In this document: positions 1 to 58,772 of the stretch, one piece after another
Numbering within the stretch: the first letter of the stretch is position 1
Layout of the letters: the number at the start of each line of letters is the position of its first letter
From: Candidatus Woesearchaeota archaeon
GTDB lineage: Archaea; Nanobdellota; Nanobdellia; Pacearchaeales; GW2011-AR1
Reading direction: 5' to 3'
Length of the DNA stretch: 58,772 nt
NCBI GenBank assembly: GCA_964493655.1
Contig: CAZBOY010000001.1
Coordinates: 1 to 58,772 of the forward strand
Made by a program: the position numbers and the translations under genes
The notes under the pieces: model-generated
Told to the model about the DNA's origin: nothing
Database searches by the model: none
What the model saw: the letters and a program-made list of their open reading frames with translations, nothing else

Positions 1-2
1 GA

Positions 3-80
3 ATTGATAAAGAGGGTTTTGTTATTTATATTTGGAATCCTGAATTAATACAAAAATTCTTAAACAAAAAAAGATATTAA
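3..80 (+). CDS. 3' end of an ORF cut by the window edge (ends ...WNPELIQKFLNKKRY); possibly the antitoxin partner of the next gene
   Basis: Frame is open from the window start to TAA 78-80, 5 nt upstream of the RelE/ParE-like ORF. No motif recognised. Confidence 0.2.
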   Translation: MDKEGFVIYIWNPELIQKFLNKKRY

Positions 81-85
81 TCTTT

Positions 86-417
86 ATGGGGTTGATTAAA
101 CGTGCTGATGAAGTTATTTTTGCAGATGATAAAATTGAAGAGGCATTTAATTTATTGTCTGAAAAAGATTGGTTGAAGAAGGCAATCAAAAGGGTTATTG
201 AAATTTTAAAATATAATGTTTTTTCTGGGGAAAAATAAGAAAAGAATTAATTCCAAAGGAATATATTCAAAAATACAATATTGATAATTTATTTTGGTAT
301 AGGCTTCCGAAAGGTTGGAGATTAATTTATTCTGTTGCAGGAGATAATATTAAGGTTCTTGCAATTATAATTGAATATTTTGATCATAAAAATTATGAAA
401 GAAGGTTTAAATATTAA
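86..417 (+). pseudogene. RelE/ParE-superfamily toxin-like gene split by a frameshift in an A5 run
   Basis: ATG 86 runs to TAA 236-238 inside GGGGAAAAATAAG. The next frame continues to TAA 415-417 and encodes KELIPKEYIQKYNIDNLFWYRLPKGWRLIYSVAGDNIKVLAIIIEYFDHKNYERRFKY, a RelE/ParE-like C-terminal core. Adding one A to the run 231-235 joins both halves into ~110 aa. Confidence 0.5.
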
Positions 418-476
418 ACAACATAAACAAAATTCATTAACCAAAAATATAAATAGTTGTATTGTTAATAATAATT

Positions 477-692
477 ATGGCTGTTAGGAAGACTAAATTA
501 GAACCAGGAGATATTGAGAAGATGTTAAGGGGGGAAGGATTAGAGATTCAAGGAGATTCATCTGTAGGGGGGGTTCGCTATGAAGAATGTAATTCTTGTG
601 GAGGTAGGGTTGAAAGAACTCAGGGCGGGGGAGTTGTTCTTGAAAAATGTTCTAAATGTGGAGCACCTTATCATCGTCAGACATATGCTTAA
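477..692 (+). CDS. small zinc-ribbon protein (CNSCGG...CSKCGAPY)
   Basis: ATG at 477 inside the listed 462..692 ORF. Two CxxC pairs. AT-rich TATA-like box (AAATATAAATAG) ~25 nt upstream. Confidence 0.5.
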   Translation: MAVRKTKLEPGDIEKMLRGEGLEIQGDSSVGGVRYEECNSCGGRVERTQGGGVVLEKCSKCGAPYHRQTYA

Positions 693-810
693 ATGTGAGA
701 TTAATGAATAGGCTAGCTACTCTAAATCAACCTTGAGACATTACTAAATTTTAATTAATATAATCTGCGACGAAGTCGCCTAGATGTGCCTTAGCACTGA
801 ACTTAAAAAA

Positions 811-850
811 TTCACCAATCAAAAGTAGTAAGAAGAGTTTATAAGAAATA
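811..850 (+). promoter_or_regulatory. shared promoter-proximal motif, copy 1 (TTCACCAATCAAAAGTAGTAAGAAGAGTTTATAAGAAATA)
   Basis: The block AAAAGTAGTAAGAAG followed by a TTTATAA TATA-like box ends ~23 nt before ATG 868. The same block lies upstream of 1758, 7050 and 9726. Confidence 0.6.
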
Positions 851-867
851 ATGACGACAAAGTTAAA

Positions 868-1656
868 ATGAGGTGTGTAGCTATCTTGCTCTTAGCAGTT
901 GTGTTTTTATCTTCTTTTGTTTATGCTGGGGTTTATATTAATGAGGTTGAAGCGAATCCTGAAGGAAGCGAGACTAATGAATGGGTTGAACTTTATAATT
1001 CAGGAAATGTTGATATTGATTTAAGTGAATGGAAAATAATTGATGTCGGAGGAATTGAAGATGTTATTCCTTTTGGAACAATTATTCTAACAAAAGGTTT
1101 TTGGGTTTTTACAGAAGATATTTCTTCATTAAGTATAGATAACTCAAATGAACAAATAACCTTAAAAGATAAAACTGGAGAAATTATTGACATAACCCCC
1201 TTACTTAATGATGGGGGGGATGATAATAACACAAATCAACGAATCCCCGACGGAGTAGATAATTGGGAATTTAAAGAACAAACAAAAGGCAAATCAAACT
1301 CACCCCAAGAAAGCACAATAAGTTTTTCTTTATCTCCATTGATTTTTGGAAGTGTGAGCCAAGGGGGTTCGGTTATTAAAAATTCAGTAATAACATTACA
1401 TGAACCAAATAATGTTGATTTATCTTTTGAGATAAGTTTAGAAGAAGGAAGTATTTTTGAAAATCTTTTTTTTGATTTAAATGGCGACGATGTTTCTTCA
1501 GATGATGAACAATTAGATGAAACTCTTAATTATGATGTTGATGATTTAGAAGGAGAGTTTGAGATTAATTTGCCTGTGAGATTGAATATTCCTTTTGGCA
1601 GTGTTGCTGGAAAACATAATGGAAAAATTACATATACTGCAACTGAAAAAATATAA
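868..1656 (+). CDS. secreted lamin-tail-domain (LTD) protein with C-terminal beta-rich domain
   Basis: Signal peptide MRCVAILLLAVVFLSSFVYA. LTD signature INEVEANPEGSETNEWVELYNSG..IDLSEWKI. The C-terminal ISFSLSPLIFGSV... domain resembles the domains in 1758..2822 and 8694..9158. Confidence 0.8.
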   Translation: MRCVAILLLAVVFLSSFVYAGVYINEVEANPEGSETNEWVELYNSGNVDIDLSEWKIIDVGGIEDVIPFGTIILTKGFWVFTEDISSLSIDNSNEQITLKDKTGEIIDITPLLNDGGDDNNTNQRIPDGVDNWEFKEQTKGKSNSPQESTISFSLSPLIFGSVSQGGSVIKNSVITLHEPNNVDLSFEISLEEGSIFENLFFDLNGDDVSSDDEQLDETLNYDVDDLEGEFEINLPVRLNIPFGSVAGKHNGKITYTATEKI

Positions 1657-1696
1657 TTCATCAACTAAAAGTAGTAAGAAGAGTTTATAAAAAATA
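1657..1696 (+). promoter_or_regulatory. shared promoter-proximal motif, copy 2 (TTCATCAACTAAAAGTAGTAAGAAGAGTTTATAAAAAATA)
   Basis: Starts directly after the stop of 868..1656. A TATA-like box lies ~65 nt before ATG 1758, which has a GGGGGT Shine-Dalgarno-like site. Confidence 0.55.
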
Positions 1697-1757
1697 AAAC
1701 AATAAAAAAGTATTCCAATATTATACAATATTGAAAGGGGGTAAAAGGTAAAATAAA

Positions 1758-2822
1758 ATGAAAAAAATTTTAGTTTTTTTGGTTATGTTTGGGTTGATGT
1801 TTGGGTTGGTTGGGGCGGTTGATACAACTGCTATTACAACTTCTCGTTCTGCATCTGGTTTTGCTTTATCTCAGATTTCAGATGTCTGGGCAAATGGGGG
1901 TTCAAATTCTGCGAGATTATTTGCAGCATTAATAACTGGGCCAACAAATGAGGGAAGAGTTAGAATTGATTTTAATGAAGTGGTAACTTTGAATGATATT
2001 GAAAATATTTCCTGGATGCAATATGTAACAGAAGGTTATGCTTCTCATCTTGATTTATTTTTAGATATAGATTTTGATGGTGATGCCGACGAATCTTTAA
2101 ATTTTGAATATGATAAGGTTGCTCATCCTTCAGATCAATCAGTTGGAACTATGAATTATGCAAGAGATTCCTGGATAAATACTTTTGACGATAAAGGGAT
2201 TATTAATAATGGAGCACGTGCATGGTTAAATTCTGGAAGTCCAGGTTGTGGAAATAATGCCTATGATTGTGGAGGATTTATAGATGGATTGTTATCTGAA
2301 TGGAAAGCTGGAACTGCAGACGATTTAAGAATAAATGGTTCTACACGAGTTCTTGGATTTGAAATTGAAGTAGATGGTTGGATTGTAGAATCAGAAGCAT
2401 ATATAGATGATATTGTGATTAATGGAGTAGTTGTCGAAGCTTTTGAAGAATCACAAATTATAGAAGTAGATATTGATGAAGATATTTCTCTTTCAATAAG
2501 TCCTTCTACACTTGATTTTGGTGTTTTGAAAGCAGGAACAATTGATAATCCTGGTCAAAATATTATTTTTGATGCAACAGGAAGTAACACCGATGTTACT
2601 GTTGAAGTTCAAGGTGTAACTGGTTTTCCTTTTGAAACTGGATTAAAGTTTAATAGTCTTGTTCCAATAGGACAATCTGAAACTTTAAATTGTGTTGTTG
2701 TTGGTACTGCTTGTACATATAGTTCAGTAGAATGGACAACATCATTAACAATTCCAGCAGGAACTGTTTCAATGAATTATCAGGGAACTGTTGTTTACTT
2801 AGTTACTGGACCAACACCTTAA
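1758..2822 (+). CDS. secreted protein; C-terminal domain is paralogous to the 8694..9158 product (candidate surface-fibre or sheath subunit)
   Basis: Signal peptide MKKILVFLVMFGLMFGLVGA. The C-terminal ISLSISPSTLDFGVLKAGTIDNPGQNIIFDATGSN...GTVVYLVTG aligns with VVITPTNVEFGEVTAGSIDNLAKNGNIIIDPTGSN...GVVTYTITG. Confidence 0.75.
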   Translation: MKKILVFLVMFGLMFGLVGAVDTTAITTSRSASGFALSQISDVWANGGSNSARLFAALITGPTNEGRVRIDFNEVVTLNDIENISWMQYVTEGYASHLDLFLDIDFDGDADESLNFEYDKVAHPSDQSVGTMNYARDSWINTFDDKGIINNGARAWLNSGSPGCGNNAYDCGGFIDGLLSEWKAGTADDLRINGSTRVLGFEIEVDGWIVESEAYIDDIVINGVVVEAFEESQIIEVDIDEDISLSISPSTLDFGVLKAGTIDNPGQNIIFDATGSNTDVTVEVQGVTGFPFETGLKFNSLVPIGQSETLNCVVVGTACTYSSVEWTTSLTIPAGTVSMNYQGTVVYLVTGPTP

Positions 2823-2823
2823 A

Positions 2824-3516
2824 ATGAAAAACTTATTTATTATTTTTTTAATTATAATGATGGTGGGGCTAGCTGGGGCTAGTGGATTCTCACCATCAAG
2901 TTTAGTTTTTAATCTTGAACCAAATCAAGAAGAATGTCAGATGATAATTATAACTTCTGCTTCAGAAACAATTTCTGTTAATGACTATTGGGCTGAAAAT
3001 GAAAATGTGACTTGGAAAGTTAGTTTATTTAATTCAAGTGCAGGAGAACATAATTTGAATATTATTTATGATAACTCCTTGGGGGAAGGGGAGAGAGAAT
3101 TACAAGTTTGTCTTTCTGGTTCTGAATTAGGAGAGTATCATGGAGTTATAATAATGAAAGAAGAACAGCAGGGAAATTCTGTTGTTCAAATGGGGGTTTG
3201 GTTGAAGGTTGTTATTGAAGAAGTTGAGGAGATAGTTGAAGAACCTGTGGTTAATAATGAGGGTTCTGGAGGGAGGACTTCTCAAACTATATTTATCCCA
3301 AAGGAAAATACAACAGTTGAAACTAGTGGGGATTTAGAAAATCTTGATGAAGTAGAATCTGAAAGTTCGGATATTGAAAGTTCTGAAGAAGAATTTAAAT
3401 CTGGGATTACTGGGGCGGCGGTGGGTTTGTTAGATAGTAAAGGCTCTGTTGCAATTATTAGTTTAGTTGTTTTAGTTGTGATTGCAGTTGGAGTTTATGT
3501 AAGGAGAAATAAATGA
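2824..3516 (+). CDS. membrane-anchored beta-sandwich-like protein (signal peptide, Ig/PapD-like-looking domain, acidic linker, C-terminal TM)
   Basis: Starts 1 nt after the upstream stop. FSPSSLVFNLEPNQEECQMIIITS..., an E/S-rich linker, and a TM helix followed by RRNK. Close paralog of 9160..9684. Confidence 0.75.
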   Translation: MKNLFIIFLIIMMVGLAGASGFSPSSLVFNLEPNQEECQMIIITSASETISVNDYWAENENVTWKVSLFNSSAGEHNLNIIYDNSLGEGERELQVCLSGSELGEYHGVIIMKEEQQGNSVVQMGVWLKVVIEEVEEIVEEPVVNNEGSGGRTSQTIFIPKENTTVETSGDLENLDEVESESSDIESSEEEFKSGITGAAVGLLDSKGSVAIISLVVLVVIAVGVYVRRNK

Positions 3517-5903
3517 AGAAAATATTATTAATATCTTTTGGAATAATCCTAATTAGTTTGCTCTTTGCTTCAGCATTAGGAAAACATCAAAATGTTTATG
3601 TTTATGTTGCAAATGAAACACATGTTCAGAATGAAACATTTCCAAGCTGTGCATTTGCATCTGACAACCTAACACTAAGTTCAAATATAATCTGGGGTGA
3701 GTGCACTCAAGAAGTGTGGGCAAGTGTAAAAATTGGCTCGCAAGATGGGGAAAACTTCACAGCAACTATAGATGGGGGAAATAAATATTATGTAATAATC
3801 CCTCCTAATTTTTCAAATTCCGGAACAAATTTAATTTTTCAATTTTTTGCAAAAGATTGCTTCAACTTTACATATAATGGAAGCGAGAATTCTTTTTACA
3901 TAAGGAATAATACAAAATTAAATGTTAATCCTGAAAACCCAGATGGACTAAATAACTGGTATGTTAACGAACCGATATTTTCTTTAGAAAAAGATGAATC
4001 TGGAAATGATAGTTATTATCAATGGGATTCTACAGGACCTATTCCATATAGTTCTCCTTTTGGTTTAGAAGATATTCCAAACTCCCCACCAAAAGAATCT
4101 GCAGGAACCCTAGAATTAAATTGGTGGACAGATTTTGGTGAGTGTGGAAACGAAAGTAAACAAACTAAAGTTTTTTATGTTGATTTAATCAATCCTCAAA
4201 TTGATAATATTTTTCCCTTAGGAAATTTAATTAATAATCTTAATCCAGTTATCTCTGCTTATTTAGACGAAGTTTATGAAAGTAATTCAGGGATTAATAG
4301 AGACAGTGTTGTAATGAAACTTGATGGTGTGGAGGTTTCTGCAATTGTTGAAAAGCAAGGTTCTATTGATGCAGTCGTTAGTTATCAAACAGAAGAACTA
4401 TCCCAAGGAATTCATGGGGTAGAGATTTATGTTGAAGATAATGCCGGCAGAATAAATCAAACATCCTGGGAATTTTTTGTTATCTTAACCCCAATTTATG
4501 ACTTGCAGATTTTTTCACCAGTAGAAGATATCTATGATTCAAAAAGAATCCAGTTTAACATAAGTTCTGAAAAAGAATTAGATTTAATTGAATATATTGA
4601 TTGGTCTTCTAATAATCCGCGATGGAAAAGATTATGCTCTGATTGTGATGAATATGGATATGATAAAGCAAGAACTAAAACTTTTACAGACGGAGAGCAT
4701 AGTATAACAATTAGAACAATAGATTTGTTTGAGCAGATAAATGAAAAAAATATAAGTTTTTTTATTGATTCCAGAGCACCAAGAGTCTCAAAAACAGAAC
4801 CAAAGAGAGGATTTGCTTCTGGCTTGTTTGAAATTGAGTTTGAAGAAGATAATCCTAAAGAGATGTGGTTAAATTATGGAAATAGTTTTGGGGAGGGTTA
4901 TAGAAATGCTGAAGTTGATTTGAGTGAGTGTGTTATGGATAGAAGATATACTCAGTGTAATATCACAGTGAACTTATCAGATTATGATGGGCAAGAGATT
5001 GAGTATTGGTTTAATATTAGTGATAAGGCGGGGAATACAGATGAATCAAGGCATGAAGATTTAGATGTTGATGTTTCATTTCCAAAAATTAATAATCTTA
5101 CTTATGAAATAGATGGTAAATCTGTTTATTTTATTATTAATATTACTGAACCATATTTAGATGAGGTTAGTTACTTTTATCATGATGGCCAAGGAAGAGA
5201 AAGAAGATTATGTTCTAGATTAAAAGAGGGAATTTGCGAGAAAAAAGTATCTTTTGGAGAAGGTTATCATAATATCACAATTAATGTTATTGATGAAGTT
5301 GAGAATAAGGTTAGTGAGAATGTTTCATTATTTATTGATTCAAAACCCCCAAGAATCTCAAAAACAGAACCAAAGAGAAATCAAGTTACAAATGGCTCTG
5401 ACTTTTTGATAAAATATACAGAGGATAATCTAAAAGAAGTTTCAATTAGTTTTAATCCTGAAACTCCCTTAGAGCAATGTGATGAATCTGGAAGAAATGT
5501 GGAGTGTTTATTTGATTTAAATTTAAATGCTTATGACGGAGAGTGGGTTGAATACTGGTTTAATGTTTCTGATGAGGTTAATACTGTTGGTTCAAGAATC
5601 ACAAGAGTTTTTGTTGATACAACATCTCCTGAATTGAATTTGATTATGCCTTTGGGGGAAGTTTATGGTACAAGAAGAATTAATTTTATGATAGATGTAA
5701 GTGAAGAGGTTAAACTTGAATATAGGGATGAAAAAGATAGCAACCCAAGATGGAGAACTTTATGCACAAGATGTGAGGAATATGGAATCTCAAGAACAAA
5801 AACAAAATCCTTTAAAAAAGGAGAACATGAATTAATAATTCGGGCAAGTGATAAAGCAGGGAACACTGACGAAGAGATAATTAATTTTGAAGTTGACTAT
5901 TAG
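3513..5903 (+). CDS. large secreted multi-domain (tandem Ig-like) surface protein
   Basis: ATGA overlap with the upstream gene and a signal peptide. Internal duplications: IDSRAPRVSKTEPKR / IDSKPPRISKTEPKR, and NPRWKRLCSDCDEYG / NPRWRTLCTRCEEYG. Confidence 0.8.
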   Translation: MKKILLISFGIILISLLFASALGKHQNVYVYVANETHVQNETFPSCAFASDNLTLSSNIIWGECTQEVWASVKIGSQDGENFTATIDGGNKYYVIIPPNFSNSGTNLIFQFFAKDCFNFTYNGSENSFYIRNNTKLNVNPENPDGLNNWYVNEPIFSLEKDESGNDSYYQWDSTGPIPYSSPFGLEDIPNSPPKESAGTLELNWWTDFGECGNESKQTKVFYVDLINPQIDNIFPLGNLINNLNPVISAYLDEVYESNSGINRDSVVMKLDGVEVSAIVEKQGSIDAVVSYQTEELSQGIHGVEIYVEDNAGRINQTSWEFFVILTPIYDLQIFSPVEDIYDSKRIQFNISSEKELDLIEYIDWSSNNPRWKRLCSDCDEYGYDKARTKTFTDGEHSITIRTIDLFEQINEKNISFFIDSRAPRVSKTEPKRGFASGLFEIEFEEDNPKEMWLNYGNSFGEGYRNAEVDLSECVMDRRYTQCNITVNLSDYDGQEIEYWFNISDKAGNTDESRHEDLDVDVSFPKINNLTYEIDGKSVYFIINITEPYLDEVSYFYHDGQGRERRLCSRLKEGICEKKVSFGEGYHNITINVIDEVENKVSENVSLFIDSKPPRISKTEPKRNQVTNGSDFLIKYTEDNLKEVSISFNPETPLEQCDESGRNVECLFDLNLNAYDGEWVEYWFNVSDEVNTVGSRITRVFVDTTSPELNLIMPLGEVYGTRRINFMIDVSEEVKLEYRDEKDSNPRWRTLCTRCEEYGISRTKTKSFKKGEHELIIRASDKAGNTDEEIINFEVDY

Positions 5904-5963
5904 AAATTAGGAAGATTGAAAGGACAGAAAACCTTAAAAAGCATTGTTTCATAATTGGTACAT

Positions 5964-6521
5964 ATGGTTCAAAATAAAAACATAGAGTTAGAGATAATTT
6001 TAAATCTTATAAAAGATAAATCTCATTTAAGAGAAATCTCCAGGTCTATTGGAAAACCCCCTTCAACAGTTTTGAGAAATCTTAATGAACTTGTAAAAGA
6101 AAATATTATTGATTATCGGCAAGAAGGTAAAAATAAAATCTTTTTTATAAAAAATAATTTAAAATCTAAAAATTATGTTTATTCTGCAGAAATTTATAAG
6201 CTGAACAAATTGCTGAAAAAAAATCCTGAATTAGCTATAATCTTCGAGGACATAAAAAATTCTTTTTCAAAAGGCATGATAATTTTATTCGGCAGTTATG
6301 CCAAGGGAAACCCAAAAACAGATAGTGATATTGATGTATATTTAGAAACAGAGGATAATAAGATAAAAAATAAAATAAAAGAATTGAACCAGAAACTAAG
6401 TGTAAAAATTGGAGAGTTTGATTCAACTTCATTATTAATAAAAGAAATAATTAAGAATCATGTTATTGTGAGGGGGGTAGAGGAATATTATGAACAAAAT
6501 AATTTTTTTAAAGAAACTTAA
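5964..6521 (+). CDS. MNT-type nucleotidyltransferase antitoxin with N-terminal wHTH
   Basis: LFGSYAKGNPKTDSDIDVYL (GS..x..DxD minimal nucleotidyltransferase motif). HTH-like LREISRSIGKPPSTVLRNLNELV. ATG at 5964 within the listed ORF. Confidence 0.8.
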   Translation: MVQNKNIELEIILNLIKDKSHLREISRSIGKPPSTVLRNLNELVKENIIDYRQEGKNKIFFIKNNLKSKNYVYSAEIYKLNKLLKKNPELAIIFEDIKNSFSKGMIILFGSYAKGNPKTDSDIDVYLETEDNKIKNKIKELNQKLSVKIGEFDSTSLLIKEIIKNHVIVRGVEEYYEQNNFFKET

Positions 6522-6984
6522 ATATGCAGGAAAATTAGAACTTGTTGAACCTTCTGAAGAAATGAAATTGTCTTATTTGACCAAAGCTGAAAATTGTCTC
6601 AAATCTTCTAAGATTCTATTTCAAAATGAGCTTTATGAAAACTCCACATCAGAGGCATATTATTGCATTTATAATTCCTTACTTGCTTTGTTATTTAAAA
6701 TAGGAATTAAATCTGAAAACCATTCTGCATCTATTTTCTTATTTGACAAACTATTTGATAATAAAGAATTGGTAAAAATAGTATTATGGGCAAAAAAAGA
6801 AAGAATAGATAAACAATATTATGTTGAAACTCAACAAATTCTCAAGGCAACAAAAGAATCTTGCAATGAAATGATCCTAAAGGCAGAAGATTTTCTGTTA
6901 AGATTAAGAGTTATTGTGAGTGAACTAAACAATGAAAAAATAATAGGGATTAGAAAACTTTTTGAGGAATTATTAGGGAATTAA
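6490..6984 (+). CDS. HEPN-domain protein, partner of the MNT gene
   Basis: Overlaps the MNT gene by 32 nt. All-helical ~160 aa protein with a HEPN-like layout (AENCLKSSKILF...ENHSASIF...KKERIDKQYY). I did not see a classical Rx4-6H motif. Confidence 0.6.
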   Translation: MNKIIFLKKLKYAGKLELVEPSEEMKLSYLTKAENCLKSSKILFQNELYENSTSEAYYCIYNSLLALLFKIGIKSENHSASIFLFDKLFDNKELVKIVLWAKKERIDKQYYVETQQILKATKESCNEMILKAEDFLLRLRVIVSELNNEKIIGIRKLFEELLGN

Positions 6985-6989
6985 ATTTT

Positions 6990-7028
6990 TTCACCAAACA
7001 AAAGTAGTAAGAAGTATTTATAAAAAAA
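6990..7028 (+). promoter_or_regulatory. shared promoter-proximal motif, copy 3 (TTCACCAAACAAAAGTAGTAAGAAGTATTTATAAAAAAA)
   Basis: Same AAAAGTAGTAAGAAG block plus a TATA-like box ~25-30 nt before ATG 7050. Confidence 0.6.
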
Positions 7029-7049
7029 GGATGTGTAGTAAAAAAGAAA

Positions 7050-8114
7050 ATGAAAAAGGTGATGGTTGTTTTCTTGCTTGGAATATTTTTAATCAGCTTG
7101 GTTTCTGCAACAAATGTGGCTTATGTTTTGCGAAATCCTGAAAGAGCTGATGCTGGATTTTTGAATGCTTTTAGTGAACTTGGGTTGAATGTTGATTTGA
7201 TTAATGATGGGGATGTTAGGGTTACGGATTTTTCTGGTTATGATTTGATTTTTGTTGGCGACGAGAGATTGAGAAATGCTAAGTATCTTCCGATTGATTC
7301 TGTTTCAAATGTGATTGTAAATGGATATTATGGAAAATTATTTGGCTTGCTTGAAAAAGGTAGAATGTCAAAACTTGCTGCAAATCATCCTCTTAAAATT
7401 AAACAAAATGGCGACGTTGTAAAAGCATATACCACTGCAGAATATCGTGGGAGGAGAATAAATCTTCCTTATTATTTTATCCCAGAGAAATATAAAAAAG
7501 AAAACTCGCAATCAATTGCGACAACTTTTGTAGGATATAAAAAAGAGCTAGGGGATGTTATTTCTTATCTTGATGGGGATGTAAGAAAATGTTTTTTTGG
7601 AATAACTAAAACAAAATATTGGACAGAGGATTCCCGAGAATTGTTTAAAGATTGTGTTGGTTTTGCTATTAGTGGGGAGAATTCTGGAGATGACGACGAT
7701 GAAATAGAAGATGGTATTCATGATGTAGAAATTGTAGAAGATTATGTAAATAGTGTGAATGGGATAAGGATTAAAAATGATGAAACCGGAGAATATTTGT
7801 TAGATGAGATTTCTTCTTTAATGTGTGGAGAAAAATATAAGGTTGATTTTAAGACTTTGAATGTTGGTGATTATACTGAAGATGTTTTAATTTCTGGGTC
7901 TGTTAATGGGTTTGAATGGGGTAGGACTAAAGAAGGGCTTGAATCTGGAAAATCAACAACAACTGGTTCAAAAACAATTACAATAAATGAAGATTTTCCA
8001 ATTGGAACTTATACAATTGAGATTCAAGCATTAATTGAAGAAGATGTAACACCTGAAAATAATATTCGTTCTCGAGATGTTAATGTTGTTTGTCTTGCGA
8101 AAATGGATCAATAA
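7050..8114 (+). CDS. secreted protein: conserved N-terminal alpha/beta-like domain plus C-terminal CARDB-like domain
   Basis: Signal peptide. The N-terminal ~200 aa are paralogous to the N-terminus of 9726..13223 (VAYVLRNP...DLIFVGDERLRN...SKLAANHPL). The C-terminal HDVEIVEDY...PENNIRSRDVNVVC is CARDB-like. Confidence 0.75.
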   Translation: MKKVMVVFLLGIFLISLVSATNVAYVLRNPERADAGFLNAFSELGLNVDLINDGDVRVTDFSGYDLIFVGDERLRNAKYLPIDSVSNVIVNGYYGKLFGLLEKGRMSKLAANHPLKIKQNGDVVKAYTTAEYRGRRINLPYYFIPEKYKKENSQSIATTFVGYKKELGDVISYLDGDVRKCFFGITKTKYWTEDSRELFKDCVGFAISGENSGDDDDEIEDGIHDVEIVEDYVNSVNGIRIKNDETGEYLLDEISSLMCGEKYKVDFKTLNVGDYTEDVLISGSVNGFEWGRTKEGLESGKSTTTGSKTITINEDFPIGTYTIEIQALIEEDVTPENNIRSRDVNVVCLAKMDQ

Positions 8115-8145
8115 GGATTTTATTAATCTTCAAAAGATTTCTGCT

Positions 8146-8250
8146 TAGGAGCTGACTAATTTAATCTTTATAGTGCCTGATGAAATTTTTCCATATCTTA
8201 AATAGGGTTGGGAAAAATTTCCGCAGAAGCTTCCTAAAGCATTATCACTA
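8146..8250 (+). repeat. nested-palindrome hairpin element, copy 1
   Basis: Stem 8182-8192 GAAATTTTTCC pairs with 8211-8221 GGAAAAATTTC; 18-nt loop starts ATATCTTA. Right flank is CGCAGAAGCTTCCTAAAGCATTATCAC. Confidence 0.75.
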
Positions 8251-8320
8251 AAACTACATCGAGTATTTTGCCAATTCATAAACCCTAATTTTTATTAATA
8301 ACTAACTTATCTTCAACTGG

Positions 8321-8425
8321 TTAGCTGACTGTTTTTTGTTGGTGGTTGTTGCGGAAATTTACCCTTATCTTATTTTTTGTTGGGGGTAAATTTCACCAGA
8401 GGTTTTGAAGAGCACTAAGCTTAAT
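8321..8425 (+). repeat. nested-palindrome hairpin element, copy 2 (in tandem with copy 1)
   Basis: Stem 8354-8364 GAAATTTACCC pairs with 8384-8394 GGGTAAATTTC; loop starts TTATCTTA. Flanks are TTAGCTGACTG...TTGGTGG and TTTTGAAGAGCACTAAGC. Confidence 0.75.
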
Positions 8426-8693
8426 ACTAACACAAAAAGATTTTTTAAATAATAAATCTCATAGAAAACTTTCCTTTAAACTTAGTCAGAAGGATTATTT
8501 ATTTATTCAGTTTTTGGTCTTTTGGAGGGATGTCTTTGGGAGAATCATTAACTTGTGCTGTGGGTTAATTGGGTTAATTCATCGAAATTTAGTAGTGCTA
8601 TAAATTTATATATGTAACTATTTCTAAATTAAAACAGAAAATGGAACTGACAAAGGAATTTATGATAAATAGTATTGAAAGGAGGTATAATAA

Positions 8694-9158
8694 ATGAGAA
8701 AAATTTTAGTTTTATTGATGACTCTTAGTATTTTAACTTTGATGTTTTCTTTATCTAATGTTATTGCCTTAAGCCAAGGTTTAAGTGTTACAATTAAGGA
8801 GGATTTAAATGTTGTAATCACTCCTACAAATGTTGAATTTGGAGAAGTAACTGCAGGAAGTATAGATAATCTTGCTAAGAACGGAAACATTATTATTGAC
8901 CCAACTGGAAGTAATGTTAAAACTATTTATGTTTATGTTTCTGTTGATGAAATAGAACCTTTTAAAACCGGGCTTAAGTTCGATGGAAGATTAGCAGATG
9001 GATTAAATTATGATTTGATATGCATAGAAAATCCATGGGAACACATTCCAAAAATTATTAAACCAACATTGGATGTTCCTTTAGGAGCATATGCAGGTAC
9101 AATATCTGGGGTAGTTACTTATACAATTACTGGAAGTTCGCCACCAGTTCATACATAA
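8694..9158 (+). CDS. small secreted beta-rich protein, paralog of the C-terminal domain of 1758..2822 (candidate fibre subunit)
   Basis: Strong SD (GGAGGT) 8 nt upstream, signal peptide, and the shared FGxVxAGSIDN...DPTGSN...GxVTYTITG motifs. Confidence 0.8.
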   Translation: MRKILVLLMTLSILTLMFSLSNVIALSQGLSVTIKEDLNVVITPTNVEFGEVTAGSIDNLAKNGNIIIDPTGSNVKTIYVYVSVDEIEPFKTGLKFDGRLADGLNYDLICIENPWEHIPKIIKPTLDVPLGAYAGTISGVVTYTITGSSPPVHT

Positions 9159-9159
9159 A

Positions 9160-9684
9160 ATGAAAACATTATTTTTTATTTTTTTAATTATAATGATGGT
9201 GGGGCTAGCTGGGGCTAGTGGATTCTCACCATCAAGTTTGGTTTTTAATCTTGGACCTAATCAAGAAGAATGCCAAATAATAACAATCACCTCTAATTCA
9301 CTGACGATAAATGTGGATGATAAATGGGCTACTAATAGTGATGTTGAATGGAAAGTAAGTTTGTTTAATTCAAGTGCAGAAGAACATAATCTAAATATTA
9401 ATTATGATAACTCCTTGGGGGAAGAGGAGAGAGAATTACAAGTTTGTCTTTCTGGTTCTGAATTAGGAGAATATCATGGAGTTATAATAATGAAAGAAGA
9501 ACAGCAGGGAAATTCTGTTGTGCAAATGGGGGTTTGGTTGAAGGTTGTGGTTGCAGAAAATATTGATAAAAATATTGATAAAACAATTATCTTGGGGGTG
9601 CTCTTTATTTTAATTATGATATCTTTTTTGTTTTTGATTAAAAAGAAAAGTAAGGGTGTAAGTTATTTCATCAAAACCCAGTAG
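9160..9684 (+). CDS. membrane-anchored beta-sandwich-like protein, paralog of 2824..3516
   Basis: Starts 1 nt after the upstream stop. A 62-bp run is identical to 2842-2903, and ~200 bp (9349-9548) is near-identical to 3013-3212. The C-terminal TM anchor differs. Confidence 0.8.
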   Translation: MKTLFFIFLIIMMVGLAGASGFSPSSLVFNLGPNQEECQIITITSNSLTINVDDKWATNSDVEWKVSLFNSSAEEHNLNINYDNSLGEEERELQVCLSGSELGEYHGVIIMKEEQQGNSVVQMGVWLKVVVAENIDKNIDKTIILGVLFILIMISFLFLIKKKSKGVSYFIKTQ

Positions 9685-9705
9685 TAAGACATGTTTATAT
9701 ATAGA
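9667..9705 (+). promoter_or_regulatory. shared promoter-proximal motif, copy 4, more diverged (TTCATCAAAACCCAGTAGTAAGACATGTTTATATATAGA)
   Basis: Overlaps the stop codon of 9160..9684. A GTAGTAAGA core plus a TATA-like box lie ~25 nt before ATG 9726. Confidence 0.45.
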
Positions 9706-9725
9706 AAACTTCTAAAAAAACCAGT

Positions 9726-12700
9726 ATGAAAAAGCAATTGGTATTTTTAATTTTAGGTTTGATTTTGATTAGTTCTGTTTCTGCTGCAGATGTTGCTTAT
9801 ATTTACAGAAGCTCTTCAATGGTTGACGACAATGTCTTAGATGTTTTTTCTGGTTTGCATTTAAGTGTTGATTTAATCAATGAAGATACTCTTCCAAAAG
9901 ATTTTTCAAATTATAAATTTCTTTTTATTGGAGATGAGAGTTTCAGAAATGAAGAAAACATTCCGGTGGATAAATATCCTTCAATTATTACAAGTTATTC
10001 TTTTGGAAAAGAGTTTGGTTTAACTGATGCTGATGGGGTTTCAAAACTTGCGGCTAATTCTCCTCTCCAAGTAAAAAAAGATAATCAGGCAATTCAGGTT
10101 TATACTCAAGCAAAATATAGTTTAGGAGGTATTGCAATTCCTTATTATTTTTTAGATGATCATAATAAAGCTCCTCAGATGCAATCTGTTGCAAGAACTT
10201 ATACTGGGATTAATCAAGAAAATGATTTCGGGGATGTAATTAGTTATGCTGGTCCAGGTGCAGATTTACTTAATGGAAATGAACTTGATAGTAAGCTGTG
10301 CTTTTTTGGAATAATTGAAAGTGACTACTGGACACCTGCTGCTCGTGAGTTGTTTGAAGATTGTGCTGGTTTTGTTGGAATAACTTGTGAGGGGGATAAT
10401 GATTGTCCTGATGATGAAGAGCTAGACAAATTCTGTAGAAATGATGATGTTTATGTTGAAGTTGAAAAATATGATTGTAAAAACGACGGGACTTTTAATT
10501 CTGAGTGTGTTTCTAATACAGATGATGAACTAGAAAAGAATTGTGATTACTTTTGTTATGATGCTGAATGTGTAAGGTGTAATTTTGATTACAATTGTGA
10601 CGACGGAAATATCCGGACTGAAGATAGTTGTGTAAATCCTAAGACAACACAGAGTTATTGTGAATATGGGGATATAACTTGTTTTAATGATAATGAATGC
10701 GACGATGAAAATAATTATACTAAAGATACTTGTTTAAGCCCTGGAACTGTGAACAGTGAATGTAAGCATGAAAACATAATTTGTTTTGAAAATGAAGATT
10801 GCAATGATGAAAATGATTATACAAAAGACCTATGTAGAAATCCCGGGACAGTTCAATCTCAATGTGAATATCAAGATATAGGTTGTCTTAATGATTTTGA
10901 TTGTGAAGATAATAATGAAAGAACTTTTGATGAGTGTGTAAACCCTGGAACTTCAATCAGCGAATGTAGAAATACTGAAATGAATTGTTTGAATGATGCA
11001 GATTGTGGGATTACCGGATTTGTTGGAGAAGAATTCTGCAACCATAATAATGTTTGGAAAACAAAACAAATTGCTCTTTGTCATAATCCTGCGACAATCT
11101 TGAGCTCTTGTGCTATTGCTGTTTATCCTGAATTAATCCAAGATTGCGATGATGGAGATATTTATACTATTGATAGTTGTGTAGAAGATGGAATTGCTCA
11201 TTGCGAGCATAAATTTTTAGAATGTTTAATAGATTCTGATTGCGACGAAGATTATTATACTAACTGGGAATTTTCTTGTGAACAGGACGATGTTATAAAA
11301 ACAAGAGAGCTTCATGATTTTTTCTGTTGTTTTGGTGAATGTTCTTTTTGTCAAGATCCTTGTGAAATAAATCAGAATACTTGTAAGGAATCAATAACTC
11401 CTGAAACAGAGTTTGTTGCTAATTGTGAATATGGATGTGATGATGGTGAATGTTTGCAAGGATGTTATGAAGATTCTGATTGTGGAGAGGTTCATTATGG
11501 GGAAAGATATTGTGAAGGAAGCAGTTCTATTTTAGAAGAATTCACACCAACTTGTACTGAAGGTGAATGTGGAGAAGAATTAAATCTTATTACTAATATT
11601 TGTTTGTATGGATGTGATGATGGAAAATGTAATGAGCCAGAATGTTCTGTTGCTGAAGATTGCGGGGATGTTGTTGAATCTCTTGAATGTGTTGGAGATG
11701 ATTTAGTTAAAACAATTACAACACCTATTTGTATTGAAGGTCTTTGTGGTGAAGAAACTTCTAATGAAACAACTTATTGTGAATATGGATGTGCAAATGA
11801 CGAATGTATAGAGCCTCCAATTGAATGTAATGCAAATCTAGATTGTGGATTAAATCAATTTTTAAATCAGGAATTTTGCCAGAACAATGATGTGTTTGAT
11901 AATTTTATAGTTTATAGTTGTGTAAATCCTGGACAAGTAAATAGTTATTGTGAAGAAGCGATTAATCCTCAATTAATTGAGGACTGCGGTGATGATTCTA
12001 ATGGTGAGTGGGGAAATTATTGTAAGGGTGATGATGTTTGGAGAACAAGAGATAATATAGATAAGGGATGTGTTTCTGGAGAATGCTTTTCAGAAACAGT
12101 TGTTGAAGATGAATTTCTTGTTGCTTGTGAATATGGATGTGATAATGGAAGTTGTATTGAAGGAACTCATGATGTTGCTTTAGTTGATTTTACTAATTCT
12201 GTTAATGGAATCGGTATTCAAGATTTAGGAGGAAATTATATTTTAGGAAATACTGCAACATTGAATTGCAATCAAGAATATAAAATATGGATTGATGTTG
12301 AGAACAAAGGAGATTTTGGAGAAGCAGTTGAATTTGAAAGTTTTGTTGATGGCTTGTTATTTAATCATCTTCAGGTTGATAATCTTCTTCCACAAGAGAA
12401 TAAATTAAAATATAGAACTGTTAATTTTTCATTAGAAGAAGGGGCTTATACAATCTCTGTTGAAGCTATTATAAACTCTGATGATAATTTAGAGAATAAT
12501 CTTGTTCAGAGAAATATAGAAATTGTTTGTGAAGAACCACCAATTGTATGTGAAAGAGATTCTGACTGTGGAACAAACCAATGGATTGGGGATGCACTTT
12601 GTTCAAATAATGATGTTAACCAAAACTTTAAAGTTTTCACATGTTTAAATCCTGGAACAATTAATTCTCAATGTGTTGATCAGGTTGATTTGATTTTAAA

Positions 12701-13223
12701 AAATGATTGCGGTGATGATTCTAATGGTGAATGGGAAAACTATTGTAAAGCAGATGATGTTTGGAGAACAAGAGATAATATAGATAAAGGATGTGTATCT
12801 GGAGATTGTTATTCTGAGGAATCTACTCAAGATGAATTTCTTGTTGCTTGTGAATATGGATGTGCAAATGACGAATGTATAGAGCCTCCAATTGAATGTA
12901 ATGCAAATCTAGATTGTGGATTAAATCAATTTTTAAATCAGGAATTTTGCCAGAACAATGATGTGTTTGATAATTTTATAGTTTATAGTTGTGTAAATCC
13001 TGGACAAGTAAATAGTTATTGTGAAGAAGCGATTAATCCTGAACTTATTGAGGATTGTGGTGATGATTCATTTGGAAATACTTATTGTATTGGAAAGGAT
13101 ATTTATCAAAATCAAACAGTAGTTAGTTGTGCTGATGCAAATTGTTTTAGTGAAATAAATCCTGTATTAGTTGGAAGTTGTGACTACAGATGTGCAAATG
13201 GGGGTTGCATAGCTTGTGTTTAA
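9726..13223 (+). CDS. giant secreted Cys-rich modular surface protein (1165 aa) with an internal CARDB-like domain
   Basis: Signal peptide and an N-domain paralogous to 7050..8114. Tandem 34-aa four-Cys modules (C-x5-C-x10-C-x9-C, e.g. CFNDNECDDENNYTKDTCLSPGTVNSECKHENII). Larger duplicated Cys-rich units. CARDB-like HDVALVDF...ENNLVQRNIEIVC. Confidence 0.85.
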   Translation: MKKQLVFLILGLILISSVSAADVAYIYRSSSMVDDNVLDVFSGLHLSVDLINEDTLPKDFSNYKFLFIGDESFRNEENIPVDKYPSIITSYSFGKEFGLTDADGVSKLAANSPLQVKKDNQAIQVYTQAKYSLGGIAIPYYFLDDHNKAPQMQSVARTYTGINQENDFGDVISYAGPGADLLNGNELDSKLCFFGIIESDYWTPAARELFEDCAGFVGITCEGDNDCPDDEELDKFCRNDDVYVEVEKYDCKNDGTFNSECVSNTDDELEKNCDYFCYDAECVRCNFDYNCDDGNIRTEDSCVNPKTTQSYCEYGDITCFNDNECDDENNYTKDTCLSPGTVNSECKHENIICFENEDCNDENDYTKDLCRNPGTVQSQCEYQDIGCLNDFDCEDNNERTFDECVNPGTSISECRNTEMNCLNDADCGITGFVGEEFCNHNNVWKTKQIALCHNPATILSSCAIAVYPELIQDCDDGDIYTIDSCVEDGIAHCEHKFLECLIDSDCDEDYYTNWEFSCEQDDVIKTRELHDFFCCFGECSFCQDPCEINQNTCKESITPETEFVANCEYGCDDGECLQGCYEDSDCGEVHYGERYCEGSSSILEEFTPTCTEGECGEELNLITNICLYGCDDGKCNEPECSVAEDCGDVVESLECVGDDLVKTITTPICIEGLCGEETSNETTYCEYGCANDECIEPPIECNANLDCGLNQFLNQEFCQNNDVFDNFIVYSCVNPGQVNSYCEEAINPQLIEDCGDDSNGEWGNYCKGDDVWRTRDNIDKGCVSGECFSETVVEDEFLVACEYGCDNGSCIEGTHDVALVDFTNSVNGIGIQDLGGNYILGNTATLNCNQEYKIWIDVENKGDFGEAVEFESFVDGLLFNHLQVDNLLPQENKLKYRTVNFSLEEGAYTISVEAIINSDDNLENNLVQRNIEIVCEEPPIVCERDSDCGTNQWIGDALCSNNDVNQNFKVFTCLNPGTINSQCVDQVDLILKNDCGDDSNGEWENYCKADDVWRTRDNIDKGCVSGDCYSEESTQDEFLVACEYGCANDECIEPPIECNANLDCGLNQFLNQEFCQNNDVFDNFIVYSCVNPGQVNSYCEEAINPELIEDCGDDSFGNTYCIGKDIYQNQTVVSCADANCFSEINPVLVGSCDYRCANGGCIACV
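11778..11969 (+). repeat. perfect 192-bp intragenic direct repeat, copy A
   Basis: Identical base for base to 12849-13040 when read by eye. Encodes CEYGCANDECIEPPIECNANLDCGLNQFLNQEFCQNNDVFDNFIVYSCVNPGQVNSYCEEAINP. Confidence 0.9.
12849..13040 (+). repeat. perfect 192-bp intragenic direct repeat, copy B
   Basis: Lies 1071 bp downstream of copy A. The neighbouring duplicated units are clearly more diverged (roughly one difference per 8-10 nt by eye). Confidence 0.9.
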
Positions 13224-13224
13224 G

Positions 13225-14301
13225 ATGGTAAATGATTATTCAAGAAGAGCATTTGTTAGTAGCATATTAGGGGCTGTATGTGGGGGGTGTGCAAAAATCG
13301 CCGGAGATTATATGAAAGATCCAGAAGCCACTCCAGGTATTTTAAGAGAGGGTATTGCAAGACCTTATAATGCAGTAAGTGTTGAAGTTCCTACAAATTC
13401 TGAAGATGCTAGAAATAAAATGAATGAAGGTTTAGGGAGAATTCCACAAAATCTTGTTAGACTTGTTGATAGTGTTACAAGTATAGTGGGAATTCGAGGA
13501 GGAAGATATTGCGGTTTAGTTTCAACAACTGAAAGATTTAATCCACCAAAAGGAAAGGAATTTGAATATAGAGTAAGAGCAATTGTAACTCAACCAGGAA
13601 GGGGTATTGCAGATGTTTTAGAATGTGCTTCTAATTTAATTGGAGATATTGTTAAACCAGGTGTACAAGCTGTGAATTTGGGTATGGTTCTTCCCCTATC
13701 TTCAAATAATGTTAATGTTGATGCATGGACAGATGTGGTTAAAGGGCCATTGAGAGCAGGATTATATTTAGGACAGGAAATGGCTGGAGTTGGATTGCCT
13801 GCTTCTTGGAAATCTAGTGTTTTTGGTATGAAAAAATGGGCAGGATTTGATTTAAGTGAAGAAGATGAAAGAACTCATCAAGAATTACAAATGAAATTTA
13901 AAAGATTATATGAAGGAGAAATAAAACCAGATATTGCAAGGGTTATTGTAAATGCAATACCTGCTGTTGGAAATAGTTTAGATAGTTTATTTTGGAGAAC
14001 AAATGTAAGGGGTAATAGTGGGACATACCAAATTGTTGTTAATTTCATGGAAAATGGAATACCTGCTCCAGTGCATGTTGGAGATGAATCATTTGCAGAT
14101 GATAAAAAATGGTATGGTAAGGATAAAGATCCTACAAAAGCTCCTGGAGTTTTTATAAATAATGAATTCAGACCGGCAAAATCTGTTTTATTAGAATTAA
14201 TAAAATTAGCTCCATCTTTTGCTGGTTCTGGTGGTGGGGGTGGTGGTGGCGCAAGTCCTGCTAGTGGTGGTGGTCGTTCAGGAGGTTCTGGAGGAAGATG
14301 A
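13225..14301 (+). CDS. protein of unknown function with a twin-arginine-like N-terminus and a Gly-rich C-terminal tail
   Basis: ATG lies 1 nt after the stop of the giant gene. N-terminus MVNDYSRRAFVSSILGAVCGGCA; C-terminus SGGGGGGGASPASGGGRSGGSGGR. Confidence 0.7.
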   Translation: MVNDYSRRAFVSSILGAVCGGCAKIAGDYMKDPEATPGILREGIARPYNAVSVEVPTNSEDARNKMNEGLGRIPQNLVRLVDSVTSIVGIRGGRYCGLVSTTERFNPPKGKEFEYRVRAIVTQPGRGIADVLECASNLIGDIVKPGVQAVNLGMVLPLSSNNVNVDAWTDVVKGPLRAGLYLGQEMAGVGLPASWKSSVFGMKKWAGFDLSEEDERTHQELQMKFKRLYEGEIKPDIARVIVNAIPAVGNSLDSLFWRTNVRGNSGTYQIVVNFMENGIPAPVHVGDESFADDKKWYGKDKDPTKAPGVFINNEFRPAKSVLLELIKLAPSFAGSGGGGGGGASPASGGGRSGGSGGR

Positions 14302-15257
14302 AAAAAACAATAACAATTTTATTGCTGGTATTATTTTTAAGTTTAAACTTAGTAATTGCCGATAGATATGAGGATAATAATATTAAATATGGAAAAATTG
14401 ATTCTGGCGGAAACTTAATTGAAACTTCAACTCCTATCAATGGTGCGAGTGTTTTAGGATTTGTTTGCAGTTCTGCAGATTGTGGAAGTGTGTCAGGAAG
14501 ATTATGGTCAAATATACTGAATACAAATACTGATTTTATTCAATTGGTTTATCCATATGAATTATTATCTAATTTTGGTTATGGGGTTTACTTTTTTAAA
14601 GATGGATATATTCCTTATGAAGTTGATGTAGATTGGTGGGGAACAAATTCCGGAGATCCTGTAGGACCTTATGATAATTATTTATCTAAAAAAGAAATGT
14701 GCGTTTCGGATATAAGTAATTTAGGAGTTGCTCTTGATAATCATAATGTAGATGTGAATCTTAAAGTTAAATCTCCTATTGATAATTCAGGTCCTTTAGA
14801 TTATATTCCTTCTGAACTTAAAGAACATTATAGTGCAGATGTAGGAGTTGAACTTGATGTTTTGAAAGATGATTCTTCATATTATGAAAAAACAGAATCC
14901 GTAGATATTCCATTTTCTGAAAAAAAGAATGTTGGTTTTTCTTTTGCTGCTGAACCTGGAGATTATGAATTAGTTGTTTCTACTTTTATTGGTGATGACA
15001 AATGTTTAAGTTATGAACCTGATGAACAAATTAAGAAGTTTACAATTTGCTATGTAAATAATGATTGTGGTTCTTCAGCATGTATTGAAAACGGAAACTA
15101 TTGCGGAGTTGACGGAAACATCTATCATGATTATGCAGGTTTAAAATGTGAAAATCCTGGAACACTAAATGGGGTATGTTCGCAAATTTCTGAAAGCAGA
15201 AAAATAGGGACTTGTTTATATGGTTGTGGAAGTGGAAAATGTTTGGGTAAGGGGTAG
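14298..15257 (+). CDS. secreted protein with a C-terminal Cys-rich module like those of the giant protein
   Basis: ATGA overlap with the upstream gene and a signal peptide. C-terminus CYVNNDCGSSACIENGNYCGVDGNIYHDYAGLKCENPGTLNGVCS...CLYGCGSGKC. Confidence 0.75.
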   Translation: MKKTITILLLVLFLSLNLVIADRYEDNNIKYGKIDSGGNLIETSTPINGASVLGFVCSSADCGSVSGRLWSNILNTNTDFIQLVYPYELLSNFGYGVYFFKDGYIPYEVDVDWWGTNSGDPVGPYDNYLSKKEMCVSDISNLGVALDNHNVDVNLKVKSPIDNSGPLDYIPSELKEHYSADVGVELDVLKDDSSYYEKTESVDIPFSEKKNVGFSFAAEPGDYELVVSTFIGDDKCLSYEPDEQIKKFTICYVNNDCGSSACIENGNYCGVDGNIYHDYAGLKCENPGTLNGVCSQISESRKIGTCLYGCGSGKCLGKG

Positions 15258-15316
15258 GTTTTAAGTTTAGTTAAAAATGTTGAAGCCTAAAATTGGGAAA
15301 AAGAGTTCTGTGAAAA

Positions 15317-15985
15317 ATGGTAAATGTTTTTGAACAACACAAGGCAGAAAACGAAAAAGGCAAGCATGTAAGATTAAGTTATAGAAATAGGGATGTTCTT
15401 ATTTTTGAACATTGTAGAGATAATCCAGTGGTTTCTGAATGGGTTTTAAACTATAATGTTTTTATTCCTTCTTCACAACTCCTTTTATTTAATTTCGGAC
15501 ATGCTTGGGATTTTTTAGAAAAATTAAGAAAAAGAAATGCAAGAAATGTAAATGATGCTATTGAAGAAGCTGGATTAGGAAATACAAGACATGGATTATT
15601 GCAACAATGTTCTAATATTCAGGCTTGGATATCTATGATTAGTTCTGGACCAGATAGATTGCCTTTAGATTGTCAAACTGCTGAAAGATATATTTTAGAG
15701 AGAGAATATCAGGCAACACAGATTACTCGTGGACAGGGTTCTGTTTTGATTGAAGATTATTCTGAACATCCAAATCCTTTTGCAATTACGTTTCCCTATA
15801 ATCTAGGAGCCTCGCTTTTTCTTTCGCAAATAAGGATTAATGCTTTTGATGCAGATGTTGCTGGAGAATTATCCAATTTGGTTTCTAATGTTGGTGCTGT
15901 TAAAATTGAAGAAGGAAACTTAAAAGAATTAGAAAAATCTTTAGAACAAGTTTTATCTGAATTTACAGTTTCGATTAATAGATAA
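15317..15985 (+). CDS. hypothetical cytoplasmic protein
   Basis: 222-aa ORF in an AT-rich background. No signal peptide or motif recognised. Confidence 0.6.
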   Translation: MVNVFEQHKAENEKGKHVRLSYRNRDVLIFEHCRDNPVVSEWVLNYNVFIPSSQLLLFNFGHAWDFLEKLRKRNARNVNDAIEEAGLGNTRHGLLQQCSNIQAWISMISSGPDRLPLDCQTAERYILEREYQATQITRGQGSVLIEDYSEHPNPFAITFPYNLGASLFLSQIRINAFDADVAGELSNLVSNVGAVKIEEGNLKELEKSLEQVLSEFTVSINR

Positions 15986-16015
15986 TTTTAAATTCTTAAG
16001 TTTATTATTCAAACT

Positions 16016-16717
16016 ATGAACTGGAAAAAAATCGTAATTATTTTTCTTATTATTTCTTCAGGGATATTTTATTATCAACTTACTGGAAAAGCTATTTATC
16101 AGATGCAAAATGTTTTTATTGTAAGAGTTCTCGACGGAGATACAGTTGAATTGCAAGGTGGTGAAAAAATAAGGTTGCTTGGGATTAATACTCCTGAAAA
16201 AAATATGTTTTATTTTGAAGAGGCGAAATTATTTTTGGAAAAATTGGTTTTAAATAAGAGTGTTGGTTTTGAGTTGAAAGACACAGATAAATATGGGCGG
16301 TGGCTTGGTTATATTTTTGTTGGGGATAAAATGATTAATGAGAAAATATTGAATGAAGGTTTAGCATCTCTTTATGTTTATGAACCTGATGAGTATTTTG
16401 AGAAGCTTGAAAAAGCAGAGGAATTTGCTAGGGGGAATGGGCTTGGGATTTGGAGGAAGTCTTCTCAGGATGGCTGTGTTGAGCTTAGAGAGTTAAAATT
16501 TCAAGAAGATGAACGATGTAATAATAAGGAAAAATTGGTTTTGTTTAATAATTGTGGAGAGATTGATGTTTTGATTAAAGATGATGCTACACATATTTAT
16601 CTGGAGGTTTTACAGCCTGGCTTGAATGAATTTAATTTTTCGTGTGTATGGAATGATGCGGGAGATTCTATATTTATTTTTGATGAGAAGGGGCTTTTGT
16701 TGTTTTGGAGATATTGA
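16016..16717 (+). CDS. membrane-anchored/secreted staphylococcal-nuclease-like (SNase) protein with a C-terminal lamin-tail-like domain
   Basis: N-terminal TM helix. SNase motifs VRVLDGDTVEL..IRLLGINTPE...DKYGRWLGYIF. C-terminus KEKLVLFNNCGEIDVLIKDD...WNDAGDSIFIFDEKG is LTD-like. Confidence 0.8.
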   Translation: MNWKKIVIIFLIISSGIFYYQLTGKAIYQMQNVFIVRVLDGDTVELQGGEKIRLLGINTPEKNMFYFEEAKLFLEKLVLNKSVGFELKDTDKYGRWLGYIFVGDKMINEKILNEGLASLYVYEPDEYFEKLEKAEEFARGNGLGIWRKSSQDGCVELRELKFQEDERCNNKEKLVLFNNCGEIDVLIKDDATHIYLEVLQPGLNEFNFSCVWNDAGDSIFIFDEKGLLLFWRY

Positions 16718-16752
16718 GAGTGGTTAAATTTTTGTGATATTAGTTTACATAA

Positions 16753-16866
16753 CCCCTGCAAAAATCCGTTCATTTCATTCATTCTCACATTTTTGCCCCG
16801 CCAAAAAAGTTTATAATCACTGATAACCCTTCGATGATTTATTGTGAGATTCATAAACTTCTCTGG
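16753..16866. repeat. second repeat family, locus 1 (segment X 16753-16797, segment Y 16820-16866)
   Basis: Y matches 20647-20694 in direct orientation. X matches 20698-20740 as its reverse complement. The listed ORF 16597..16854 is probably spurious. Confidence 0.7.
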
Positions 16867-16965
16867 TTCGAACGGGAGTGCGAAAGATTTGCTCTAAACA
16901 AACTAAGATAATATCAGAGAGTGAATCTTGAGTTAGGAGGAGCGGAGTGAGAGCAGGAAATTTAA

Positions 16966-18231
16966 CTAATTATTTTTTCCTTCAATTAAATAAACATCAT
17001 CTCCTTTTTTTAGGATTTTATCATCAGCAAATTTTATTCCGACATCATCGCCTTTTTTAGCTGTTTGGGTTGGATTTTTATTTATCTCTATTGTTTTTAC
17101 TTTTGTTTTGATGATTCCTGTTTTGCTTCCGATTATGTAAACTTCTTTTCCAACTTTTAATCCATTATTAAAAATTTTGATATGAGCTACATTTATTTTT
17201 GGCCAGTATCTTTCAACTTTTCCGATGAATTTCTTTTTTTGTTCTTGTTCTCCGTTTTCTGAAAAAGAAAAATCATCTGCTGTTGGAGTTTTGATGTAAA
17301 ATCCAGATGATAAACCGCGATGATAAACTTTTTTTAGATTATTTAATCCTTGGGCTATTTCTTCTTTTGTAAGTTTTTTGTCAAGGGCTTTTCGGTATTC
17401 TGATACAACTGTGTAAACATATTCGGGGTTTCTGTTTCTGCCTTCAATTTTAAATGAGGTTATCCCTGCTTGTTTCATTTTTTCAATAAATGGCAAGGTG
17501 CATAAATCTTTTGCAGACATGACTTTGTTGTTATTTAAAATAAGTTCATTTGTTTCATCTGTTTGGTCAATTATTTTATAATTTCTTCTGCAGGGGTGTG
17601 TGCATTTTCCCCTGTTTGCACTTTGGTTGTGCAGGAACTGTGAAGTAAAGCATCTTCCAGAAATAGAGACGCACATGGCTCCATGGCAAAAACATTCTAT
17701 GGGGATTATTTTTGAGATTTTTTTAATCTGTTTGAGGTTTAATTCTCTTGCTAAAATTATTCTTTCTGCTCCAAGTTTTTTGTAGAATTCTGCTGATTCT
17801 GAATTTGAAACAGATGCTTGGGTTGAAATATGAAAGGGGATTTTATATTTTCTGCAAAGTTGAATAATTGATAAATCCCAGCAGATTACAGCGTCTACAA
17901 ATGGCTTTATTTTTTTAATTATATTTTCTGCTTTTTTTAACTCGCTGTCGTAGATAATTGTGTTTAGTGTTAGATAAATTTTTACTTTATTTTGCTTGCA
18001 GATTTTGCTTGATTGTTTTAGTTCTGAAAATGAAAAGTTTTTCCCTGTTGCTCTCATGTTCAGTTCTTTTAATCCAAGATAAACTGCATTTGCTCCTGCT
18101 TGGATTGCAGCATTTAAACATGCTAAGTCTCCGGCTGGGGCAAGGAGTTCGTTTTGAGCAGCTATCTTTGTTTTTTTATTTCTGCGAAATGTAAATTGTG
18201 AGTTGAGGAATTCGTATTTTTGTTGTTTCAT
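16966..18231 (-). CDS. peptidase U32 family protein
   Basis: N-terminal ELLAPAGDLACLNAAIQAGANAVYLG plus a Cys cluster (CFCHGAMCVSISGRC), typical of the U32 family. Confidence 0.8.
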   Translation of the reverse strand: MKQQKYEFLNSQFTFRRNKKTKIAAQNELLAPAGDLACLNAAIQAGANAVYLGLKELNMRATGKNFSFSELKQSSKICKQNKVKIYLTLNTIIYDSELKKAENIIKKIKPFVDAVICWDLSIIQLCRKYKIPFHISTQASVSNSESAEFYKKLGAERIILARELNLKQIKKISKIIPIECFCHGAMCVSISGRCFTSQFLHNQSANRGKCTHPCRRNYKIIDQTDETNELILNNNKVMSAKDLCTLPFIEKMKQAGITSFKIEGRNRNPEYVYTVVSEYRKALDKKLTKEEIAQGLNNLKKVYHRGLSSGFYIKTPTADDFSFSENGEQEQKKKFIGKVERYWPKINVAHIKIFNNGLKVGKEVYIIGSKTGIIKTKVKTIEINKNPTQTAKKGDDVGIKFADDKILKKGDDVYLIEGKNN

Positions 18232-18327
18232 TATATTAAAAGAGAAAGACGGGTTTTAAATTGTTCTGTCTTAATTTCAAAATGACAAAAAAGAAAGGTT
18301 TTTAAAGGGGTTGGGCTTGGATTGGAT

Positions 18328-18546
18328 ATGGCAAACACACTATCCCAAATAGAGAAAAATACACAGGCGAGTTTTGGTTATGTGAAAAAGGATTTGCTTA
18401 TGCTTAACGACGCTGTGAGTGATATCCAGACAAAGATTCAGCACCTTAGTATGAATCATGCTGCGCTTCTTGAGAAGATAAGTGAGATGGAACAAGGAAA
18501 AAAGAAAACTTCTAAAAAGAATTCTAAGAGGAAAGGAAAAAATTAA
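18328..18546 (+). CDS. small coiled-coil protein with a Lys-rich tail
   Basis: ATG at 18328 within the listed ORF. No motif recognised. Confidence 0.45.
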   Translation: MANTLSQIEKNTQASFGYVKKDLLMLNDAVSDIQTKIQHLSMNHAALLEKISEMEQGKKKTSKKNSKRKGKN

Positions 18547-18547
18547 T

Positions 18548-18805
18548 ATGTGTAATTATGTTGTTGGGATAAAATGTCCAAAACTTGAAGAATATTTTTC
18601 TGATTTAGTTATTCTTTCCGGTAGGTATGGATCTATTGGAACAAGAAGAAAGGATTTTCGAACTGCAGATGTTACGGAGGTTGATTGTGAGTTTGATTTT
18701 AATCGTAGTCCTAATGCTCTCGGATTTGTGGAAGCAGTTGAAGGTTTAGATTATATTGAGGGAACTACTTATATGTCTAAGCAAAAGCCAAAGAATGGTG
18801 GATAA
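18548..18805 (+). CDS. hypothetical small protein
   Basis: ATG lies 2 nt after the upstream stop. The 5' part of the listed longer ORF overlaps the previous gene. Confidence 0.45.
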   Translation: MCNYVVGIKCPKLEEYFSDLVILSGRYGSIGTRRKDFRTADVTEVDCEFDFNRSPNALGFVEAVEGLDYIEGTTYMSKQKPKNGG

Positions 18806-18889
18806 ACACTATCAAAATCTTTAAAAACTAATTCTGCAAGATTATTCTATTGCAAACGAAGTTTGCCTATCTTAGGAAAGGTGAACTTC

Positions 18890-18909
18890 AGGAAAACCTA
18901 GGTTTTCCT
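18890..18909. promoter_or_regulatory. perfect 20-bp palindrome AGGAAAACCTAGGTTTTCCT abutting the 5' end of tRNA-Asp
   Basis: Read directly from the sequence. A second CTTAGGAAA half-site lies at 18871-18879. Confidence 0.3.
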
Positions 18910-18911
18910 AA

Positions 18912-18983
18912 GCCTCGGTAGTTAAGTGGCTATAACACGACCCTGTCGCGGTCGAATCCCGGGTTCAATTCCCGGTCGGGGCG
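18912..18983 (+). tRNA. tRNA-Asp: tRNA-Asp (anticodon GTC), 72 nt, no encoded CCA, no intron
   Basis: Manual cloverleaf. Acceptor GCCTCGG/TCGGGGC (two G-T pairs). D stem GTTA/TAAC. Anticodon stem CGACC/GGTCG with loop CTGTCGC. T stem CCGGG/CCCGG with loop TTCAATT. Confidence 0.9.
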
Positions 18984-19157
18984 TATTTACTATTGAACGA
19001 AAGTGAGATAGTAATTATTTCTGATTTGGAATTGAACAGGTTCAATTGGAGGAAGAGCTTTTGAAAAACAAATTTTTTATATTATTTTGAAAAAAGTTCT
19101 GACGATTTAGGTCGTGGCGTCCAACCCCTCAACATTTTTAAGTGCCTTAATTTTATA

Positions 19158-20336
19158 ATGTTTATGGGAATACTAGATTTTTTTAGAAGAAAGAAGGTTT
19201 CTAAGCCAGAATCAAAGGAAATTGAGTTTGATGAAATTGAAAATTGGCTGGAGGATAAAACAAAAGGGATTAATAAAAAAGAAGGGGAGGTTTTTGATTT
19301 AATTAGGGGAAAGATTGATTTGTTTATGGGGGAGATTGGTAAAAAAACAAAAGTTCTTGAAGCAGTTGATGTTGAATCCAAAAAGGTTGAGGACAGAGTA
19401 AAGATAATTGTTCGGCAGAGTTTGGATAAGTATTTGAATTTTGTTAGTATTTTTATAAAAGAACTTGATGAAATTGAAAAACAAAATCTCTGTCAGTTTA
19501 TTGATGAATTAAACAAGATTTTTTCAGAGTTTGATAAACATTCCTATGTTTTTTATAAGAGAGCTACTTATTTAATTGGGGATGAAATCGCCGCAGTAAA
19601 ACAGGAAATAAATAATCTTTCTGAGTATTTTACTAAGTTGTTTAAGGAAAGCGAGGAGATTGTTAAATCTTTGAAGGCAGTTTTTTCTATTAAATTAAAA
19701 TTGCGTAAGATTGATGAGCTTGTTGCTAGTATTGATAAAATTAATTCAGAAGTTAAGGTTCTTGATGAGAGAATAAAAAATAAGAAAGATAAGGTTGAGG
19801 AGATTCTTGAGGAGATTGGAAAAATTAAAACCAGTAAAGGTTATAGAGAAAATCTGAAAAAGCACGAAGAAATTAAATTAACTGAAAAACAATTGGGAGA
19901 GGATGTTTTAAAATTAAAGTCACTTGTTGATTTTAAGGCGCTGAGCAATGTTTTTCATTCTGATGAAAAGAAGATGAAAATAATCAAAAGTTATAAAGAA
20001 GATTTTCAAGAAGGTCTTTCTAAAAATGATGGTGAAAGTATTTTAGGTTTGATAAGTGAAGCTGAATTATATAGCGATATTATCTCTGATAAAATAAAAC
20101 AAATTAATGAAAAAAAGCAAAACCTAGTTGAAATTAAAAAGCTCATTAAAAAAGATAAAATAAAAGTATTATCTGAAGAAGTGGAAAAGGTGGAGAAAGA
20201 GATTGAGGATTTAAAGATTGAAAAAGTTAAGCATGTAAAAAGGGGTGAGGTGATTGAGGTTAGTAGGGGAGGGATTGTGGGGGAAGTAATGGAGGGGGTT
20301 GGGGGGTTTGGGGTGAGATTAAAGTCGGAATTCTAA
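19158..20336 (+). CDS. long coiled-coil protein of unknown function
   Basis: 392-aa K/E-rich heptad-like sequence with a Gly-rich C-terminus. Confidence 0.65.
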   Translation: MFMGILDFFRRKKVSKPESKEIEFDEIENWLEDKTKGINKKEGEVFDLIRGKIDLFMGEIGKKTKVLEAVDVESKKVEDRVKIIVRQSLDKYLNFVSIFIKELDEIEKQNLCQFIDELNKIFSEFDKHSYVFYKRATYLIGDEIAAVKQEINNLSEYFTKLFKESEEIVKSLKAVFSIKLKLRKIDELVASIDKINSEVKVLDERIKNKKDKVEEILEEIGKIKTSKGYRENLKKHEEIKLTEKQLGEDVLKLKSLVDFKALSNVFHSDEKKMKIIKSYKEDFQEGLSKNDGESILGLISEAELYSDIISDKIKQINEKKQNLVEIKKLIKKDKIKVLSEEVEKVEKEIEDLKIEKVKHVKRGEVIEVSRGGIVGEVMEGVGGFGVRLKSEF

Positions 20337-20363
20337 ATAAAAAACAGATTAAGAAATACTAAA

Positions 20364-20542
20364 GCGCGAAGCGCATTTCGGAAAAAATTTTACTCTTTGA
20401 ACATTATAGATAAGATAGTCAAGAGTGAAATTTTTTGGCTTGTCGCGAGACAAGCATATTATAAGTGTGCCTAGCGGCACACCGAATTCGCCTTCTACTC
20501 GTGCCCAGGTCTCATATCTTATGTTTAAATTTGTCGAGACCT
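20364..20542. other. cluster of GC-rich stem-loops in a 500-bp intergenic region (candidate structured ncRNA or hairpin array)
   Basis: GCGC-GAA-GCGC (20364-20374). GCTTGTC-GCGA-GACAAGC (20438-20455). GTGTGCC-TAGC-GGCACAC (20465-20482). AGGTCTC...GAGACCT (20507-20542). The listed ORF 20465..20650 is probably spurious. Confidence 0.35.
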
Positions 20543-20646
20543 AAACACTCGCAATTTGTGATTGTTATGTGGCTGTTTATTTTTTGTGGGCGGCTGTTTA
20601 GTGTTTTTATTTTCTTTAGGAAAAAGATTCTTGGGTTTAGTAATAA

Positions 20647-20740
20647 CTGATAACTCATCGATGGATTTATTGTGAGATTCATAAATTTTCTTGGTGAGGC
20701 AAAAATGTGAGAGTGAATGAAATGAGCGGATTTTGCTGGG
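20647..20740. repeat. second repeat family, locus 2 (Y 20647-20694, inverted X 20698-20740)
   Basis: See locus 1. The same two segments are present, but X is on the other side of Y and inverted. Confidence 0.7.
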
Positions 20741-20837
20741 TGAGATTAAAAAATTAAAAAGAAAGTTTTATAAATCCCCTTTCTATGTAAAATCAGGGGG
20801 GATGGTAAAGAATCACCTTAGAATTCTATAATGGAAA

Positions 20838-21173
20838 ATGAGCAAAACAGAAGAACAATACGAAGAATTTGAAGCACATTACAAAAACAATAGCATTTTT
20901 ATACCAAAAGTAGTAAGTAACTCTAATAGGCTTTCTGAGGGTGATGGTTTGGTTTTAAAAATTGTGAGTGGTAGACCTATTTCTACTGGTGATCAAGATT
21001 ACAAAAAAAGATTTCAAGAACAATTAAATCCCCTAATTGGAAAAATACTTTTTACAAATGTTGAGTCATATGGGGGCATTACTCAAAAACAATATGATGC
21101 ACATTTTGAGCCAAGACTTGATTTAACTAATGAAGGGATACTTAATATTAGAATAGAAGACATCGTAAAATAA
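20838..21173 (+). CDS. hypothetical protein
   Basis: 111-aa ORF. No motif recognised. Confidence 0.55.
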   Translation: MSKTEEQYEEFEAHYKNNSIFIPKVVSNSNRLSEGDGLVLKIVSGRPISTGDQDYKKRFQEQLNPLIGKILFTNVESYGGITQKQYDAHFEPRLDLTNEGILNIRIEDIVK

Positions 21174-21216
21174 AATCTAACCTTAACTCTAGTTTAAAAT
21201 TTCAGTGTGGGCATCC

Positions 21217-21462
21217 CTAATCAAACCACCCAAGCTTTTCCCCACGAGGTAATTGTTTTATTTCATACTCGCATTTGCAAGCATCTGATTTATCTTTGCA
21301 TTCTTTAACCCTTAGCAATTTCTTAAACCCCTTTCTGTAAACATACTTGCTTCCCTTTCCTGTTACATGTGCCTTCATCCGAGCATCAAGGTTATTTGTC
21401 ACACCAGTGTAAAATGAATCATCTTGGCACTCAAGGATATATACAAACCATTGTTTTTCCAT
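21217..21462 (-). CDS. GIY-YIG (URI) domain nuclease-like small protein
   Basis: WFVYILECQDDSFYTGVTNNLDARMKAHVTGKGSKY matches the GIY-YIG layout. Confidence 0.75.
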   Translation of the reverse strand: MEKQWFVYILECQDDSFYTGVTNNLDARMKAHVTGKGSKYVYRKGFKKLLRVKECKDKSDACKCEYEIKQLPRGEKLGWFD

Positions 21463-21512
21463 CTAATTTGTTAAGAGCAGAAGTTTAAATAATCAATTGT
21501 CTTTTGTATAAA

Positions 21513-22340
21513 ATGAAATTTCCGCACAAATTTTCAGCAAATAGAACAAAAAATCTGGAAAAGATAAATAAGCAGAGGGGGAAATATCCAGACATAGTTA
21601 AAAAAATGATTAAGGTTTGTGATGTTATTCTCGAGGTTTTGGATGCGCGATTTATTGAAGAAACAAGAAATGAAAAAGTTGAAAAGCAAATTAGAAAACA
21701 TGGGAAAAAATTGATTTATGTTTTGAACAAATCGGATTTAGTTGATAAGGATAAAATTAAATTAAATAAAGAATTAACTCCTGTGGTTTTTGTTTCGTGT
21801 AAATTTAGAAAAGGTTCGGGGTTGCTGAGGGATGCTATAAGAGATGCTGTTGAATCAAGAGATGCTAATTATACAAGGGCGCATGTTGGAATAATTGGGT
21901 ATCCTAATACTGGCAAGAGTTCTTTGATAAATTTTCTTACTGGGAAAAAATCTGCAAGAACTGCACATGAGGCAGGGTTTACAAAAGGTGTGCAAAAAAT
22001 TAGATTAAGTAAAAATATACTTCTTTTAGATACTCCGGGGGTGATTTCTGAGGAACATTATTCAATGACTGATTCAGATAAAATTATAAAACAGGTGAAG
22101 ATTGGGGCAAGAAATTCTGAGAATGTAAAAGAACCTGAAATGATTTTAGATAGGTTGATGAAAGAATATTCAAAACAGATGGAAAAGTTTTATGGGATTT
22201 GTGCAAATGGGGATACAGAAGTTTTAATAGAACAACTTGGGAGGCAAAAAAAGTTTCTTGCAAAAGGCGGGATTGTTGATGTTGATAAAACCGCAAGATT
22301 AATTTTGAGAGATTGGCAGAGGGGCGGGATTCGTGCGTGA
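21513..22340 (+). CDS. circularly permuted ribosome-biogenesis GTPase (YlqF/RbgA-like)
   Basis: G4 NKSD precedes G1 GYPNTGKSS and G3 DTPG. ATG at 21513 within the listed TTG-start ORF. Confidence 0.8.
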   Translation: MKFPHKFSANRTKNLEKINKQRGKYPDIVKKMIKVCDVILEVLDARFIEETRNEKVEKQIRKHGKKLIYVLNKSDLVDKDKIKLNKELTPVVFVSCKFRKGSGLLRDAIRDAVESRDANYTRAHVGIIGYPNTGKSSLINFLTGKKSARTAHEAGFTKGVQKIRLSKNILLLDTPGVISEEHYSMTDSDKIIKQVKIGARNSENVKEPEMILDRLMKEYSKQMEKFYGICANGDTEVLIEQLGRQKKFLAKGGIVDVDKTARLILRDWQRGGIRA

Positions 22341-22438
22341 AGTTGGGCATTACTAAATTAATTTATTAATCTAACAAACATTTTTGGATGATATTTTCAT
22401 CAACGTTACCTTTCGAAGATTTTGTGAATTAATAAAAT

Positions 22439-23209
22439 TTAAGCTTCAGCTTTCCTATTCAACCGCCTCTCAATAAAAAACAAAATTCCCAGAGCCATAA
22501 CAGCTCCTACAAAAACAAGTGCGATGGGTGTTCTCTTTCCTGAGAAGAAAAACCCTTCTTTATCTGGGTCATTAACTCCTCCGATTATTCCTCCGCTAAG
22601 AAGTGATTCATCATAAGCCCCGACTACATTTCCTGTTCCAGTTAGATAGACTGCTTTTTTTGTAATTGTATTTTCCCCATCTGTAACCTTGATGTCGTAA
22701 TTTCCTTCTGGAGCAACAAGTTTTAATTCTTTGGTTTTTCCCACACCTAAGTTTATACTTTGGGGAGTTATGTCATCTCCGATAATTATCTGGATTTGTT
22801 TTTGATACGGTGTGTTTCCTTTGTTGATTATTACTAGTGTATCTTCTTTAATTTGAAATTCAACTTGTACATTTGCTTTTATAAAAAAAGGTCGTGATTC
22901 AATTGTTTTGTCTTTATATTCTGCTCTTACTTTCCACCCCCCAGATGCAAAATCATCTTCAATCAAAAGTGTGTTGTCTTCATTGGATGTAACTGTTTTT
23001 GTAATTTGTTTTCTATCTAGAGCATCTGAAAAATAAATTGTAACCTGGTCTGAAATCTGTTTTCCATCTTCTAAAAGTAAAACTCTATAAACAAGTTCGT
23101 CACCAGATGAATATTCTGGCTTGTCAAATTTTATATCTAAAGAGTATTCTGCTGAAACAAAAGAAATCGCGAGTAATACAAATACTAAACTTAACATCAG
23201 TTTTTCCAT
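22439..23209 (-). CDS. secreted, C-terminally membrane-anchored beta-rich protein
   Basis: Signal peptide, a C-terminal TM helix plus a basic tail, and no catalytic motif. Confidence 0.65.
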   Translation of the reverse strand: MEKLMLSLVFVLLAISFVSAEYSLDIKFDKPEYSSGDELVYRVLLLEDGKQISDQVTIYFSDALDRKQITKTVTSNEDNTLLIEDDFASGGWKVRAEYKDKTIESRPFFIKANVQVEFQIKEDTLVIINKGNTPYQKQIQIIIGDDITPQSINLGVGKTKELKLVAPEGNYDIKVTDGENTITKKAVYLTGTGNVVGAYDESLLSGGIIGGVNDPDKEGFFFSGKRTPIALVFVGAVMALGILFFIERRLNRKAEA

Positions 23210-23330
23210 ATTTGTTTTAATAAAAAGAATTATTTAAAGGTTTCTGTGTTGAGGCCTTAGTTGGATTTACCAAACAAAGCATTTCCTCAAACCCCATAAT
23301 ATTTATAAAAGATATTTCATAAAGAATTAT

Positions 23331-26210
23331 ATGGATAGAAGAGAGGTGACTGTTGTGGTTCTTACAATAATTTTGATGGCTGTGTTCTCATTTGCGATTC
23401 TTTACAAACTCGGGGGGAATAATTTATCTGGGATGATTACTGGTTTTGCTGTTTTTTCTCAAGATAGCCAGGCTGGTTTTGATGAAGGCAGTTATAGTAA
23501 TGTTGGGTGGAATGGTAGTGATGTTGTTTTAAGTTCAAGCCAAACTTCAGGGACTTACACTTCAAAAGTTTTTGATGCAGGTAATGATGCTTATTGGAAT
23601 TCAATAACAGAAACTTCTATAACACCCGATGTTGATTTTTTATATGGGGTGGATGGGGGTGGGGATGTTTATGTTTCTTCGGATTCTGGTTTGACTTGGA
23701 ATTTGAAAAAAGAAGATTATGGAAGAACTTCAGATACTGTGGAAATGTTTTCTGATTCTGATTATTTATACATTCTTTCAAGTTCAAACAGAGAAGTTTT
23801 TCGTTCAGGTGATTTAGGTGTGAGTTGGAGCATTGTTAATAATGATTTTGCAGATAGTGGAGTCTTGGCTGGTGAAAAAGATTCTTCTGGAAATTTATAT
23901 GCTGTTGATGCTTCTGGAGATGTTTATATTTCAATAAATGATGGAGTAACCTGGATACTACAAGGAGATTTTAATGCAGAAGCGACAAACAATGCAAAAG
24001 GTTTTGGAATATCATTATCTGGAGTTTTATATATTGTAGATGGTTCTGGTTCAGTGTTTAAATCAGTAGATTCAGGTGTAACTTGGACAGAACAAAGTTC
24101 AGGATATGGTGGTGGAGCTGGAACTGATGATTTAGAAATAGATAGTTCTGGAAATTTATATATTTTAAATAATGATCAAATTTACAAATCTTCAGACGAA
24201 GGAGAAACCTGGAATAAAATAAGTGATGATTTTTCTCCTTATTCAAATGATGGATGTAAAATGTTTATTGAGGATAATGATAACTTTTATATTGCAGATT
24301 GTTCAGGCAGAGTTTTTAGTTCAGGGGATGGTATAACTTGGATTGAATTAGGGGATTTAAATGGCGGGGCTTCAAATGACATAAAAGGATTAACTAATTT
24401 TTTTCAATCAACTTCTTTAACCTTTCAAGTAAGAGCATGTTCAAATTCAGATTGTAGCGACGGAGAATGGGAAGATGTTGATTTAAATGACTTAAGTTTA
24501 CAATCAAGATATTTTCAGTATAAGGTGAGTTTTTTATCACCTGATTCTTCGGTTACACCTATTCTTGAAAGTATGAGTGTTGATTATGATTTGGTTAATA
24601 CAGCGCCTTCTTTATCTTTGGTTCTTCCTCAAGATGGAGATGCTTATGGATATGATGAAGGAATTGTTCTTGATTTTTCTGTTTCAGATGCAGATGATAA
24701 TTTAGATTCTTGTTGGTATACCTTAGATGCTGGAGAAAATAATATTAGTCTTGTAGATTGCACAGACACAACTTTTGATGTTGCAGAAAATGGAGAGTAT
24801 AATCTTGTGATTTATGCAAAAGATATTTTAGGTTTAGAATCAAGTGATAGTGCAAGTTTTAGTGTTGCTATTGGTGCACCTACAATTTCCTTAAATTCTC
24901 CTGTTGATGCTTATTTATCTTCTCAAGAAGTTACATTTATTTACATACCAACTGATTTAGATTTAGATAGTTGTGAATTATGGGGGAATTTTACAGGAGA
25001 TTGGGAAAGAAATCAGACAGATATTTCTCCTGAATCTGGAGTTCAAAATAGTTTTTTACTTACATTAGAAGAAGGGGGTTATTTGTGGAATGTGAAATGT
25101 AATGATACACTTGGGAATTCTGCTACAAATGGAAATCAAAGTTTTTATATTGATATTAGTAATCCCCAGATTAGTATAACTGAACCAAGTGGGACAAAAT
25201 CCTCAAGAACCGGAATTCCTCTGCAATTTTCGATTTCTGATTTAACATCTACAACTTGTTTGTATAATGTTTATCGTGGTTCTTCAGTAGAGGTAAGTAA
25301 TACTACAATTTCAGATTGTGCGAGCACAAGTTTTAGTGTAACTGTTGATGCTGATTTTGTTTTGAATTTATATGTAGAGGATTCTGTGGGGAATGAAAAT
25401 TCAACAAGCACAAGTTTCAGTGTCAATACTGCTTTGCCAGGGGGAGATACTGGAGGTGGTGGGGGTGGTGGAAGTAGTACTGTTATTATTCCTCCTAGTG
25501 AAGAAAAATTTGATGTTGAATTAATAGAAGGAACCGGAGATATAATTGTCTATCCTGGTGATGAAAAAACCCTGGCAATCTCGGTAAAAAATACTGGTAA
25601 TCAATTTTTAAATAAATGCAAACTAACTGGAGATTGTGAATCAAATGATTTGAAAAATATTGATGTTGGAGAAATTTCTGAATTTGTCTTTACTTTAAGT
25701 GTTCCAGCTTCTGGAGATTATTCGCCTAAGATAAAATTAGAGTGTGTTGAAAAAACTTTGAATATTAATTTAGATGTAACTTTAATTAATTCTAATTCAA
25801 ATATTGAAATTTCTAAAATAAGTTTGGAAGGGAATAATCTTATTGTTGATTATATTTCTAAATTTTCGGATTCTGTTGATCTTGAGTTTGCAATTTTAAA
25901 TAATCTTGGTGGGAAAATTGTTAAGCAGACAGAACTTGCTAGTCCAGGGGCGAACTCTTTTGAATTTGATATTTCTAGTGCTGAAAAAGGAATGTTAAAA
26001 TTAGCGGTTTACATACCTGGACAAAAAACCGTTTTGGTTGAAGAGAGTTTTATTTATTCTAGTGGAGGAATCACTGGGTTTGTTTTTAGAGATATTCTTG
26101 GAGATGGGGGCTATACAATCGGGGTTGGGGCTATTGTTATTGTTTTTTTAATTATTGGCTTTTTTATGGTTAGAAGAATTTTTAGATTGAGGAAGAAAAG
26201 GAAGAGATAA
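23331..26210 (+). CDS. large surface protein: BNR/Asp-box beta-propeller, Ig-like domains, C-terminal TM anchor
   Basis: Six Asp-box-like repeats (SSDSGLTW, SGDLGVSW, SINDGVTW, SVDSGVTW, SSDEGETW, SSGDGITW). A Gly8 linker. A C-terminal TM helix followed by RLRKKRKR. Confidence 0.8.
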   Translation: MDRREVTVVVLTIILMAVFSFAILYKLGGNNLSGMITGFAVFSQDSQAGFDEGSYSNVGWNGSDVVLSSSQTSGTYTSKVFDAGNDAYWNSITETSITPDVDFLYGVDGGGDVYVSSDSGLTWNLKKEDYGRTSDTVEMFSDSDYLYILSSSNREVFRSGDLGVSWSIVNNDFADSGVLAGEKDSSGNLYAVDASGDVYISINDGVTWILQGDFNAEATNNAKGFGISLSGVLYIVDGSGSVFKSVDSGVTWTEQSSGYGGGAGTDDLEIDSSGNLYILNNDQIYKSSDEGETWNKISDDFSPYSNDGCKMFIEDNDNFYIADCSGRVFSSGDGITWIELGDLNGGASNDIKGLTNFFQSTSLTFQVRACSNSDCSDGEWEDVDLNDLSLQSRYFQYKVSFLSPDSSVTPILESMSVDYDLVNTAPSLSLVLPQDGDAYGYDEGIVLDFSVSDADDNLDSCWYTLDAGENNISLVDCTDTTFDVAENGEYNLVIYAKDILGLESSDSASFSVAIGAPTISLNSPVDAYLSSQEVTFIYIPTDLDLDSCELWGNFTGDWERNQTDISPESGVQNSFLLTLEEGGYLWNVKCNDTLGNSATNGNQSFYIDISNPQISITEPSGTKSSRTGIPLQFSISDLTSTTCLYNVYRGSSVEVSNTTISDCASTSFSVTVDADFVLNLYVEDSVGNENSTSTSFSVNTALPGGDTGGGGGGGSSTVIIPPSEEKFDVELIEGTGDIIVYPGDEKTLAISVKNTGNQFLNKCKLTGDCESNDLKNIDVGEISEFVFTLSVPASGDYSPKIKLECVEKTLNINLDVTLINSNSNIEISKISLEGNNLIVDYISKFSDSVDLEFAILNNLGGKIVKQTELASPGANSFEFDISSAEKGMLKLAVYIPGQKTVLVEESFIYSSGGITGFVFRDILGDGGYTIGVGAIVIVFLIIGFFMVRRIFRLRKKRKR

Positions 26211-26295
26211 ATTTAAGATTTTTTAACTTTCTAAATTGTTTTCTAAAAACTAGTTTCATCAATATGTTTTTAAATAGATGTTTATTATCTTTTTT

Positions 26296-26640
26296 ATGAA
26301 AAAAAATACCTTGATAATGGTTAGTTTGATGGTTGTAATAATTGCAATTATTTTAATTATTAATCAAGTAACTTCTAATGGTAATCATGATGCGGAGTTG
26401 ATAAAGTGTATTGCAGAGAACTCTAAGATATATGTTTTGCCGACATGTAGTGCTTGTTCTGCACAGAAAGAATATCTTGGAGAACATCTGGATAAGTTTG
26501 AGATTATTGATTGTGCTAAGGAAAGCGTAGAGTGTTCTGTTAAGGGGATTATTGCAGTTCCAACTTGGGAAATTCTCGGAGAAAAATATCGTGGGTATAA
26601 AACAATTGAAGAATTAAAACAATTAACAGGATGTGAATGA
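26296..26640 (+). CDS. membrane-anchored thioredoxin/glutaredoxin-like protein (CSAC active site)
   Basis: N-terminal TM helix, VLPTCSACSAQKEYL CxxC motif, cis-Pro-like VPTW. ATGA overlap with the next gene. Confidence 0.7.
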   Translation: MKKNTLIMVSLMVVIIAIILIINQVTSNGNHDAELIKCIAENSKIYVLPTCSACSAQKEYLGEHLDKFEIIDCAKESVECSVKGIIAVPTWEILGEKYRGYKTIEELKQLTGCE

Positions 26641-27335
26641 TGGTAAATATTGTAACTATTCTTTCGCTTGCACTTATTGATGCTGTGAATCCTTGTGCTC
26701 TTGCTGTAATGGCAATGGTGTTAGTAACTTTGCTTTTACAAAATCCGACTAAGAAGCGAAATATTCTTTTAGGGGGGTTTTCTTTTACTCTTGCTGTTTT
26801 TATTTTGTATTTTTTATATGGTTTAATAATGATTCAATTTTTTTCTCAAGTCATTCCCAATACTGGAATGATTTCTTATTATATTTTTAAGGGGTTTGGA
26901 TTGTTTGCTATAGTTTTGGGTTTGCTTAATATCAAAGATTTTTTGAATTACAAACCCGGGGGGATTGCAACTGAAATGCCTATGAAACTAAGACCCAAGG
27001 TTAAATTATGGATTAAAAAAATTACAAGTCCGATAGGTGCATTTGTAGTTGGATTAATTGTAACTTTGTTTCTACTTCCATGCACAATCGGTCCTTATAT
27101 AATTGCTTCAAGCCAACTTTCTATTTTGTCTTTTTTACAATCTATTCCTTGGCTTTTAATTTATAATCTTATTTTTGTAATTCCTATGATTACTATTACA
27201 TTAGTAATTTATTTTGGGGTTACAAGTGTTGAGAAGGTTAATGGATGGAAGGAAAAGAATATTAAAAAGTTGCATCTGGTTGAAGGTGTGATTTTAATTT
27301 TGTTGGGTATTGCGATGTTTAGTGGTTTGTTGTAA
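26637..27335 (+). CDS. ccdA: CcdA/DsbD-family transmembrane thiol-disulfide electron transporter
   Basis: Six predicted TM helices with the two conserved membrane Cys motifs (DAVNPCALAV and LLPCTIGPY). Confidence 0.75.
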   Translation: MMVNIVTILSLALIDAVNPCALAVMAMVLVTLLLQNPTKKRNILLGGFSFTLAVFILYFLYGLIMIQFFSQVIPNTGMISYYIFKGFGLFAIVLGLLNIKDFLNYKPGGIATEMPMKLRPKVKLWIKKITSPIGAFVVGLIVTLFLLPCTIGPYIIASSQLSILSFLQSIPWLLIYNLIFVIPMITITLVIYFGVTSVEKVNGWKEKNIKKLHLVEGVILILLGIAMFSGLL

Positions 27336-27467
27336 ATCTTGAGAAGATAGAGGAAATATCACTAAATTTTAAATTATCGTTTAGTTGGAGTTATTGATTA
27401 GTTCTTCAAGGATGTTGTAGAAATTTAGGTACATTTTATTTGATTGGCTAAATTTCTGATTTTTATT

Positions 27468-27716
27468 TTATATTTTTGCTAGGTTTTCTAAATATCTTGG
27501 ATTGAAAGGCCCTGTTTGGTTTTCTATTTGTTGATTATAGAAAGAGAGATATTCTCTTTGCTTTCTTTTATTTTTTATGTATTTGCTAATGTGTCCTTTG
27601 GCAGATAATTCAAAAGCTTGTCTTAAACTTTCTTGGCAATTTTGAGGAACTGAGTTTGCAAGTCTTGTTAAATCGTCTTTTAGAAGTTGATCTCTGATTT
27701 CTTCTGTGGTTAACAT
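27468..27716 (-). CDS. hypothetical small protein
   Basis: 82-aa ORF. No motif recognised. Confidence 0.45.
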   Translation of the reverse strand: MLTTEEIRDQLLKDDLTRLANSVPQNCQESLRQAFELSAKGHISKYIKNKRKQREYLSFYNQQIENQTGPFNPRYLENLAKI

Positions 27717-27741
27717 TTTATTTTTTTAGTTAGGTTGGTTT

Positions 27742-28014
27742 TTAAGAATTTGTGTTGTTGAATTCTGAATGCCCAAACTGAATAAGCAAATCAGCGTCGG
27801 CATTGGGAATATCACAAGCTCCGAAACAGCTTCCAAGCCAAATTTTAATTTGTGCACTTGTGTTTTTTTCTAGGTGGTCTGCGATTTTAGTTGCGTAGGG
27901 CTTGAGCCCATCTGGGAATTGTAGAAGAACTTTTCCGGCTTTTGTTTTTTTAATTTCTTCTATGGCTTTTTCTAGTTCTAGATTGTATTTTTCTTGGAGT
28001 TCTTTAAGTTGCAT
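27742..28014 (-). pseudogene. dph2: N-terminal fragment (~90 aa) of diphthamide synthase Dph2
   Basis: AGKVLLQFPDGLKPYATKIADHLEK...GSCFGACDIPNADADLLIQFGHSEF matches the Dph2 N-terminal domain. The ORF stops after ~90 of the expected ~330 aa, and the downstream ORF is unrelated. Confidence 0.6.
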
Positions 28015-28055
28015 AAAATAACAAATAATATATAGATTAAAAACTTAATGATATT

Positions 28056-28418
28056 ATGCTAAAATCAGCAGTTGATAAACTTAGGAAAGAAATCTCTGAT
28101 TTAGGTTTCATAAAAAATCCCGGGTATAATTTTTGGGTAAAATCAACGGCAGATGATTTTTACGGGTTTACATTTGAAGTAAATCCAAAAGCAAGAGAAT
28201 TTGGGGAATATCTTAAAACAAAAACAAACCCTAAAAATGGAGAAATTAAATTTGAAAAAATAATCCAAGAACATGGAGAACACAAAGCAGAAATTTATGC
28301 AGTATCTTTTCTGCCTTATATGAACAATCTAAAACCCATAGACTTAGAAAGTTTATTAATTGAAACCGTTAATTCAATCACCCATGAGATAAGAAATTAT
28401 AAAATTCAAAATAGATAA
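28056..28418 (+). CDS. hypothetical protein
   Basis: 120-aa ORF. No motif recognised. Confidence 0.55.
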   Translation: MLKSAVDKLRKEISDLGFIKNPGYNFWVKSTADDFYGFTFEVNPKAREFGEYLKTKTNPKNGEIKFEKIIQEHGEHKAEIYAVSFLPYMNNLKPIDLESLLIETVNSITHEIRNYKIQNR

Positions 28419-28448
28419 ACTTTTAATCTCTTTTTAGCTATTTCTTTT

Positions 28449-30158
28449 ATGACAAAAATAAGACAGCCCATTGTAACTGTTTGCGGGCATGTAGACCACG
28501 GAAAGACGTCAATACTTGACAAGATTAGGGGCACCTCTGTTCAGGAGGGGGAGGCTGGGGGGATTACTCAAAAGATTTCATTTACTTCGCTTACAAAAGA
28601 AGTAATTCAAAAAAGAGCGGGGGATGTTTTAGAGAGTTTCAAAATTCCTTTGGAGATACCAGGTTTTCTTTTTATTGATACTCCGGGGCATGCGGCTTTT
28701 ACAAATCTGCGAAAAAGGGGAGGAAGCCTGGCAGATATTGCTGTTCTTGTTGTTGATGTAAATGAAGGAATAAAACCCCAGACACAAGAGGTTTTACAAA
28801 TTCTTAAAATTAATAAAGTTCCATTTATAATTGCACTTAACAAGGTTGATAATATTTTTGGGTGGCAGGTGGGGAGGGGGGTTGATGAACAAATTGTTCG
28901 TGTTAAGGAAAATTTTGAGGAAAAATTCTACACTTTTGTTGGTGCTTTAAATTCATTTAAATTCAATGCAGAGTTATATAACAAGGTTAAGGATTTTACA
29001 AAAGAAGTTGCAGTTGTTCCGTGTTCTGCAAAAACCGGGCAGGGAATTCCAGAGATTCTTGCAATGCTTGTTGCTCTTTCACAAAAATTCTTGCAAAAAA
29101 GAATTGAAGTAAAATCTCAGGGGAGGGGGGTTATTTTAGAAGTTAAAAAAGAAAAATCAATGAGTTACTTAGAGTGTATTTTATATGATGGGGTTTTAGG
29201 TGACAAAGATGAAATTGCAATTGCGAATTTTAATGGAATGATTGTCAGTAAAATAAGAAATATGTCTGTGGCACTTCAATTAAACAAGGGTTTTAAAAGT
29301 GTGAAAAAAGTTGAGGCAGCTGCAGGATTAAGAGTTCAGATTATTTCTAAAGAAGAGATTCTTCCTGGAATGCCTTTTGCAGTTGTTGGAGAAAATTTAA
29401 AAGATATTGAAAAGGAATTTTCAAAAGAATTAGAAGAAGAAATTAAAACAGATGAAGAAGGAATTGTTGTTAAGGCAGATTCTTTAGGAAGTTTAGAAGC
29501 TCTTCTTGTTTTGTTAAAACAAAAACAAATTCGGGTTATTAAAGCAGGAATCGGAGGTATTACAAAAAAAGATATTTATCAGGCAGGTGCGAATCCAGAA
29601 GAAGACAGGGTTATTCTTGGGTTTAATGTTGAAGTGGAAGAGGGTGTTGAGTATGATAAAAAGAAAATCAAGATTTTAACAAATCCGGTTGTTTATAAAA
29701 TTATTGAGGATTTTGAAGAGTGGAAACAATTAAAATTAAAAGATATTGAAAAAGCTAAATTAGATGAACTGACTAGTTTGTGCAAAATAGAAATTCTTGA
29801 TTTTGTATTTAGAAATAGCAACCCGGCTGTTTTTGGTGTGAAAGTTTTAGGTGGAATATTAAAGCAGGGTATTGAATTGATAAATAGTCAGAATAAAAAA
29901 ATCGCGAGAGTTAAGTCACTTCAAGAAGAGAAAAATAATATTCGGGAGGCCGGTGTTGGAAAAGAGATTGCAATTTCTCTGCCGGGTGTAAATTTTGAAA
30001 GAGAGTTGGAAGTCGGGCAAAAGCTTTATTCAAATTTATCTGAAACTCAATTTAGAAAATTTAAGGATAATAAAGAATTATTAAAAAATGATGAAAAGAA
30101 AGTTCTGATGGAAATTGCCGAAATCAAACGAAAGGTGGAGGGGGTTTGGGGTGTTTGA
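28449..30158 (+). CDS. infB: translation initiation factor aIF5B (IF-2 homolog)
   Basis: PIVTVCGHVDHGKTSILDKIRGT, DTPGH and NKVD GTPase motifs. The length and domain order are typical of aIF5B. Confidence 0.9.
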   Translation: MTKIRQPIVTVCGHVDHGKTSILDKIRGTSVQEGEAGGITQKISFTSLTKEVIQKRAGDVLESFKIPLEIPGFLFIDTPGHAAFTNLRKRGGSLADIAVLVVDVNEGIKPQTQEVLQILKINKVPFIIALNKVDNIFGWQVGRGVDEQIVRVKENFEEKFYTFVGALNSFKFNAELYNKVKDFTKEVAVVPCSAKTGQGIPEILAMLVALSQKFLQKRIEVKSQGRGVILEVKKEKSMSYLECILYDGVLGDKDEIAIANFNGMIVSKIRNMSVALQLNKGFKSVKKVEAAAGLRVQIISKEEILPGMPFAVVGENLKDIEKEFSKELEEEIKTDEEGIVVKADSLGSLEALLVLLKQKQIRVIKAGIGGITKKDIYQAGANPEEDRVILGFNVEVEEGVEYDKKKIKILTNPVVYKIIEDFEEWKQLKLKDIEKAKLDELTSLCKIEILDFVFRNSNPAVFGVKVLGGILKQGIELINSQNKKIARVKSLQEEKNNIREAGVGKEIAISLPGVNFERELEVGQKLYSNLSETQFRKFKDNKELLKNDEKKVLMEIAEIKRKVEGVWGV

Positions 30159-30560
30159 TTAATGCTTATCTGGACATTTTAGGACAAGAGGACTAATAGA
30201 AAGAATCCCTTCAATATCTTTTAAATGGTGTTTAATAGCACCAACAATCCCAACTAAAGAAGCTCTTAGTTCTGTTTCAGGAACAAATAAATCAACTAAA
30301 AGATGTTCTAAATATTTTCTAAAAGCTTCATCAGGGGTCCTAGCTAAAAAAGTACTATTATCCTCGGGTCTATCTGGATTCCTATATTTAACTACATAAC
30401 CTTTTTGAGAAGAATATGTTTCTAAAGAAACATATTCTTTAGATAATAAACCACTTTCAACAGCCTCGTTTATAGGAATAATCTCTAAACTAACTCTCTC
30501 CCCTACTGCACCTTCTAAGTTTCTAAAATATTCTGTTTTTAGTCTTAGTTCTTCTATCAT
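30159..30560 (-). CDS. hypothetical protein
   Basis: 133-aa ORF. No motif recognised. Confidence 0.55.
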   Translation of the reverse strand: MIEELRLKTEYFRNLEGAVGERVSLEIIPINEAVESGLLSKEYVSLETYSSQKGYVVKYRNPDRPEDNSTFLARTPDEAFRKYLEHLLVDLFVPETELRASLVGIVGAIKHHLKDIEGILSISPLVLKCPDKH

Positions 30561-30730
30561 AAAAAACTAATAAAATCTGTATATATAAGCATTATTGTAA
30601 TTAATAACAACAATAATGATGTGGAATTCACAAATGAGTGATTATGAAAAAGTTATTTTTTCAATCTTAAACCATGAATAGATAAAAATTTATTAATTAT
30701 AAAATTGCTAATAGAATTATAGAACATAGA

Positions 30731-30822
30731 TTATTTATCTTGGCGGCTTTCGCGGAAATTTATCCCGAGTATTTTAAGATAAGGATAAATTTCTTCAGGA
30801 GTTTTGCAGAGCAGTAGCATAA
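30731..30822 (+). repeat. nested-palindrome hairpin element, copy 3
   Basis: TTATTTATCTTGGC GGCTTTCGCG, then stem 30755-30765 GAAATTTATCC pairing with 30783-30793 GGATAAATTTC, then TTCAGGAG TTTTGCAGAGCAGTAGCATAA. The loop ends TAAGATAA. Confidence 0.8.
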
Positions 30823-30866
30823 ATCTCATTTAAAGATTTTTATTAGAGTAATAAAGGATATATATT

Positions 30867-31212
30867 TTATAATTCCCCTAATCTTCTTTTTAATTCATTT
30901 ACATCATTACAATTATAATAAATTTCTTCTGCTACCTTAACTGCATCTATCCAAGGGATTAATTCCTTAGCTCGAAGATTACGGATAGCATAGTCAATCA
31001 TCCCATATTTTAAACCATTTCTTTGATTGATTCCTTCCTTCCTTATATAAGGGGTGTAATGGATTTCTGCGATGGGCATAAATTGGCTCAAAAGTTTCTT
31101 CATCAAAACCCATAAAAATTACTGGTAATTCTTCCCATTCTTGAATCCGCATAATAAATTCTCTAGAAAGAGCTCTTAGCTTTTCTTCAAACCAAATTTG
31201 TTGTTCGACCAT
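30867..31212 (-). pseudogene. two overlapping ORFs (72 and 79 aa): either a frameshifted single gene or an overlapping pair; function unknown
   Basis: ORF 30994..31212 and ORF 30867..31106 overlap by 113 nt in different frames. The tail of the first (YAHRRNPLHPLYKEGRNQSKKWFKIWDD) looks less protein-like than the alternative frame. Confidence 0.35.
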
Positions 31213-31242
31213 TTATTCTAACAGAAATGATATATAAAAACA

Positions 31243-31557
31243 TTATCGTGATGGTTTTCCAATTCTGCTTTTTCTTCTTTTAACAGCCAAGGGATTTGCT
31301 TCTGCACTATTCACCTGACTGTATAAATCAAGATAATCACATTCAAGTTCTCCCCTAACACATTTATATTCAAAAGTAGAAACAATTATATTTTTATCCC
31401 CTAATCTTCGGCATACACGTTTTTCAACTAATTTTATCCCTTTAAATGGCCCTGGATATTTTTGGCAAACGCAATTACATTTTTTTACACGACCAATATC
31501 TTCACTTCCAACTTCACCTACATCTTAGAAGTCTTCTAATCTATGATTATCATCCAT
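31243..31557 (-). pseudogene. Cys-rich small ORF (104 codons) with an in-frame TAA at codon 11
   Basis: ATG at 31557-31555 and TAA at 31527-31525. The same frame then stays open for 93 codons (DVGEVGSEDIGRVKKCNCVCQKYPGP...KRRKSRIGKPSR) to TAA 31245-31243, with no in-frame ATG/GTG/TTG near its 5' end. Confidence 0.4.
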
Positions 31558-31651
31558 GCCCTTTTATTAAGTTTTGATTTAAAAGCTTTATTGTGGTGGA
31601 TTATTTAATCATTCAGAAAAGGTTTAAAAACCCAAGTTCAAATTAATAATT

Positions 31652-32092
31652 ATGGCATTTAAAATTAATGTGTCTCATGAAGGAAAGACTGCGAAGTTTG
31701 AAAATGAAAATGAAGAGTTAATTGGAAAATTAATTGGTGATAAAATTGAGGGGGATTTGATTGATGCTTCCTTGAAGGGTTATGAACTTGAGATTACTGG
31801 GACAAGTGACAAGGCAGGGTTTCCTGGATTTGCTGACGAGATTGGTACTGGTTTAAAGAGGGTTTTGCTTACTTATGGTAAAGGGCTTCATGTAAGGCCA
31901 AAAGGGGATAGAAAAAAATCAGACAAGCCAAAAGGATTGAGGTATCGAAAAACTGTAAGAGGTCAAGAAATTTCAGAAGCAACTATTCAGATTAATACTA
32001 AGGTTATAAAAGAAGGTGGGAAGAAATTTGTAGAATTGTTGCCTAAGAAAGAAGAAGTTGAGACTGAAAAATCTGAAGAGAAAAAAGAATAA
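31652..32092 (+). CDS. rps6e: ribosomal protein eS6 (S6e)
   Basis: MAFKINVSHEGKT...GYELEITGTSDKAGFPG...GLRYRKTVRG is typical of S6e. Confidence 0.9.
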   Translation: MAFKINVSHEGKTAKFENENEELIGKLIGDKIEGDLIDASLKGYELEITGTSDKAGFPGFADEIGTGLKRVLLTYGKGLHVRPKGDRKKSDKPKGLRYRKTVRGQEISEATIQINTKVIKEGGKKFVELLPKKEEVETEKSEEKKE

Positions 32093-32109
32093 GGTGATTC
32101 TAGATTAAG

Positions 32110-32592
32110 ATGGAACTTGAAGAATTATTAGAAAGACAATTGGAAAGAGCAATAAGATTAATGCTGTTAAAAAATTTAAATGCTCCCCAAAGAGTTATAG
32201 AAATAGAGCGAAGGTTATGTAGAGAATCTAATGAAGATATTGAACCTTATGAAAAAAAATTAGGTGAAAAAGAACTTGCTGAGATTAGAAAAAGAGTTTA
32301 TACTGAATTTTTAGAAGCAGAATTAAGGTGTGAAAGGGCAAAATCAAATTCTTCATATTGTCCGGTTTGCAGATGGAAGTATTTTTATCCAGATAGCAAG
32401 GAAGTCCCGGAGGAAGTTTTAAATCAATACCCATTTTTTTGTTCTTTGAATCCAGGAAGACCTGAAGAGATAATCCAAGCTAATATTAAGGGAAAAGCAA
32501 TGACTTGTGGAAATTTTAGTGAACTCTATCGTATACCAAAGAAGGCTGAAGAAATAGAAATCTTAGAAGAACTTTTGTATGCTGTTGGTTAG
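32110..32592 (+). CDS. hypothetical protein with scattered Cys (YCPVCRW...FFCSLNPG...MTCGNF)
   Basis: 160-aa ORF followed by hairpin copy 4. Confidence 0.55.
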   Translation: MELEELLERQLERAIRLMLLKNLNAPQRVIEIERRLCRESNEDIEPYEKKLGEKELAEIRKRVYTEFLEAELRCERAKSNSSYCPVCRWKYFYPDSKEVPEEVLNQYPFFCSLNPGRPEEIIQANIKGKAMTCGNFSELYRIPKKAEEIEILEELLYAVG

Positions 32593-32660
32593 AATTTATT
32601 TCTTGTGATGACTATAAAAAAATTTAAATTTATTAATCTAATAAATCATCGCTTTGGGGG

Positions 32661-32758
32661 AATAGGTTATTTATCTTGGTGGCTTTTACGGAAATTTATC
32701 CTTGTCTATAACATACTTGGGATAAATTTCTTCAGAAGTTTTGCAGAGCATTATCATA
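32661..32758 (+). repeat. nested-palindrome hairpin element, copy 4
   Basis: GGTTATTTATCTTGGT GGCTTTTACG, then stem 32691-32701 GAAATTTATCC pairing with 32720-32730 GGATAAATTTC, then TTCAGAAG TTTTGCAGAGCATTATCATA. The listed ORF 32605..32787 across it is probably spurious. Confidence 0.8.
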
Positions 32759-32851
32759 GCCTTAATACAAAAGATTTGTTTGATTAATAAATTGAGAAAA
32801 ATTAAAACCCACAAACTTAAAAACTAATAATTCTAATTATAAAAGAAGAAG

Positions 32852-33472
32852 ATGGGATTTTTAATGCAAGCAGTTGAAAATATCGCAAGTTCTATTTCCA
32901 GTTATGGAATCTTTACAACCCTTTTCTTTTTTACAATCATAATTTCTCTTTATGGAATTTTTGTTTATTATTTTTATAAAAATCTTGCAAGAAGAAATCT
33001 TATAAATTTGGACCTTAACCAATACAATACTACTGAACATCCTATGCTTGGAAAATTTTTTGCATTTCTCTTTTATGTGTTAGAATATCTGATTATTCTT
33101 CCAATTTTGACATTTATCTGGTTTGCAGTTCTAGCTATCTTTTTAGTTGTGTTATCAGAAATAGATAATGTTGGAACAATCTTGATGATTTGTGCAGCGC
33201 TCATCGCTTCTGTGCGAGTTGTATCTCAAATAAGTGGACAGCTTTCACAAGACCTTGCAAAAATTGTTCCTTTCACATTATTAGGTTTATTTATTCTTAA
33301 TCCAGGATTTTTTGATTTAACTGCATTAGTAAATAGATTTTCACAAATACCTGTTTTAATCAGCCAAATTCCTATTTATATTTTCTTTATAATTGGGGTA
33401 GAGATTTTAGCGAGGGTTATTGGATTTTTTGAAAGAATGTTTAGGACGCGAGGCGAGATTGAAGAAGAATAA
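32852..33472 (+). CDS. small polytopic membrane protein, unknown function
   Basis: 206 aa with several hydrophobic helices. Bracketed by hairpin copies 4 and 5. Confidence 0.65.
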   Translation: MGFLMQAVENIASSISSYGIFTTLFFFTIIISLYGIFVYYFYKNLARRNLINLDLNQYNTTEHPMLGKFFAFLFYVLEYLIILPILTFIWFAVLAIFLVVLSEIDNVGTILMICAALIASVRVVSQISGQLSQDLAKIVPFTLLGLFILNPGFFDLTALVNRFSQIPVLISQIPIYIFFIIGVEILARVIGFFERMFRTRGEIEEE

Positions 33473-33529
33473 TTTTTGATTCTCTGACTAAAGTTAATTT
33501 ATTAATTAAATTACTTCTAAAATTGTGAG

Positions 33530-33629
33530 AAGTCTATTACTTCCCTTGGTAACTTTTGAAGAAATTTAGCACAATAATTTTTTTAAGATGGTGCTAAATT
33601 TCCGCAAAGGATTTTTAGAGCAGTAAAGG
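33530..33629 (+). repeat. nested-palindrome hairpin element, copy 5
   Basis: CCCTTGGT AACTTTTGAA, then stem 33561-33572 GAAATTTAGCAC pairing with 33591-33602 GTGCTAAATTTC, then CGCAAAGGA TTTTTAGAGCAGTAAAGG. The loop ends TAAGATG. Confidence 0.75.
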
Positions 33630-33743
33630 TAAAGCTCATCTCAAGAATTTTTGTCAATTAATAAATTTGAGAATTTATACCCAATAAATCAAAATTCAAC
33701 AAACATCCACAAACCTTTAAAACCCCCCCGCATTCTAATTTTC

Positions 33744-34952
33744 ATGGAAGAAAAAATAGACATCTCTAAAATTGAGACATTAAATGTTGGGATAGTCGGG
33801 CATATTGACCATGGAAAGACAACCTTGCTTTACAAACTTAGCGGGAAATGGGCTGATACACATTCTGAAGAATTGAAAAGGGGGATTACAATTAAACTTG
33901 GTTATGCAGATGTTATAATTAGAGATGAAGATGGGAATTTGACTACTGATAAAAAAAGTAAAGGCAAACCTATCCGTTACATAACTTTTGTAGATGCTCC
34001 TGGACACGAGATGCTTATGGCAACAATGCTTTCTGGTTCTGCAATTATGGATGCTGCGATTTTAGTTATTGCTGCAGACGAAGGGATAAAACCCCAGACA
34101 AAAGAACATCTAATTGCTCTCCAGGCTAAGAAAATTAAAAATATAATAATTGTCCAGAATAAAATTGATTTGGTTTCTAAAGAAGATGCTCTAAAAAATT
34201 ACCAAAAAATTAAAGAGTTTGTAAAGGGAACTATTGCAGAAAATTCTCTGATAATTCCTGTTTCTGCTCAGCAAAATATTAATATTGACAAAGTATTGGA
34301 AGAACTCTGTAAAATTAAAATTGAAAAAAAGGATTTGGAAAAAAAACCTCTTTTCCTTATTGCGAGAAGTTTTGATATTAACAAACCTGGGACTGATCTT
34401 AATAATTTGCATGGGGGGGTTTTGGGGGGGGCTTTAAAACAAGGAAGTTTAAAAATCGGAGATGAAATTGAAATCAAGCCAGGTTATTCTTATAAAAAAC
34501 AAAATAAGTTTTATTATCACCCAGTTAAATCCAAAATTGTTTCAATGCAAAAAGGAGAGTATCCAATTGAAGTTGCAACCCCTGGAGGAAGCCTAGCAAT
34601 TGAGACAGAGTTAGACACAAGTTTGACAAGGGCAGATTCTTTGTCTGGTTGTGCTGTGTCCTATGTTGGAGAACTCCCAGAAATAAGTGAGGAAACTAAA
34701 ATTAAATTTGATTTATTTGGAGAAGTCTTGGGAACTGCCGGGCACGAGGCTGTTGCAGAGTTGAAGACAAATGAAATGCTGATGCTAAGTATAAACACCA
34801 CAATAACTGTTGGGCAGGTGAAAAAAATAAAAGATAAAGAGGTAGAATTATCTTTGAAAATTCCTATTGTGCCTTTGAAGGGGACTGGTGTTGGAATTGC
34901 GAGAAATATCAAGGGGCACTGGCGGTTGATTGGTTTTGGGGAGATTATTTAA
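33744..34952 (+). CDS. eif2g: translation initiation factor aIF2 gamma subunit
   Basis: MEEKIDISKIETLNVGIVGHIDHGKTTL, DAPGHE, NKID. I prefer ATG 33744 over the listed TTG 33651, whose extension overlaps intergenic repeat sequence. Confidence 0.9.
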   Translation: MEEKIDISKIETLNVGIVGHIDHGKTTLLYKLSGKWADTHSEELKRGITIKLGYADVIIRDEDGNLTTDKKSKGKPIRYITFVDAPGHEMLMATMLSGSAIMDAAILVIAADEGIKPQTKEHLIALQAKKIKNIIIVQNKIDLVSKEDALKNYQKIKEFVKGTIAENSLIIPVSAQQNINIDKVLEELCKIKIEKKDLEKKPLFLIARSFDINKPGTDLNNLHGGVLGGALKQGSLKIGDEIEIKPGYSYKKQNKFYYHPVKSKIVSMQKGEYPIEVATPGGSLAIETELDTSLTRADSLSGCAVSYVGELPEISEETKIKFDLFGEVLGTAGHEAVAELKTNEMLMLSINTTITVGQVKKIKDKEVELSLKIPIVPLKGTGVGIARNIKGHWRLIGFGEII

Positions 34953-35007
34953 ATTATAAAGTGACTACAAACAAAAGATTTATAAATAATGATTTATCTT
35001 AATTCTT

Positions 35008-35814
35008 ATGGAAATTAAATTAAATGTTGTCGAACCAAATCTGATTGTTAGTGGAGATGGAATCTATTTGGGTTTGGATGGAAAAGATATTGTTCCTGTT
35101 GGTTTAGATGTTGATTGGATTGTTATGAATCATATCGGAGAATTAAAAGTAAGCAAAGGTGATTTGGAAACTATTGGTGGAGGAAAGGGTAAACAAAATG
35201 GGGAATTTGATACACCATTAAATGAATATTTACAGGAATTTAAAGCAAGATTTAATTCAGATTTTTGTTTTAGTATTACAGATGACTCCACAAGATTATT
35301 TGGATTAAGCTATGTTGTTAATGCTGCGACTCATGAATTACCTTGGGAGGCTTTTTTTTGGAAGGAACTTGCAGGAATTATAGCCAATCCTGATGGGTTT
35401 AATAGAAATTGTGATAATAACGAAAAGAAGTTGAAATATATTAGGATAGACAGAAAACGGACTTTTGAAGAGATAAAAAAATTACATGATGAATTAGAGC
35501 CTAAAACTCCTGATAATTTTGCAGGAATTAGTATTCTTCCAGGGCGATTTCCTTATGATGATAAAACTTTAGTAGTAAAATATTTAGCTCATGTAACTTT
35601 GGGTCAATTAAAAGCAAAAGACAGAACACAATTAGAATTAGCAAAATCTAAATTAGTGGAAAAATTAAAAAAAGTTAAAGGTCCTGCACTTTCTCTTGAT
35701 GCTCCTTGTCTTCAGCAGCAGATTTGGAGATTATACTTTGATGCTCCAAGATTAGTCAGGGATTATGGAGATGTTTTAAATTCTTTTCCAAGATTTTTTA
35801 AATTAGACCCCTGA
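35008..35814 (+). CDS. hypothetical protein
   Basis: 268-aa ORF with no motif recognised, followed by hairpin copy 6. Confidence 0.6.
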   Translation: MEIKLNVVEPNLIVSGDGIYLGLDGKDIVPVGLDVDWIVMNHIGELKVSKGDLETIGGGKGKQNGEFDTPLNEYLQEFKARFNSDFCFSITDDSTRLFGLSYVVNAATHELPWEAFFWKELAGIIANPDGFNRNCDNNEKKLKYIRIDRKRTFEEIKKLHDELEPKTPDNFAGISILPGRFPYDDKTLVVKYLAHVTLGQLKAKDRTQLELAKSKLVEKLKKVKGPALSLDAPCLQQQIWRLYFDAPRLVRDYGDVLNSFPRFFKLDP

Positions 35815-35851
35815 TTATTTTTATTAATCCCAAAACTATTCATCGACTTAT

Positions 35852-35950
35852 GAGCTGACTGATTTGTCTTGGCAACTCTTGAAGAAACCCAAACTTATCT
35901 TATATGATTGTTTGGATTTCCACAAAACCTTTTCAGAGCATTATGATAAA
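35852..35950 (+). repeat. nested-palindrome hairpin element, copy 6
   Basis: GAGCTGACTGATTTGTCTTGGC AACTCTTGAA, then stem 35884-35894 GAAACCCAAAC pairing with 35910-35920 GTTTGGATTTC (one C.A mismatch), then CACAAAACC TTTTCAGAGCATTATGATAAA. The loop starts TTATCTTA. Confidence 0.75.
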
Positions 35951-36043
35951 CACTCCACAAAAAGGTTTATTAATTAATAATTTAATTTTTATTATCTAGA
36001 TTATTTTCAAAACATATTTATACCTTAAAAACAACAGAATAAT

Positions 36044-36484
36044 ATGGAAAAGGTGGTGAAACAAAAAATACCAGAAGCAAATGCCGAGGGAGCTATCCCG
36101 AAAATATTAATCCCGAGTGGAAAATTGATTTCTGAAATTTTTGGGATAATCTTTATTATAGTTTTGTTGTGGAGCATCCTTGGGGGAAACAATTGGGAGC
36201 TGACTACTTCAAATCTTTCAATAGAAATTGGATGGCCGTGGTCTTTTCTTTATCTTGAAGAGAGTTATGATGGTGGACTTCCGATAAACATATTAAATTT
36301 AATTTTGGACATGCTTGTTTATCTTGTGGCTTCGTATATAATTGCAGTGGTGTTTACAGTTATTTGGGATTCATTTAGAGGACCTCCAAAACCAATTTCA
36401 GAGCAAGATAAAAAAACTATGAATAATTTGAGGAAGTTAGCGGGGGGGGGGAAATTAATTATTAATCCTAAAAAATTCTCTTAG
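36044..36484 (+). CDS. small membrane protein, unknown function
   Basis: 146 aa with 2-3 hydrophobic helices. Bracketed by hairpin copies 6 and 7. Confidence 0.6.
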   Translation: MEKVVKQKIPEANAEGAIPKILIPSGKLISEIFGIIFIIVLLWSILGGNNWELTTSNLSIEIGWPWSFLYLEESYDGGLPINILNLILDMLVYLVASYIIAVVFTVIWDSFRGPPKPISEQDKKTMNNLRKLAGGGKLIINPKKFS

Positions 36485-36488
36485 GAGA

Positions 36489-36579
36489 TTTATGCTTAAT
36501 GCTCTGAAAAGCTTTTGTGGAAATTTATCCTTACTTTAATATACTTGAGATAAATTTCTTCAGAAATTGCCAAGGTTAC
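36489..36579 (-). repeat. nested-palindrome hairpin element, copy 7 (outer flanks inverted on the + strand)
   Basis: TTATGCTTAATGCTCTGAAAA GCTTTTGTG, then stem 36519-36528 GAAATTTATC pairing with 36548-36557 GATAAATTTC, then TTCAGAAA TTGCCAAGG. Lies between the convergent 3' ends of 36044..36484 and gyrA. Confidence 0.8.
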
Positions 36580-36632
36580 AATCATCAACCCCAAATATTA
36601 AAAATTTAAATTTACGAATATGTTGTCTTCTG

Positions 36633-39137
36633 TTAATCAACAACTTCAACAACATCCTTAATTCTTACTAAATCACTAACACTGTCTCCTTGTTGAAGTC
36701 TAATTATTCTAACTCCTTGGGTTGCCCTTCCCATAACCCTAATGTTTTTGATACTTGTTCTGATGACAATCCCTTTTGAGGTTGTTACAATGATATTATC
36801 ATCATCTTTAACTGACTGGGAATTTATCACTTCTCCATTTTTATCTGAGATTTTTATGTTTATCACTCCTTTGCCAGCTCGTGCAGTTAATCTGTAATCA
36901 TCTATCTTACTTCGCTTTCCGTAACCTTTTTTTGTAATTGTAAGTATTGAAAATTTGGCTTTTTCAGTTGGGATAACTTCTAAGGAAACAACAGCGTCGT
37001 TTTTGTTTAGTTTTATTCCAGTAACTCCATAAGATGCTCTGCCGATTGGACGAGCTTCTTTTGAATTAAATCTAATTGCCTGCCCGAGTTTTGTAACTAA
37101 TAAAACTTCCTGCCCTTCTTTTATTGGTTTAACTGTAATCAAGACATCATCTTTTCCCTCTAGGTTAATTGCTTTTATTCCACCTTTTCTTGGAGATGAA
37201 AATTGGTTGAATTCAATTTTTTTGATAATCCCTTTTTGAGTTGCCATTATTAGATAATCTTCAAATTTCTTTACTGCAATTACTGACGAAACTATTTCAT
37301 CTTTTAAAGAGAGGAGATTGATAAGGGCTTTTCCTTTTCCATATTTAGCAATTTCAGGTATTTCATATGCTTTAAGCCAGTGGACTTTTCCTTTATTTGT
37401 AAAGAATAATAAATAATCATGAGTTGAACAAGTTAAAATTTCTTTTACAAAATCTCCTGTCGCGAGTTCTGTTCCTTTTACTCCTCTGCCGCCCCGGTTT
37501 TGCTCTTTGTATTGCTGAAGGTCAATTCTTTTTGCATAACCTTTATCAGTGATTGTGACAACAACATCTTTTTTACTTATAAGATCTTTTTCTTCAAATT
37601 GTTTTACAGAACCTAAAACTGCTGTTCTTCTTTCATCACCATAATTTCTTTTTAATTCTGAAAGCTCTTTTTTTATTATCTTAAATATTTCTTCTTCACC
37701 TGAAAGAATTCTTTTTAACTCCACAATTAATTCCTTAAGATCTTTTTCTTCTTTTTTTAGTTTTTCAAATTCAAGAGAAGTTAATTGTTGAAGTTTTATT
37801 TCTAAAATTGCTTGTGCTTGTTTTATACTGAGGTTGAATTTAGATTGTAAATTTTGAGATGCCTCTGCTGTTCCCTTTGATTTTTTAATTAATCTTATTA
37901 TCTCATCAATATTTTTCTGGGCAATTAAAAGCCCTTCAACAATGTGGAGTCTTTTTTCAGCTTTGTCTAGCTCAAATTCAGTTTTTTTCCTGATTACTTT
38001 TCTTCGGTGGTTTACATAGGTTTGAATAATTTGTTTAAGATTTAATTGACGAGGTTGTCCTGCAACTAGTGCAACCATAACTCCGTCGAATCTTGTTTGT
38101 AATCTGGTGTATTTGAATAATCTGTTTATTGTAAATTTTGCATTTGCCCCTTTTCTTAAAACAATTACAACACGGACATTGCCTTTTGCAGATTCATCTC
38201 GGATATCGCACACATCAGGAAGTTTTCTGTCTTTTACTAAAGAAGCAATTTGCTCGACTAACTGAGCTTTATTTACTTGGTAAGGAATTTCGGTGATTAC
38301 TATTCTTGTTTTTCCTGAAGAATTTTTTGGCTCTTCAATTTTTGTTTTTCCACGAATTATAAGTTTGCCTTTCCCGGTTTTGTAAAGTTCTTCAATTTCT
38401 CCAGAAATATAACCTCCTGTTGGAAAATCCGGAGCTTGTATTTTTTCAATTAATTTATCTATTTCTATTTCTGGTTTATCTATGTAAAGTGAAATTGCGT
38501 CGCAAACATTATGGATGTTGTGTGTTGGAATATTTGTGGTCATACCTACTGCGATTCCTGATGCTCCGTTCAAAAGCAAGTTAGGAAGTTTTCCCGGCAA
38601 GAGTTCTGGTTCTTCAAGAGTGTTGTCAAAATTTGGAAGCATCTTAACTGTTTTCTTTTGAATATCCTTAAGAAGTTCTTCTGAAATTTTTGAAAGTTTT
38701 GCTTCGGTATAACGCATTGCAGCGGGTGGGTCTCCGTCCATTGAACCGAAATTTCCCTGGCCTTTTACTAACGGATATCTTAATGAGAAATTCTGGGCCA
38801 TTCTAACTAAGGAATCATAAAGCGCGAGGTCTCCGTGGGGGTGGAATTTACCCATTGTGTCTCCAACAATACGCGCTGATTTTTTTGTCTGCTTATTTGA
38901 CTGCAAACCCATCTCGTACATAGCCCATAAGATTCTTCTGTGAACTGGTTTTAATCCATCTTCGGCTGCAGGCAGTGCTCTTGAAACAATTACAGACATT
39001 GCATAATCAATATATGCTTTCCGCATTTCTCCAGATATTTCTGCATCAATCAGTTCTTTAGCTTGAATGTGCTTTTTCATTTCTTCTTTTTTCTTAGTAA
39101 GTTCTTCTGCTCTTTGGATGTCGTCTTCGGGGGTCAT
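36633..39137 (-). CDS. gyrA: DNA gyrase subunit A
   Basis: SVIVSRALP...[11 protein letters not shown], the active-site region [10 protein letters not shown], and C-terminal beta-pinwheel repeats. Confidence 0.95.
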
Positions 39138-39379
39138 TTTTTTCCTTTCATCTTCTTATTTAATTTCTCCAGTTTGTTTTTATCCACAACTAATAAAGGA
39201 AATGTTCCGCCTTCAAATCCGCATTTTCTGCAGTGCATTCTTGGTAAGATACCGAAGGCATTCCAAAACCCGAATTTCCATCCAACATCTTTGCTTCTAC
39301 ATTTTGGGCAGAATGATATGCTTAGGGTTTTGGGTGTGGTTCTTCTTGGCGGGGTTTTTTGTTTTGGTTGTGGTTTCAT
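39134..39379 (-). CDS. small zinc-ribbon protein (CPKC...CRKC) within the gyrB-gyrA operon
   Basis: ATGA-type overlaps with both neighbours. Basic N- and C-termini. Confidence 0.6.
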
Positions 39380-39978
39380 TTTACAAATTCTATGTTCTTT
39401 AATTCTTTAAACAATTGTTCATTATCTTCATATTTAATAGCATTAATGCCTGATGCTCTTGCATTTTCGATATTCATTTTATTATCATCAATAAAAACCA
39501 ATTCTTCTGGTTTGATTTCTAACTCATTTAGAATTTTTTTGAAAGTTCCTGGATTAGATTTTATACTTCCAAGCTCGAAAGAAGTAAATATCTTATCAAA
39601 ATCTTTTAAGGAATTTTTTTCTTGGTATGCTTGAAAATGAACTTCATTTGTATCTGTAAGACAAATTAATTTTAATTTACCTTTAAGACTTTTTATTAAT
39701 TTAAAAATTTCTTCATTTGACTTATTATACTTTTTATATAACTCCATATAGAACGCAACAGCTTCATCTGATTTTTTGGTTTCTAATCCTAGTTCTTCAA
39801 AAACTTTTTGTAAACTTCCCTTGCCTTCTTGAAATTCATCATATAGTTTATTTGCCATTACATTTCCACTACTTCTGATTAAACTTGTAACCCCAAAAGT
39901 TTTTTTCATTTCTTTATCTATCTTAAGCCAGTCTATATCAAAACATACACTTCCCAAATCAAAGATTACTCCTTCCAT
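39376..39978 (-). CDS. HAD-superfamily hydrolase
   Basis: MEGVIFDLGSV (motif I-like), LTDTN (motif II-like), FIDDNKMNIENA (motif IV). I prefer ATG 39978, 1 nt after the gyrB stop. Confidence 0.65.
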   Translation of the reverse strand: MEGVIFDLGSVCFDIDWLKIDKEMKKTFGVTSLIRSSGNVMANKLYDEFQEGKGSLQKVFEELGLETKKSDEAVAFYMELYKKYNKSNEEIFKLIKSLKGKLKLICLTDTNEVHFQAYQEKNSLKDFDKIFTSFELGSIKSNPGTFKKILNELEIKPEELVFIDDNKMNIENARASGINAIKYEDNEQLFKELKNIEFVK

Positions 39979-39979
39979 C

Positions 39980-41878
39980 CTACAAATCCACCTCTGCAAT
40001 CTTTGCATTTTCTTCTATAAATTTACGACGAGGAGCAACAGCATCTCCCATGAGGATTGAAAAAGTTTCATCTGCTTCAACTGCATCTTCAATTGAAATT
40101 TGTTTCATTATTCTTGATTTTGGGTTCATTGTTGTATCCCAGAGCTGGCTATCATTCATTTCTCCAAGACCCTTGAATCTACTGACTTCATTATTTGAAC
40201 CCAGTTTCGCTAGGATTTTTTTTAATTCATCTTCGCTGTAAACATAGTAATCTTTTCCTGATTTTCTGATTTTGAAAAGCGGGGCTACTGCAACAAAAAT
40301 ATTTCCAGCTTCAATTAATTGAGGGACATATCTGAAGAATAAAGTCAATAACAAAGTTTTGATATGCTGTCCGTCAACATCTGCATCAGTCATGATTATT
40401 ATTTTATTGTATCTTAATTTGGTTATATCAAAACTATCTCCAACACCGGTTCCAATTGCTTGAACAAGATTAGCAATTTCTTCTGACGAAAGTGCTTTTG
40501 CAGGATTTGATTTTTCTACATTTAGGATTTTTCCTTTTAGTGGAAGAATTGCTTGAAATTCTTTATCTCGCGCACCTTTTGCAGTTCCTCCTGCAGATTG
40601 TCCTTCAACAATATAAAGTTCTGTGTTTTCTTTTTTCTTTGAAGAGCAATCTGCTAATTTTCCAGGAAGTCCTGAACCACATAAAGCATTTTTTCTTCTA
40701 ACAAGTTCTTTTGCTCTTCTTGCAGCTTCTCTTGATTGAAGTGCAGATGCTGCTTTTTTTGCAATTAGGTTTGCTGTCGAAGGATTTTCTTCAAAAAATT
40801 CTGACAAAGCAGTTGTTACAATAGAATCAATTATTCCTTTTATTTCCCCGTTTCCTAACTTTGTTTTTGTTTGTCCTTCAAATTGAGGTTCTTTCATTCT
40901 TAAAGAAATAACTGCGGTAAGTCCTTCACGAACATCGTCACCCTGAAGTTTTTCTTTTTTTAATATTGATTTTTTTGTAGCATAATCATTGATTACTCTT
41001 GTAAGAGCTGTTTTAAATCCAGCTACATGAGTCCCGCCTTCAACTGTATTAATTGTATTTACAAATCCGTGAATGTTCTCGTTGTAGGAATCTGAATACT
41101 GAATTGAAATTTCTGCAATTGTATCTTTTTCCTGTCTCTTAAAATAAATTGGTTTATGGAGGGGGGTTCTTGTTTTGTTCAGCCATTTTACAAATTCAAC
41201 TAAACCTCCGGAATAACAAAACTCATCTTTTTTACCAGTTCTTTTATCCTTGAACGTTATTTTTAGTCCTGCATTTAGAAAACAGGTTTCTCTGAATCGT
41301 GTTGCTAGGATGTTATAGTCAAAATCAATTTTAGAAAAGATTGTTTCATCTGGCATGAAAGTTACTTTAGTACCGGATTCTTGTTTTTCGCATTTTTCGA
41401 TAACTTCTACTTCTGAAATGGGTTTTCCGATTTTGTAAGATTGTGTATAGATTTGTCCGTCTTTTTTTATTTCAACAGTCATTTTTTTAGATAGTGCTGC
41501 AACTACAGAAATTCCAACTCCATGAAGGCCACCTGAAACAGCATAAGCCTTGTTGTCAAATTTTCCGCCTGCGTGTAATGTTGTTATGATTAATTCCATT
41601 GCAGGTTTTTTGTAAACTGGGTGTATGTCTACGGGCATCCCCCGGCCATTATCTTCCACAGACACAGAACCATCTTTGTTAATTATAACATTTATTGTTG
41701 TACAGACTCCTGCAAGACATTCGTCAACAGAATTGTCAACAACTTCGTAAACCATGTGATGTAAACCATACTTATCAGTAGAACCAATATACATCCCCGG
41801 TCTTTTTCTTACAGCTTCCAGACCTTCCAGAACTTGAATATCTTTTGCTGAATAACTTGATTTTTCTGCTTCTGCCAT
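39980..41878 (-). CDS. gyrB: DNA gyrase subunit B
   Basis: GHKL ATPase motifs (LEAVRKRPGMYIGST, GLHHMVYEVVDNSVDE, GGLHGVG) and Toprim (ELYIVEGQSAGG, IMTDADVDG). Confidence 0.95.
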   Translation of the reverse strand: MAEAEKSSYSAKDIQVLEGLEAVRKRPGMYIGSTDKYGLHHMVYEVVDNSVDECLAGVCTTINVIINKDGSVSVEDNGRGMPVDIHPVYKKPAMELIITTLHAGGKFDNKAYAVSGGLHGVGISVVAALSKKMTVEIKKDGQIYTQSYKIGKPISEVEVIEKCEKQESGTKVTFMPDETIFSKIDFDYNILATRFRETCFLNAGLKITFKDKRTGKKDEFCYSGGLVEFVKWLNKTRTPLHKPIYFKRQEKDTIAEISIQYSDSYNENIHGFVNTINTVEGGTHVAGFKTALTRVINDYATKKSILKKEKLQGDDVREGLTAVISLRMKEPQFEGQTKTKLGNGEIKGIIDSIVTTALSEFFEENPSTANLIAKKAASALQSREAARRAKELVRRKNALCGSGLPGKLADCSSKKKENTELYIVEGQSAGGTAKGARDKEFQAILPLKGKILNVEKSNPAKALSSEEIANLVQAIGTGVGDSFDITKLRYNKIIIMTDADVDGQHIKTLLLTLFFRYVPQLIEAGNIFVAVAPLFKIRKSGKDYYVYSEDELKKILAKLGSNNEVSRFKGLGEMNDSQLWDTTMNPKSRIMKQISIEDAVEADETFSILMGDAVAPRRKFIEENAKIAEVDL

Positions 41879-42122
41879 TTTCGTAGTTCTAACTCTTTTT
41901 TGGAAAATTTTATTGATTTTTTAATTAATTTTAAGAGAATTTCTCTCTTAGATATTTAGAAAAATGAATCTTAGTTTATAAAGCTTTTGGGGGTTTTGTC
42001 GACGATGAATCTATTTTTATCTTAAAAATAAAGAGTTTTCAGATTTTGGATACTTATTTGGTTTTTACTATATAGTGGTGATTAATAGTAAAGTTTATAA
42101 GGGTTTAATTTATTAAATTATT

Positions 42123-42647
42123 ATGGAAAATAGAAGAGAATTTTTCGGAAAATGTGTAAGTGGATTAGCCAGTTTACTTGTAGGTGTAAATGCATTTGCA
42201 GAAGAACCAATAACTAAAAGGATACAAGAAAAAGTTTTAAGGGTTATTGATTATGTAAGGGCAAATGGGCAAAAAATGTCTAGTCTTAATGGTGGAAGCC
42301 AATATCAACTTCAAGCACCTTTTGGTGCTGAAAAACCATATTCTTTTAATGTAACTTATAATGAAAGAGATGAACTTCAAGAATTCGGATATGATGGAGC
42401 CTTACCTACTGCAAAAGATAAAAAAGAAGATGTTTCTTTAGTGAGAGATTTAATAAGGACTAAGGGGATTTGTGGAGTTGATGATAGACTTATTTTATGG
42501 AATAATAAAACTTCTTCTCAAAGAATGATTAAAGGCACAGCTTTTGCCGGAGAGCCAGATACAGATAATATGAAATATGCTAATGAAAAATATTTAGAAG
42601 CACTTGATTATTTCCTTGAAAAATTTGATAAGGATAAGAAAAAATAA
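42123..42647 (+). CDS. hypothetical exported protein with a twin-arginine-like signal
   Basis: MENRREFFGKCVSGLASLLVGVNAFA-EEP: an RR motif, a hydrophobic core, and an AFA cleavage-like site. Confidence 0.6.
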   Translation: MENRREFFGKCVSGLASLLVGVNAFAEEPITKRIQEKVLRVIDYVRANGQKMSSLNGGSQYQLQAPFGAEKPYSFNVTYNERDELQEFGYDGALPTAKDKKEDVSLVRDLIRTKGICGVDDRLILWNNKTSSQRMIKGTAFAGEPDTDNMKYANEKYLEALDYFLEKFDKDKKK

Positions 42648-42687
42648 AATAGATAAATTTTATAAATGGTATTAAAATAAATTTCTG

Positions 42688-43194
42688 ATGGAAGAAAGTA
42701 TTAAGGAGTATAAATATGGTGGGAGATTATTTGGAAGATTAATTAGGGGGGATTCTGGAGATACACATTTTGAACCTTGTATTGAAGAATTTGAACTTTT
42801 TGATCTTATAAGAGAAATGAATGTTAGCGATCAGGTCCATATGGAAAGGAAAGCTTTTGCTGTTTTTAGATTGCTAAAACATTATGGACATAACCCTAAG
42901 GATTGTCTTGAGAATGAATCTATTTTAATTCACCTTGCTAATCTTGGACATACAAGCCGTTTTAAGTTGCAAAGACAGGATACAACAGCTTATGATTTGG
43001 TCACTCAAAGGGGCTTACTCAAAGGAAGATATAAACATAGATTAAGTAGTAAAACACTAAGATTACCCAAACCCCAAAGAGTTAGTTTTGAAGAAGAAAG
43101 GGAAGAATATGGTTGGACTGCTTCTAGGGTAGTTCAAAAAATTTTAGCTGAAAGAACTGTGAGGGGTCGGGGGCGAAGATTTAATTCTAGATGA
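42688..43194 (+). CDS. hypothetical protein with an Arg-rich C-terminus
   Basis: 168-aa ORF. No motif recognised. Confidence 0.55.
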   Translation: MEESIKEYKYGGRLFGRLIRGDSGDTHFEPCIEEFELFDLIREMNVSDQVHMERKAFAVFRLLKHYGHNPKDCLENESILIHLANLGHTSRFKLQRQDTTAYDLVTQRGLLKGRYKHRLSSKTLRLPKPQRVSFEEEREEYGWTASRVVQKILAERTVRGRGRRFNSR

Positions 43195-43210
43195 TATTTT
43201 ATTAGGACTC

Positions 43211-43393
43211 TTACTCTTTTTTATCAACCTTATTAACTTTCTGAACCCACTTCACTTTCTTATTGTTACGTCCCATTTCTTGGTTTTTTCTGCATTTAGA
43301 TGAACAAAAATAAAATGGTGTTCCTTCTTTTTGGACTACAGTTACTCCTTTGGGGAATTTATACTCTTGTTTACAAAATATGCATTTGGGCAT
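43211..43393 (-). CDS. rpl24e: ribosomal protein eL24 (L24e)
   Basis: MPKCIFCKQEYKFPKGVTVVQKEGTPFYFCSSKCRKN zinc-ribbon signature. Confidence 0.9.
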   Translation of the reverse strand: MPKCIFCKQEYKFPKGVTVVQKEGTPFYFCSSKCRKNQEMGRNNKKVKWVQKVNKVDKKE

Positions 43394-43701
43394 TAGCTAA
43401 AAACCCCCTTGGAAATTTTTGTTCTTAATCTTCGCGCCTCAATTTCTGTTTCTCTTAACATTAAAACATCTCTTTTTCTTACAGGCCCTCGAACATTTCT
43501 TCTCATTTGTTTTCCTTGATTTCTTCCCTTTAATACTCGGCATTTTACTTGAGTCAACTCTCCACGAGTTCCTGTTCTCCCGGCTATAAATTCTACAACT
43601 GCTGGAACTGCACCTTCTTCTGTTAATTTTTCAGAACCTTTTGAAGAACCTTTGGAAGCAGAATTTGATTTTTGCTCTTTAATTTTTTGTGTTTTTGCCA
43701 T
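43393..43701 (-). CDS. rps28e: ribosomal protein eS28 (S28e) with a Lys/Ser-rich N-terminal extension
   Basis: AVPAVVEFIAGRTGTRGELTQVKCRVL...GPVRKRDVLMLRETEIEARRL core. About 30 extra N-terminal residues. Confidence 0.9.
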   Translation of the reverse strand: MAKTQKIKEQKSNSASKGSSKGSEKLTEEGAVPAVVEFIAGRTGTRGELTQVKCRVLKGRNQGKQMRRNVRGPVRKRDVLMLRETEIEARRLRTKISKGVFS

Positions 43702-43717
43702 GTAAGTTTAAAAATAA

Positions 43718-44014
43718 TTATTTAATTGAATCTAATTTAGCTTCCCCTAATTCGATAATTGCAATTGCACTGCACTTGACATTTATTCCTGCGACGATTC
43801 CTAATTTTTCTTTAGAATCTGCTTCAACAAATTTGATGTTTTTTTCTTTGCATAAAAGGGGGATGTGTTGAGTTAGTTCTTTTGGTTCAATATCTGCAGC
43901 TACAACAACAAGTTTTGCAACTCCTCGCTCAATTGCTTTTGTAACTTCGTTTATACCTTTGTCAATTTTCCCTGTCTTTGCTGCTTTTTCAACAACATCA
44001 TATATTGTAATCAT
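43718..44014 (-). CDS. rpl7ae: ribosomal protein L7Ae (short form, 98 aa)
   Basis: GINEVTKAIERGVAKLVVVAADIEPKELTQHIPLLCKEKNIKF. Conserved L7Ae-S28e-L24e gene order. Confidence 0.9.
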   Translation of the reverse strand: MITIYDVVEKAAKTGKIDKGINEVTKAIERGVAKLVVVAADIEPKELTQHIPLLCKEKNIKFVEADSKEKLGIVAGINVKCSAIAIIELGEAKLDSIK

Positions 44015-44173
44015 TTTGTTTGTTAACCAATAGAACTAATCCTCCCTATTGGTCATTGGATAGTTAAGAAATAATAATTGGGTTTAAAAAGCTTTTGTTA
44101 TAATCTAAACAAACAAAAAACTAGCTTAAGGTTAATTTAAAATTTATTAATTGACAAAGACTCTTTGTGGGCG

Positions 44174-44274
44174 TTTATCATAATGCTCTGCAAAGCTTCT
44201 GCGGAAATTCTTCTAAATCTAAAATATGATGCGGAAGAATTTCTTCAAGTGTTGCCAAGATAAATAACTCCTAT
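44174..44274 (-). repeat. nested-palindrome hairpin element, copy 8 (outer flanks inverted on the + strand)
   Basis: TTTATCATAATGCTCTGCAAA GCTTCTGCG, then stem 44204-44213 GAAATTCTTC pairing with 44234-44243 GAAGAATTTC, then TTCAAGTG TTGCCAAGATAAATAACTCCTAT. Confidence 0.8.
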
Positions 44275-44315
44275 TAACCCTTAGAAAATATTTAGTTATT
44301 AATTAAAATATAAAA

Positions 44316-44639
44316 TTATTTAATTAAAATATATTTTTTTATCAAAGAATACAAACCTTCTAAAACTTTTACACCAACATAAGCTTGGAATAATCTCAAC
44401 ACAACAACATTACAAACTATCCTTGTGGTTGTTCTTGAACCCTCTTTTATCAGATTATACATTCCTTTAAAATTAAAATTAACTTCAGGCAATCCCTGGT
44501 TTTGTAAATACACTCTTACCCTATTAAAATATGCAGGAGTTCCAGTGATTGGAAAAAAATGAAGGGGATTCAATGCAATTGGGTCTTCGCCCATTTCCAA
44601 ATCAAACTCTCGCATTTCTGTTTCTAAATCTTGAGTCAT
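44316..44639 (-). CDS. hypothetical protein
   Basis: 107-aa ORF. No motif recognised. Confidence 0.5.
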   Translation of the reverse strand: MTQDLETEMREFDLEMGEDPIALNPLHFFPITGTPAYFNRVRVYLQNQGLPEVNFNFKGMYNLIKEGSRTTTRIVCNVVVLRLFQAYVGVKVLEGLYSLIKKYILIK

Positions 44640-44741
44640 GATTTATCTCTAGGATTAGTGGTTAAATAGTTATCTTTTCGATTCCTTGAGATATATTAAA
44701 TCACATAAATATTTATTAAGCATAAATTAATAATTAATTTT

Positions 44742-45085
44742 ATGGTGGCGCCAAGATCTGAAGATATTGCAAGATATATTGTTAGAAGAGTTTCAGGAGG
44801 AGATAAATCTGGATGGATTGATTTTGCAACATGGTATCATAGGGCAACTGGAGAAGCAAATAGGTATGCGCAAGAGATTATTGATGATGTAACAATATGC
44901 TTATTAACAGGGGGGTTACAGCAATATCTGGTAAGGGATATATGATTGAACAAGATGGGGTTACAAGACCCGATATTACAGAAACTGCTTTTCCGGGGAG
45001 AACAAGATTTGTAAGAGAAAGTGATGCTTCGGCTCTTGTAGGGGCACTTGGTTGGGAAGGTTTAAGTGTAGTAAAAGTTGATTAG
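44742..45085 (+). pseudogene. hypothetical gene split by a frameshift in a G6 run
   Basis: ORFs 44742..44945 and 44897..45085 overlap. Adding one G to the run 44910-44915 gives one 114-codon frame (...ICLLTGGVTAISGKGYMIEQDG...). Confidence 0.45.
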
Positions 45086-45916
45086 TTATCTCCCCAAACT
45101 TTCAAAATTCTCCTTGTACCAATCAAAAGTTCTCCTAATTCCTTCTTCAATTGAAACTCTTGGTTCATATCCTAATTTTCTAAGTTTGCTTATGTCAACT
45201 TCAACATTTTGCGGTTGTTCTTTTTCAGATTCATAAAAACCTTTGCTTCCTTTTCCTGCCAAACTTATAATTGAATCTGCAACACTTTCAAGAGTTGTGG
45301 CTTTTCCAGAAGAAATATCAAAGGCGTCATTTCTTTGTTCCATTGCTAATAAGAATCCTGAAATAAAATCATCAATATAAGTGAAGTCTAATGTTTTATT
45401 TTTATTTCCGAAAATCTTTAATTCTCCTCCTGCTAAGGCAGTCCTCATCCAGATATCCACCAGTCTTGCTGTTTTATCATCAAAAGGACTATAAACTGTA
45501 CTCGGCCGGACAATAACATAATCAATCCCATAACATTTTGAATAAGCCTTAAGTAGTTCTTCCCCGTAAAGTTTGCTTGCTGTGTAAGGATTTCTTTCTT
45601 CTGACAAAACTCTTGAAGAGGATGTATAAACAATTTTAGGAATATGGTGTTTTCTGCAAAACTCCATTACTTTTTCCAGGTTATGAGAATTCTGGAAAGC
45701 TAGTTTTGGGTCAGAGATTATTTTATTAATTTTGCAAAAGTCAGCTAGATGTATAAGCATATCGACTGGTTCTTTTAATTCTTCTTTGTTAATATCTTCA
45801 ACAAATTTTCCATCTCGTTTGTCGACTAATAATACTGGGGTGTCTCCTCTTTTTAACAAGGCATTTAATAGAGAACTGCCGATAAGTCCTTTGTGTCCTG
45901 TTAAGATAAATTTCAT
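45086..45916 (-). CDS. NAD-dependent epimerase/dehydratase (extended SDR)
   Basis: N-terminal ILTGHKGLIGSSL Rossmann motif and YTASK (YxxxK) catalytic motif. Confidence 0.8.
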   Translation of the reverse strand: MKFILTGHKGLIGSSLLNALLKRGDTPVLLVDKRDGKFVEDINKEELKEPVDMLIHLADFCKINKIISDPKLAFQNSHNLEKVMEFCRKHHIPKIVYTSSSRVLSEERNPYTASKLYGEELLKAYSKCYGIDYVIVRPSTVYSPFDDKTARLVDIWMRTALAGGELKIFGNKNKTLDFTYIDDFISGFLLAMEQRNDAFDISSGKATTLESVADSIISLAGKGSKGFYESEKEQPQNVEVDISKLRKLGYEPRVSIEEGIRRTFDWYKENFESLGR

Positions 45917-45981
45917 TTTACAAAACTTGAATTTATGTAGAGTATATAAATATTTTTAAAGTCCATAATATCAAAGTTATT

Positions 45982-46365
45982 ATGACTCAGGCAGTATTGG
46001 ATGTTAAAGCAAATAATTTTATTTCAGGAGAAGGTTTAGACACAAAAGTTAAGTGGGATAATTTAGCTAGATTTGAAAGACAATGTAGGCATTCAGGAAG
46101 TTGCGGAATACAAGTTTATGAGGATGTTGAAAATAATGTTTGGCAAGAATTATTAGAGCGGAAAGTCCTTAGTTATTCATCTGAAGGAGCTTTTGCTTTA
46201 GTGGGAGAAGGAATTATTGTTGGGCCCAGATTATCTCATTTCCCCATGCCATTATATTTTAATTGGAGAAAAGATGCTTTAAATTATGCTCAAGCTTTTT
46301 TAAAAAGTCCAAATCATCATCCGGTTCATTTATTGCAAGGTGTTGAAGAAAGAGTTAATAGATGA
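45982..46365 (+). CDS. hypothetical protein
   Basis: 127-aa ORF. No motif recognised. Confidence 0.55.
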   Translation: MTQAVLDVKANNFISGEGLDTKVKWDNLARFERQCRHSGSCGIQVYEDVENNVWQELLERKVLSYSSEGAFALVGEGIIVGPRLSHFPMPLYFNWRKDALNYAQAFLKSPNHHPVHLLQGVEERVNR

Positions 46366-46366
46366 T

Positions 46367-47350
46367 TCATTTCCAGTTCACAACAACATCATCAGTTCTC
46401 TGCCTTGGTGCAATATCAATTTCTTCTATGTTAAATTTTAATCCGGCTTTGTGCATTTTTAGTCCAAGATAAGCAATCATTGCAGGGTTATCAACAAGGA
46501 GGGAATTTTCAGGACAAAAGAATTTAGCTCCTCGTTCTTTACACATAATTTTGCACATTTCTTGAAGCCTGGAATTGCACGCAACCCCCCCACCCAATAA
46601 TAATTCTTTTTTTCCAGTATGGGCAAGAGCTCTTTCTGCTGCTTCAACTAACATTGCAAATGCTGTTTCTTGTAAAGAGAAAGATAAATCTTCTAATTTG
46701 TATTTCTTGCTTTCCAACATTTGTCTTAGTTTTGTAAGCATTCCTGAAAAAGCAACATCCATTCCTTTTATTGAATAAGGGAGTTGTACTAATTCTTTTT
46801 TATTTGCTTTGTTTGCAAGTTTTTCAATTTTAGCTCCGCCTGGAAAACCAATTCCGGCGTAACGTGCAAAAGTATCTATGAAATTTCCGATGCCTACATC
46901 AAGGGTTTCGCCGAAAATTCTGTACTTGCCTGCTTCATATGCTATAATTTGTGTGTTGGCGCCTGAAGCATAGAGTAGGACAGGAGATTTTGCTCCGGTT
47001 GTTTCACCAATTTCAAGGTGGGCAATACAATGGTTTACAGGGATTAGTGGAATCTTTAATTTTTTAGCAATTTGTTTTGCAAATTTCATTCCTTCAATTA
47101 AACATGGTGCAAGTCCTGGTGCATTTGAAAAAGCAATTGCTTTAATTTTATCTTCGGTTATGTTTGCTTTTTCCAAAGCTTGATTATAAAGTTGCTCTGC
47201 TATTTTTGCATGATGGGTTGCTGCTTCAAGTGGAATTATTCCCCCCTGTTCTGTTGTATAAGTTTCTTTTTCATTGCAGAGGATTTTCCCTTGCATGTCT
47301 AGAACTGCCACACCGAAGGTGTGTGCCGTGGATTCTATGCTAATTATCAT
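46367..47350 (-). CDS. kae1: tRNA N6-adenosine threonylcarbamoyltransferase Kae1
   Basis: IISIESTAHTFGVAVLD..., HCIAHLEIG and GGGVACN motifs. No Bud32 fusion. Confidence 0.9.
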   Translation of the reverse strand: MIISIESTAHTFGVAVLDMQGKILCNEKETYTTEQGGIIPLEAATHHAKIAEQLYNQALEKANITEDKIKAIAFSNAPGLAPCLIEGMKFAKQIAKKLKIPLIPVNHCIAHLEIGETTGAKSPVLLYASGANTQIIAYEAGKYRIFGETLDVGIGNFIDTFARYAGIGFPGGAKIEKLANKANKKELVQLPYSIKGMDVAFSGMLTKLRQMLESKKYKLEDLSFSLQETAFAMLVEAAERALAHTGKKELLLGGGVACNSRLQEMCKIMCKERGAKFFCPENSLLVDNPAMIAYLGLKMHKAGLKFNIEEIDIAPRQRTDDVVVNWK

Positions 47351-47419
47351 ATATATTCCAGAAAATAAGTATTTATAAAGTTTGATAGAAAAAATTTAGT
47401 ATTAAAATAAAAATTAAAA

Positions 47420-47451
47420 ATGAACCCGCCCCTCCTTTCGGACAGGTTCAT
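47420..47451 (-). terminator. stem-loop ATGAACC...GGTTCAT between a small basic ORF and kae1
   Basis: 7-bp stem with an 18-nt GC-rich loop, 15 nt downstream of the stop at 47466. A terminator role is only a guess for an archaeon. Confidence 0.25.
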
Positions 47452-47465
47452 GAATGTGAATTAAG

Positions 47466-47606
47466 TTTATTTCTTCTTTTTCTTAGTTGCTTTTTTCTTT
47501 CTTCCGCCTCTAGCCATCTTTGCTTCGCAAACATTTCCTTTTCCGTCTACATAATAAAGATAACCAGATTTTCTTTTGATCACGTTTTTTACAATAACTT
47601 TTCCCA
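47466..47606 (-). CDS. unlisted 46-aa basic protein (MGKVIVKNVIKRKSGYLYYVDGKGNVCEAKMARGGRKKKATKKKKK)
   Basis: ATG preceded by a strong SD (AAAGGAGGGTAAAA). Below the 60-aa cutoff of the ORF track. Confidence 0.5.
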
Positions 47607-47690
47607 TTTTTACCCTCCTTTCAATTAATGTTACTAAATAAAATTTGTATTTAAACCTTTCGCTATTCTATCGACGGACATTTGTTATTT

Positions 47691-47993
47691 TTAAGTAGTT
47701 GTCGAGGAGGTTTTAGGCACTTCTAAAAGATATTTACCTCTTCCAGAAATATAAAATTTCCAGTCATTCACATTTTCAACTTTAGTTGCTTTTTTATTTT
47801 TATCAAGCCAAATTGCTGTAAATGGTTTGCAGAAAAGAGAGTGGATTGTCAGTTTTTTTTCTTTGTTGAAAATGAATAATAATGGTGAAGATTTTTTTTT
47901 GAACATTAGACCTCTTGCTTTTTGAAAGATTGATGTAAGGGGGTTTACCTTTATTGTTTTTGTTGTTTGGTTTATTTTGTATTTAAATTCCAT
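47691..47993 (-). CDS. DUF192-like protein
   Basis: ARGLMFKKK..PLLFIF...FTAIWLDKNKK...YLLEVP resembles the DUF192 (COG1430-type) pattern. Confidence 0.55.
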   Translation of the reverse strand: MEFKYKINQTTKTIKVNPLTSIFQKARGLMFKKKSSPLLFIFNKEKKLTIHSLFCKPFTAIWLDKNKKATKVENVNDWKFYISGRGKYLLEVPKTSSTTT

Positions 47994-48366
47994 CTTTTAA
48001 CTCGACATATTTATTATAAACATAATCAACATTTTTTTCAGTAACAACATTATGATGCTTGAAACCTCCGCCGAATGTTTTTGGTATATGCATTAGTTCG
48101 TGGATGATTACTTTTATTTGATCTTGTTCTGAAAGTTTATCAAATCTCTTAGAGATTGTCTCAATTAAGTAAAATCCTTTTCTATGGAGGGCGAGTTGCA
48201 TTGCTTTCCCTAGGGCGTGGCATCTTGCAATTGTTCCCCGAGATTGAGAGCCGTGACTGCGGATAAATGCAACATTGTCCAATTGAATATGGTTCCATCT
48301 AAGAACTTCAACTATCTCTTCTGCTTTTTGTTTTAGGTCTGGGGCGTGGTGGTATGTTATCGGCAT
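47983..48366 (-). CDS. predicted zinc metallopeptidase (HExxH)
   Basis: IIHELMHIPKTFGGGFKHH motif in a ~125-aa protein. Confidence 0.6.
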   Translation of the reverse strand: MPITYHHAPDLKQKAEEIVEVLRWNHIQLDNVAFIRSHGSQSRGTIARCHALGKAMQLALHRKGFYLIETISKRFDKLSEQDQIKVIIHELMHIPKTFGGGFKHHNVVTEKNVDYVYNKYVELKDGI

Positions 48367-48570
48367 TTTTCCTCTTTTATCTACTTTGATATTTTATCTT
48401 TGAATTTTATTATTTATAACTCTTTGTTTATCCAACACCCCCGATAAACTAAGAGAAATAGATTTTTTACAAAGATTTAGTTTGAAGATAGTTAAATATA
48501 TAAATAAGGGTACATTAAATAACCTAGGAGTTTAGTTGAAAACCTTACTGATTTAGGAACATCGTATAGT

Positions 48571-48984
48571 TTGATTTATGAACCTTCACAGCACTTAAAA
48601 TCTTTAAGAGATAGGCCTGGACATTTAGTTTTAGAAGCAGAATCATATGAAGTAATTAGAGAGCCAGATGTTCATTTAGATTGGGATTATGAGAAAAAAG
48701 TAGCTAGATTAGCTTCAGAGATGGCTATAACTAGACAACCTTTAACTTCATTAAGACTAGGAGAAACGCAATCAATAGAGGATTATCTATTTAGATTAAC
48801 TGAAAGAATCTTACCTCTTGTTTGTGATGATTTAAAAGCACTATTTTTTGGAGAGCTTAATTTTTTACCACCACATATAACTGCATTTGCAATTGCAACT
48901 CATCTTAAGGAAGAAGCAATTAGACAAGGGGAATTAAGAGGAGAATTTACAAAGAGGGGATATCAAATATCTTCTGCAGCTTAA
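48571..48984 (+). CDS. hypothetical protein (TTG start)
   Basis: 137-aa ORF with no in-frame ATG near the 5' end. Overlaps the convergent DUF167 gene by 4 nt. Confidence 0.5.
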   Translation: MIYEPSQHLKSLRDRPGHLVLEAESYEVIREPDVHLDWDYEKKVARLASEMAITRQPLTSLRLGETQSIEDYLFRLTERILPLVCDDLKALFFGELNFLPPHITAFAIATHLKEEAIRQGELRGEFTKRGYQISSAA

Positions 48985-49196
48985 TTTTTTATCTCAACTA
49001 TTTTATTTTTTGATGTCGGATTTTTTATTTTTATGTTTTTTGAACTTACCTTGAATTTTTTAGATAAGAGTTTTATCAATTCTATGTTTGCCTTGTTTTT
49101 TTCAGGAGGGGATTTTAGGTGAGCAACATAAAATTCTCCTGATTTTTCTATCTGACTCTTTTTTGAATTTGGTTTTGCTTTTATTTTTATTTTCAT
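48981..49196 (-). CDS. DUF167 (YggU-like) protein
   Basis: IKAKPNSKKSQI...YVAHLKSPPEKNKANIELIKLLSKKFKV...IKIKNPTSKNKIVEI follows the YggU pattern. Confidence 0.6.
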   Translation of the reverse strand: MKIKIKAKPNSKKSQIEKSGEFYVAHLKSPPEKNKANIELIKLLSKKFKVSSKNIKIKNPTSKNKIVEIKN

Positions 49197-49212
49197 TAAA
49201 GATAGAGATAAT

Positions 49213-50985
49213 TTAAGTTTTTAAAACCTCATAGAGATAAAGCCCTTCTTTGCTTATGCCTTTTAATGAAAAGCCCGGACAATTAAATTGAGGGGTATAA
49301 ACATACTCGATTTGTTTTTGCAAGGCAATGTTAATTTTTTGCTGACAACTTGCTGAAGAAAATTGAAAGAATAAATATTGCTCATTACTAATTGTACCTG
49401 GTTTGGTTGTTATAGGGAAGTTGTCTGTTGCTATGCCGATTACTGTGCCTTTCCAAGGAATACTTAAGAAATTTTTATTATGAATCTCTGAAAATAAAAC
49501 TAAATCATCTTCTTGGAGGTATTCCACTGCTGGTGCTGCTGGAGGAGTTTTTGCTTTTGTATTCATATTTACTAGTTCCAACTTTCTCCACCCATCATGA
49601 TTGGTATATGAAAATGAAATAATTAAAAATAAAATCAGAACTGAAACTTGAAGAATACTCATAATTTTATATTTTTCTATTTTTTCAAGATTGTTTAATT
49701 TTTTCACTACCCAGTTTATTCCAAATCCACTAACAATCACAATTAAAAAAGAAGTGACTACAACTACCCGTTCATAATCAATCAAAAATCTTGAATTATA
49801 GTATGAATAAAAAATCCAGTAAATAATACCTACAATAATTGGAGAAATCAGCCATACCCTTTGTTTTTGTTTTTCAAAAAATCCAAATATCGCAAAAAAC
49901 AAAATCGGGAGGGGAATAATATAAAAGATTGAAAAATTTGGTATGTTAAACGGAGTCAATGATTGGAAAAAGATTCTGGAAAAAATGTAAGAAACAGCAC
50001 TAATTAGGGGGTATTGTTTTGTTAAGAACATAGTAAACGAAATCAAAACTGCTGAAGTGAGTATTAATCCTAAATAAATCATAATATATTTTGCGTTTTG
50101 CTTTTTAGAGATTAGGAAATAAGAAATTAAACTTATTGCTGAAAATAAAAATAAGGGGGGGTAAAATATGAGTGTAAAAAACCCTGTAAACAAAATCATT
50201 TTTTTGTCGTCAATAGATATGAAAATAAATTCGAGTAATAAAAAGATTATCCCAAGGGTAAGTGGAATTAAATTCCATAGTCCTGGAATATTTCCCCCAT
50301 TGATTATATAGGAAAGTGAAATAGCGGCTATTGCTGAAATAAATTGATTGATATTATTAAATCTTAAGATAAAATAAACGAGAACGCAAATAAGGATGCC
50401 TGAAAAAATTGTTATTATTGTATATTGTGTTAATGGGTCTAAATCCAATGAGATGATTATTTCTGCGATAAATGAATGGAACGGAAGCTCTAAATTCGAA
50501 AAAGGCTCGAGGTTTTTTGTAAGAGGATTTTTTAATGGCAAAGATTTTGAAGAAATAGAATAATCAATAAAAGCTACAGAATACCATTCGTCTGAGAAAT
50601 ATGGGTATGGATTCTTCATATGTTCTGCAGAATTTAATGGTGAGGTGATTGTGGTAAAAGTTCCAGTATAGTTATAATGAACTGAATAGAGTTGAATAAA
50701 TAAAATAATTATTACAAATATTAACACCCAATCAATTTTTATTTTTTTTAGCTGATTAAGATTTTTCCTTGTTTTATGAATAATGCAGACAGAAGCCACT
50801 AAATTGATTACAAAAATTGTTGAATAATTAAAAATATGTAAAGATTGAGTCAAAACTGCAACAAAAAGATGAAAAGCGATTAAGAAACTAAGTATGTAAA
50901 AGAAGCCCTTTTTCTTATCTTCAAATTTTGTGATAAGCAAAAAAGGGATAAGCAAAAATAACACCCCGATTAATAATTTTAACAT
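49213..50985 (-). CDS. large polytopic membrane protein, possibly a GT-C-type glycosyltransferase
   Basis: More than 12 hydrophobic helices and a C-terminal soluble domain. SD GGAGGT upstream. Sits next to the GT cluster. No WWDxG motif seen. Confidence 0.6.
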   Translation of the reverse strand: MLKLLIGVLFLLIPFLLITKFEDKKKGFFYILSFLIAFHLFVAVLTQSLHIFNYSTIFVINLVASVCIIHKTRKNLNQLKKIKIDWVLIFVIIILFIQLYSVHYNYTGTFTTITSPLNSAEHMKNPYPYFSDEWYSVAFIDYSISSKSLPLKNPLTKNLEPFSNLELPFHSFIAEIIISLDLDPLTQYTIITIFSGILICVLVYFILRFNNINQFISAIAAISLSYIINGGNIPGLWNLIPLTLGIIFLLLEFIFISIDDKKMILFTGFFTLIFYPPLFLFSAISLISYFLISKKQNAKYIMIYLGLILTSAVLISFTMFLTKQYPLISAVSYIFSRIFFQSLTPFNIPNFSIFYIIPLPILFFAIFGFFEKQKQRVWLISPIIVGIIYWIFYSYYNSRFLIDYERVVVVTSFLIVIVSGFGINWVVKKLNNLEKIEKYKIMSILQVSVLILFLIISFSYTNHDGWRKLELVNMNTKAKTPPAAPAVEYLQEDDLVLFSEIHNKNFLSIPWKGTVIGIATDNFPITTKPGTISNEQYLFFQFSSASCQQKINIALQKQIEYVYTPQFNCPGFSLKGISKEGLYLYEVLKT

Positions 50986-51067
50986 TTTACCTCCTTATTG
51001 ATATTTATCATAAGTATTTAAAATTGTTGATGGTTAACTATAAATATCCAAGGATTTTTGGTTAGAT

Positions 51068-52186
51068 ATGAAAATATCAGTTGTTCTTCCGTGTAGAAAT
51101 GAGGAAAAAACCATAGGAATTTGTATTGAGAAAATAAAAAAAGCTCTTTTTGGGCAGGACTATGAGATTATTGTTTCTGATTCTTCAAAAGATAAAAGTG
51201 CAGAGATTGCAAAAAAAGCAGGTGCAAAGGTCCTGAAACATAATTTAGAAGGGTATGGTAATGCTTATCATGTTGGATTAAAAAAATCTAAAGGAGATTA
51301 TATTATCATGGGGGATGCTGATGATACCTACGATTTTTTGGAAATTCCAAAATTTGTTCACGAACTTGATAAGGGCTATGATTTTGTTGTTGGAAATCGT
51401 TTTGCAGGAAAAATAGAAAAAGGAGCTATGCCTTTTTCTCATAGGTATCTTGGAAACCCTGTTCTTTCAGGAATTTTGAGATTATTTTTTCATTCAAAAA
51501 TAAAAGATGCCCATTGTGGAATGAGGGCTATGAGAAGAGAAATCTTAGAGAAACTTAATCTAAGGACTACTGGAATGGAATATGCTTCTGAGATGGTGAT
51601 AATGGCTGAAAAAAAGAAACTTAAGATAAAGCAAATACCAATTAGTTATTATAAACGAAAAGGGAAATCAAAACTAAAATCATTTTCAGATGGATGGAGA
51701 CATTTGAGGTTTATGCTTTTATATTCTCCGTTGTTTTTATTTTTTCTTCCGGGATTGTTTTTATTTTTATTTGGATTCGGAAGCATTGTTTGGATATACC
51801 TTACCCCTCTTAAGATTTTTGGAATTACTTTTTATTTTTATCCGATGTTTCTTTCTTCCTTACTTTTAATAGCCGGATATCAGTTGATTATTTTTTCTGC
51901 TTTTGCAAAAACATATGCAGTAACTCATTTAGGTATGCAAAATTATTTTATGGAGAGATTATACAAAAAAGTAACTATTGAAAAAGCAAGCATTATTGGG
52001 CTGTTGATTATTTTTGTAGGATTAATTGTTTACCTTTCAATTTTCAGCAGATGGATTGGAACGGGCTTTGGTGAATTAAATGAGATAAAAAATTCTATAT
52101 TAGGGTTAACTCTTATAGTAATCGGGATACAAACTATTTTTTCGTCTTTTATAATGAGTATCCTAGGAATAAAAAGTAAAAATTAA
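51068..52186 (+). CDS. GT2-family glycosyltransferase with C-terminal TM helices (dolichyl-phosphate sugar synthase-like)
   Basis: ISVVLPCRNEEKTI, GDADDTYD (DxD), four C-terminal TM helices. Confidence 0.8.
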   Translation: MKISVVLPCRNEEKTIGICIEKIKKALFGQDYEIIVSDSSKDKSAEIAKKAGAKVLKHNLEGYGNAYHVGLKKSKGDYIIMGDADDTYDFLEIPKFVHELDKGYDFVVGNRFAGKIEKGAMPFSHRYLGNPVLSGILRLFFHSKIKDAHCGMRAMRREILEKLNLRTTGMEYASEMVIMAEKKKLKIKQIPISYYKRKGKSKLKSFSDGWRHLRFMLLYSPLFLFFLPGLFLFLFGFGSIVWIYLTPLKIFGITFYFYPMFLSSLLLIAGYQLIIFSAFAKTYAVTHLGMQNYFMERLYKKVTIEKASIIGLLIIFVGLIVYLSIFSRWIGTGFGELNEIKNSILGLTLIVIGIQTIFSSFIMSILGIKSKN

Positions 52187-52187
52187 A

Positions 52188-53276
52188 ATGAAAATAGCAG
52201 TATTTCATCAGTTTTTGGATAATATCGGGGGGGCAGAGATTGTAACTTTAACTTTAGCAAGAGAACTTAATGCAGATATTTATACAACAAATGTGGATTT
52301 TGATAAAATAAAAAAAATGGGATTTAATGATTTAACTAATCCAAATAGAATCAAATCAATTGGAAAAGTTCCTCTAAATGCTCCCTTCAGACAGCAATCA
52401 TCATTGAGAAAATTTAGAAAATTAAATCTTAGAAATAAATATGACTTTTATATCATTGCTGGAGACTGGGCAATTTCTGGGGCAGTAAACAATAAACCAA
52501 ATTTAGAATATTTTCATTCTCCAGTTAATGAGTTATTTGCATTTAAGCTATACATAAGGGAAAATTTAATTTGGTGGCAAAAACCAATATTTGATTTGTG
52601 GGTTTATTATAATAAATTTTTATATATGAAATATTTGAAACATGTTTGGAAAATTGTCTGCAACTCTAAAAACACTAAGGATAGAATAAAAAAATATTTG
52701 GGCAAAGATGCAGTTGTTATTTATCCCCCAATTGAAACCTCTAAATACAAATATGAAAAACCTAAGAATTTCTGGCTTTCTGTAAACCGATTGACTGCTC
52801 ATAAAAGAGTTGAGATTCAGATGAAAGCATTTTCTAAACTTCCTGAAGAAAAATTAATTATTGTAGGGAGTTATGAAAAGGGCTCAAAAAGATTTGAAGA
52901 ATATAAAAAATATCTTGAGAAAATTAAGCCTAAAAATGTAAAGATTATTAATTGGGATTCACAGAAAGCATTGCTCAAACTTTATTCTGAGTGCAAGGGA
53001 TTTATTACAACTGCAAAAGATGAAGATTTTGGGATGACTCCGATAGAAGCGATGGCGTCGGGAAAACCAGTTATTGCTCCAAATGAGGGGGGCTATAAAG
53101 AAACAATAACAAATAAAACTGGAATTTTAATTGATGATATTAATGAAGATAAATTAATACAAGCAATAAGGAAAATTGAGAATAATAAAGAAAGGTATAA
53201 AAAAAATTGTTTAAAACAAGCAAGAAAGTTTGATATAAAAGAATTTATTAAGAAAATAAAATTGGAGATAAGATGA
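52188..53276 (+). CDS. GT4-family (group 1) glycosyltransferase
   Basis: EDFGMTPIEAMASGKPVIAPNEGGYKETI motif. Confidence 0.8.
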   Translation: MKIAVFHQFLDNIGGAEIVTLTLARELNADIYTTNVDFDKIKKMGFNDLTNPNRIKSIGKVPLNAPFRQQSSLRKFRKLNLRNKYDFYIIAGDWAISGAVNNKPNLEYFHSPVNELFAFKLYIRENLIWWQKPIFDLWVYYNKFLYMKYLKHVWKIVCNSKNTKDRIKKYLGKDAVVIYPPIETSKYKYEKPKNFWLSVNRLTAHKRVEIQMKAFSKLPEEKLIIVGSYEKGSKRFEEYKKYLEKIKPKNVKIINWDSQKALLKLYSECKGFITTAKDEDFGMTPIEAMASGKPVIAPNEGGYKETITNKTGILIDDINEDKLIQAIRKIENNKERYKKNCLKQARKFDIKEFIKKIKLEIR

Positions 53277-54295
53277 AAAAAGATTTACTTGTAACACTTG
53301 CAGATAAAAAATATATAAACCAGGCAAAACAGCTTTTCTCAAGTGTTTATTTTAATGCTGGCTGGAAAGGAGATTATATGCTTCTTGCCCATGAAATTCC
53401 AGAAAAAGATTTGAAATGGTTTAGGAAAAAGGGAATTTTGATTAAGAAATGCAAACCTCTTTCTAGTAAAAACCTGACAAGATGGGCCCCTGTTGTCCTG
53501 GATAAATTTTATTTATTTAAAACAGAGTTTAGAAAATGGAGAAAAATTGTTTACTTGGATGCTGACATTATAGTTACAGCTTCATTTAATGAGATTCTCA
53601 ATGTCAATCAGTTTGGAGCAGTCTTAGATGCAAAGTCTCATGAAATGATCAGAGACCAATTTTTTAAAAAAACCAAAACAAATCAGTATTTGATTGAAAA
53701 ACTGGAAAAAGAATATAACACAAACGAAAAAGCATTTAATGCTGGTATGTTTGTATTTGACACAAAAATAATTAAAAAATATTCTTTTGAAAAACTTCTA
53801 AACTTATTAAATACACACGAAGACATTTGCAATACTGGGGAACAGCCACTCCTTAATCTTTATTTTTACAAAAAATGGGAACAATTACATCCAGTGTATA
53901 ATAATTACCTAAGTGCATATACTTGCGACAAAAGAAAAATTAAGGGGATAATTCTACACTTTCTCTATTGGAAAAGGCCATGGTTTCAGGAAAGCTGTTT
54001 TTACAATACTTGGATAAAAAACTTAGAAAACGCAGAGAATATTAACACTAAAAAACCAATTCCTCCAAAAGAAGTTTGGTCTGAAAAAAAGATTAAAAAA
54101 TACAGCTCTTTCTTGAGATTTATGTATTATTTGTACTATCTAAGAAATGAATTAAAAGATGCAATTATGGAGATAAAACGGGTTAGTTACTATATAAAAT
54201 GTGCAATACATTTTATTTTAGGAAAATGTGGGATATTTCTAAAAAAATATTCTCCTAGAATTTATACTCTTCTTAAACAAACAAGATTATTCTAA
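53273..54295 (+). CDS. GT8-family glycosyltransferase
   Basis: VYLDADIIV (DxD) and FNAGMFVFD motifs. ATGA overlap with the GT4 gene. Confidence 0.7.
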   Translation: MKKDLLVTLADKKYINQAKQLFSSVYFNAGWKGDYMLLAHEIPEKDLKWFRKKGILIKKCKPLSSKNLTRWAPVVLDKFYLFKTEFRKWRKIVYLDADIIVTASFNEILNVNQFGAVLDAKSHEMIRDQFFKKTKTNQYLIEKLEKEYNTNEKAFNAGMFVFDTKIIKKYSFEKLLNLLNTHEDICNTGEQPLLNLYFYKKWEQLHPVYNNYLSAYTCDKRKIKGIILHFLYWKRPWFQESCFYNTWIKNLENAENINTKKPIPPKEVWSEKKIKKYSSFLRFMYYLYYLRNELKDAIMEIKRVSYYIKCAIHFILGKCGIFLKKYSPRIYTLLKQTRLF

Positions 54296-55276
54296 AATAA
54301 TAATCATGCTTGGATTAATGAAAAATCTTTTAAATCCTCTTTTATGAATTTGTTTATGAAACGAAACATGTTCGCAGTCTTCAAAACCATATTTACAGTT
54401 TTTTATTGCTTTCATTTTATAGATTGCTAATCCGGAAAAACAGGATACAATTGGAAATAAATCTTCACCGGGTTTTAACTTTGGTTGTTTTGCTTTAATC
54501 CATTTAATATTGTTTTCTTTTATTTGTTTTTTATTAAGTTCTTTTTGTCTACCCCCCATATAACATCTATCTTCGAAATTTTTTATTCTTAAAGGATAAG
54601 AATCATGATAATCCCCATAACATAATCCATTTGCTCCCATTACATCCCAGTTTTCATGACCAAAAGTATTTGCAATTCCTCCATTATTCCAACCCCCGTA
54701 ATAATCTAAATCAAAAACCATCATATAATCTAAATCAAAAAACTTTTCTTGAATATATTCTAAATATTTATTTCTGCAATAAGCCATAATCTTCATTCTT
54801 GTTTCTCCTTGATTTTTCAATCTTGGGTAATTTTTTCTATTGTTTAATAAGATTATCCTCTTATTCTTTTTTACTCTTTTTTTTAGAATAGCTAGGGTTT
54901 TATCCTTAGAATCACTTTCAAAAATAACAATTCTATAGTCCTTAAACATTTTTCCAGTTTCTTCTAATCTTGAAACTGTTGTCCCAATAATTTCTTCTTC
55001 ATCTCTTACACATCCGCATAAGACCACCTTAGAATTTCTCATTTTCTTAATCCCTTTTTCTATATGGTCATAATAGGATTCATAATCCTCAGGAATTTTT
55101 TCTTCATTTCTAAAGCTCTTTTTATATATTTTGGAAAAAACCAGGGATTTTAATTTTCTATTAGTTAATTTATAAAAAATTCTTCTTATTAAATAATAAG
55201 GGGAAAGTAACCCGGTTAATTTTAAAAAATTCAATGTTCTTTCACTTACAACGACTAATTTATTTTCTGGCTTCAT
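54287..55276 (-). CDS. putative GT-A-like glycosyltransferase (weak)
   Basis: VVLCGCVRDEEEII...YRIVIFESDSKDKT...MVFDLDYYGG pattern and genomic context only. Confidence 0.55.
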   Translation of the reverse strand: MKPENKLVVVSERTLNFLKLTGLLSPYYLIRRIFYKLTNRKLKSLVFSKIYKKSFRNEEKIPEDYESYYDHIEKGIKKMRNSKVVLCGCVRDEEEIIGTTVSRLEETGKMFKDYRIVIFESDSKDKTLAILKKRVKKNKRIILLNNRKNYPRLKNQGETRMKIMAYCRNKYLEYIQEKFFDLDYMMVFDLDYYGGWNNGGIANTFGHENWDVMGANGLCYGDYHDSYPLRIKNFEDRCYMGGRQKELNKKQIKENNIKWIKAKQPKLKPGEDLFPIVSCFSGLAIYKMKAIKNCKYGFEDCEHVSFHKQIHKRGFKRFFINPSMIIILE

Positions 55277-56000
55277 CTTTCAAATACTCTTTAATTATTT
55301 TTTTTGCATCCCCATAATTAACAATCTTTCCTTTTTCCATCAAGATTACTTTAGTGCAGTATTTTTTTATTGTTTCTAAATCATGACTAACTAAAACAAT
55401 AGAAACACCTTCTCTTAAAAAATTCTTTATCTTCTTTACACTTTTTTTTCTAAACTCTTCATCTCCAACTGCAAAAACCTCATCAAGAAGAAGAATTTCT
55501 GGATTACAATGTATTGCAGTTGAAAAACCCAAACGTTGTTTCATTCCTTCTGAAAATTGATAGATTTTTGTATTAACAAATTCTTCAAGTTCTGAAAATT
55601 TTACAATAGAATCAAATTTTTTCTTTATTTGTTTGGTATTTAATCCAAATAGTGAACAACATAAGAAAATATTATCTTTCATTGTAAGCCTTTCTTTTAA
55701 TCCAACACTAAGGTTTATTAAAGAGATTAATTTCCCATTTGTTTGTATTTTTCCAGAATCTTTTTTATAAATCCCTGCAATTATTCTCAAAAGAGTTGAT
55801 TTTCCAGAACCATTTTCTCCGATTATTCCAAGAATTTCTCCAGAGTTACATGAAAAAGAAACATTGTCCAGAGCAGTTATTATTCTTTTAGGTTCTCTTC
55901 CGGAAATTAAAGAAACTATTTTTTCAAGAATGCTTTGGTTTTTTCTAAAACCTATTTTAAATTTTTTAGATATTTTTTCAGCAATTATTCTTTTTATCAT
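55260..56000 (-). CDS. polysaccharide/teichoic-acid-type ABC exporter, ATP-binding subunit (Wzt/TagH-like)
   Basis: Walker A GENGSGKST, signature FSEGMKQRL, Walker B ILLLDE. Confidence 0.85.
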   Translation of the reverse strand: MIKRIIAEKISKKFKIGFRKNQSILEKIVSLISGREPKRIITALDNVSFSCNSGEILGIIGENGSGKSTLLRIIAGIYKKDSGKIQTNGKLISLINLSVGLKERLTMKDNIFLCCSLFGLNTKQIKKKFDSIVKFSELEEFVNTKIYQFSEGMKQRLGFSTAIHCNPEILLLDEVFAVGDEEFRKKSVKKIKNFLREGVSIVLVSHDLETIKKYCTKVILMEKGKIVNYGDAKKIIKEYLKDEARK

Positions 56001-56752
56001 ATTAATTCTGCGAATTTATTTTTTAATTTATTAAAAACTAATATTCCAATGACTATGGAAAGTAAGCTATAGATAACCATTGTTGCAATCATCCAGAATG
56101 GCGAGATTTTGGAATATAGGGTAAGGTCTCTTGCAATTGTAATAAAATAATAAATGGGATTAAATAGATTAATATAAAAAAGTTTTGTCTGTCCTTGAAT
56201 TGCATAAAAAATTGGAGTGCCCAACCAGATTAATGTTAAGGCAAATGTCCATATATTCCCCATGTCAACAATATATGTAGTCATTGCAGAGAGGATTAGA
56301 GAGATTCCCAATACGAAGATATAAAAGAAAACTAGTAAGGGAAGATATAAAAGAACTCCAACTAAAGAAACTTTGAAAATAATTAGGAATATTCCGAATA
56401 AAATTATTTCAAATAAATGAGAAAAAAGGGTTTTGAGAACAATTGAAAAAACAAGTGCAGATTTTGGGAAGTTAATGGATTTGATTAACCCATTGTCACG
56501 TAAAATGCTCCCAGTAGATTCCAATGTTGCTTTCTGAAAAAAATTAAACATAATTATTCCAAGAAGAAGATATAGGGGATATTGGGAGATATTATTCCCT
56601 AACCTGTCTGAAAAAATCAAAAGAAGAAGCGAAAACATCAAAAGAGGATTAAGTAAATACCAAAAAATTCCAAGATAACTTCCTTCATTTCTAAGTTTAA
56701 AATTAGCTTTTGCAAGTGAATAACTTAGATTTAAGGTTTGTTTAATTCCCAT
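55997..56752 (-). CDS. ABC-2 type exporter permease (Wzm/TagG-like)
   Basis: Six TM helices. ATGA overlap with the ATPase gene. Confidence 0.8.
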   Translation of the reverse strand: MGIKQTLNLSYSLAKANFKLRNEGSYLGIFWYLLNPLLMFSLLLLIFSDRLGNNISQYPLYLLLGIIMFNFFQKATLESTGSILRDNGLIKSINFPKSALVFSIVLKTLFSHLFEIILFGIFLIIFKVSLVGVLLYLPLLVFFYIFVLGISLILSAMTTYIVDMGNIWTFALTLIWLGTPIFYAIQGQTKLFYINLFNPIYYFITIARDLTLYSKISPFWMIATMVIYSLLSIVIGILVFNKLKNKFAELI

Positions 56753-56849
56753 AATTAGATGTAAATTAAGGATTATTTATATGTTTTTGTAGGGGATTAT
56801 TAATTATCTCGTTAATATCTCAAAACTCGCCCATCTCTCGCTCCGGCAA

Positions 56850-58034
56850 TCATCTTGTCAGTATTTCTATGCCGTCGCGATGTTTTAGTGGATGATCTTT
56901 GCCAACTGCTTGTTTTGTTCTTATATCAACTGCTTTAACAAAACCCTCGCCAATATCTGTATGAAGATGATATGCAAAGTCTAGTGCAGTTGTTCCTGGT
57001 GGGAGTAAAAAACAATCTGGTAAAATTCTTCCTTTTGAATCTGTAAGTTTAGCGCCTGCTGGAAAAATCGCAATGTATTTTAACAAATCAAAAACCGCGA
57101 TATTTAAAACTTGCTGGATGCCGGTGTTTTTATATTTCTCCATAACATTTTTCTTTATTGTTTCAAGAGCTATTTTTTGTTTTTCATTTAATTTATCCTC
57201 GTGTATCTTAAAGTTTTCATCTCCAGGTATGTAGTCAATCATTCCAGATTTTGAAGCTTCTCTTAATGCAAGTTCTGAATCTGCTGAACATGGGATGATT
57301 AGTAAATCTGGATAGGCTTTTTTTATTTTGTCAATATTCTCTTTTGCTGAAGATTTGTCAATTTTATTTGCGGCGATTATCATTGGTTTTGTTAAATGGC
57401 GAAGAGCATTTGAAAATTTTGTAAGTTGTTCGTCTCCCCACTCTGCGGGTTTTTCTTGATTGTAACCTAATTTCAAAACAGCTTCTTTTACATCTTCTTC
57501 TTTTACTTTTAATCCTGAAAATTGTTTTGCAACTGCTTCTGCAAAATTGTTTTTTTGAACTTGTATTGTTCGTGCAAAAGTTTTCCAAACTTTTTTAAGA
57601 ATTCCGAGATACCATAAATCAAGTTCGTTTTCAAGCATTTCAATATCTTGTATTGGATTATAGTTTTCAGTTTCTTTTCCTTCTTCATCTGTTGTTCCTG
57701 AGACATCTACAATATGAACAAAAACATCTGCTTGTCTTAAATCGTCGAGAAATTGGTTTCCGAGTCCTCTGCCTTCTGATGCACCCCTCACAAGACCGGC
57801 TACATCCATTAGTTCAACTGGAACAAATCTTTGGTGATTGATACAATAACCAGTTCTTGGCTGGCATTGGGTATTTAGCTCTTTATCAATGCAATCAATT
57901 CTTACATAACCTATTCCGCGATTGGGCTTGATTGTTGTAAACGGAATCGGAGAGATAGGAATATTTGCCAGAGTCGCAGCTTTGAAAAATGTGCTCTTTC
58001 CACATGATGGTTTTCCGACAAGCCCGATTAGCAT
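56850..58034 (-). CDS. Obg-like GTPase/ATPase of the YchF/OLA1-related archaeal type with a C-terminal TGS-like domain
   Basis: G1 GKPSCGKST, G3 DVAGL, G4 NKID. Confidence 0.8.
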   Translation of the reverse strand: MLIGLVGKPSCGKSTFFKAATLANIPISPIPFTTIKPNRGIGYVRIDCIDKELNTQCQPRTGYCINHQRFVPVELMDVAGLVRGASEGRGLGNQFLDDLRQADVFVHIVDVSGTTDEEGKETENYNPIQDIEMLENELDLWYLGILKKVWKTFARTIQVQKNNFAEAVAKQFSGLKVKEEDVKEAVLKLGYNQEKPAEWGDEQLTKFSNALRHLTKPMIIAANKIDKSSAKENIDKIKKAYPDLLIIPCSADSELALREASKSGMIDYIPGDENFKIHEDKLNEKQKIALETIKKNVMEKYKNTGIQQVLNIAVFDLLKYIAIFPAGAKLTDSKGRILPDCFLLPPGTTALDFAYHLHTDIGEGFVKAVDIRTKQAVGKDHPLKHRDGIEILTR

Positions 58035-58772
58035 GATTTTGATAGGAAAGTTGGTTTTTTAATATTAACTAAAATGTGATTTAGAAAATTCCTAAAAATG
58101 ACATCCTCCGCACCCTAAAGGTTTGCCTTTGGGGCAAATCGCCTTCGGCGAGTGCGGTTTCCTAATACGCATGATGTTCTTCTTGGTTTTCAATATATCT
58201 TCTGACAACTTCTTCTTGCACAAAACCAACTGAAGATGCAAATTTTCCTCGACTCCATAAATGTCCTTTAGGATATCTCAACCTTGCTTTTGGATTTTTC
58301 TCAAAGAAAAGTTTTGCAGATAATCCTTTCAAGATTTGCAAAACTTTCGAAGCAGAAATATTCAAAGATACTTGAACTTCACAATGAACATGTTCAGGCA
58401 TTACTGACAAAACAATAATTTTTATGTTATGCAGCGACGCGGCTCTTCTGATACAAGCAGCACAAAGATTTTTCTGCTCTTCTTTTCTAAACATTCTGTA
58501 AGCGTATTTTGGTTTCCATTCAAGATGAAGCATCATCACTCCAACTGAATGAGCAAAATGTTGGTATTCATTTATTAAATTTTGTGTTTCCATTTTTCTC
58601 CATAGCATTCGCTGTTTTCAGTGAATGCAAAAGTTTATTTAGTTTGAGAAAGTCACAACTACATCGTGTGTTCAATGGGTTGCAACAAACCCATTGTTCC
58701 TAAAATTTATAGAAATAAATACTTTGTTAGGAGAACCCCATCCTAAAAGGATGGAGATTTCTTCTTAGTTAA
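58035..58772 (-). mobile_element. IS200/IS605-family element (tnpA only), boundaries undefined and cut by the window end
   Basis: tnpA flanked by stem-loops: compound hairpin 58108-58157 downstream; 58673-58696 (CAATGGGTT/AACCCATTG) and 58730-58764 upstream. Confidence 0.6.
58162..58608 (-). CDS. tnpA: IS200/IS605-family Y1 (HUH) transposase TnpA
   Basis: LHLEWKPKYAYRMF, HUH motif PEHVHCEV, C-terminal catalytic-Tyr region VVRRYIENQEEH. Confidence 0.9.
   Translation of the reverse strand: MLWRKMETQNLINEYQHFAHSVGVMMLHLEWKPKYAYRMFRKEEQKNLCAACIRRAASLHNIKIIVLSVMPEHVHCEVQVSLNISASKVLQILKGLSAKLFFEKNPKARLRYPKGHLWSRGKFASSVGFVQEEVVRRYIENQEEHHAY

Follow-up and report, generated by a model that had tools for sequence, protein, structure and literature searches.

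Nested palindromic layers in mirror-image states in an intergenic hairpin repeat of a small DPANN archaeon

The inverted terminal repeats of parvoviruses and the telomeres of poxviruses occur in flip and flop forms, which arise at the ends of linear replicons in every round of replication and coexist at a ratio of about 1:1. Hairpins can also be inverted elsewhere. Plastid hairpins undergo recurrent small inversions (PMC6824564), and 'flip-flop' changes of this type in non-coding plastid DNA were described by Kelchner and Wendel 1996, as cited there. Template switching inverts hairpin loops in place; Monttinen and Loytynoja 2022 (PMC8794818) reported template-switch mutations in rRNA and miRNA hairpins, mostly in loops of 4-8 nt. 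Bacterial chromosomes contain MITE-like foldback repeats (Correia/NEMIS, ERIC, RU; reviewed in PMC3184786) and REP/REPIN elements (PMC3116915). Here we describe a previously undescribed intergenic hairpin repeat of about 165 bp from a small DPANN archaeon, which resembles each of these systems in part.

The window analysed is the whole of a stretch of 58,772 nt, contig CAZBOY010000001.1 of assembly GCA_964493655.1 (Candidatus Woesearchaeota archaeon; Nanobdellota; Pacearchaeales; GW2011-AR1). The eight copies listed in an initial annotation are all present at the positions given there, and a covariance model built from those eight found only those eight in the window. Scores are 87-102 bits in the orientation of the flanks, against 32-53 bits for the other strand, which makes the orientation of each copy unambiguous. 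The unit is symmetric, 162-168 bp long, and larger than initially annotated. It consists of an end of the TTTATTAAT type, a poorly conserved linker of ~49 nt, flank A (TTATTTATCTTGGC), which is conserved and asymmetric, a mid layer with imperfect pairing, an upper stem of 10-12 bp beginning with GAAAT, and a loop of 15-20 nt; the mirror half follows, carrying flank B (TTTGCAGAGCATTATGATAAAC) and the end in reverse complement. The mid layer occurs in two states, I and II. In loop a, TATCTTA lies at the 5' side; in loop b, its complement lies at the 3' side. The copies and related features are:

Copy 8146: 8119..8282, plus strand; left end TTTATTAAT 8119-8127, right end ATTCATAAA 8274-8282; 5' mid layer 8168-8181; stem 8182-8192 / 8211-8221; loop 8193-8210; 3' mid layer 8222-8235; State II on the 3' arm (CCGCAGAAGC) only, 5' arm diverged; loop a.
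Copy 8321: 8291..8456, plus strand, in tandem with copy 8146; left end 8291-8299, right end 8448-8456; 5' mid layer 8340-8353; stem 8354-8364 / 8384-8394; loop 8365-8383; 3' mid layer 8395-8408; State I-like (GCGG / CACC; five G.U and no A/C pairs); loop a.
Copy 30731: 30689..30855, plus strand; left end 30689-30697, right end 30847-30855; 5' mid layer 30741-30754; stem 30755-30765 / 30783-30793; loop 30766-30782; 3' mid layer 30794-30807; State I; loop b, the reverse complement of the loop of copy 32661.
Copy 32661: 32629..32791, plus strand; left end 32629-32637, right end 32783-32791; 5' mid layer 32677-32690; stem 32691-32701 / 32720-32730; loop 32702-32719; 3' mid layer 32731-32744; State I; loop a; ends form the 12-nt perfect inverted repeat AATTTATTAATC (17/21 on extension).
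Copy 33530: 33498..33665, plus strand; left end 33498-33506, right end 33657-33665; 5' mid layer 33547-33560; stem 33561-33572 / 33591-33602; loop 33573-33590; 3' mid layer 33603-33616; State II by sequence (GAAG / CCGC), strand asymmetry neutralised; loop b probable, not significant.
Copy 35852: 35820..35981, plus strand; left end 35820-35828, right end 35973-35981; 5' mid layer 35870-35883; stem 35884-35894 / 35910-35920; loop 35895-35909; 3' mid layer 35921-35934; State II; loop a.
Copy 36489: 36458..36618, flanks on the minus strand, between a convergent 146-aa gene and gyrA; right end 36458-36466; 5' mid layer 36559-36572; stem 36549-36558 / 36520-36529; loop 36530-36548; 3' mid layer 36506-36519; State II; loop b.
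Copy 44174: 44143..44306, flanks on the minus strand, upstream of L7Ae; ends 44298-44306 and 44143-44151; 5' mid layer 44244-44257; stem 44234-44243 / 44204-44213; loop 44214-44233; 3' mid layer 44190-44203; State II; loop orientation ambiguous.
Degenerate ninth copy: 27380..27470, plus strand; stem 27419-27457, GAAATTTAG / CTAAATTTC; no recognisable flanks.
Element-type end pair: 22359..22440, no strand assigned; TTTATTAATCTAACAAAC and GAATTAATAAA, 66 nt apart, lacking the central hairpin.

The element is AT-rich, and each copy is bordered on both sides by chromosomal genes (S6e, aIF2-gamma, L7Ae, gyrA and others), with flanks co-directional with both neighbours in 9/9 co-directional gene pairs. 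TTTATTAAT occurs 19 times against 6.1 expected. The two end sequences covary between species A and species B: this genome has ATTTATTAAT, and in species B both ends read (G)TTTAGTAAT. In copy 33530, as in copy 32661, the ends form a 12-nt perfect inverted repeat. The mid layer lies 46-52 nt from one end and 47-49 nt from the other, and the spacing between left motif and core is fixed even though the linker sequence is not conserved. Runs of T follow flank B. In a comparison of 17 copies, 98.9% of the cells in the upper helix are paired, with double compensatory changes at 7/11 pairs; the mid layer is only 59.4% paired.

The proposal that the inner layers are inverted relative to fixed outer flanks is borne out by identity matrices, the internal loop, the reversal of wobble pairs and tests on the loops. 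Copies 30731 and 32661 and, less cleanly, 8321 are in State I; copies 33530, 35852, 36489 and 44174 (the last two read on the minus strand) served as the State II set. Over the 11+11 nt of mid layer adjoining the upper stem, the two states share 10-12/22 positions in direct register, and copies 30731 and 32661 match State II at 14-16/22 positions in inverted register. Inverted identity within one class is only 4-12/22, and the relation between the classes therefore exceeds simple palindromy. The 2x2 internal loop, 5'CG/3'TT in State I, is 5'AA/3'CG in State II, which is the exact reverse complement and includes a transversion. On the flank strand, State I copies have 2-6 non-Watson-Crick pairs of the G.U type and 0-1 of the A/C type, whereas copies 35852, 36489 and 44174 have 0-1 and three, respectively. 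The G.U wobbles of one state are the A/C mismatches of the other, and the more stable RNA strand switches with state (by 2-11 kcal/mol in State I and 5-9 kcal/mol the opposite way in State II). The assignment of copy 8146 to State II holds for its 3' arm, but not for the diverged 5' arm. Copy 44174 differs hardly at all in its flanks from copies 30731 and 32661, both of State I.

The loops show the same relation. TATCTTA is found on the 5' side in copies 8146, 8321 and 35852, and the loop of copy 32661 has this orientation by alignment; the complement is found on the 3' side in copy 30731, which copy 36489 matches by alignment. Between the two groups, the reverse-complement score minus the direct score is 4.0, compared with -0.5 +/- 0.7 for shuffled loops (0/1000). 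The loops of copies 30731 and 32661 alone have 13 inverted and 8 direct matches, which was reached in 4/5000 shuffles. Loop orientation is statistically ambiguous in copies 33530 and 44174; the complement orientation initially given for copy 33530 is probable. Loop and mid layer assort independently, as had been suggested, and all four combinations are found, with copies 32661 (State I, loop a), 30731 (State I, loop b), 36489 (State II, loop b) and 35852 (State II, loop a) as robust representatives. One module, made up of a TTTATCC stem and a loop that ends in ATACTYG, occurs in three of the combinations. The layers form a mosaic, in that flanks, mid layer, stem and loop group the copies incongruently.

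The strongest evidence for inversion comes from the locus that separates the 146-aa gene from gyrA, where a state switch between orthologous loci, as envisaged in the initial annotation, was found. By the covariance model, this genome and its relatives L220 and L221 all have minus-strand flanks here, and the flanks and flanking DNA of this genome and its closest relative, L220, align directly. The inner 55 nt of copy 36489 and of L220:761-858 (both minus strand) match at 45/55 positions in inverted and 38/55 in direct register. The loop contributes 13 inverted and 8 direct matches (23/5000 shuffles), and the mid layer 17/22 and 14/22; as the mid layer has few asymmetric positions, the loop weighs most. 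The locus is in State I in the relatives and in State II in this genome. L221 has a different stem and loop module here, indicating that modules move between copies. At the locus of copy 35852, State II is retained in this genome, L220 and L221, so that State II arose or was acquired at least twice. The L220 ortholog of this copy (L220:132-226) has the same states and matches at 78/84 (93%) of the shared core positions; identity is 84% and 77% for the adjoining genes and 57-72% for the linkers. The core is thus more conserved than the genes beside it. Between L221:593-687 and L220:132-226 the loops are exact reverse complements (15/15), and three species share the identical loop TTATTTTATATGATT.

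We favour, with a probability of about 0.6, a MITE/REP-like foldback repeat that is probably transcribed and whose palindromic layers have been inverted by nested small events, the states being fixed alleles. Because the inner part is nearly palindromic, a short exchange between the arms would swap a segment for its own reverse complement and leave the flanks unaffected. Such an exchange might occur through a template switch in replication, by recombination across the stem, or by gene conversion with another copy, paired in inverted register, as the donor; in-place inversion and inverted-register conversion by another copy fit the data alike. Switch points inside the upper stem would flip the loop alone, and switch points in the outer GCAAC/GTTGC pairs would flip mid layer, stem and loop jointly. 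Several such events, nested, independent, rare and fixed, could produce the four combinations. The boundaries agree with this scheme: the 10-12-bp upper stem encloses the loop flips, and GCAAC and GTTGC, which adjoin flanks A and B on the inside, enclose the larger flip. Segments replaced in place by their reverse complement between unchanged flanks, a bounding inverted repeat, and recurrent states at odds with phylogeny are features of small inversions, and all three are seen here. Template switching, which the initial annotation had invoked, and recombination across the stem are documented routes to such inversions (PMC8794818; PMC6824564). As far as the plastid changes are summarised in PMC6824564, they likewise replace a loop bounded by inverted repeats with its reverse complement, repeatedly, independently of phylogeny and with no dedicated enzyme; the archaeal hairpin differs in being a multi-copy chromosomal repeat that flips at two nested levels (loop; mid layer, stem and loop). 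The larger flip is visible because the mid layer is imperfect and G.U-rich. In the rRNA and miRNA hairpins of PMC8794818, an inter-strand switch within the stem similarly inverts the loop and may alter several stem positions together. Here the inverted segments are 15-55 nt long, and the same mechanism is proposed for them.

That States I and II are two diverged subfamilies, with no physical inversion, is highly improbable. A GC-rich perfect palindrome would have decayed under AT pressure while pairing was selected on opposite strands. The arm differences are indeed mostly transitions (G.U versus A/C), as if C-to-T changes were tolerated on one strand, and the window taken alone, with three copies against five, is compatible with this. 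However, the idea is largely refuted by the exactly reverse-complementary internal loop with its transversion, by unpaired loops that have no palindromic ancestor and yet are reverse complements (15/15 in one case), by the incongruent groupings from flanks, mid layer, stem and loop, and by the switch at an orthologous locus with collinear flanks. We also consider it improbable that the hairpin is an actively invertible module with both isomers in the population, flipped by cruciform formation, replication or an enzyme, such that switching alters which strand encodes the stable G.U-paired RNA hairpin. If it were, toggling at appreciable frequency, driven by replication or cruciforms, would decide which neighbouring gene's transcript is terminated or stabilised. 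All four combinations exist, the more stable strand does change with state, and the genes on either side of the one documented locus-level switch are convergent, with transcription of both strands there. In other assemblies, contig ends also cluster at the elements (7/25 ends, four at copy 35852), which could be a trace of mixed orientations in the population; contig breaks at hairpins are, however, trivially explicable. The initial annotation had proposed looking for both isomers at individual loci, and we find no support for their coexistence: 20 consensus contigs from other assemblies of the same strain (at least nine samples; 99.5-100% identical) show one and the same state at 6/6 covered elements. 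State II at the locus of copy 35852 is stable over three species, and mismatches created by inversion have been partly repaired by further substitutions (copies 33530 and 8146 are neutralised), which argues that the inversions are old and fixed. Pfam matches to a recombinase, invertase, transposase or HUH protein were absent from the 55 of 66 listed ORFs of at least 80 aa scanned in the 58.8-kb window, and the nearby site-specific recombinase typical of invertons was not among these ORFs. Nor is the analogy with hairpin termini supported. The archaeal element is likewise an imperfect palindrome in two mutually reverse-complement forms, but its copies are internal, with genes on both sides and one fixed state each, and none is at the end of a linear replicon. 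Judging from these consensus sequences, the states behave as fixed alleles from rare evolutionary events and not as products of ongoing isomerisation.

A different possibility, which we regard as unlikely though worth weighing, is that the units are genes for a family of structured small RNAs of ~125 nt. The left TTTATTAAT would be a TATA box, with transcription starting ~16 nt before CTTGG and terminating at the T-run that precedes the right end; the RNA would fold into the long hairpin and a second, small hairpin around AGAGCATTATGATAAAC. Stem-mediated inversion would account for the flips here as well, and they would be tolerated since nothing but the helix matters. Consistent with this are the fixed distance of the left motif from the core across a non-conserved linker, the T-runs after flank B, the orientation bias with transcription, the strongly covarying upper stem and the conservation of the core above the adjoining genes. 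The left motif in L220, AAAAGATTTATAAATAA, resembles a canonical promoter and is like the promoter upstream of a 268-aa gene, CAAAAGATTTATAAATAA; in addition, 8/8 State I copies of species A and B have many flank-strand G.U pairs. Against it, a gathering-threshold Rfam scan returned tRNA-Asp only and no element match, E-value scans of the element regions gave chance-level matches only (E > 2), with no family match even at E < 5, and conserved C/D boxes, a k-turn or an ACA box were not seen by inspection. State II places A/C mismatches on the supposed RNA strand and yet is kept in three species. Conservation of the loop in both orientations is not explained by a one-strand RNA, a TATA box alone does not predict the same motif inverted at the far end and covarying between species, and close relatives whose spacers are compact lack the units. 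Under the foldback-repeat reading, too, the units are probably transcribed as structured RNA, given a core that is conserved and oriented with transcription.

The distribution of the element points to this foldback-repeat reading. Matches are confined to four related Pacearchaeota-type genomes, and a further 160 Pacearchaeota loci gave none, nor did viral contigs. Corresponding sites in relatives are compact spacers of 35-55 nt without it; species B, L218, L219 and L222 have 32-101-nt spacers at the positions of copies 32661 and 33530 and lack both. Conversely, copies occur in species B at sites empty in this genome, and the insertions are thus polymorphic. Since units appear to have been inserted or duplicated into such short spacers, the repeat is best read as a lineage-specific, MITE/REP-like foldback family, its mobility being suggested by presence and absence between genomes. 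It has the terminal inverted repeats and small uniform size of a MITE, and shares with the bacterial foldback repeats a length of ~100-170 bp, intergenic location, multiple copies, inverted-repeat ends, a long hairpin, and presence or absence among related genomes. Unlike in those repeats, no cognate transposase or RAYT was found in the window, and no target-site duplication: inspection showed no direct repeat beside the ends, where a 2-3-bp duplication would be unrecognisable because the copies are old and the DNA AT-rich. The 20-40-bp GC-rich palindrome and GTAG/CGTC tag of REP/REPIN elements are also lacking, and no protein of the Y1/HUH type was found in the window. The host differs as well, being a DPANN archaeon, and the copies are 60-80% identical to one another, with no near-identical pair in the window. 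The core is constrained above its neighbour genes; together with the loop TTATTTTATATGATT kept in three species, this is more as expected of a functional element than of a parasite in decay. Finally, the degenerate copy at 27380..27470 is the positional ortholog of a species-B copy at L175:4007, and the end pair at 22359..22440 is possibly an internally deleted copy.

All eight copies of the element, named here by window position, are intergenic and lie where the initial annotation placed them. A covariance model made from the eight copies and then run on the window matched exactly those eight, with scores of 87-102 bits in one orientation, compared with 32-53 bits in the opposite one. Because the flanks are asymmetric (TTATTTATCTTGGC on the 5' side, TTTGCAGAGCATTATGATAAAC on the 3' side), the orientation of a copy is unambiguous: plus in six copies, minus in 36489 and 44174. 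With the flanks aligned, the layers follow in the order 5' mid layer, upper stem, loop, 3' stem arm and 3' mid layer. The upper stem has 10-12 bp, beginning with GAAA and ending with TTTC in every copy, and the loop has 15-20 nt. The mid layer has two mirror states relative to the flanks, State I (GGCTTTYRCGG ... CTTCAGRAGTT) and State II (AACWYTTGAAG ... CCRCARAAGCT), and the loop carries either TATCTTA at its 5' side (loop a) or the complement of this motif at its 3' side (loop b).

Element copies and related features in the window
8146 (+): State II on the 3' arm only; loop a
8321 (+): State I, less cleanly; loop a
30731 (+): State I; loop b
32661 (+): State I; loop a orientation, by alignment
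33530 (+): State II; loop orientation ambiguous
35852 (+): State II; loop a
36489 (-): State II; loop b, by alignment
44174 (-): State II; loop orientation ambiguous
27380-27470: degenerate ninth copy (stem 27419-27457), flanks not recognisable, collinear with copy L175:4007 of the sister species
22359-22440: two element-type ends in inverted orientation (TTTATTAATCTAACAAAC ... GAATTAATAAA), 66 nt apart, without a hairpin between them; possibly a copy with an internal deletion
Element ends: ATTTATTAAT or TTTAGTAAT

A pair of inverted TTTATTAAT-type motifs encloses every copy, 46-52 nt ahead of the 5' mid layer and 47-49 nt past the 3' mid layer, so that the unit measures 162-168 bp including its ends. 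The window has 19 occurrences of this motif (6.1 expected), ten of them at elements. In 32661 and 33530 the ends form a perfect inverted repeat of 12 nt. In the sister species (species B; the host of the window is species A) both ends are (G)TTTAGTAAT instead, and the end sequences thus covary. The linkers between ends and core are constant in length and poorly conserved in sequence. Taken over 17 copies, pairing is 98.9% in the upper helix, with double compensatory changes in 7 of 11 pairs, and only 59.4% in the mid layer. A single-stranded DNA foldback of the whole unit via its paired ends was rejected, as it forms for 32661, not for 33530 or 44174.

The proposal that the inner layers are inverted relative to fixed flanks is borne out by direct comparison. 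Copies 30731 and 32661 match State II copies at 14-16 of 22 mid-layer positions when inverted, versus 10-12 of 22 when aligned directly; within one state class the inverted identity is 4-12 of 22. This is more than plain palindromy, since a plain palindromic stem would match its inverted form about as well within a class as between classes. Next to the upper stem lies a 2x2 internal loop, which reads 5'CG/3'TT in State I copies and 5'AA/3'CG in those of State II. The two are exact reverse complements, and because the relation includes a transversion, wobble tolerance cannot account for it. Among non-canonical pairs on the flank strand, 2-6 are of the G.U type and 0-1 of the A/C type in State I copies, all five from the sister species included; in 35852, 36489 and 44174 the numbers are 0-1 and 3, respectively. 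The more stable RNA fold is formed by the flank strand in State I (by 2-11 kcal/mol) and by the opposite strand in 35852, 36489 and 44174 (by 5-9 kcal/mol). Although their sequence is of State II, 33530 and 8146 have lost the strand asymmetry.

The loop follows its own course. Most sister-species copies have TATCTTA at the loop 5' side, and the remaining ones align in the same orientation. Between the two loop groups, the reverse-complement minus direct score is 4.0, versus -0.5 +/- 0.7 for shuffled loops (0/1000). The loops of 30731 and 32661 have 13 inverted and 8 direct matches (4/5000 shuffles), as do those of 36489 and its ortholog (23/5000 shuffles). That loop and inner-segment states occur in different combinations therefore holds, with all four robustly represented: State I with loop a (32661), State I with loop b (30731), State II with loop b (36489) and State II with loop a (35852). 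Copies 32661, 30731 and 36489 have one stem and loop module in common, with stem TTTATCC and a loop that ends in ATACTYG, and carry it in three state combinations. The flanks of 44174, a State II copy, hardly differ from those of 30731 and 32661, which are State I. The layers are mosaic among copies.

The initial annotation had suggested looking for state switches at orthologous loci of related genomes, and one was found. Species B, whose aIF2-gamma is 82% identical, is represented by GCA_964635935.1 and by contigs that co-occur in the same samples; at least five copies are present in it, each in State I with loop a. Two closer relatives, species C and D, were found via a 146-aa protein (83% identity in the species C contig L220, 72% in the species D contig L221); their genomes are those represented by k141_377806 and k141_331545 of ERZ27247124. 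Copy 35852 has the same states in its L220 ortholog, and in L221 the 3' half of this copy is present, also in State II. The spacer that follows separates the 146-aa gene from gyrA. Here the model sets the flanks on the minus strand in the window, L220 and L221 alike, and the flanking DNA aligns directly; the mid layer is State II in the window versus State I in L220 and L221. The inner 55 nt of this locus match between the window and L220 at 45 positions when inverted and at 38 when direct. As 35852 is shared in State II and the following spacer differs, State II has arisen or been acquired at least twice. At the 146-aa/gyrA locus L221 has a different stem and loop module, its loop being the exact reverse complement (15/15) of the loop at L220:132-226, which indicates that inner modules move between copies. 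A C/A mismatch in the upper stem of 35852 was considered as an inversion scar and rejected; the L220 ortholog reads T-A there, so the mismatch is a point mutation. The 146-aa ORF of the window (36044-36484) has a G10 homopolymer at its 3' end (36442-36451), identical in five other assemblies covering it, and continues into the right end of element 36489; L220 and L221 read GGGGAGGAGATAGCTTAA at this position and have an earlier stop.

Exact-protein look-up retrieved 20 contigs of the strain that come from other assemblies and samples; they cover six of the eight elements, and their identity to the window is 99.5-100%. Samples containing the strain are SRR8437246, SRR8437277, the runs underlying ERZ27248897, ERZ27248922, ERZ27248936, ERZ27248954 and ERZ27248965, and JGI 3300005645, 3300028167 and 3300028169. 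Coexisting isomers did not appear: these 20 sequences, which are consensus sequences and not reads, show no difference inside any of the six covered elements, and there is thus no locus-level heterogeneity at the consensus level. Contig ends of the other same-strain assemblies fall at elements in 7 of 25 cases, compared with ~11% of the regional sequence; four are at 35852.

Contig ends in or adjoining elements
35789-35960
32623
33636
36650

Such clustering may stem from read-level heterogeneity, the population then containing both orientations, or it may have the simpler cause that hairpins are poorly covered. Contig L179 ends within the 35852 stem; it was rejected as a third strain because its assembly is a chimera that joins species A with species B.

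We conclude that nested segments of a near-palindrome have been physically inverted to give the mirror states, for which short exchanges between the hairpin arms are the best explanation. Inter-strand template switching, which has been shown to invert hairpin loops in place (PMC8794818), may be responsible, as may recombination across the stem, the process behind the recurrent 'flip-flop' small inversions at plastid hairpins (PMC6824564). The inversions here are nested, and the hairpins belong to an archaeal element. The palindromic inner part would also allow another copy to pair in inverted register and act as a gene-conversion donor. The data fit all three routes, and no known mechanism is overturned. 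The events look old and fixed, because transitions later repaired several inversion-made mismatches, three species have State II in common at one locus, and independent assemblies agree. The likeness to flip/flop isomers of hairpin termini does not apply. The element provides a clean prokaryotic example of nested hairpin inversion, in which an imperfect, wobble-rich stem reveals which layers turned. Such flips produce clusters of apparent substitutions, and they can break assemblies and mislead alignments and repeat classification.

The element is a new MITE/REP-like foldback repeat, probably transcribed; an sRNA gene is a serious rival reading. In co-directional gene pairs the flank orientation agrees with both neighbours in 9/9 cases, and T-runs follow the hairpin on the flank strand. 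Rfam at the gathering threshold matched only a tRNA-Asp over the window and nothing at the hairpin element, and a Pfam scan of 55 window ORFs found no recombinase, transposase or HUH protein. C/D-box and H/ACA sRNAs, a k-turn/L7Ae site and a bulge-helix-bulge were rejected: by inspection their defining boxes are merely sporadic (TGATGA in 8146 and 36489, ACA in five of eight copies), and Rfam gave none. Orc1/Cdc6 origin-recognition boxes, which the element superficially resembles (TTTCCGC, ACACTTGAA), were rejected because eight copies dispersed over 36 kb are unlike an origin, and a small peptide in the 3' flank because its ATG is present in some copies only. Between the window and L220, the core of 35852 matches at 78 of 84 shared positions (78/87 counting three overhanging end bases), versus 84% and 77% identity in the adjacent genes and 57-72% in the linkers. 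Because conservation is higher in the core than in the adjoining genes, the element probably has a function, for example that of an RNA hairpin, of a terminator/promoter cassette or of a protein-binding site.

Covariance models R1 and R3 matched the family in species A-D only. No copy was found in 160 other Pacearchaeota-type loci from metagenome and genome scans with aIF2-gamma; the one weak match, in L034, lies inside coding sequence and was rejected, and 36 exact 17-mer matches in viral contigs are all due to chance, none fitting the model. In relatives the same gene pairs are 32-101 nt apart and hold merely the promoter CACAAAnn-TTTAAAAACCC ~30 nt before the ATG. Only two sites are occupied in both species A and B, one upstream of S6e and the other the degenerate copy at 27419, whose collinearity with L175:4007 places its occupation before the A/B split. 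As the relatives' spacers are compact and the occupied sites mostly unshared, units entered or were lost from spacers after the lineages split. The non-coding DNA of DPANN archaea is almost unexplored, and the family adds an undescribed structured intergenic repeat to it. Between 30731 and S6e, ~0.8 kb (30860-31560) is absent from species B; two overlapping minus-strand ORFs there (30994-31212 and 30867-31106) look like one frameshifted gene and have no Pfam match.

The window is a complete 58,772-bp contig of an AT-rich archaeon, with genes for S6e, aIF2-gamma, aIF5B, L7Ae, S28e and gyrase. The nearest public relatives of its aIF2-gamma are from MAGs labelled Woesearchaeota, Pacearchaeota or Nanoarchaeota, making the host a DPANN archaeon. 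Window-wide, CACAAAnn-TTTAAAAACCC (or TTATAAATA) is conserved ~30 nt before the ATG of protein genes (for example at 31619-31654, 33713-33746 and 34968-35010), which suggests mostly leaderless transcripts and a very uniform BRE/TATA promoter. A 90-aa ORF at 27742-28014 (-) matches positions 1-60 alone of the 302-position diphthamide synthase profile PF01866 which makes it an apparent gene fragment; species B has a similar called fragment of 89 aa (L177:2091-2360). The 1165-aa ORF at 9726-13223 (+), without a Pfam match, has internally repeated cysteine-rich modules (repeat families D1, D3, D5, D8, D9, D13, D15, D17 and D18), and its neighbours at 7050-8114 and 1758-2822 have other repeats in common. 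A 54-nt inverted repeat, 89% complementary (16761-16814 and 20681-20734), surrounds a 3.9-kb segment with a peptidase U32 gene, tRNA-Asp and a 392-aa ORF. An ORF at 47983-48366 encodes a phage-type metallopeptidase, and at 5955-6984 a nucleotidyltransferase with an N-terminal wHTH adjoins a HEPN-domain ORF, the arrangement of an MNT/HEPN toxin-antitoxin pair.

Follow-up and report, generated by a model that had tools for sequence, protein, structure and literature searches.

Is the alternation of short ORFs and hairpins between the eS6 and gyrA genes of this archaeon an array of captured gene cassettes, or do the hairpins and the ORFs have separate histories? We analysed as our window a whole contig of 58,772 nt, from a 713-kb genome whose assembly is 85% complete. 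We found hairpins at 32666-32755 (+), 33536-33640 (+), 35857-35959 (+) and 36481-36584 (-), where the original prediction had placed them, and established that each is the central third of an imperfect foldback element of about 167 bp. The locus begins with the ribosomal protein gene eS6 (31652..32092, +; Pfam PF01092, E 1e-25), followed by ORF 32110 (32110..32592, +; 160 aa), hairpin 4 (32627..32793, +; a full copy of 167 bp with a type B inner segment, 82.2 bits against the covariance model, CM), ORF 32852 (32852..33472, +; a multi-pass membrane protein of 206 aa) and hairpin 5 (33496..33667, +; a full type A copy of 172 bp, CM 81.9 bits). Beyond aIF2-gamma (33744..34952, +; Pfam GTP_EFTU and eIF2_C) come ORF 35008 (35008..35814, +; 268 aa), hairpin 6 (35818..35983, +; a full type A copy of 166 bp, supported by CM, 84.4 bits, and by folding), ORF 36044 (36044..36484, +; a small membrane protein of 146 aa) and hairpin 7 (36456..36604, -; type A, in the opposite orientation, CM 81.7 bits), which is located between the convergent ORF 36044 and gyrA (36633..39137, -), the 3' end of gyrA facing it. 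The last nine codons of ORF 36044 and its stop fall within the end of the hairpin-7 element. One more copy (30686..30860, +, ends approximate, core 30731-30828; type B inner segment; nhmmer 48 bits, CM 79.8 bits) separates ORF 30159-30560(-) from the small (-) ORFs that precede eS6; including it, five copies lie in 6 kb, and no cluster in the genome is denser (for 5 copies in 9 consecutive gaps, permutation gives P about 0.02). As had been described, ORFs 32852-33472 and 36044-36484 each have a hairpin on both sides, aIF2-gamma is followed by none (the spacer there is 55 nt), and the four interleaved ORFs have no recognisable function, being without a match in Pfam, NCBIfam and PHROG.

We then considered the proposal that each hairpin follows a lineage-specific ORF, which proved right for ORFs 32110 and 35008 and wrong for ORFs 32852 and 36044, since homologues of the latter two occupy the same position in numerous species, the sister species among them. 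Directly upstream of aIF2-gamma, the sister species carries a 61% identical homologue of ORF 32852; homologues of this ORF occur in 14 of 26 relatives, and in 23 of 80 species one is found in that same place. ORF 36044 has a 50% identical homologue adjoining aIF2-gamma in the sister species and one downstream of aIF2-gamma in 9 of the 80 species, followed in 8 of these by gyrA. With eS6 upstream of aIF2-gamma in 40 of the 80 other species, these data define a conserved backbone, eS6-(membrane)-aIF2-gamma-(membrane)-gyrA, that exists without hairpins and to which both membrane ORFs belong as ancestral members. ORFs 32110 and 35008 are independent species-specific gains in this backbone. No homologue of ORF 32110 was detected in 5.8 billion clusters, in 25 relatives or at the 80 aIF2-gamma loci, so that family and homologue searches alike leave it an ORFan; its slot in the sister species holds an unrelated 99-aa ORF with no similarity to it. 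ORF 35008 is an accessory gene whose family is sparse and uncharacterised, with 70 remote clusters of no more than 44% identity; a profile built from 40 homologues matched nothing in PDB or Pfam. The gene is absent from the sister species, where aIF2-gamma leads through an element directly to the ORF 36044 homologue, and no element accompanies its nearest homologue elsewhere. Each of the three variable slots at this locus, those of ORFs 30159, 32110 and 35008, adjoins a copy. Hairpin 7, lying about 20-50 nt past the gyrA stop and oriented as gyrA, follows this core gene equally. Two of the four ORFs are thus conserved in place in relatives without hairpins, an outcome that the original prediction itself had named as contrary to cassettes: the elements do not delimit inserted genes, and the two bracketed membrane genes are ancestral residents. 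A backbone of this kind, with fast-turnover ORFan slots, offers a reference for annotating such MAGs.

The elements themselves share a well-defined anatomy. Full copies measure 162-172 bp and end in terminal inverted repeats, AATTTTTATTAAT...ATTAATAAATT, which 41 copies carry with no more than 2 mismatches and which are of modest specificity because they are AT-rich and short. The two arms of about 85 nt are inverted copies of one another (65 of 92 positions identical between the left half and the reverse complement of the right half; score 33.5, shuffles 4.5 +/- 3.8). At the centre lies a perfect 11-bp stem with a loop of 15-18 nt (15-22 nt among copies), every stem is framed by an invariant GAAA...TTTC, and the internal loop of the consensus structure is a symmetric 2x2 one (AA/CG or CG/UU), a 3-nt bulge being absent. 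Stem pairing holds in 95% of cells, with a covariation of 0.43 versus 0.17 in shuffles, and stems are about 96% Watson-Crick. There are many distinct stem classes, such as ATCCAAAC/GTTTGGAT in 8 copies; within a class the stem is near-invariant and the flanks differ by about 20%. Pairwise identity between copies has a median of 59% and a maximum of 79%. The mismatches in the 11-bp stem, 7 G.U versus 5 A.C/C.A, reveal no strand asymmetry. Loop and inner segment occur in all four combinations of orientation. Polarity at the locus is not uniform, contrary to what had been proposed: hairpin 7 is inverted, and the inner segment of hairpin 4 is inverted relative to those of hairpins 5, 6 and 7.

The genome carries 63 loci by nhmmer and 57 by the covariance model, all intergenic, or about 85 per Mb. 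The sister species of the same genus (G001) has about 33 by the covariance model, which recovered copies that a BLAST-level search had missed; the same model found none in 59 other relatives, and among 80 further species no element lies beside aIF2-gamma. Copies show no significant bias for gap type (tandem 6.3%, convergent 9.0%, divergent 4.7%) and occupy 49 of the 191 gaps of at least 150 nt (26%). The distance to the stop codon is 28-29 nt, the same for either element end; start codons are never closer than 52 nt (median 73-83 nt), except in a single case of overlap. Element strand is associated neither with GC skew nor with gene strand (agreement in 27/49 and 24/49). Genes whose 3' end faces an element, which include TBP, gyrA and a RecJ-like DHH protein, have a Pfam match in 9 of 20 cases, exactly as random genes do (9/20); hairpins thus follow annotated and core genes at the frequency expected by chance, the other outcome put forward at the outset as counting against cassettes. 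Hairpins 4 and 5 are both missing from the sister species, where the orthologous gaps measure 49 and 100 nt, and in gaps occupied in both species the stem classes of the copies differ. Alignment of the two genomes gave no exact empty site. Metagenome contigs of other samples revealed no polymorphism and are uninformative on this point, because five or six of them are 100% identical across these hairpins (5 contigs for hairpin 4, 4 for hairpin 5).

We conclude that the family is probably a genus-specific, non-coding, MITE-like foldback repeat of about 167 bp, imperfect and now decayed, of which the neighbouring ORFs form no part. The elements are small, non-coding, multicopy and dispersed, bear terminal inverted repeats and differ in presence between related genomes, as MITEs do, and high MITE densities have been reported in some DPANN genomes (PMC11602168). 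MITE-like repeats had been the second suggestion of the original prediction, and for the hairpins it holds. Like the structured MITEs (Correia elements of Neisseria, enterobacterial ERIC, SM elements of Sulfolobus), these are short, non-coding sequences with terminal inverted repeats, present as dozens of dispersed intergenic copies in one taxon, which fold into a long hairpin and show clustering and nesting. Unlike them, they have no detected target-site duplication or partner transposase, and their copies are very diverged, with an almost perfect stem and with loop and inner segment in both orientations. The best signal for a target-site duplication was a 2-nt match in 13 of 41 copies versus 7.1 in permuted pairs, with nothing at k >= 3; age could have erased the duplication. 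A search for four transposase families in the 85%-complete assembly found no autonomous element with matching ends: an IS4/5-like DDE_Tnp_1 gene (C9) is broken by an internal TAG and has the unrelated TIR ACTATTTAAAT, the ends of an rve gene (C5) do not match the element, and TnpB was not found.

The repeat may have spread as selfish DNA into the few insertion-tolerant gaps of a compact genome, presumably those just beyond stop codons and no closer than 50 nt to a downstream start codon, and would now be old and apparently immobile. It occupies about a quarter of the long gaps in a 0.7-Mb genome and supplies one gene's last codons. Palindrome behaviour at the DNA level, through hairpin-templated repair or through recombination or conversion between arms and between copies, would best explain why the stem is near-perfect and why loop and inner segment show nested flips, and a past requirement for the hairpin in mobilisation may add to the upkeep of the stem. 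Selection on RNA is a less likely cause of stem perfection than such palindrome dynamics, although stems kept despite strong divergence of the copies could instead mean function. A perfect stem in very diverged copies is in any case relevant to palindrome maintenance in archaeal chromosomes. The flip/flop hairpins of the AAV ITRs (parvoviruses) offer a resemblance only, in that an asymmetric inner part would likewise occur in both orientations between fixed outer arms; unlike them, the elements here are chromosomal, dispersed and non-terminal, with no replication protein and no sign of hairpin-primed replication.

Were the stems functional, the family might be a domesticated module acting at the RNA or transcription level: it might terminate transcription in both directions or insulate genes, stabilise mRNAs as a 3' hairpin, or encode a small RNA with the TATA-like terminal repeat as promoter. 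The T5 run of the 5' terminal repeat follows stop codons at a median distance of 29 nt, element and upstream gene point the same way in 39 of 61 cases (P = 0.04), the family is kept in both species of the genus, stems remain about 96% Watson-Crick though copies are about 40% diverged, and the terminal repeat TTTTTATTAAT precedes a conserved GTGAGCTGAC block by about 25 nt, a spacing that would suit a promoter. We nevertheless regard such a module as unlikely. Both orientations relative to genes are common, with equal gene distances for either element end, and G.U pairs are not in excess over A.C in the stem; the presence of loop and inner segment in both orientations would alter any RNA. Moreover, the element is absent from 59 + 80 related genomes that have the same genes, just 26% of the long gaps are occupied, and the TATA-like repeat is unlike the genome's own promoter box, CACAAAnCTTTAAAA. 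No Rfam family was matched, an Rfam 15 scan of the window returning only a tRNA at 18912-18983.

Another reading, which we consider quite unlikely, is that the family is no dead MITE and depends on its hairpin in a way for which archaea offer no described example: it would be copied or repaired via a single-stranded fold-back intermediate, by a mechanism leaving no target-site duplication. If true, fold-back copying would explain why stems are near-perfect, why they fall into discrete classes and why nested flip/flop states persist in copies about 40% diverged. As a side effect, copies could act as seams where species-specific ORFs enter the conserved backbone.

Mobilisation of single-stranded hairpin DNA by a Y1 HUH enzyme of the IS200/RAYT type, as for REP/REPIN or PATE elements, would also account for the missing target-site duplications. 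The REP/REPIN elements (RAYT) and the haloarchaeal PATEs (derived from IS200/IS605) are, like the present family, extragenic palindromes arranged as an inverted doublet without target-site duplication, and this foldback architecture is accompanied here, as for REP/REPIN-RAYT, by a Y1 HUH gene: a Y1_Tnp gene is present at 58162-58608(-) (PF01797, E 1.5e-25), with a loosely core-like hairpin upstream (GAAGAAAT-stem-...TTCTCC). However, its product retains HVH but has Lys at the position of the catalytic Tyr (LWSRGKF vs LWTRSYF in 2EC2/2F4F), and the gene, present once in the genome, has no family members on its flanks, unlike in REP/REPIN-RAYT systems. The family model detects nothing at the TnpA ends even at E = 10, just a 19.7-bit match within the ORF, and we rejected a link to this IS200-type TnpA. 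The element is also far longer than REPs, with true terminal inverted repeats and no GTAG head. We therefore find this origin very unlikely.

It is more doubtful still that the palindromes are double-stranded binding sites of a dimeric DNA-binding protein (a regulator, nucleoid or segregation factor), with stem classes reflecting sequence-specific recognition. Stems that are near-invariant per class between flanks about 20% different, and the invariant GAAA...TTTC around each of them, would suit such sites; numerous stem classes, loops of 15-22 nt, the lack of a fixed distance to promoters and confinement to the genus do not, and no candidate protein was found.

Finally, next to no probability attaches to the reading with which we began, integron-like cassettes made of an ORF and a 3' hairpin, which a tyrosine recombinase would have captured at folded sites resembling attC. 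It draws on the element that follows each of the species-specific ORFs 32110 and 35008, on three tyrosine recombinase genes in the genome (PF00589) and on the occurrence of integrons in DPANN archaea (PMC9668308). As with integron cassettes and their attC sites, including the archaeal ones (PMC9668308), imperfect palindromes here lie between short ORFs, their outer parts being conserved and their paired centre variable. Unlike integrons, the elements have no R''/R' core sites, extrahelical bases, IntI or attI. We searched either strand for R'' (RYYYAAC) and R' (GTTRRRY) about 57-141 nt apart, and this pair occurs in 0 of 41 full copies (mean in shuffles 0.6); where attC would have extrahelical bases, the stem has the symmetric 2x2 loop. 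The suggested search for an IntI-like gene yielded XerA and two generic integrases, all on other contigs. The best of them, and the one Xer-like recombinase of the genome, is the housekeeping XerA (NF040815, 242 bits, cut-off 220), which scores 213 against the integron-integrase model TIGR02249, below the cut-off of 265, in a split match that skips model positions about 177-250, the IntI-specific insert. Besides, polarity is mixed, and elements are dispersed genome-wide and flank core genes at the chance rate. The two bracketed membrane ORFs are ancestral and conserved in relatives without any site, the nearest homologue of ORF 35008 occurs elsewhere without an element, and in the sister species an element follows aIF2-gamma yet no cassette ORF does. 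The claim of an integron cassette/attC organisation accordingly falls, which removes a tempting false "archaeal integron" from a DPANN genome and shows how palindromic repeats can be distinguished from attC.

Two smaller ideas were dropped. GA dinucleotides beside the stem had suggested a K-turn/L7Ae motif or an sRNA of the C/D or H/ACA type, which does not fit the symmetric 2x2 loop without a 3-nt bulge, the two orientations or the lack of an Rfam match; a GTGGAAA-like motif had suggested an origin-recognition box, and copies are dispersed over most contigs. Elsewhere in the window, two tandem copies (8117-8304 and 8289-8458, together 8117..8458, +) have one terminal repeat in common, and a further copy at 44141..44308 (-) is the top match to the family model (CM 91.2 bits).

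The hairpins between eS6 (31652-32092, +) and gyrA (36633-39137, -) belong to a genus-specific family of foldback repeats that has no relation to the ORFs beside them. All four predicted at this locus were recovered with their coordinates and strands, namely hairpin 4 (32666-32755, +, type B), hairpin 5 (33536-33640, +), hairpin 6 (35857-35959, +) and hairpin 7 (36481-36584, -), the last three being type A, and a fifth family copy (type B) lies at 30731-30828. The assembly (713 kb in 43 contigs, ~31% G+C, 85% completeness) has a coding share of 88%. An HMM made from four copies revealed 63 family loci genome-wide at E < 1e-3 (57 with a covariance model), all of them intergenic; the five local copies form the densest cluster in the genome (permutation P about 0.02 for 5 occupied among 9 consecutive gaps).

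Extending the alignment outward showed that the hairpin forms just the central part of a 162-172 bp element with ends AATTTTTATTAAT ... ATTAATAAATT. Its left half aligns with the reverse complement of its right half at 65 of 92 positions (score 33.5, against 4.5 +/- 3.8 for shuffles), which makes an imperfect foldback of the element as a whole. Its consensus fold has an 11-bp stem closed by a loop of 15-18 nt, with a 2x2 internal loop and 3 further pairs. Within the stem, an invariant GAAA/UUUC is joined by 7 variable pairs; pairing is kept in 95% of cells, with a covariation of 0.43 versus 0.17 in shuffles and at most 0.18 with slid partners. Discrete classes of stem can be told apart (ATTTATCC, ATCCAAAC, ATTCAACC and ATTTAGCAC, among others); within each, the stem hardly varies while the flanks are ~20% different. 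The internal loop is AA/CG in type A (hairpins 5, 6 and 7) and the inversion, CG/TT, in type B (hairpin 4 and copy 30731). The loop sequence, too, is found both ways round, and all four combinations of the two orientations exist. Such perfect stems and nested flips would result either from palindrome dynamics at the DNA level or from a mobilisation requirement in the past. One copy (C18:12895-13059) carries, in place of its loop, an ~85-nt insert with a GC-rich hairpin (CCCCTTAGGGG), which looks like a second repeat family nested inside the first; hairpins of a similar GC-rich kind occur after the TnpA gene described below and at the start of contig C29. A tandem pair of copies at 8117-8458 has one terminal repeat in common.

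The family was detected only in this genome and in G001, a sister species and the sole same-genus genome compared (33 loci by covariance model; assembly 59% complete). Scanned with the covariance model, 59 other genomes from the family and order yielded no copies, and neither did the 1.5-kb surroundings of aIF2-gamma in 80 further species. The copies are old, with a median pairwise identity of 59% (maximum 79%), and no target-site duplication is detectable. On five or six contigs of other metagenomes the same locus has 100% identity over hairpins 4 and 5, leaving no flip or presence polymorphism visible. We infer an old, selfish, MITE-like element that sits in permissive gaps. High MITE densities are already recorded in DPANN genomes (PMC11602168), and the foldback family therefore adds to a known kind. 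No partner enzyme was found among four transposase families searched for in the 85% complete assembly. Its one IS200-type Y1 transposase gene (TnpA; 58162-58608, -) retains an intact HUH motif (HVH) and has Lys aligned to the catalytic Tyr (LWSRGKF); the family model matches neither end of it, and the assembly yielded no TnpB. Just upstream of this gene is a ~150-aa N-terminal fragment of MFS type. Its contig (C1) ends in 55 nt that are also the first 55 nt of C2, making the two adjacent. The assembly also holds a rve-type gene and an IS4/5-type element (C9:5156-6611) with TIR ACTATTTAAAT, unrelated to the family ends; the DDE transposase of this element is broken by one in-frame TAG.

A role in transcription is the less likely alternative. 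The distance of an element to a facing gene 3' end has a median of 28-29 nt, regardless of which element end is nearer, and that to a facing start codon is at least 52 nt (one overlapping copy excepted; median 73-83 nt), so the promoter is spared. There is a weak tendency to share the upstream gene's orientation (39:22, P = 0.04), and orientation is associated with neither local gene strand nor GC skew. The 11-bp stem has 7 G.U versus 5 A.C/C.A pairs and is ~96% Watson-Crick, so nothing here points to selection acting on a single transcribed strand. As to permissive gaps, 191 reach 150 nt or more and 49 of these contain a copy; gaps with a copy have a median length of 280 nt versus 44 nt without, and occupancy does not differ significantly between tandem (6.3%), convergent (9.0%) and divergent (4.7%) gaps. 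Despite the missing tie to GC skew and gene strand, adjacent copies tend toward the same orientation (19/26 pairs on contigs with at least 3 copies), as in the runs ++++++-- on C1 and ------ on C19.

The original prediction also noted a resemblance to MITE-delimited insertions and took the ORFs as lineage-specific. Its four ORFs (32110-32592, 32852-33472, 35008-35814 and 36044-36484) indeed match nothing in Pfam, NCBIfam or PHROG. The order in G001 is aIF5B, an unrelated (-) ORF, a family hairpin, eS6, an unrelated 99-aa ORF, a homologue of membrane ORF 32852 (61% identity), aIF2-gamma (33744-34952, + in the window), a family element and a homologue of membrane ORF 36044 (50%), the last join crossing two overlapping contig ends; the counterparts of the hairpin 4 and 5 gaps are 49 and 100 nt long and element-free. 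Of the 80 other species, 40 have eS6 upstream of aIF2-gamma at a distance of up to 1.5 kb, 23 have the ORF 32852 homologue immediately upstream (11 of them with eS6 before it), and 9 have the ORF 36044 homologue immediately downstream, with gyrA(-) next in 8. Direct contact with aIF2-gamma, as the prediction proposed to look for, is made by eS6 in 12 and by gyrA in 3, all element-free. Because this order recurs, eS6-(membrane)-aIF2-gamma-(membrane)-gyrA is an ancestral backbone, with the bracketed membrane genes as old residents. Thus the repeat family may be MITE-like, but it does not delimit inserted ORFs, and lineage specificity holds for ORFs 32110 and 35008, absent from the aIF2-gamma loci of all 80 species, and not for 32852 and 36044, whose homologues hold the same positions where the element is lacking. 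ORF 32110 lacks homologues altogether; ORF 35008 is part of a thinly populated, uncharacterised family (70 clusters, identity at most 44%) matching neither Pfam nor PDB, and its nearest relative lies between the OapC and OapB genes of another archaeon with no element nearby. Three backbone slots (30159-30560, 32110-32592 and 35008-35814) hold non-homologous ORFs or none between the two genomes, which indicates fast ORFan turnover; each adjoins a repeat copy in the window genome.

Elements border annotated genes as well: in a random sample of 20 genes with their 3' end towards an element, 9 match Pfam (E <= 1e-5), among them TBP, gyrA, a RecJ-like DHH protein and a glycosyltransferase, and the rate for random other genes is equally 9/20. 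Flanking genes do not differ in length from the genome, so no preferential attachment to orphan ORFs is apparent. Integrons are on record in DPANN archaea (PMC9668308), which made a cassette idea reasonable, but every testable defining feature fails: unlike integrons, no family copy has attC core sites, the tyrosine recombinases of the genome are two generic integrases and XerA, which scores below the integron-integrase cut-off and has no IntI insert, none of the three being on C1, and the elements are independent of the ORFs; the model is rejected.

At 36456-36484 the end of the hairpin-7 element reaches into ORF 36044 and supplies the gene's final 9 codons (LIINPKKFS) together with the stop. 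Since the homologue in G001 has a different end, the original C-terminus seems to have been replaced by the insertion. A promoter-like box, (C)ACAAAnCTTTAAAAAC(C), stands ~20-45 nt ahead of the start codons of eS6, ORF 32852 and aIF2-gamma (31620-31650, 32805-32830 and 33700-33725) and is conserved in the sister species (G001, locus L011, 6215-6240 and 7940-7965). Despite 31% G+C, long G/C homopolymers (G7-G10, C7) occur in genes and a promoter region (34411-34432, 36443-36452 and 33723-33729), as possible slippage sites; the G10 run sits in ORF 36044, and the aIF2-gamma run is interrupted in the sister species.
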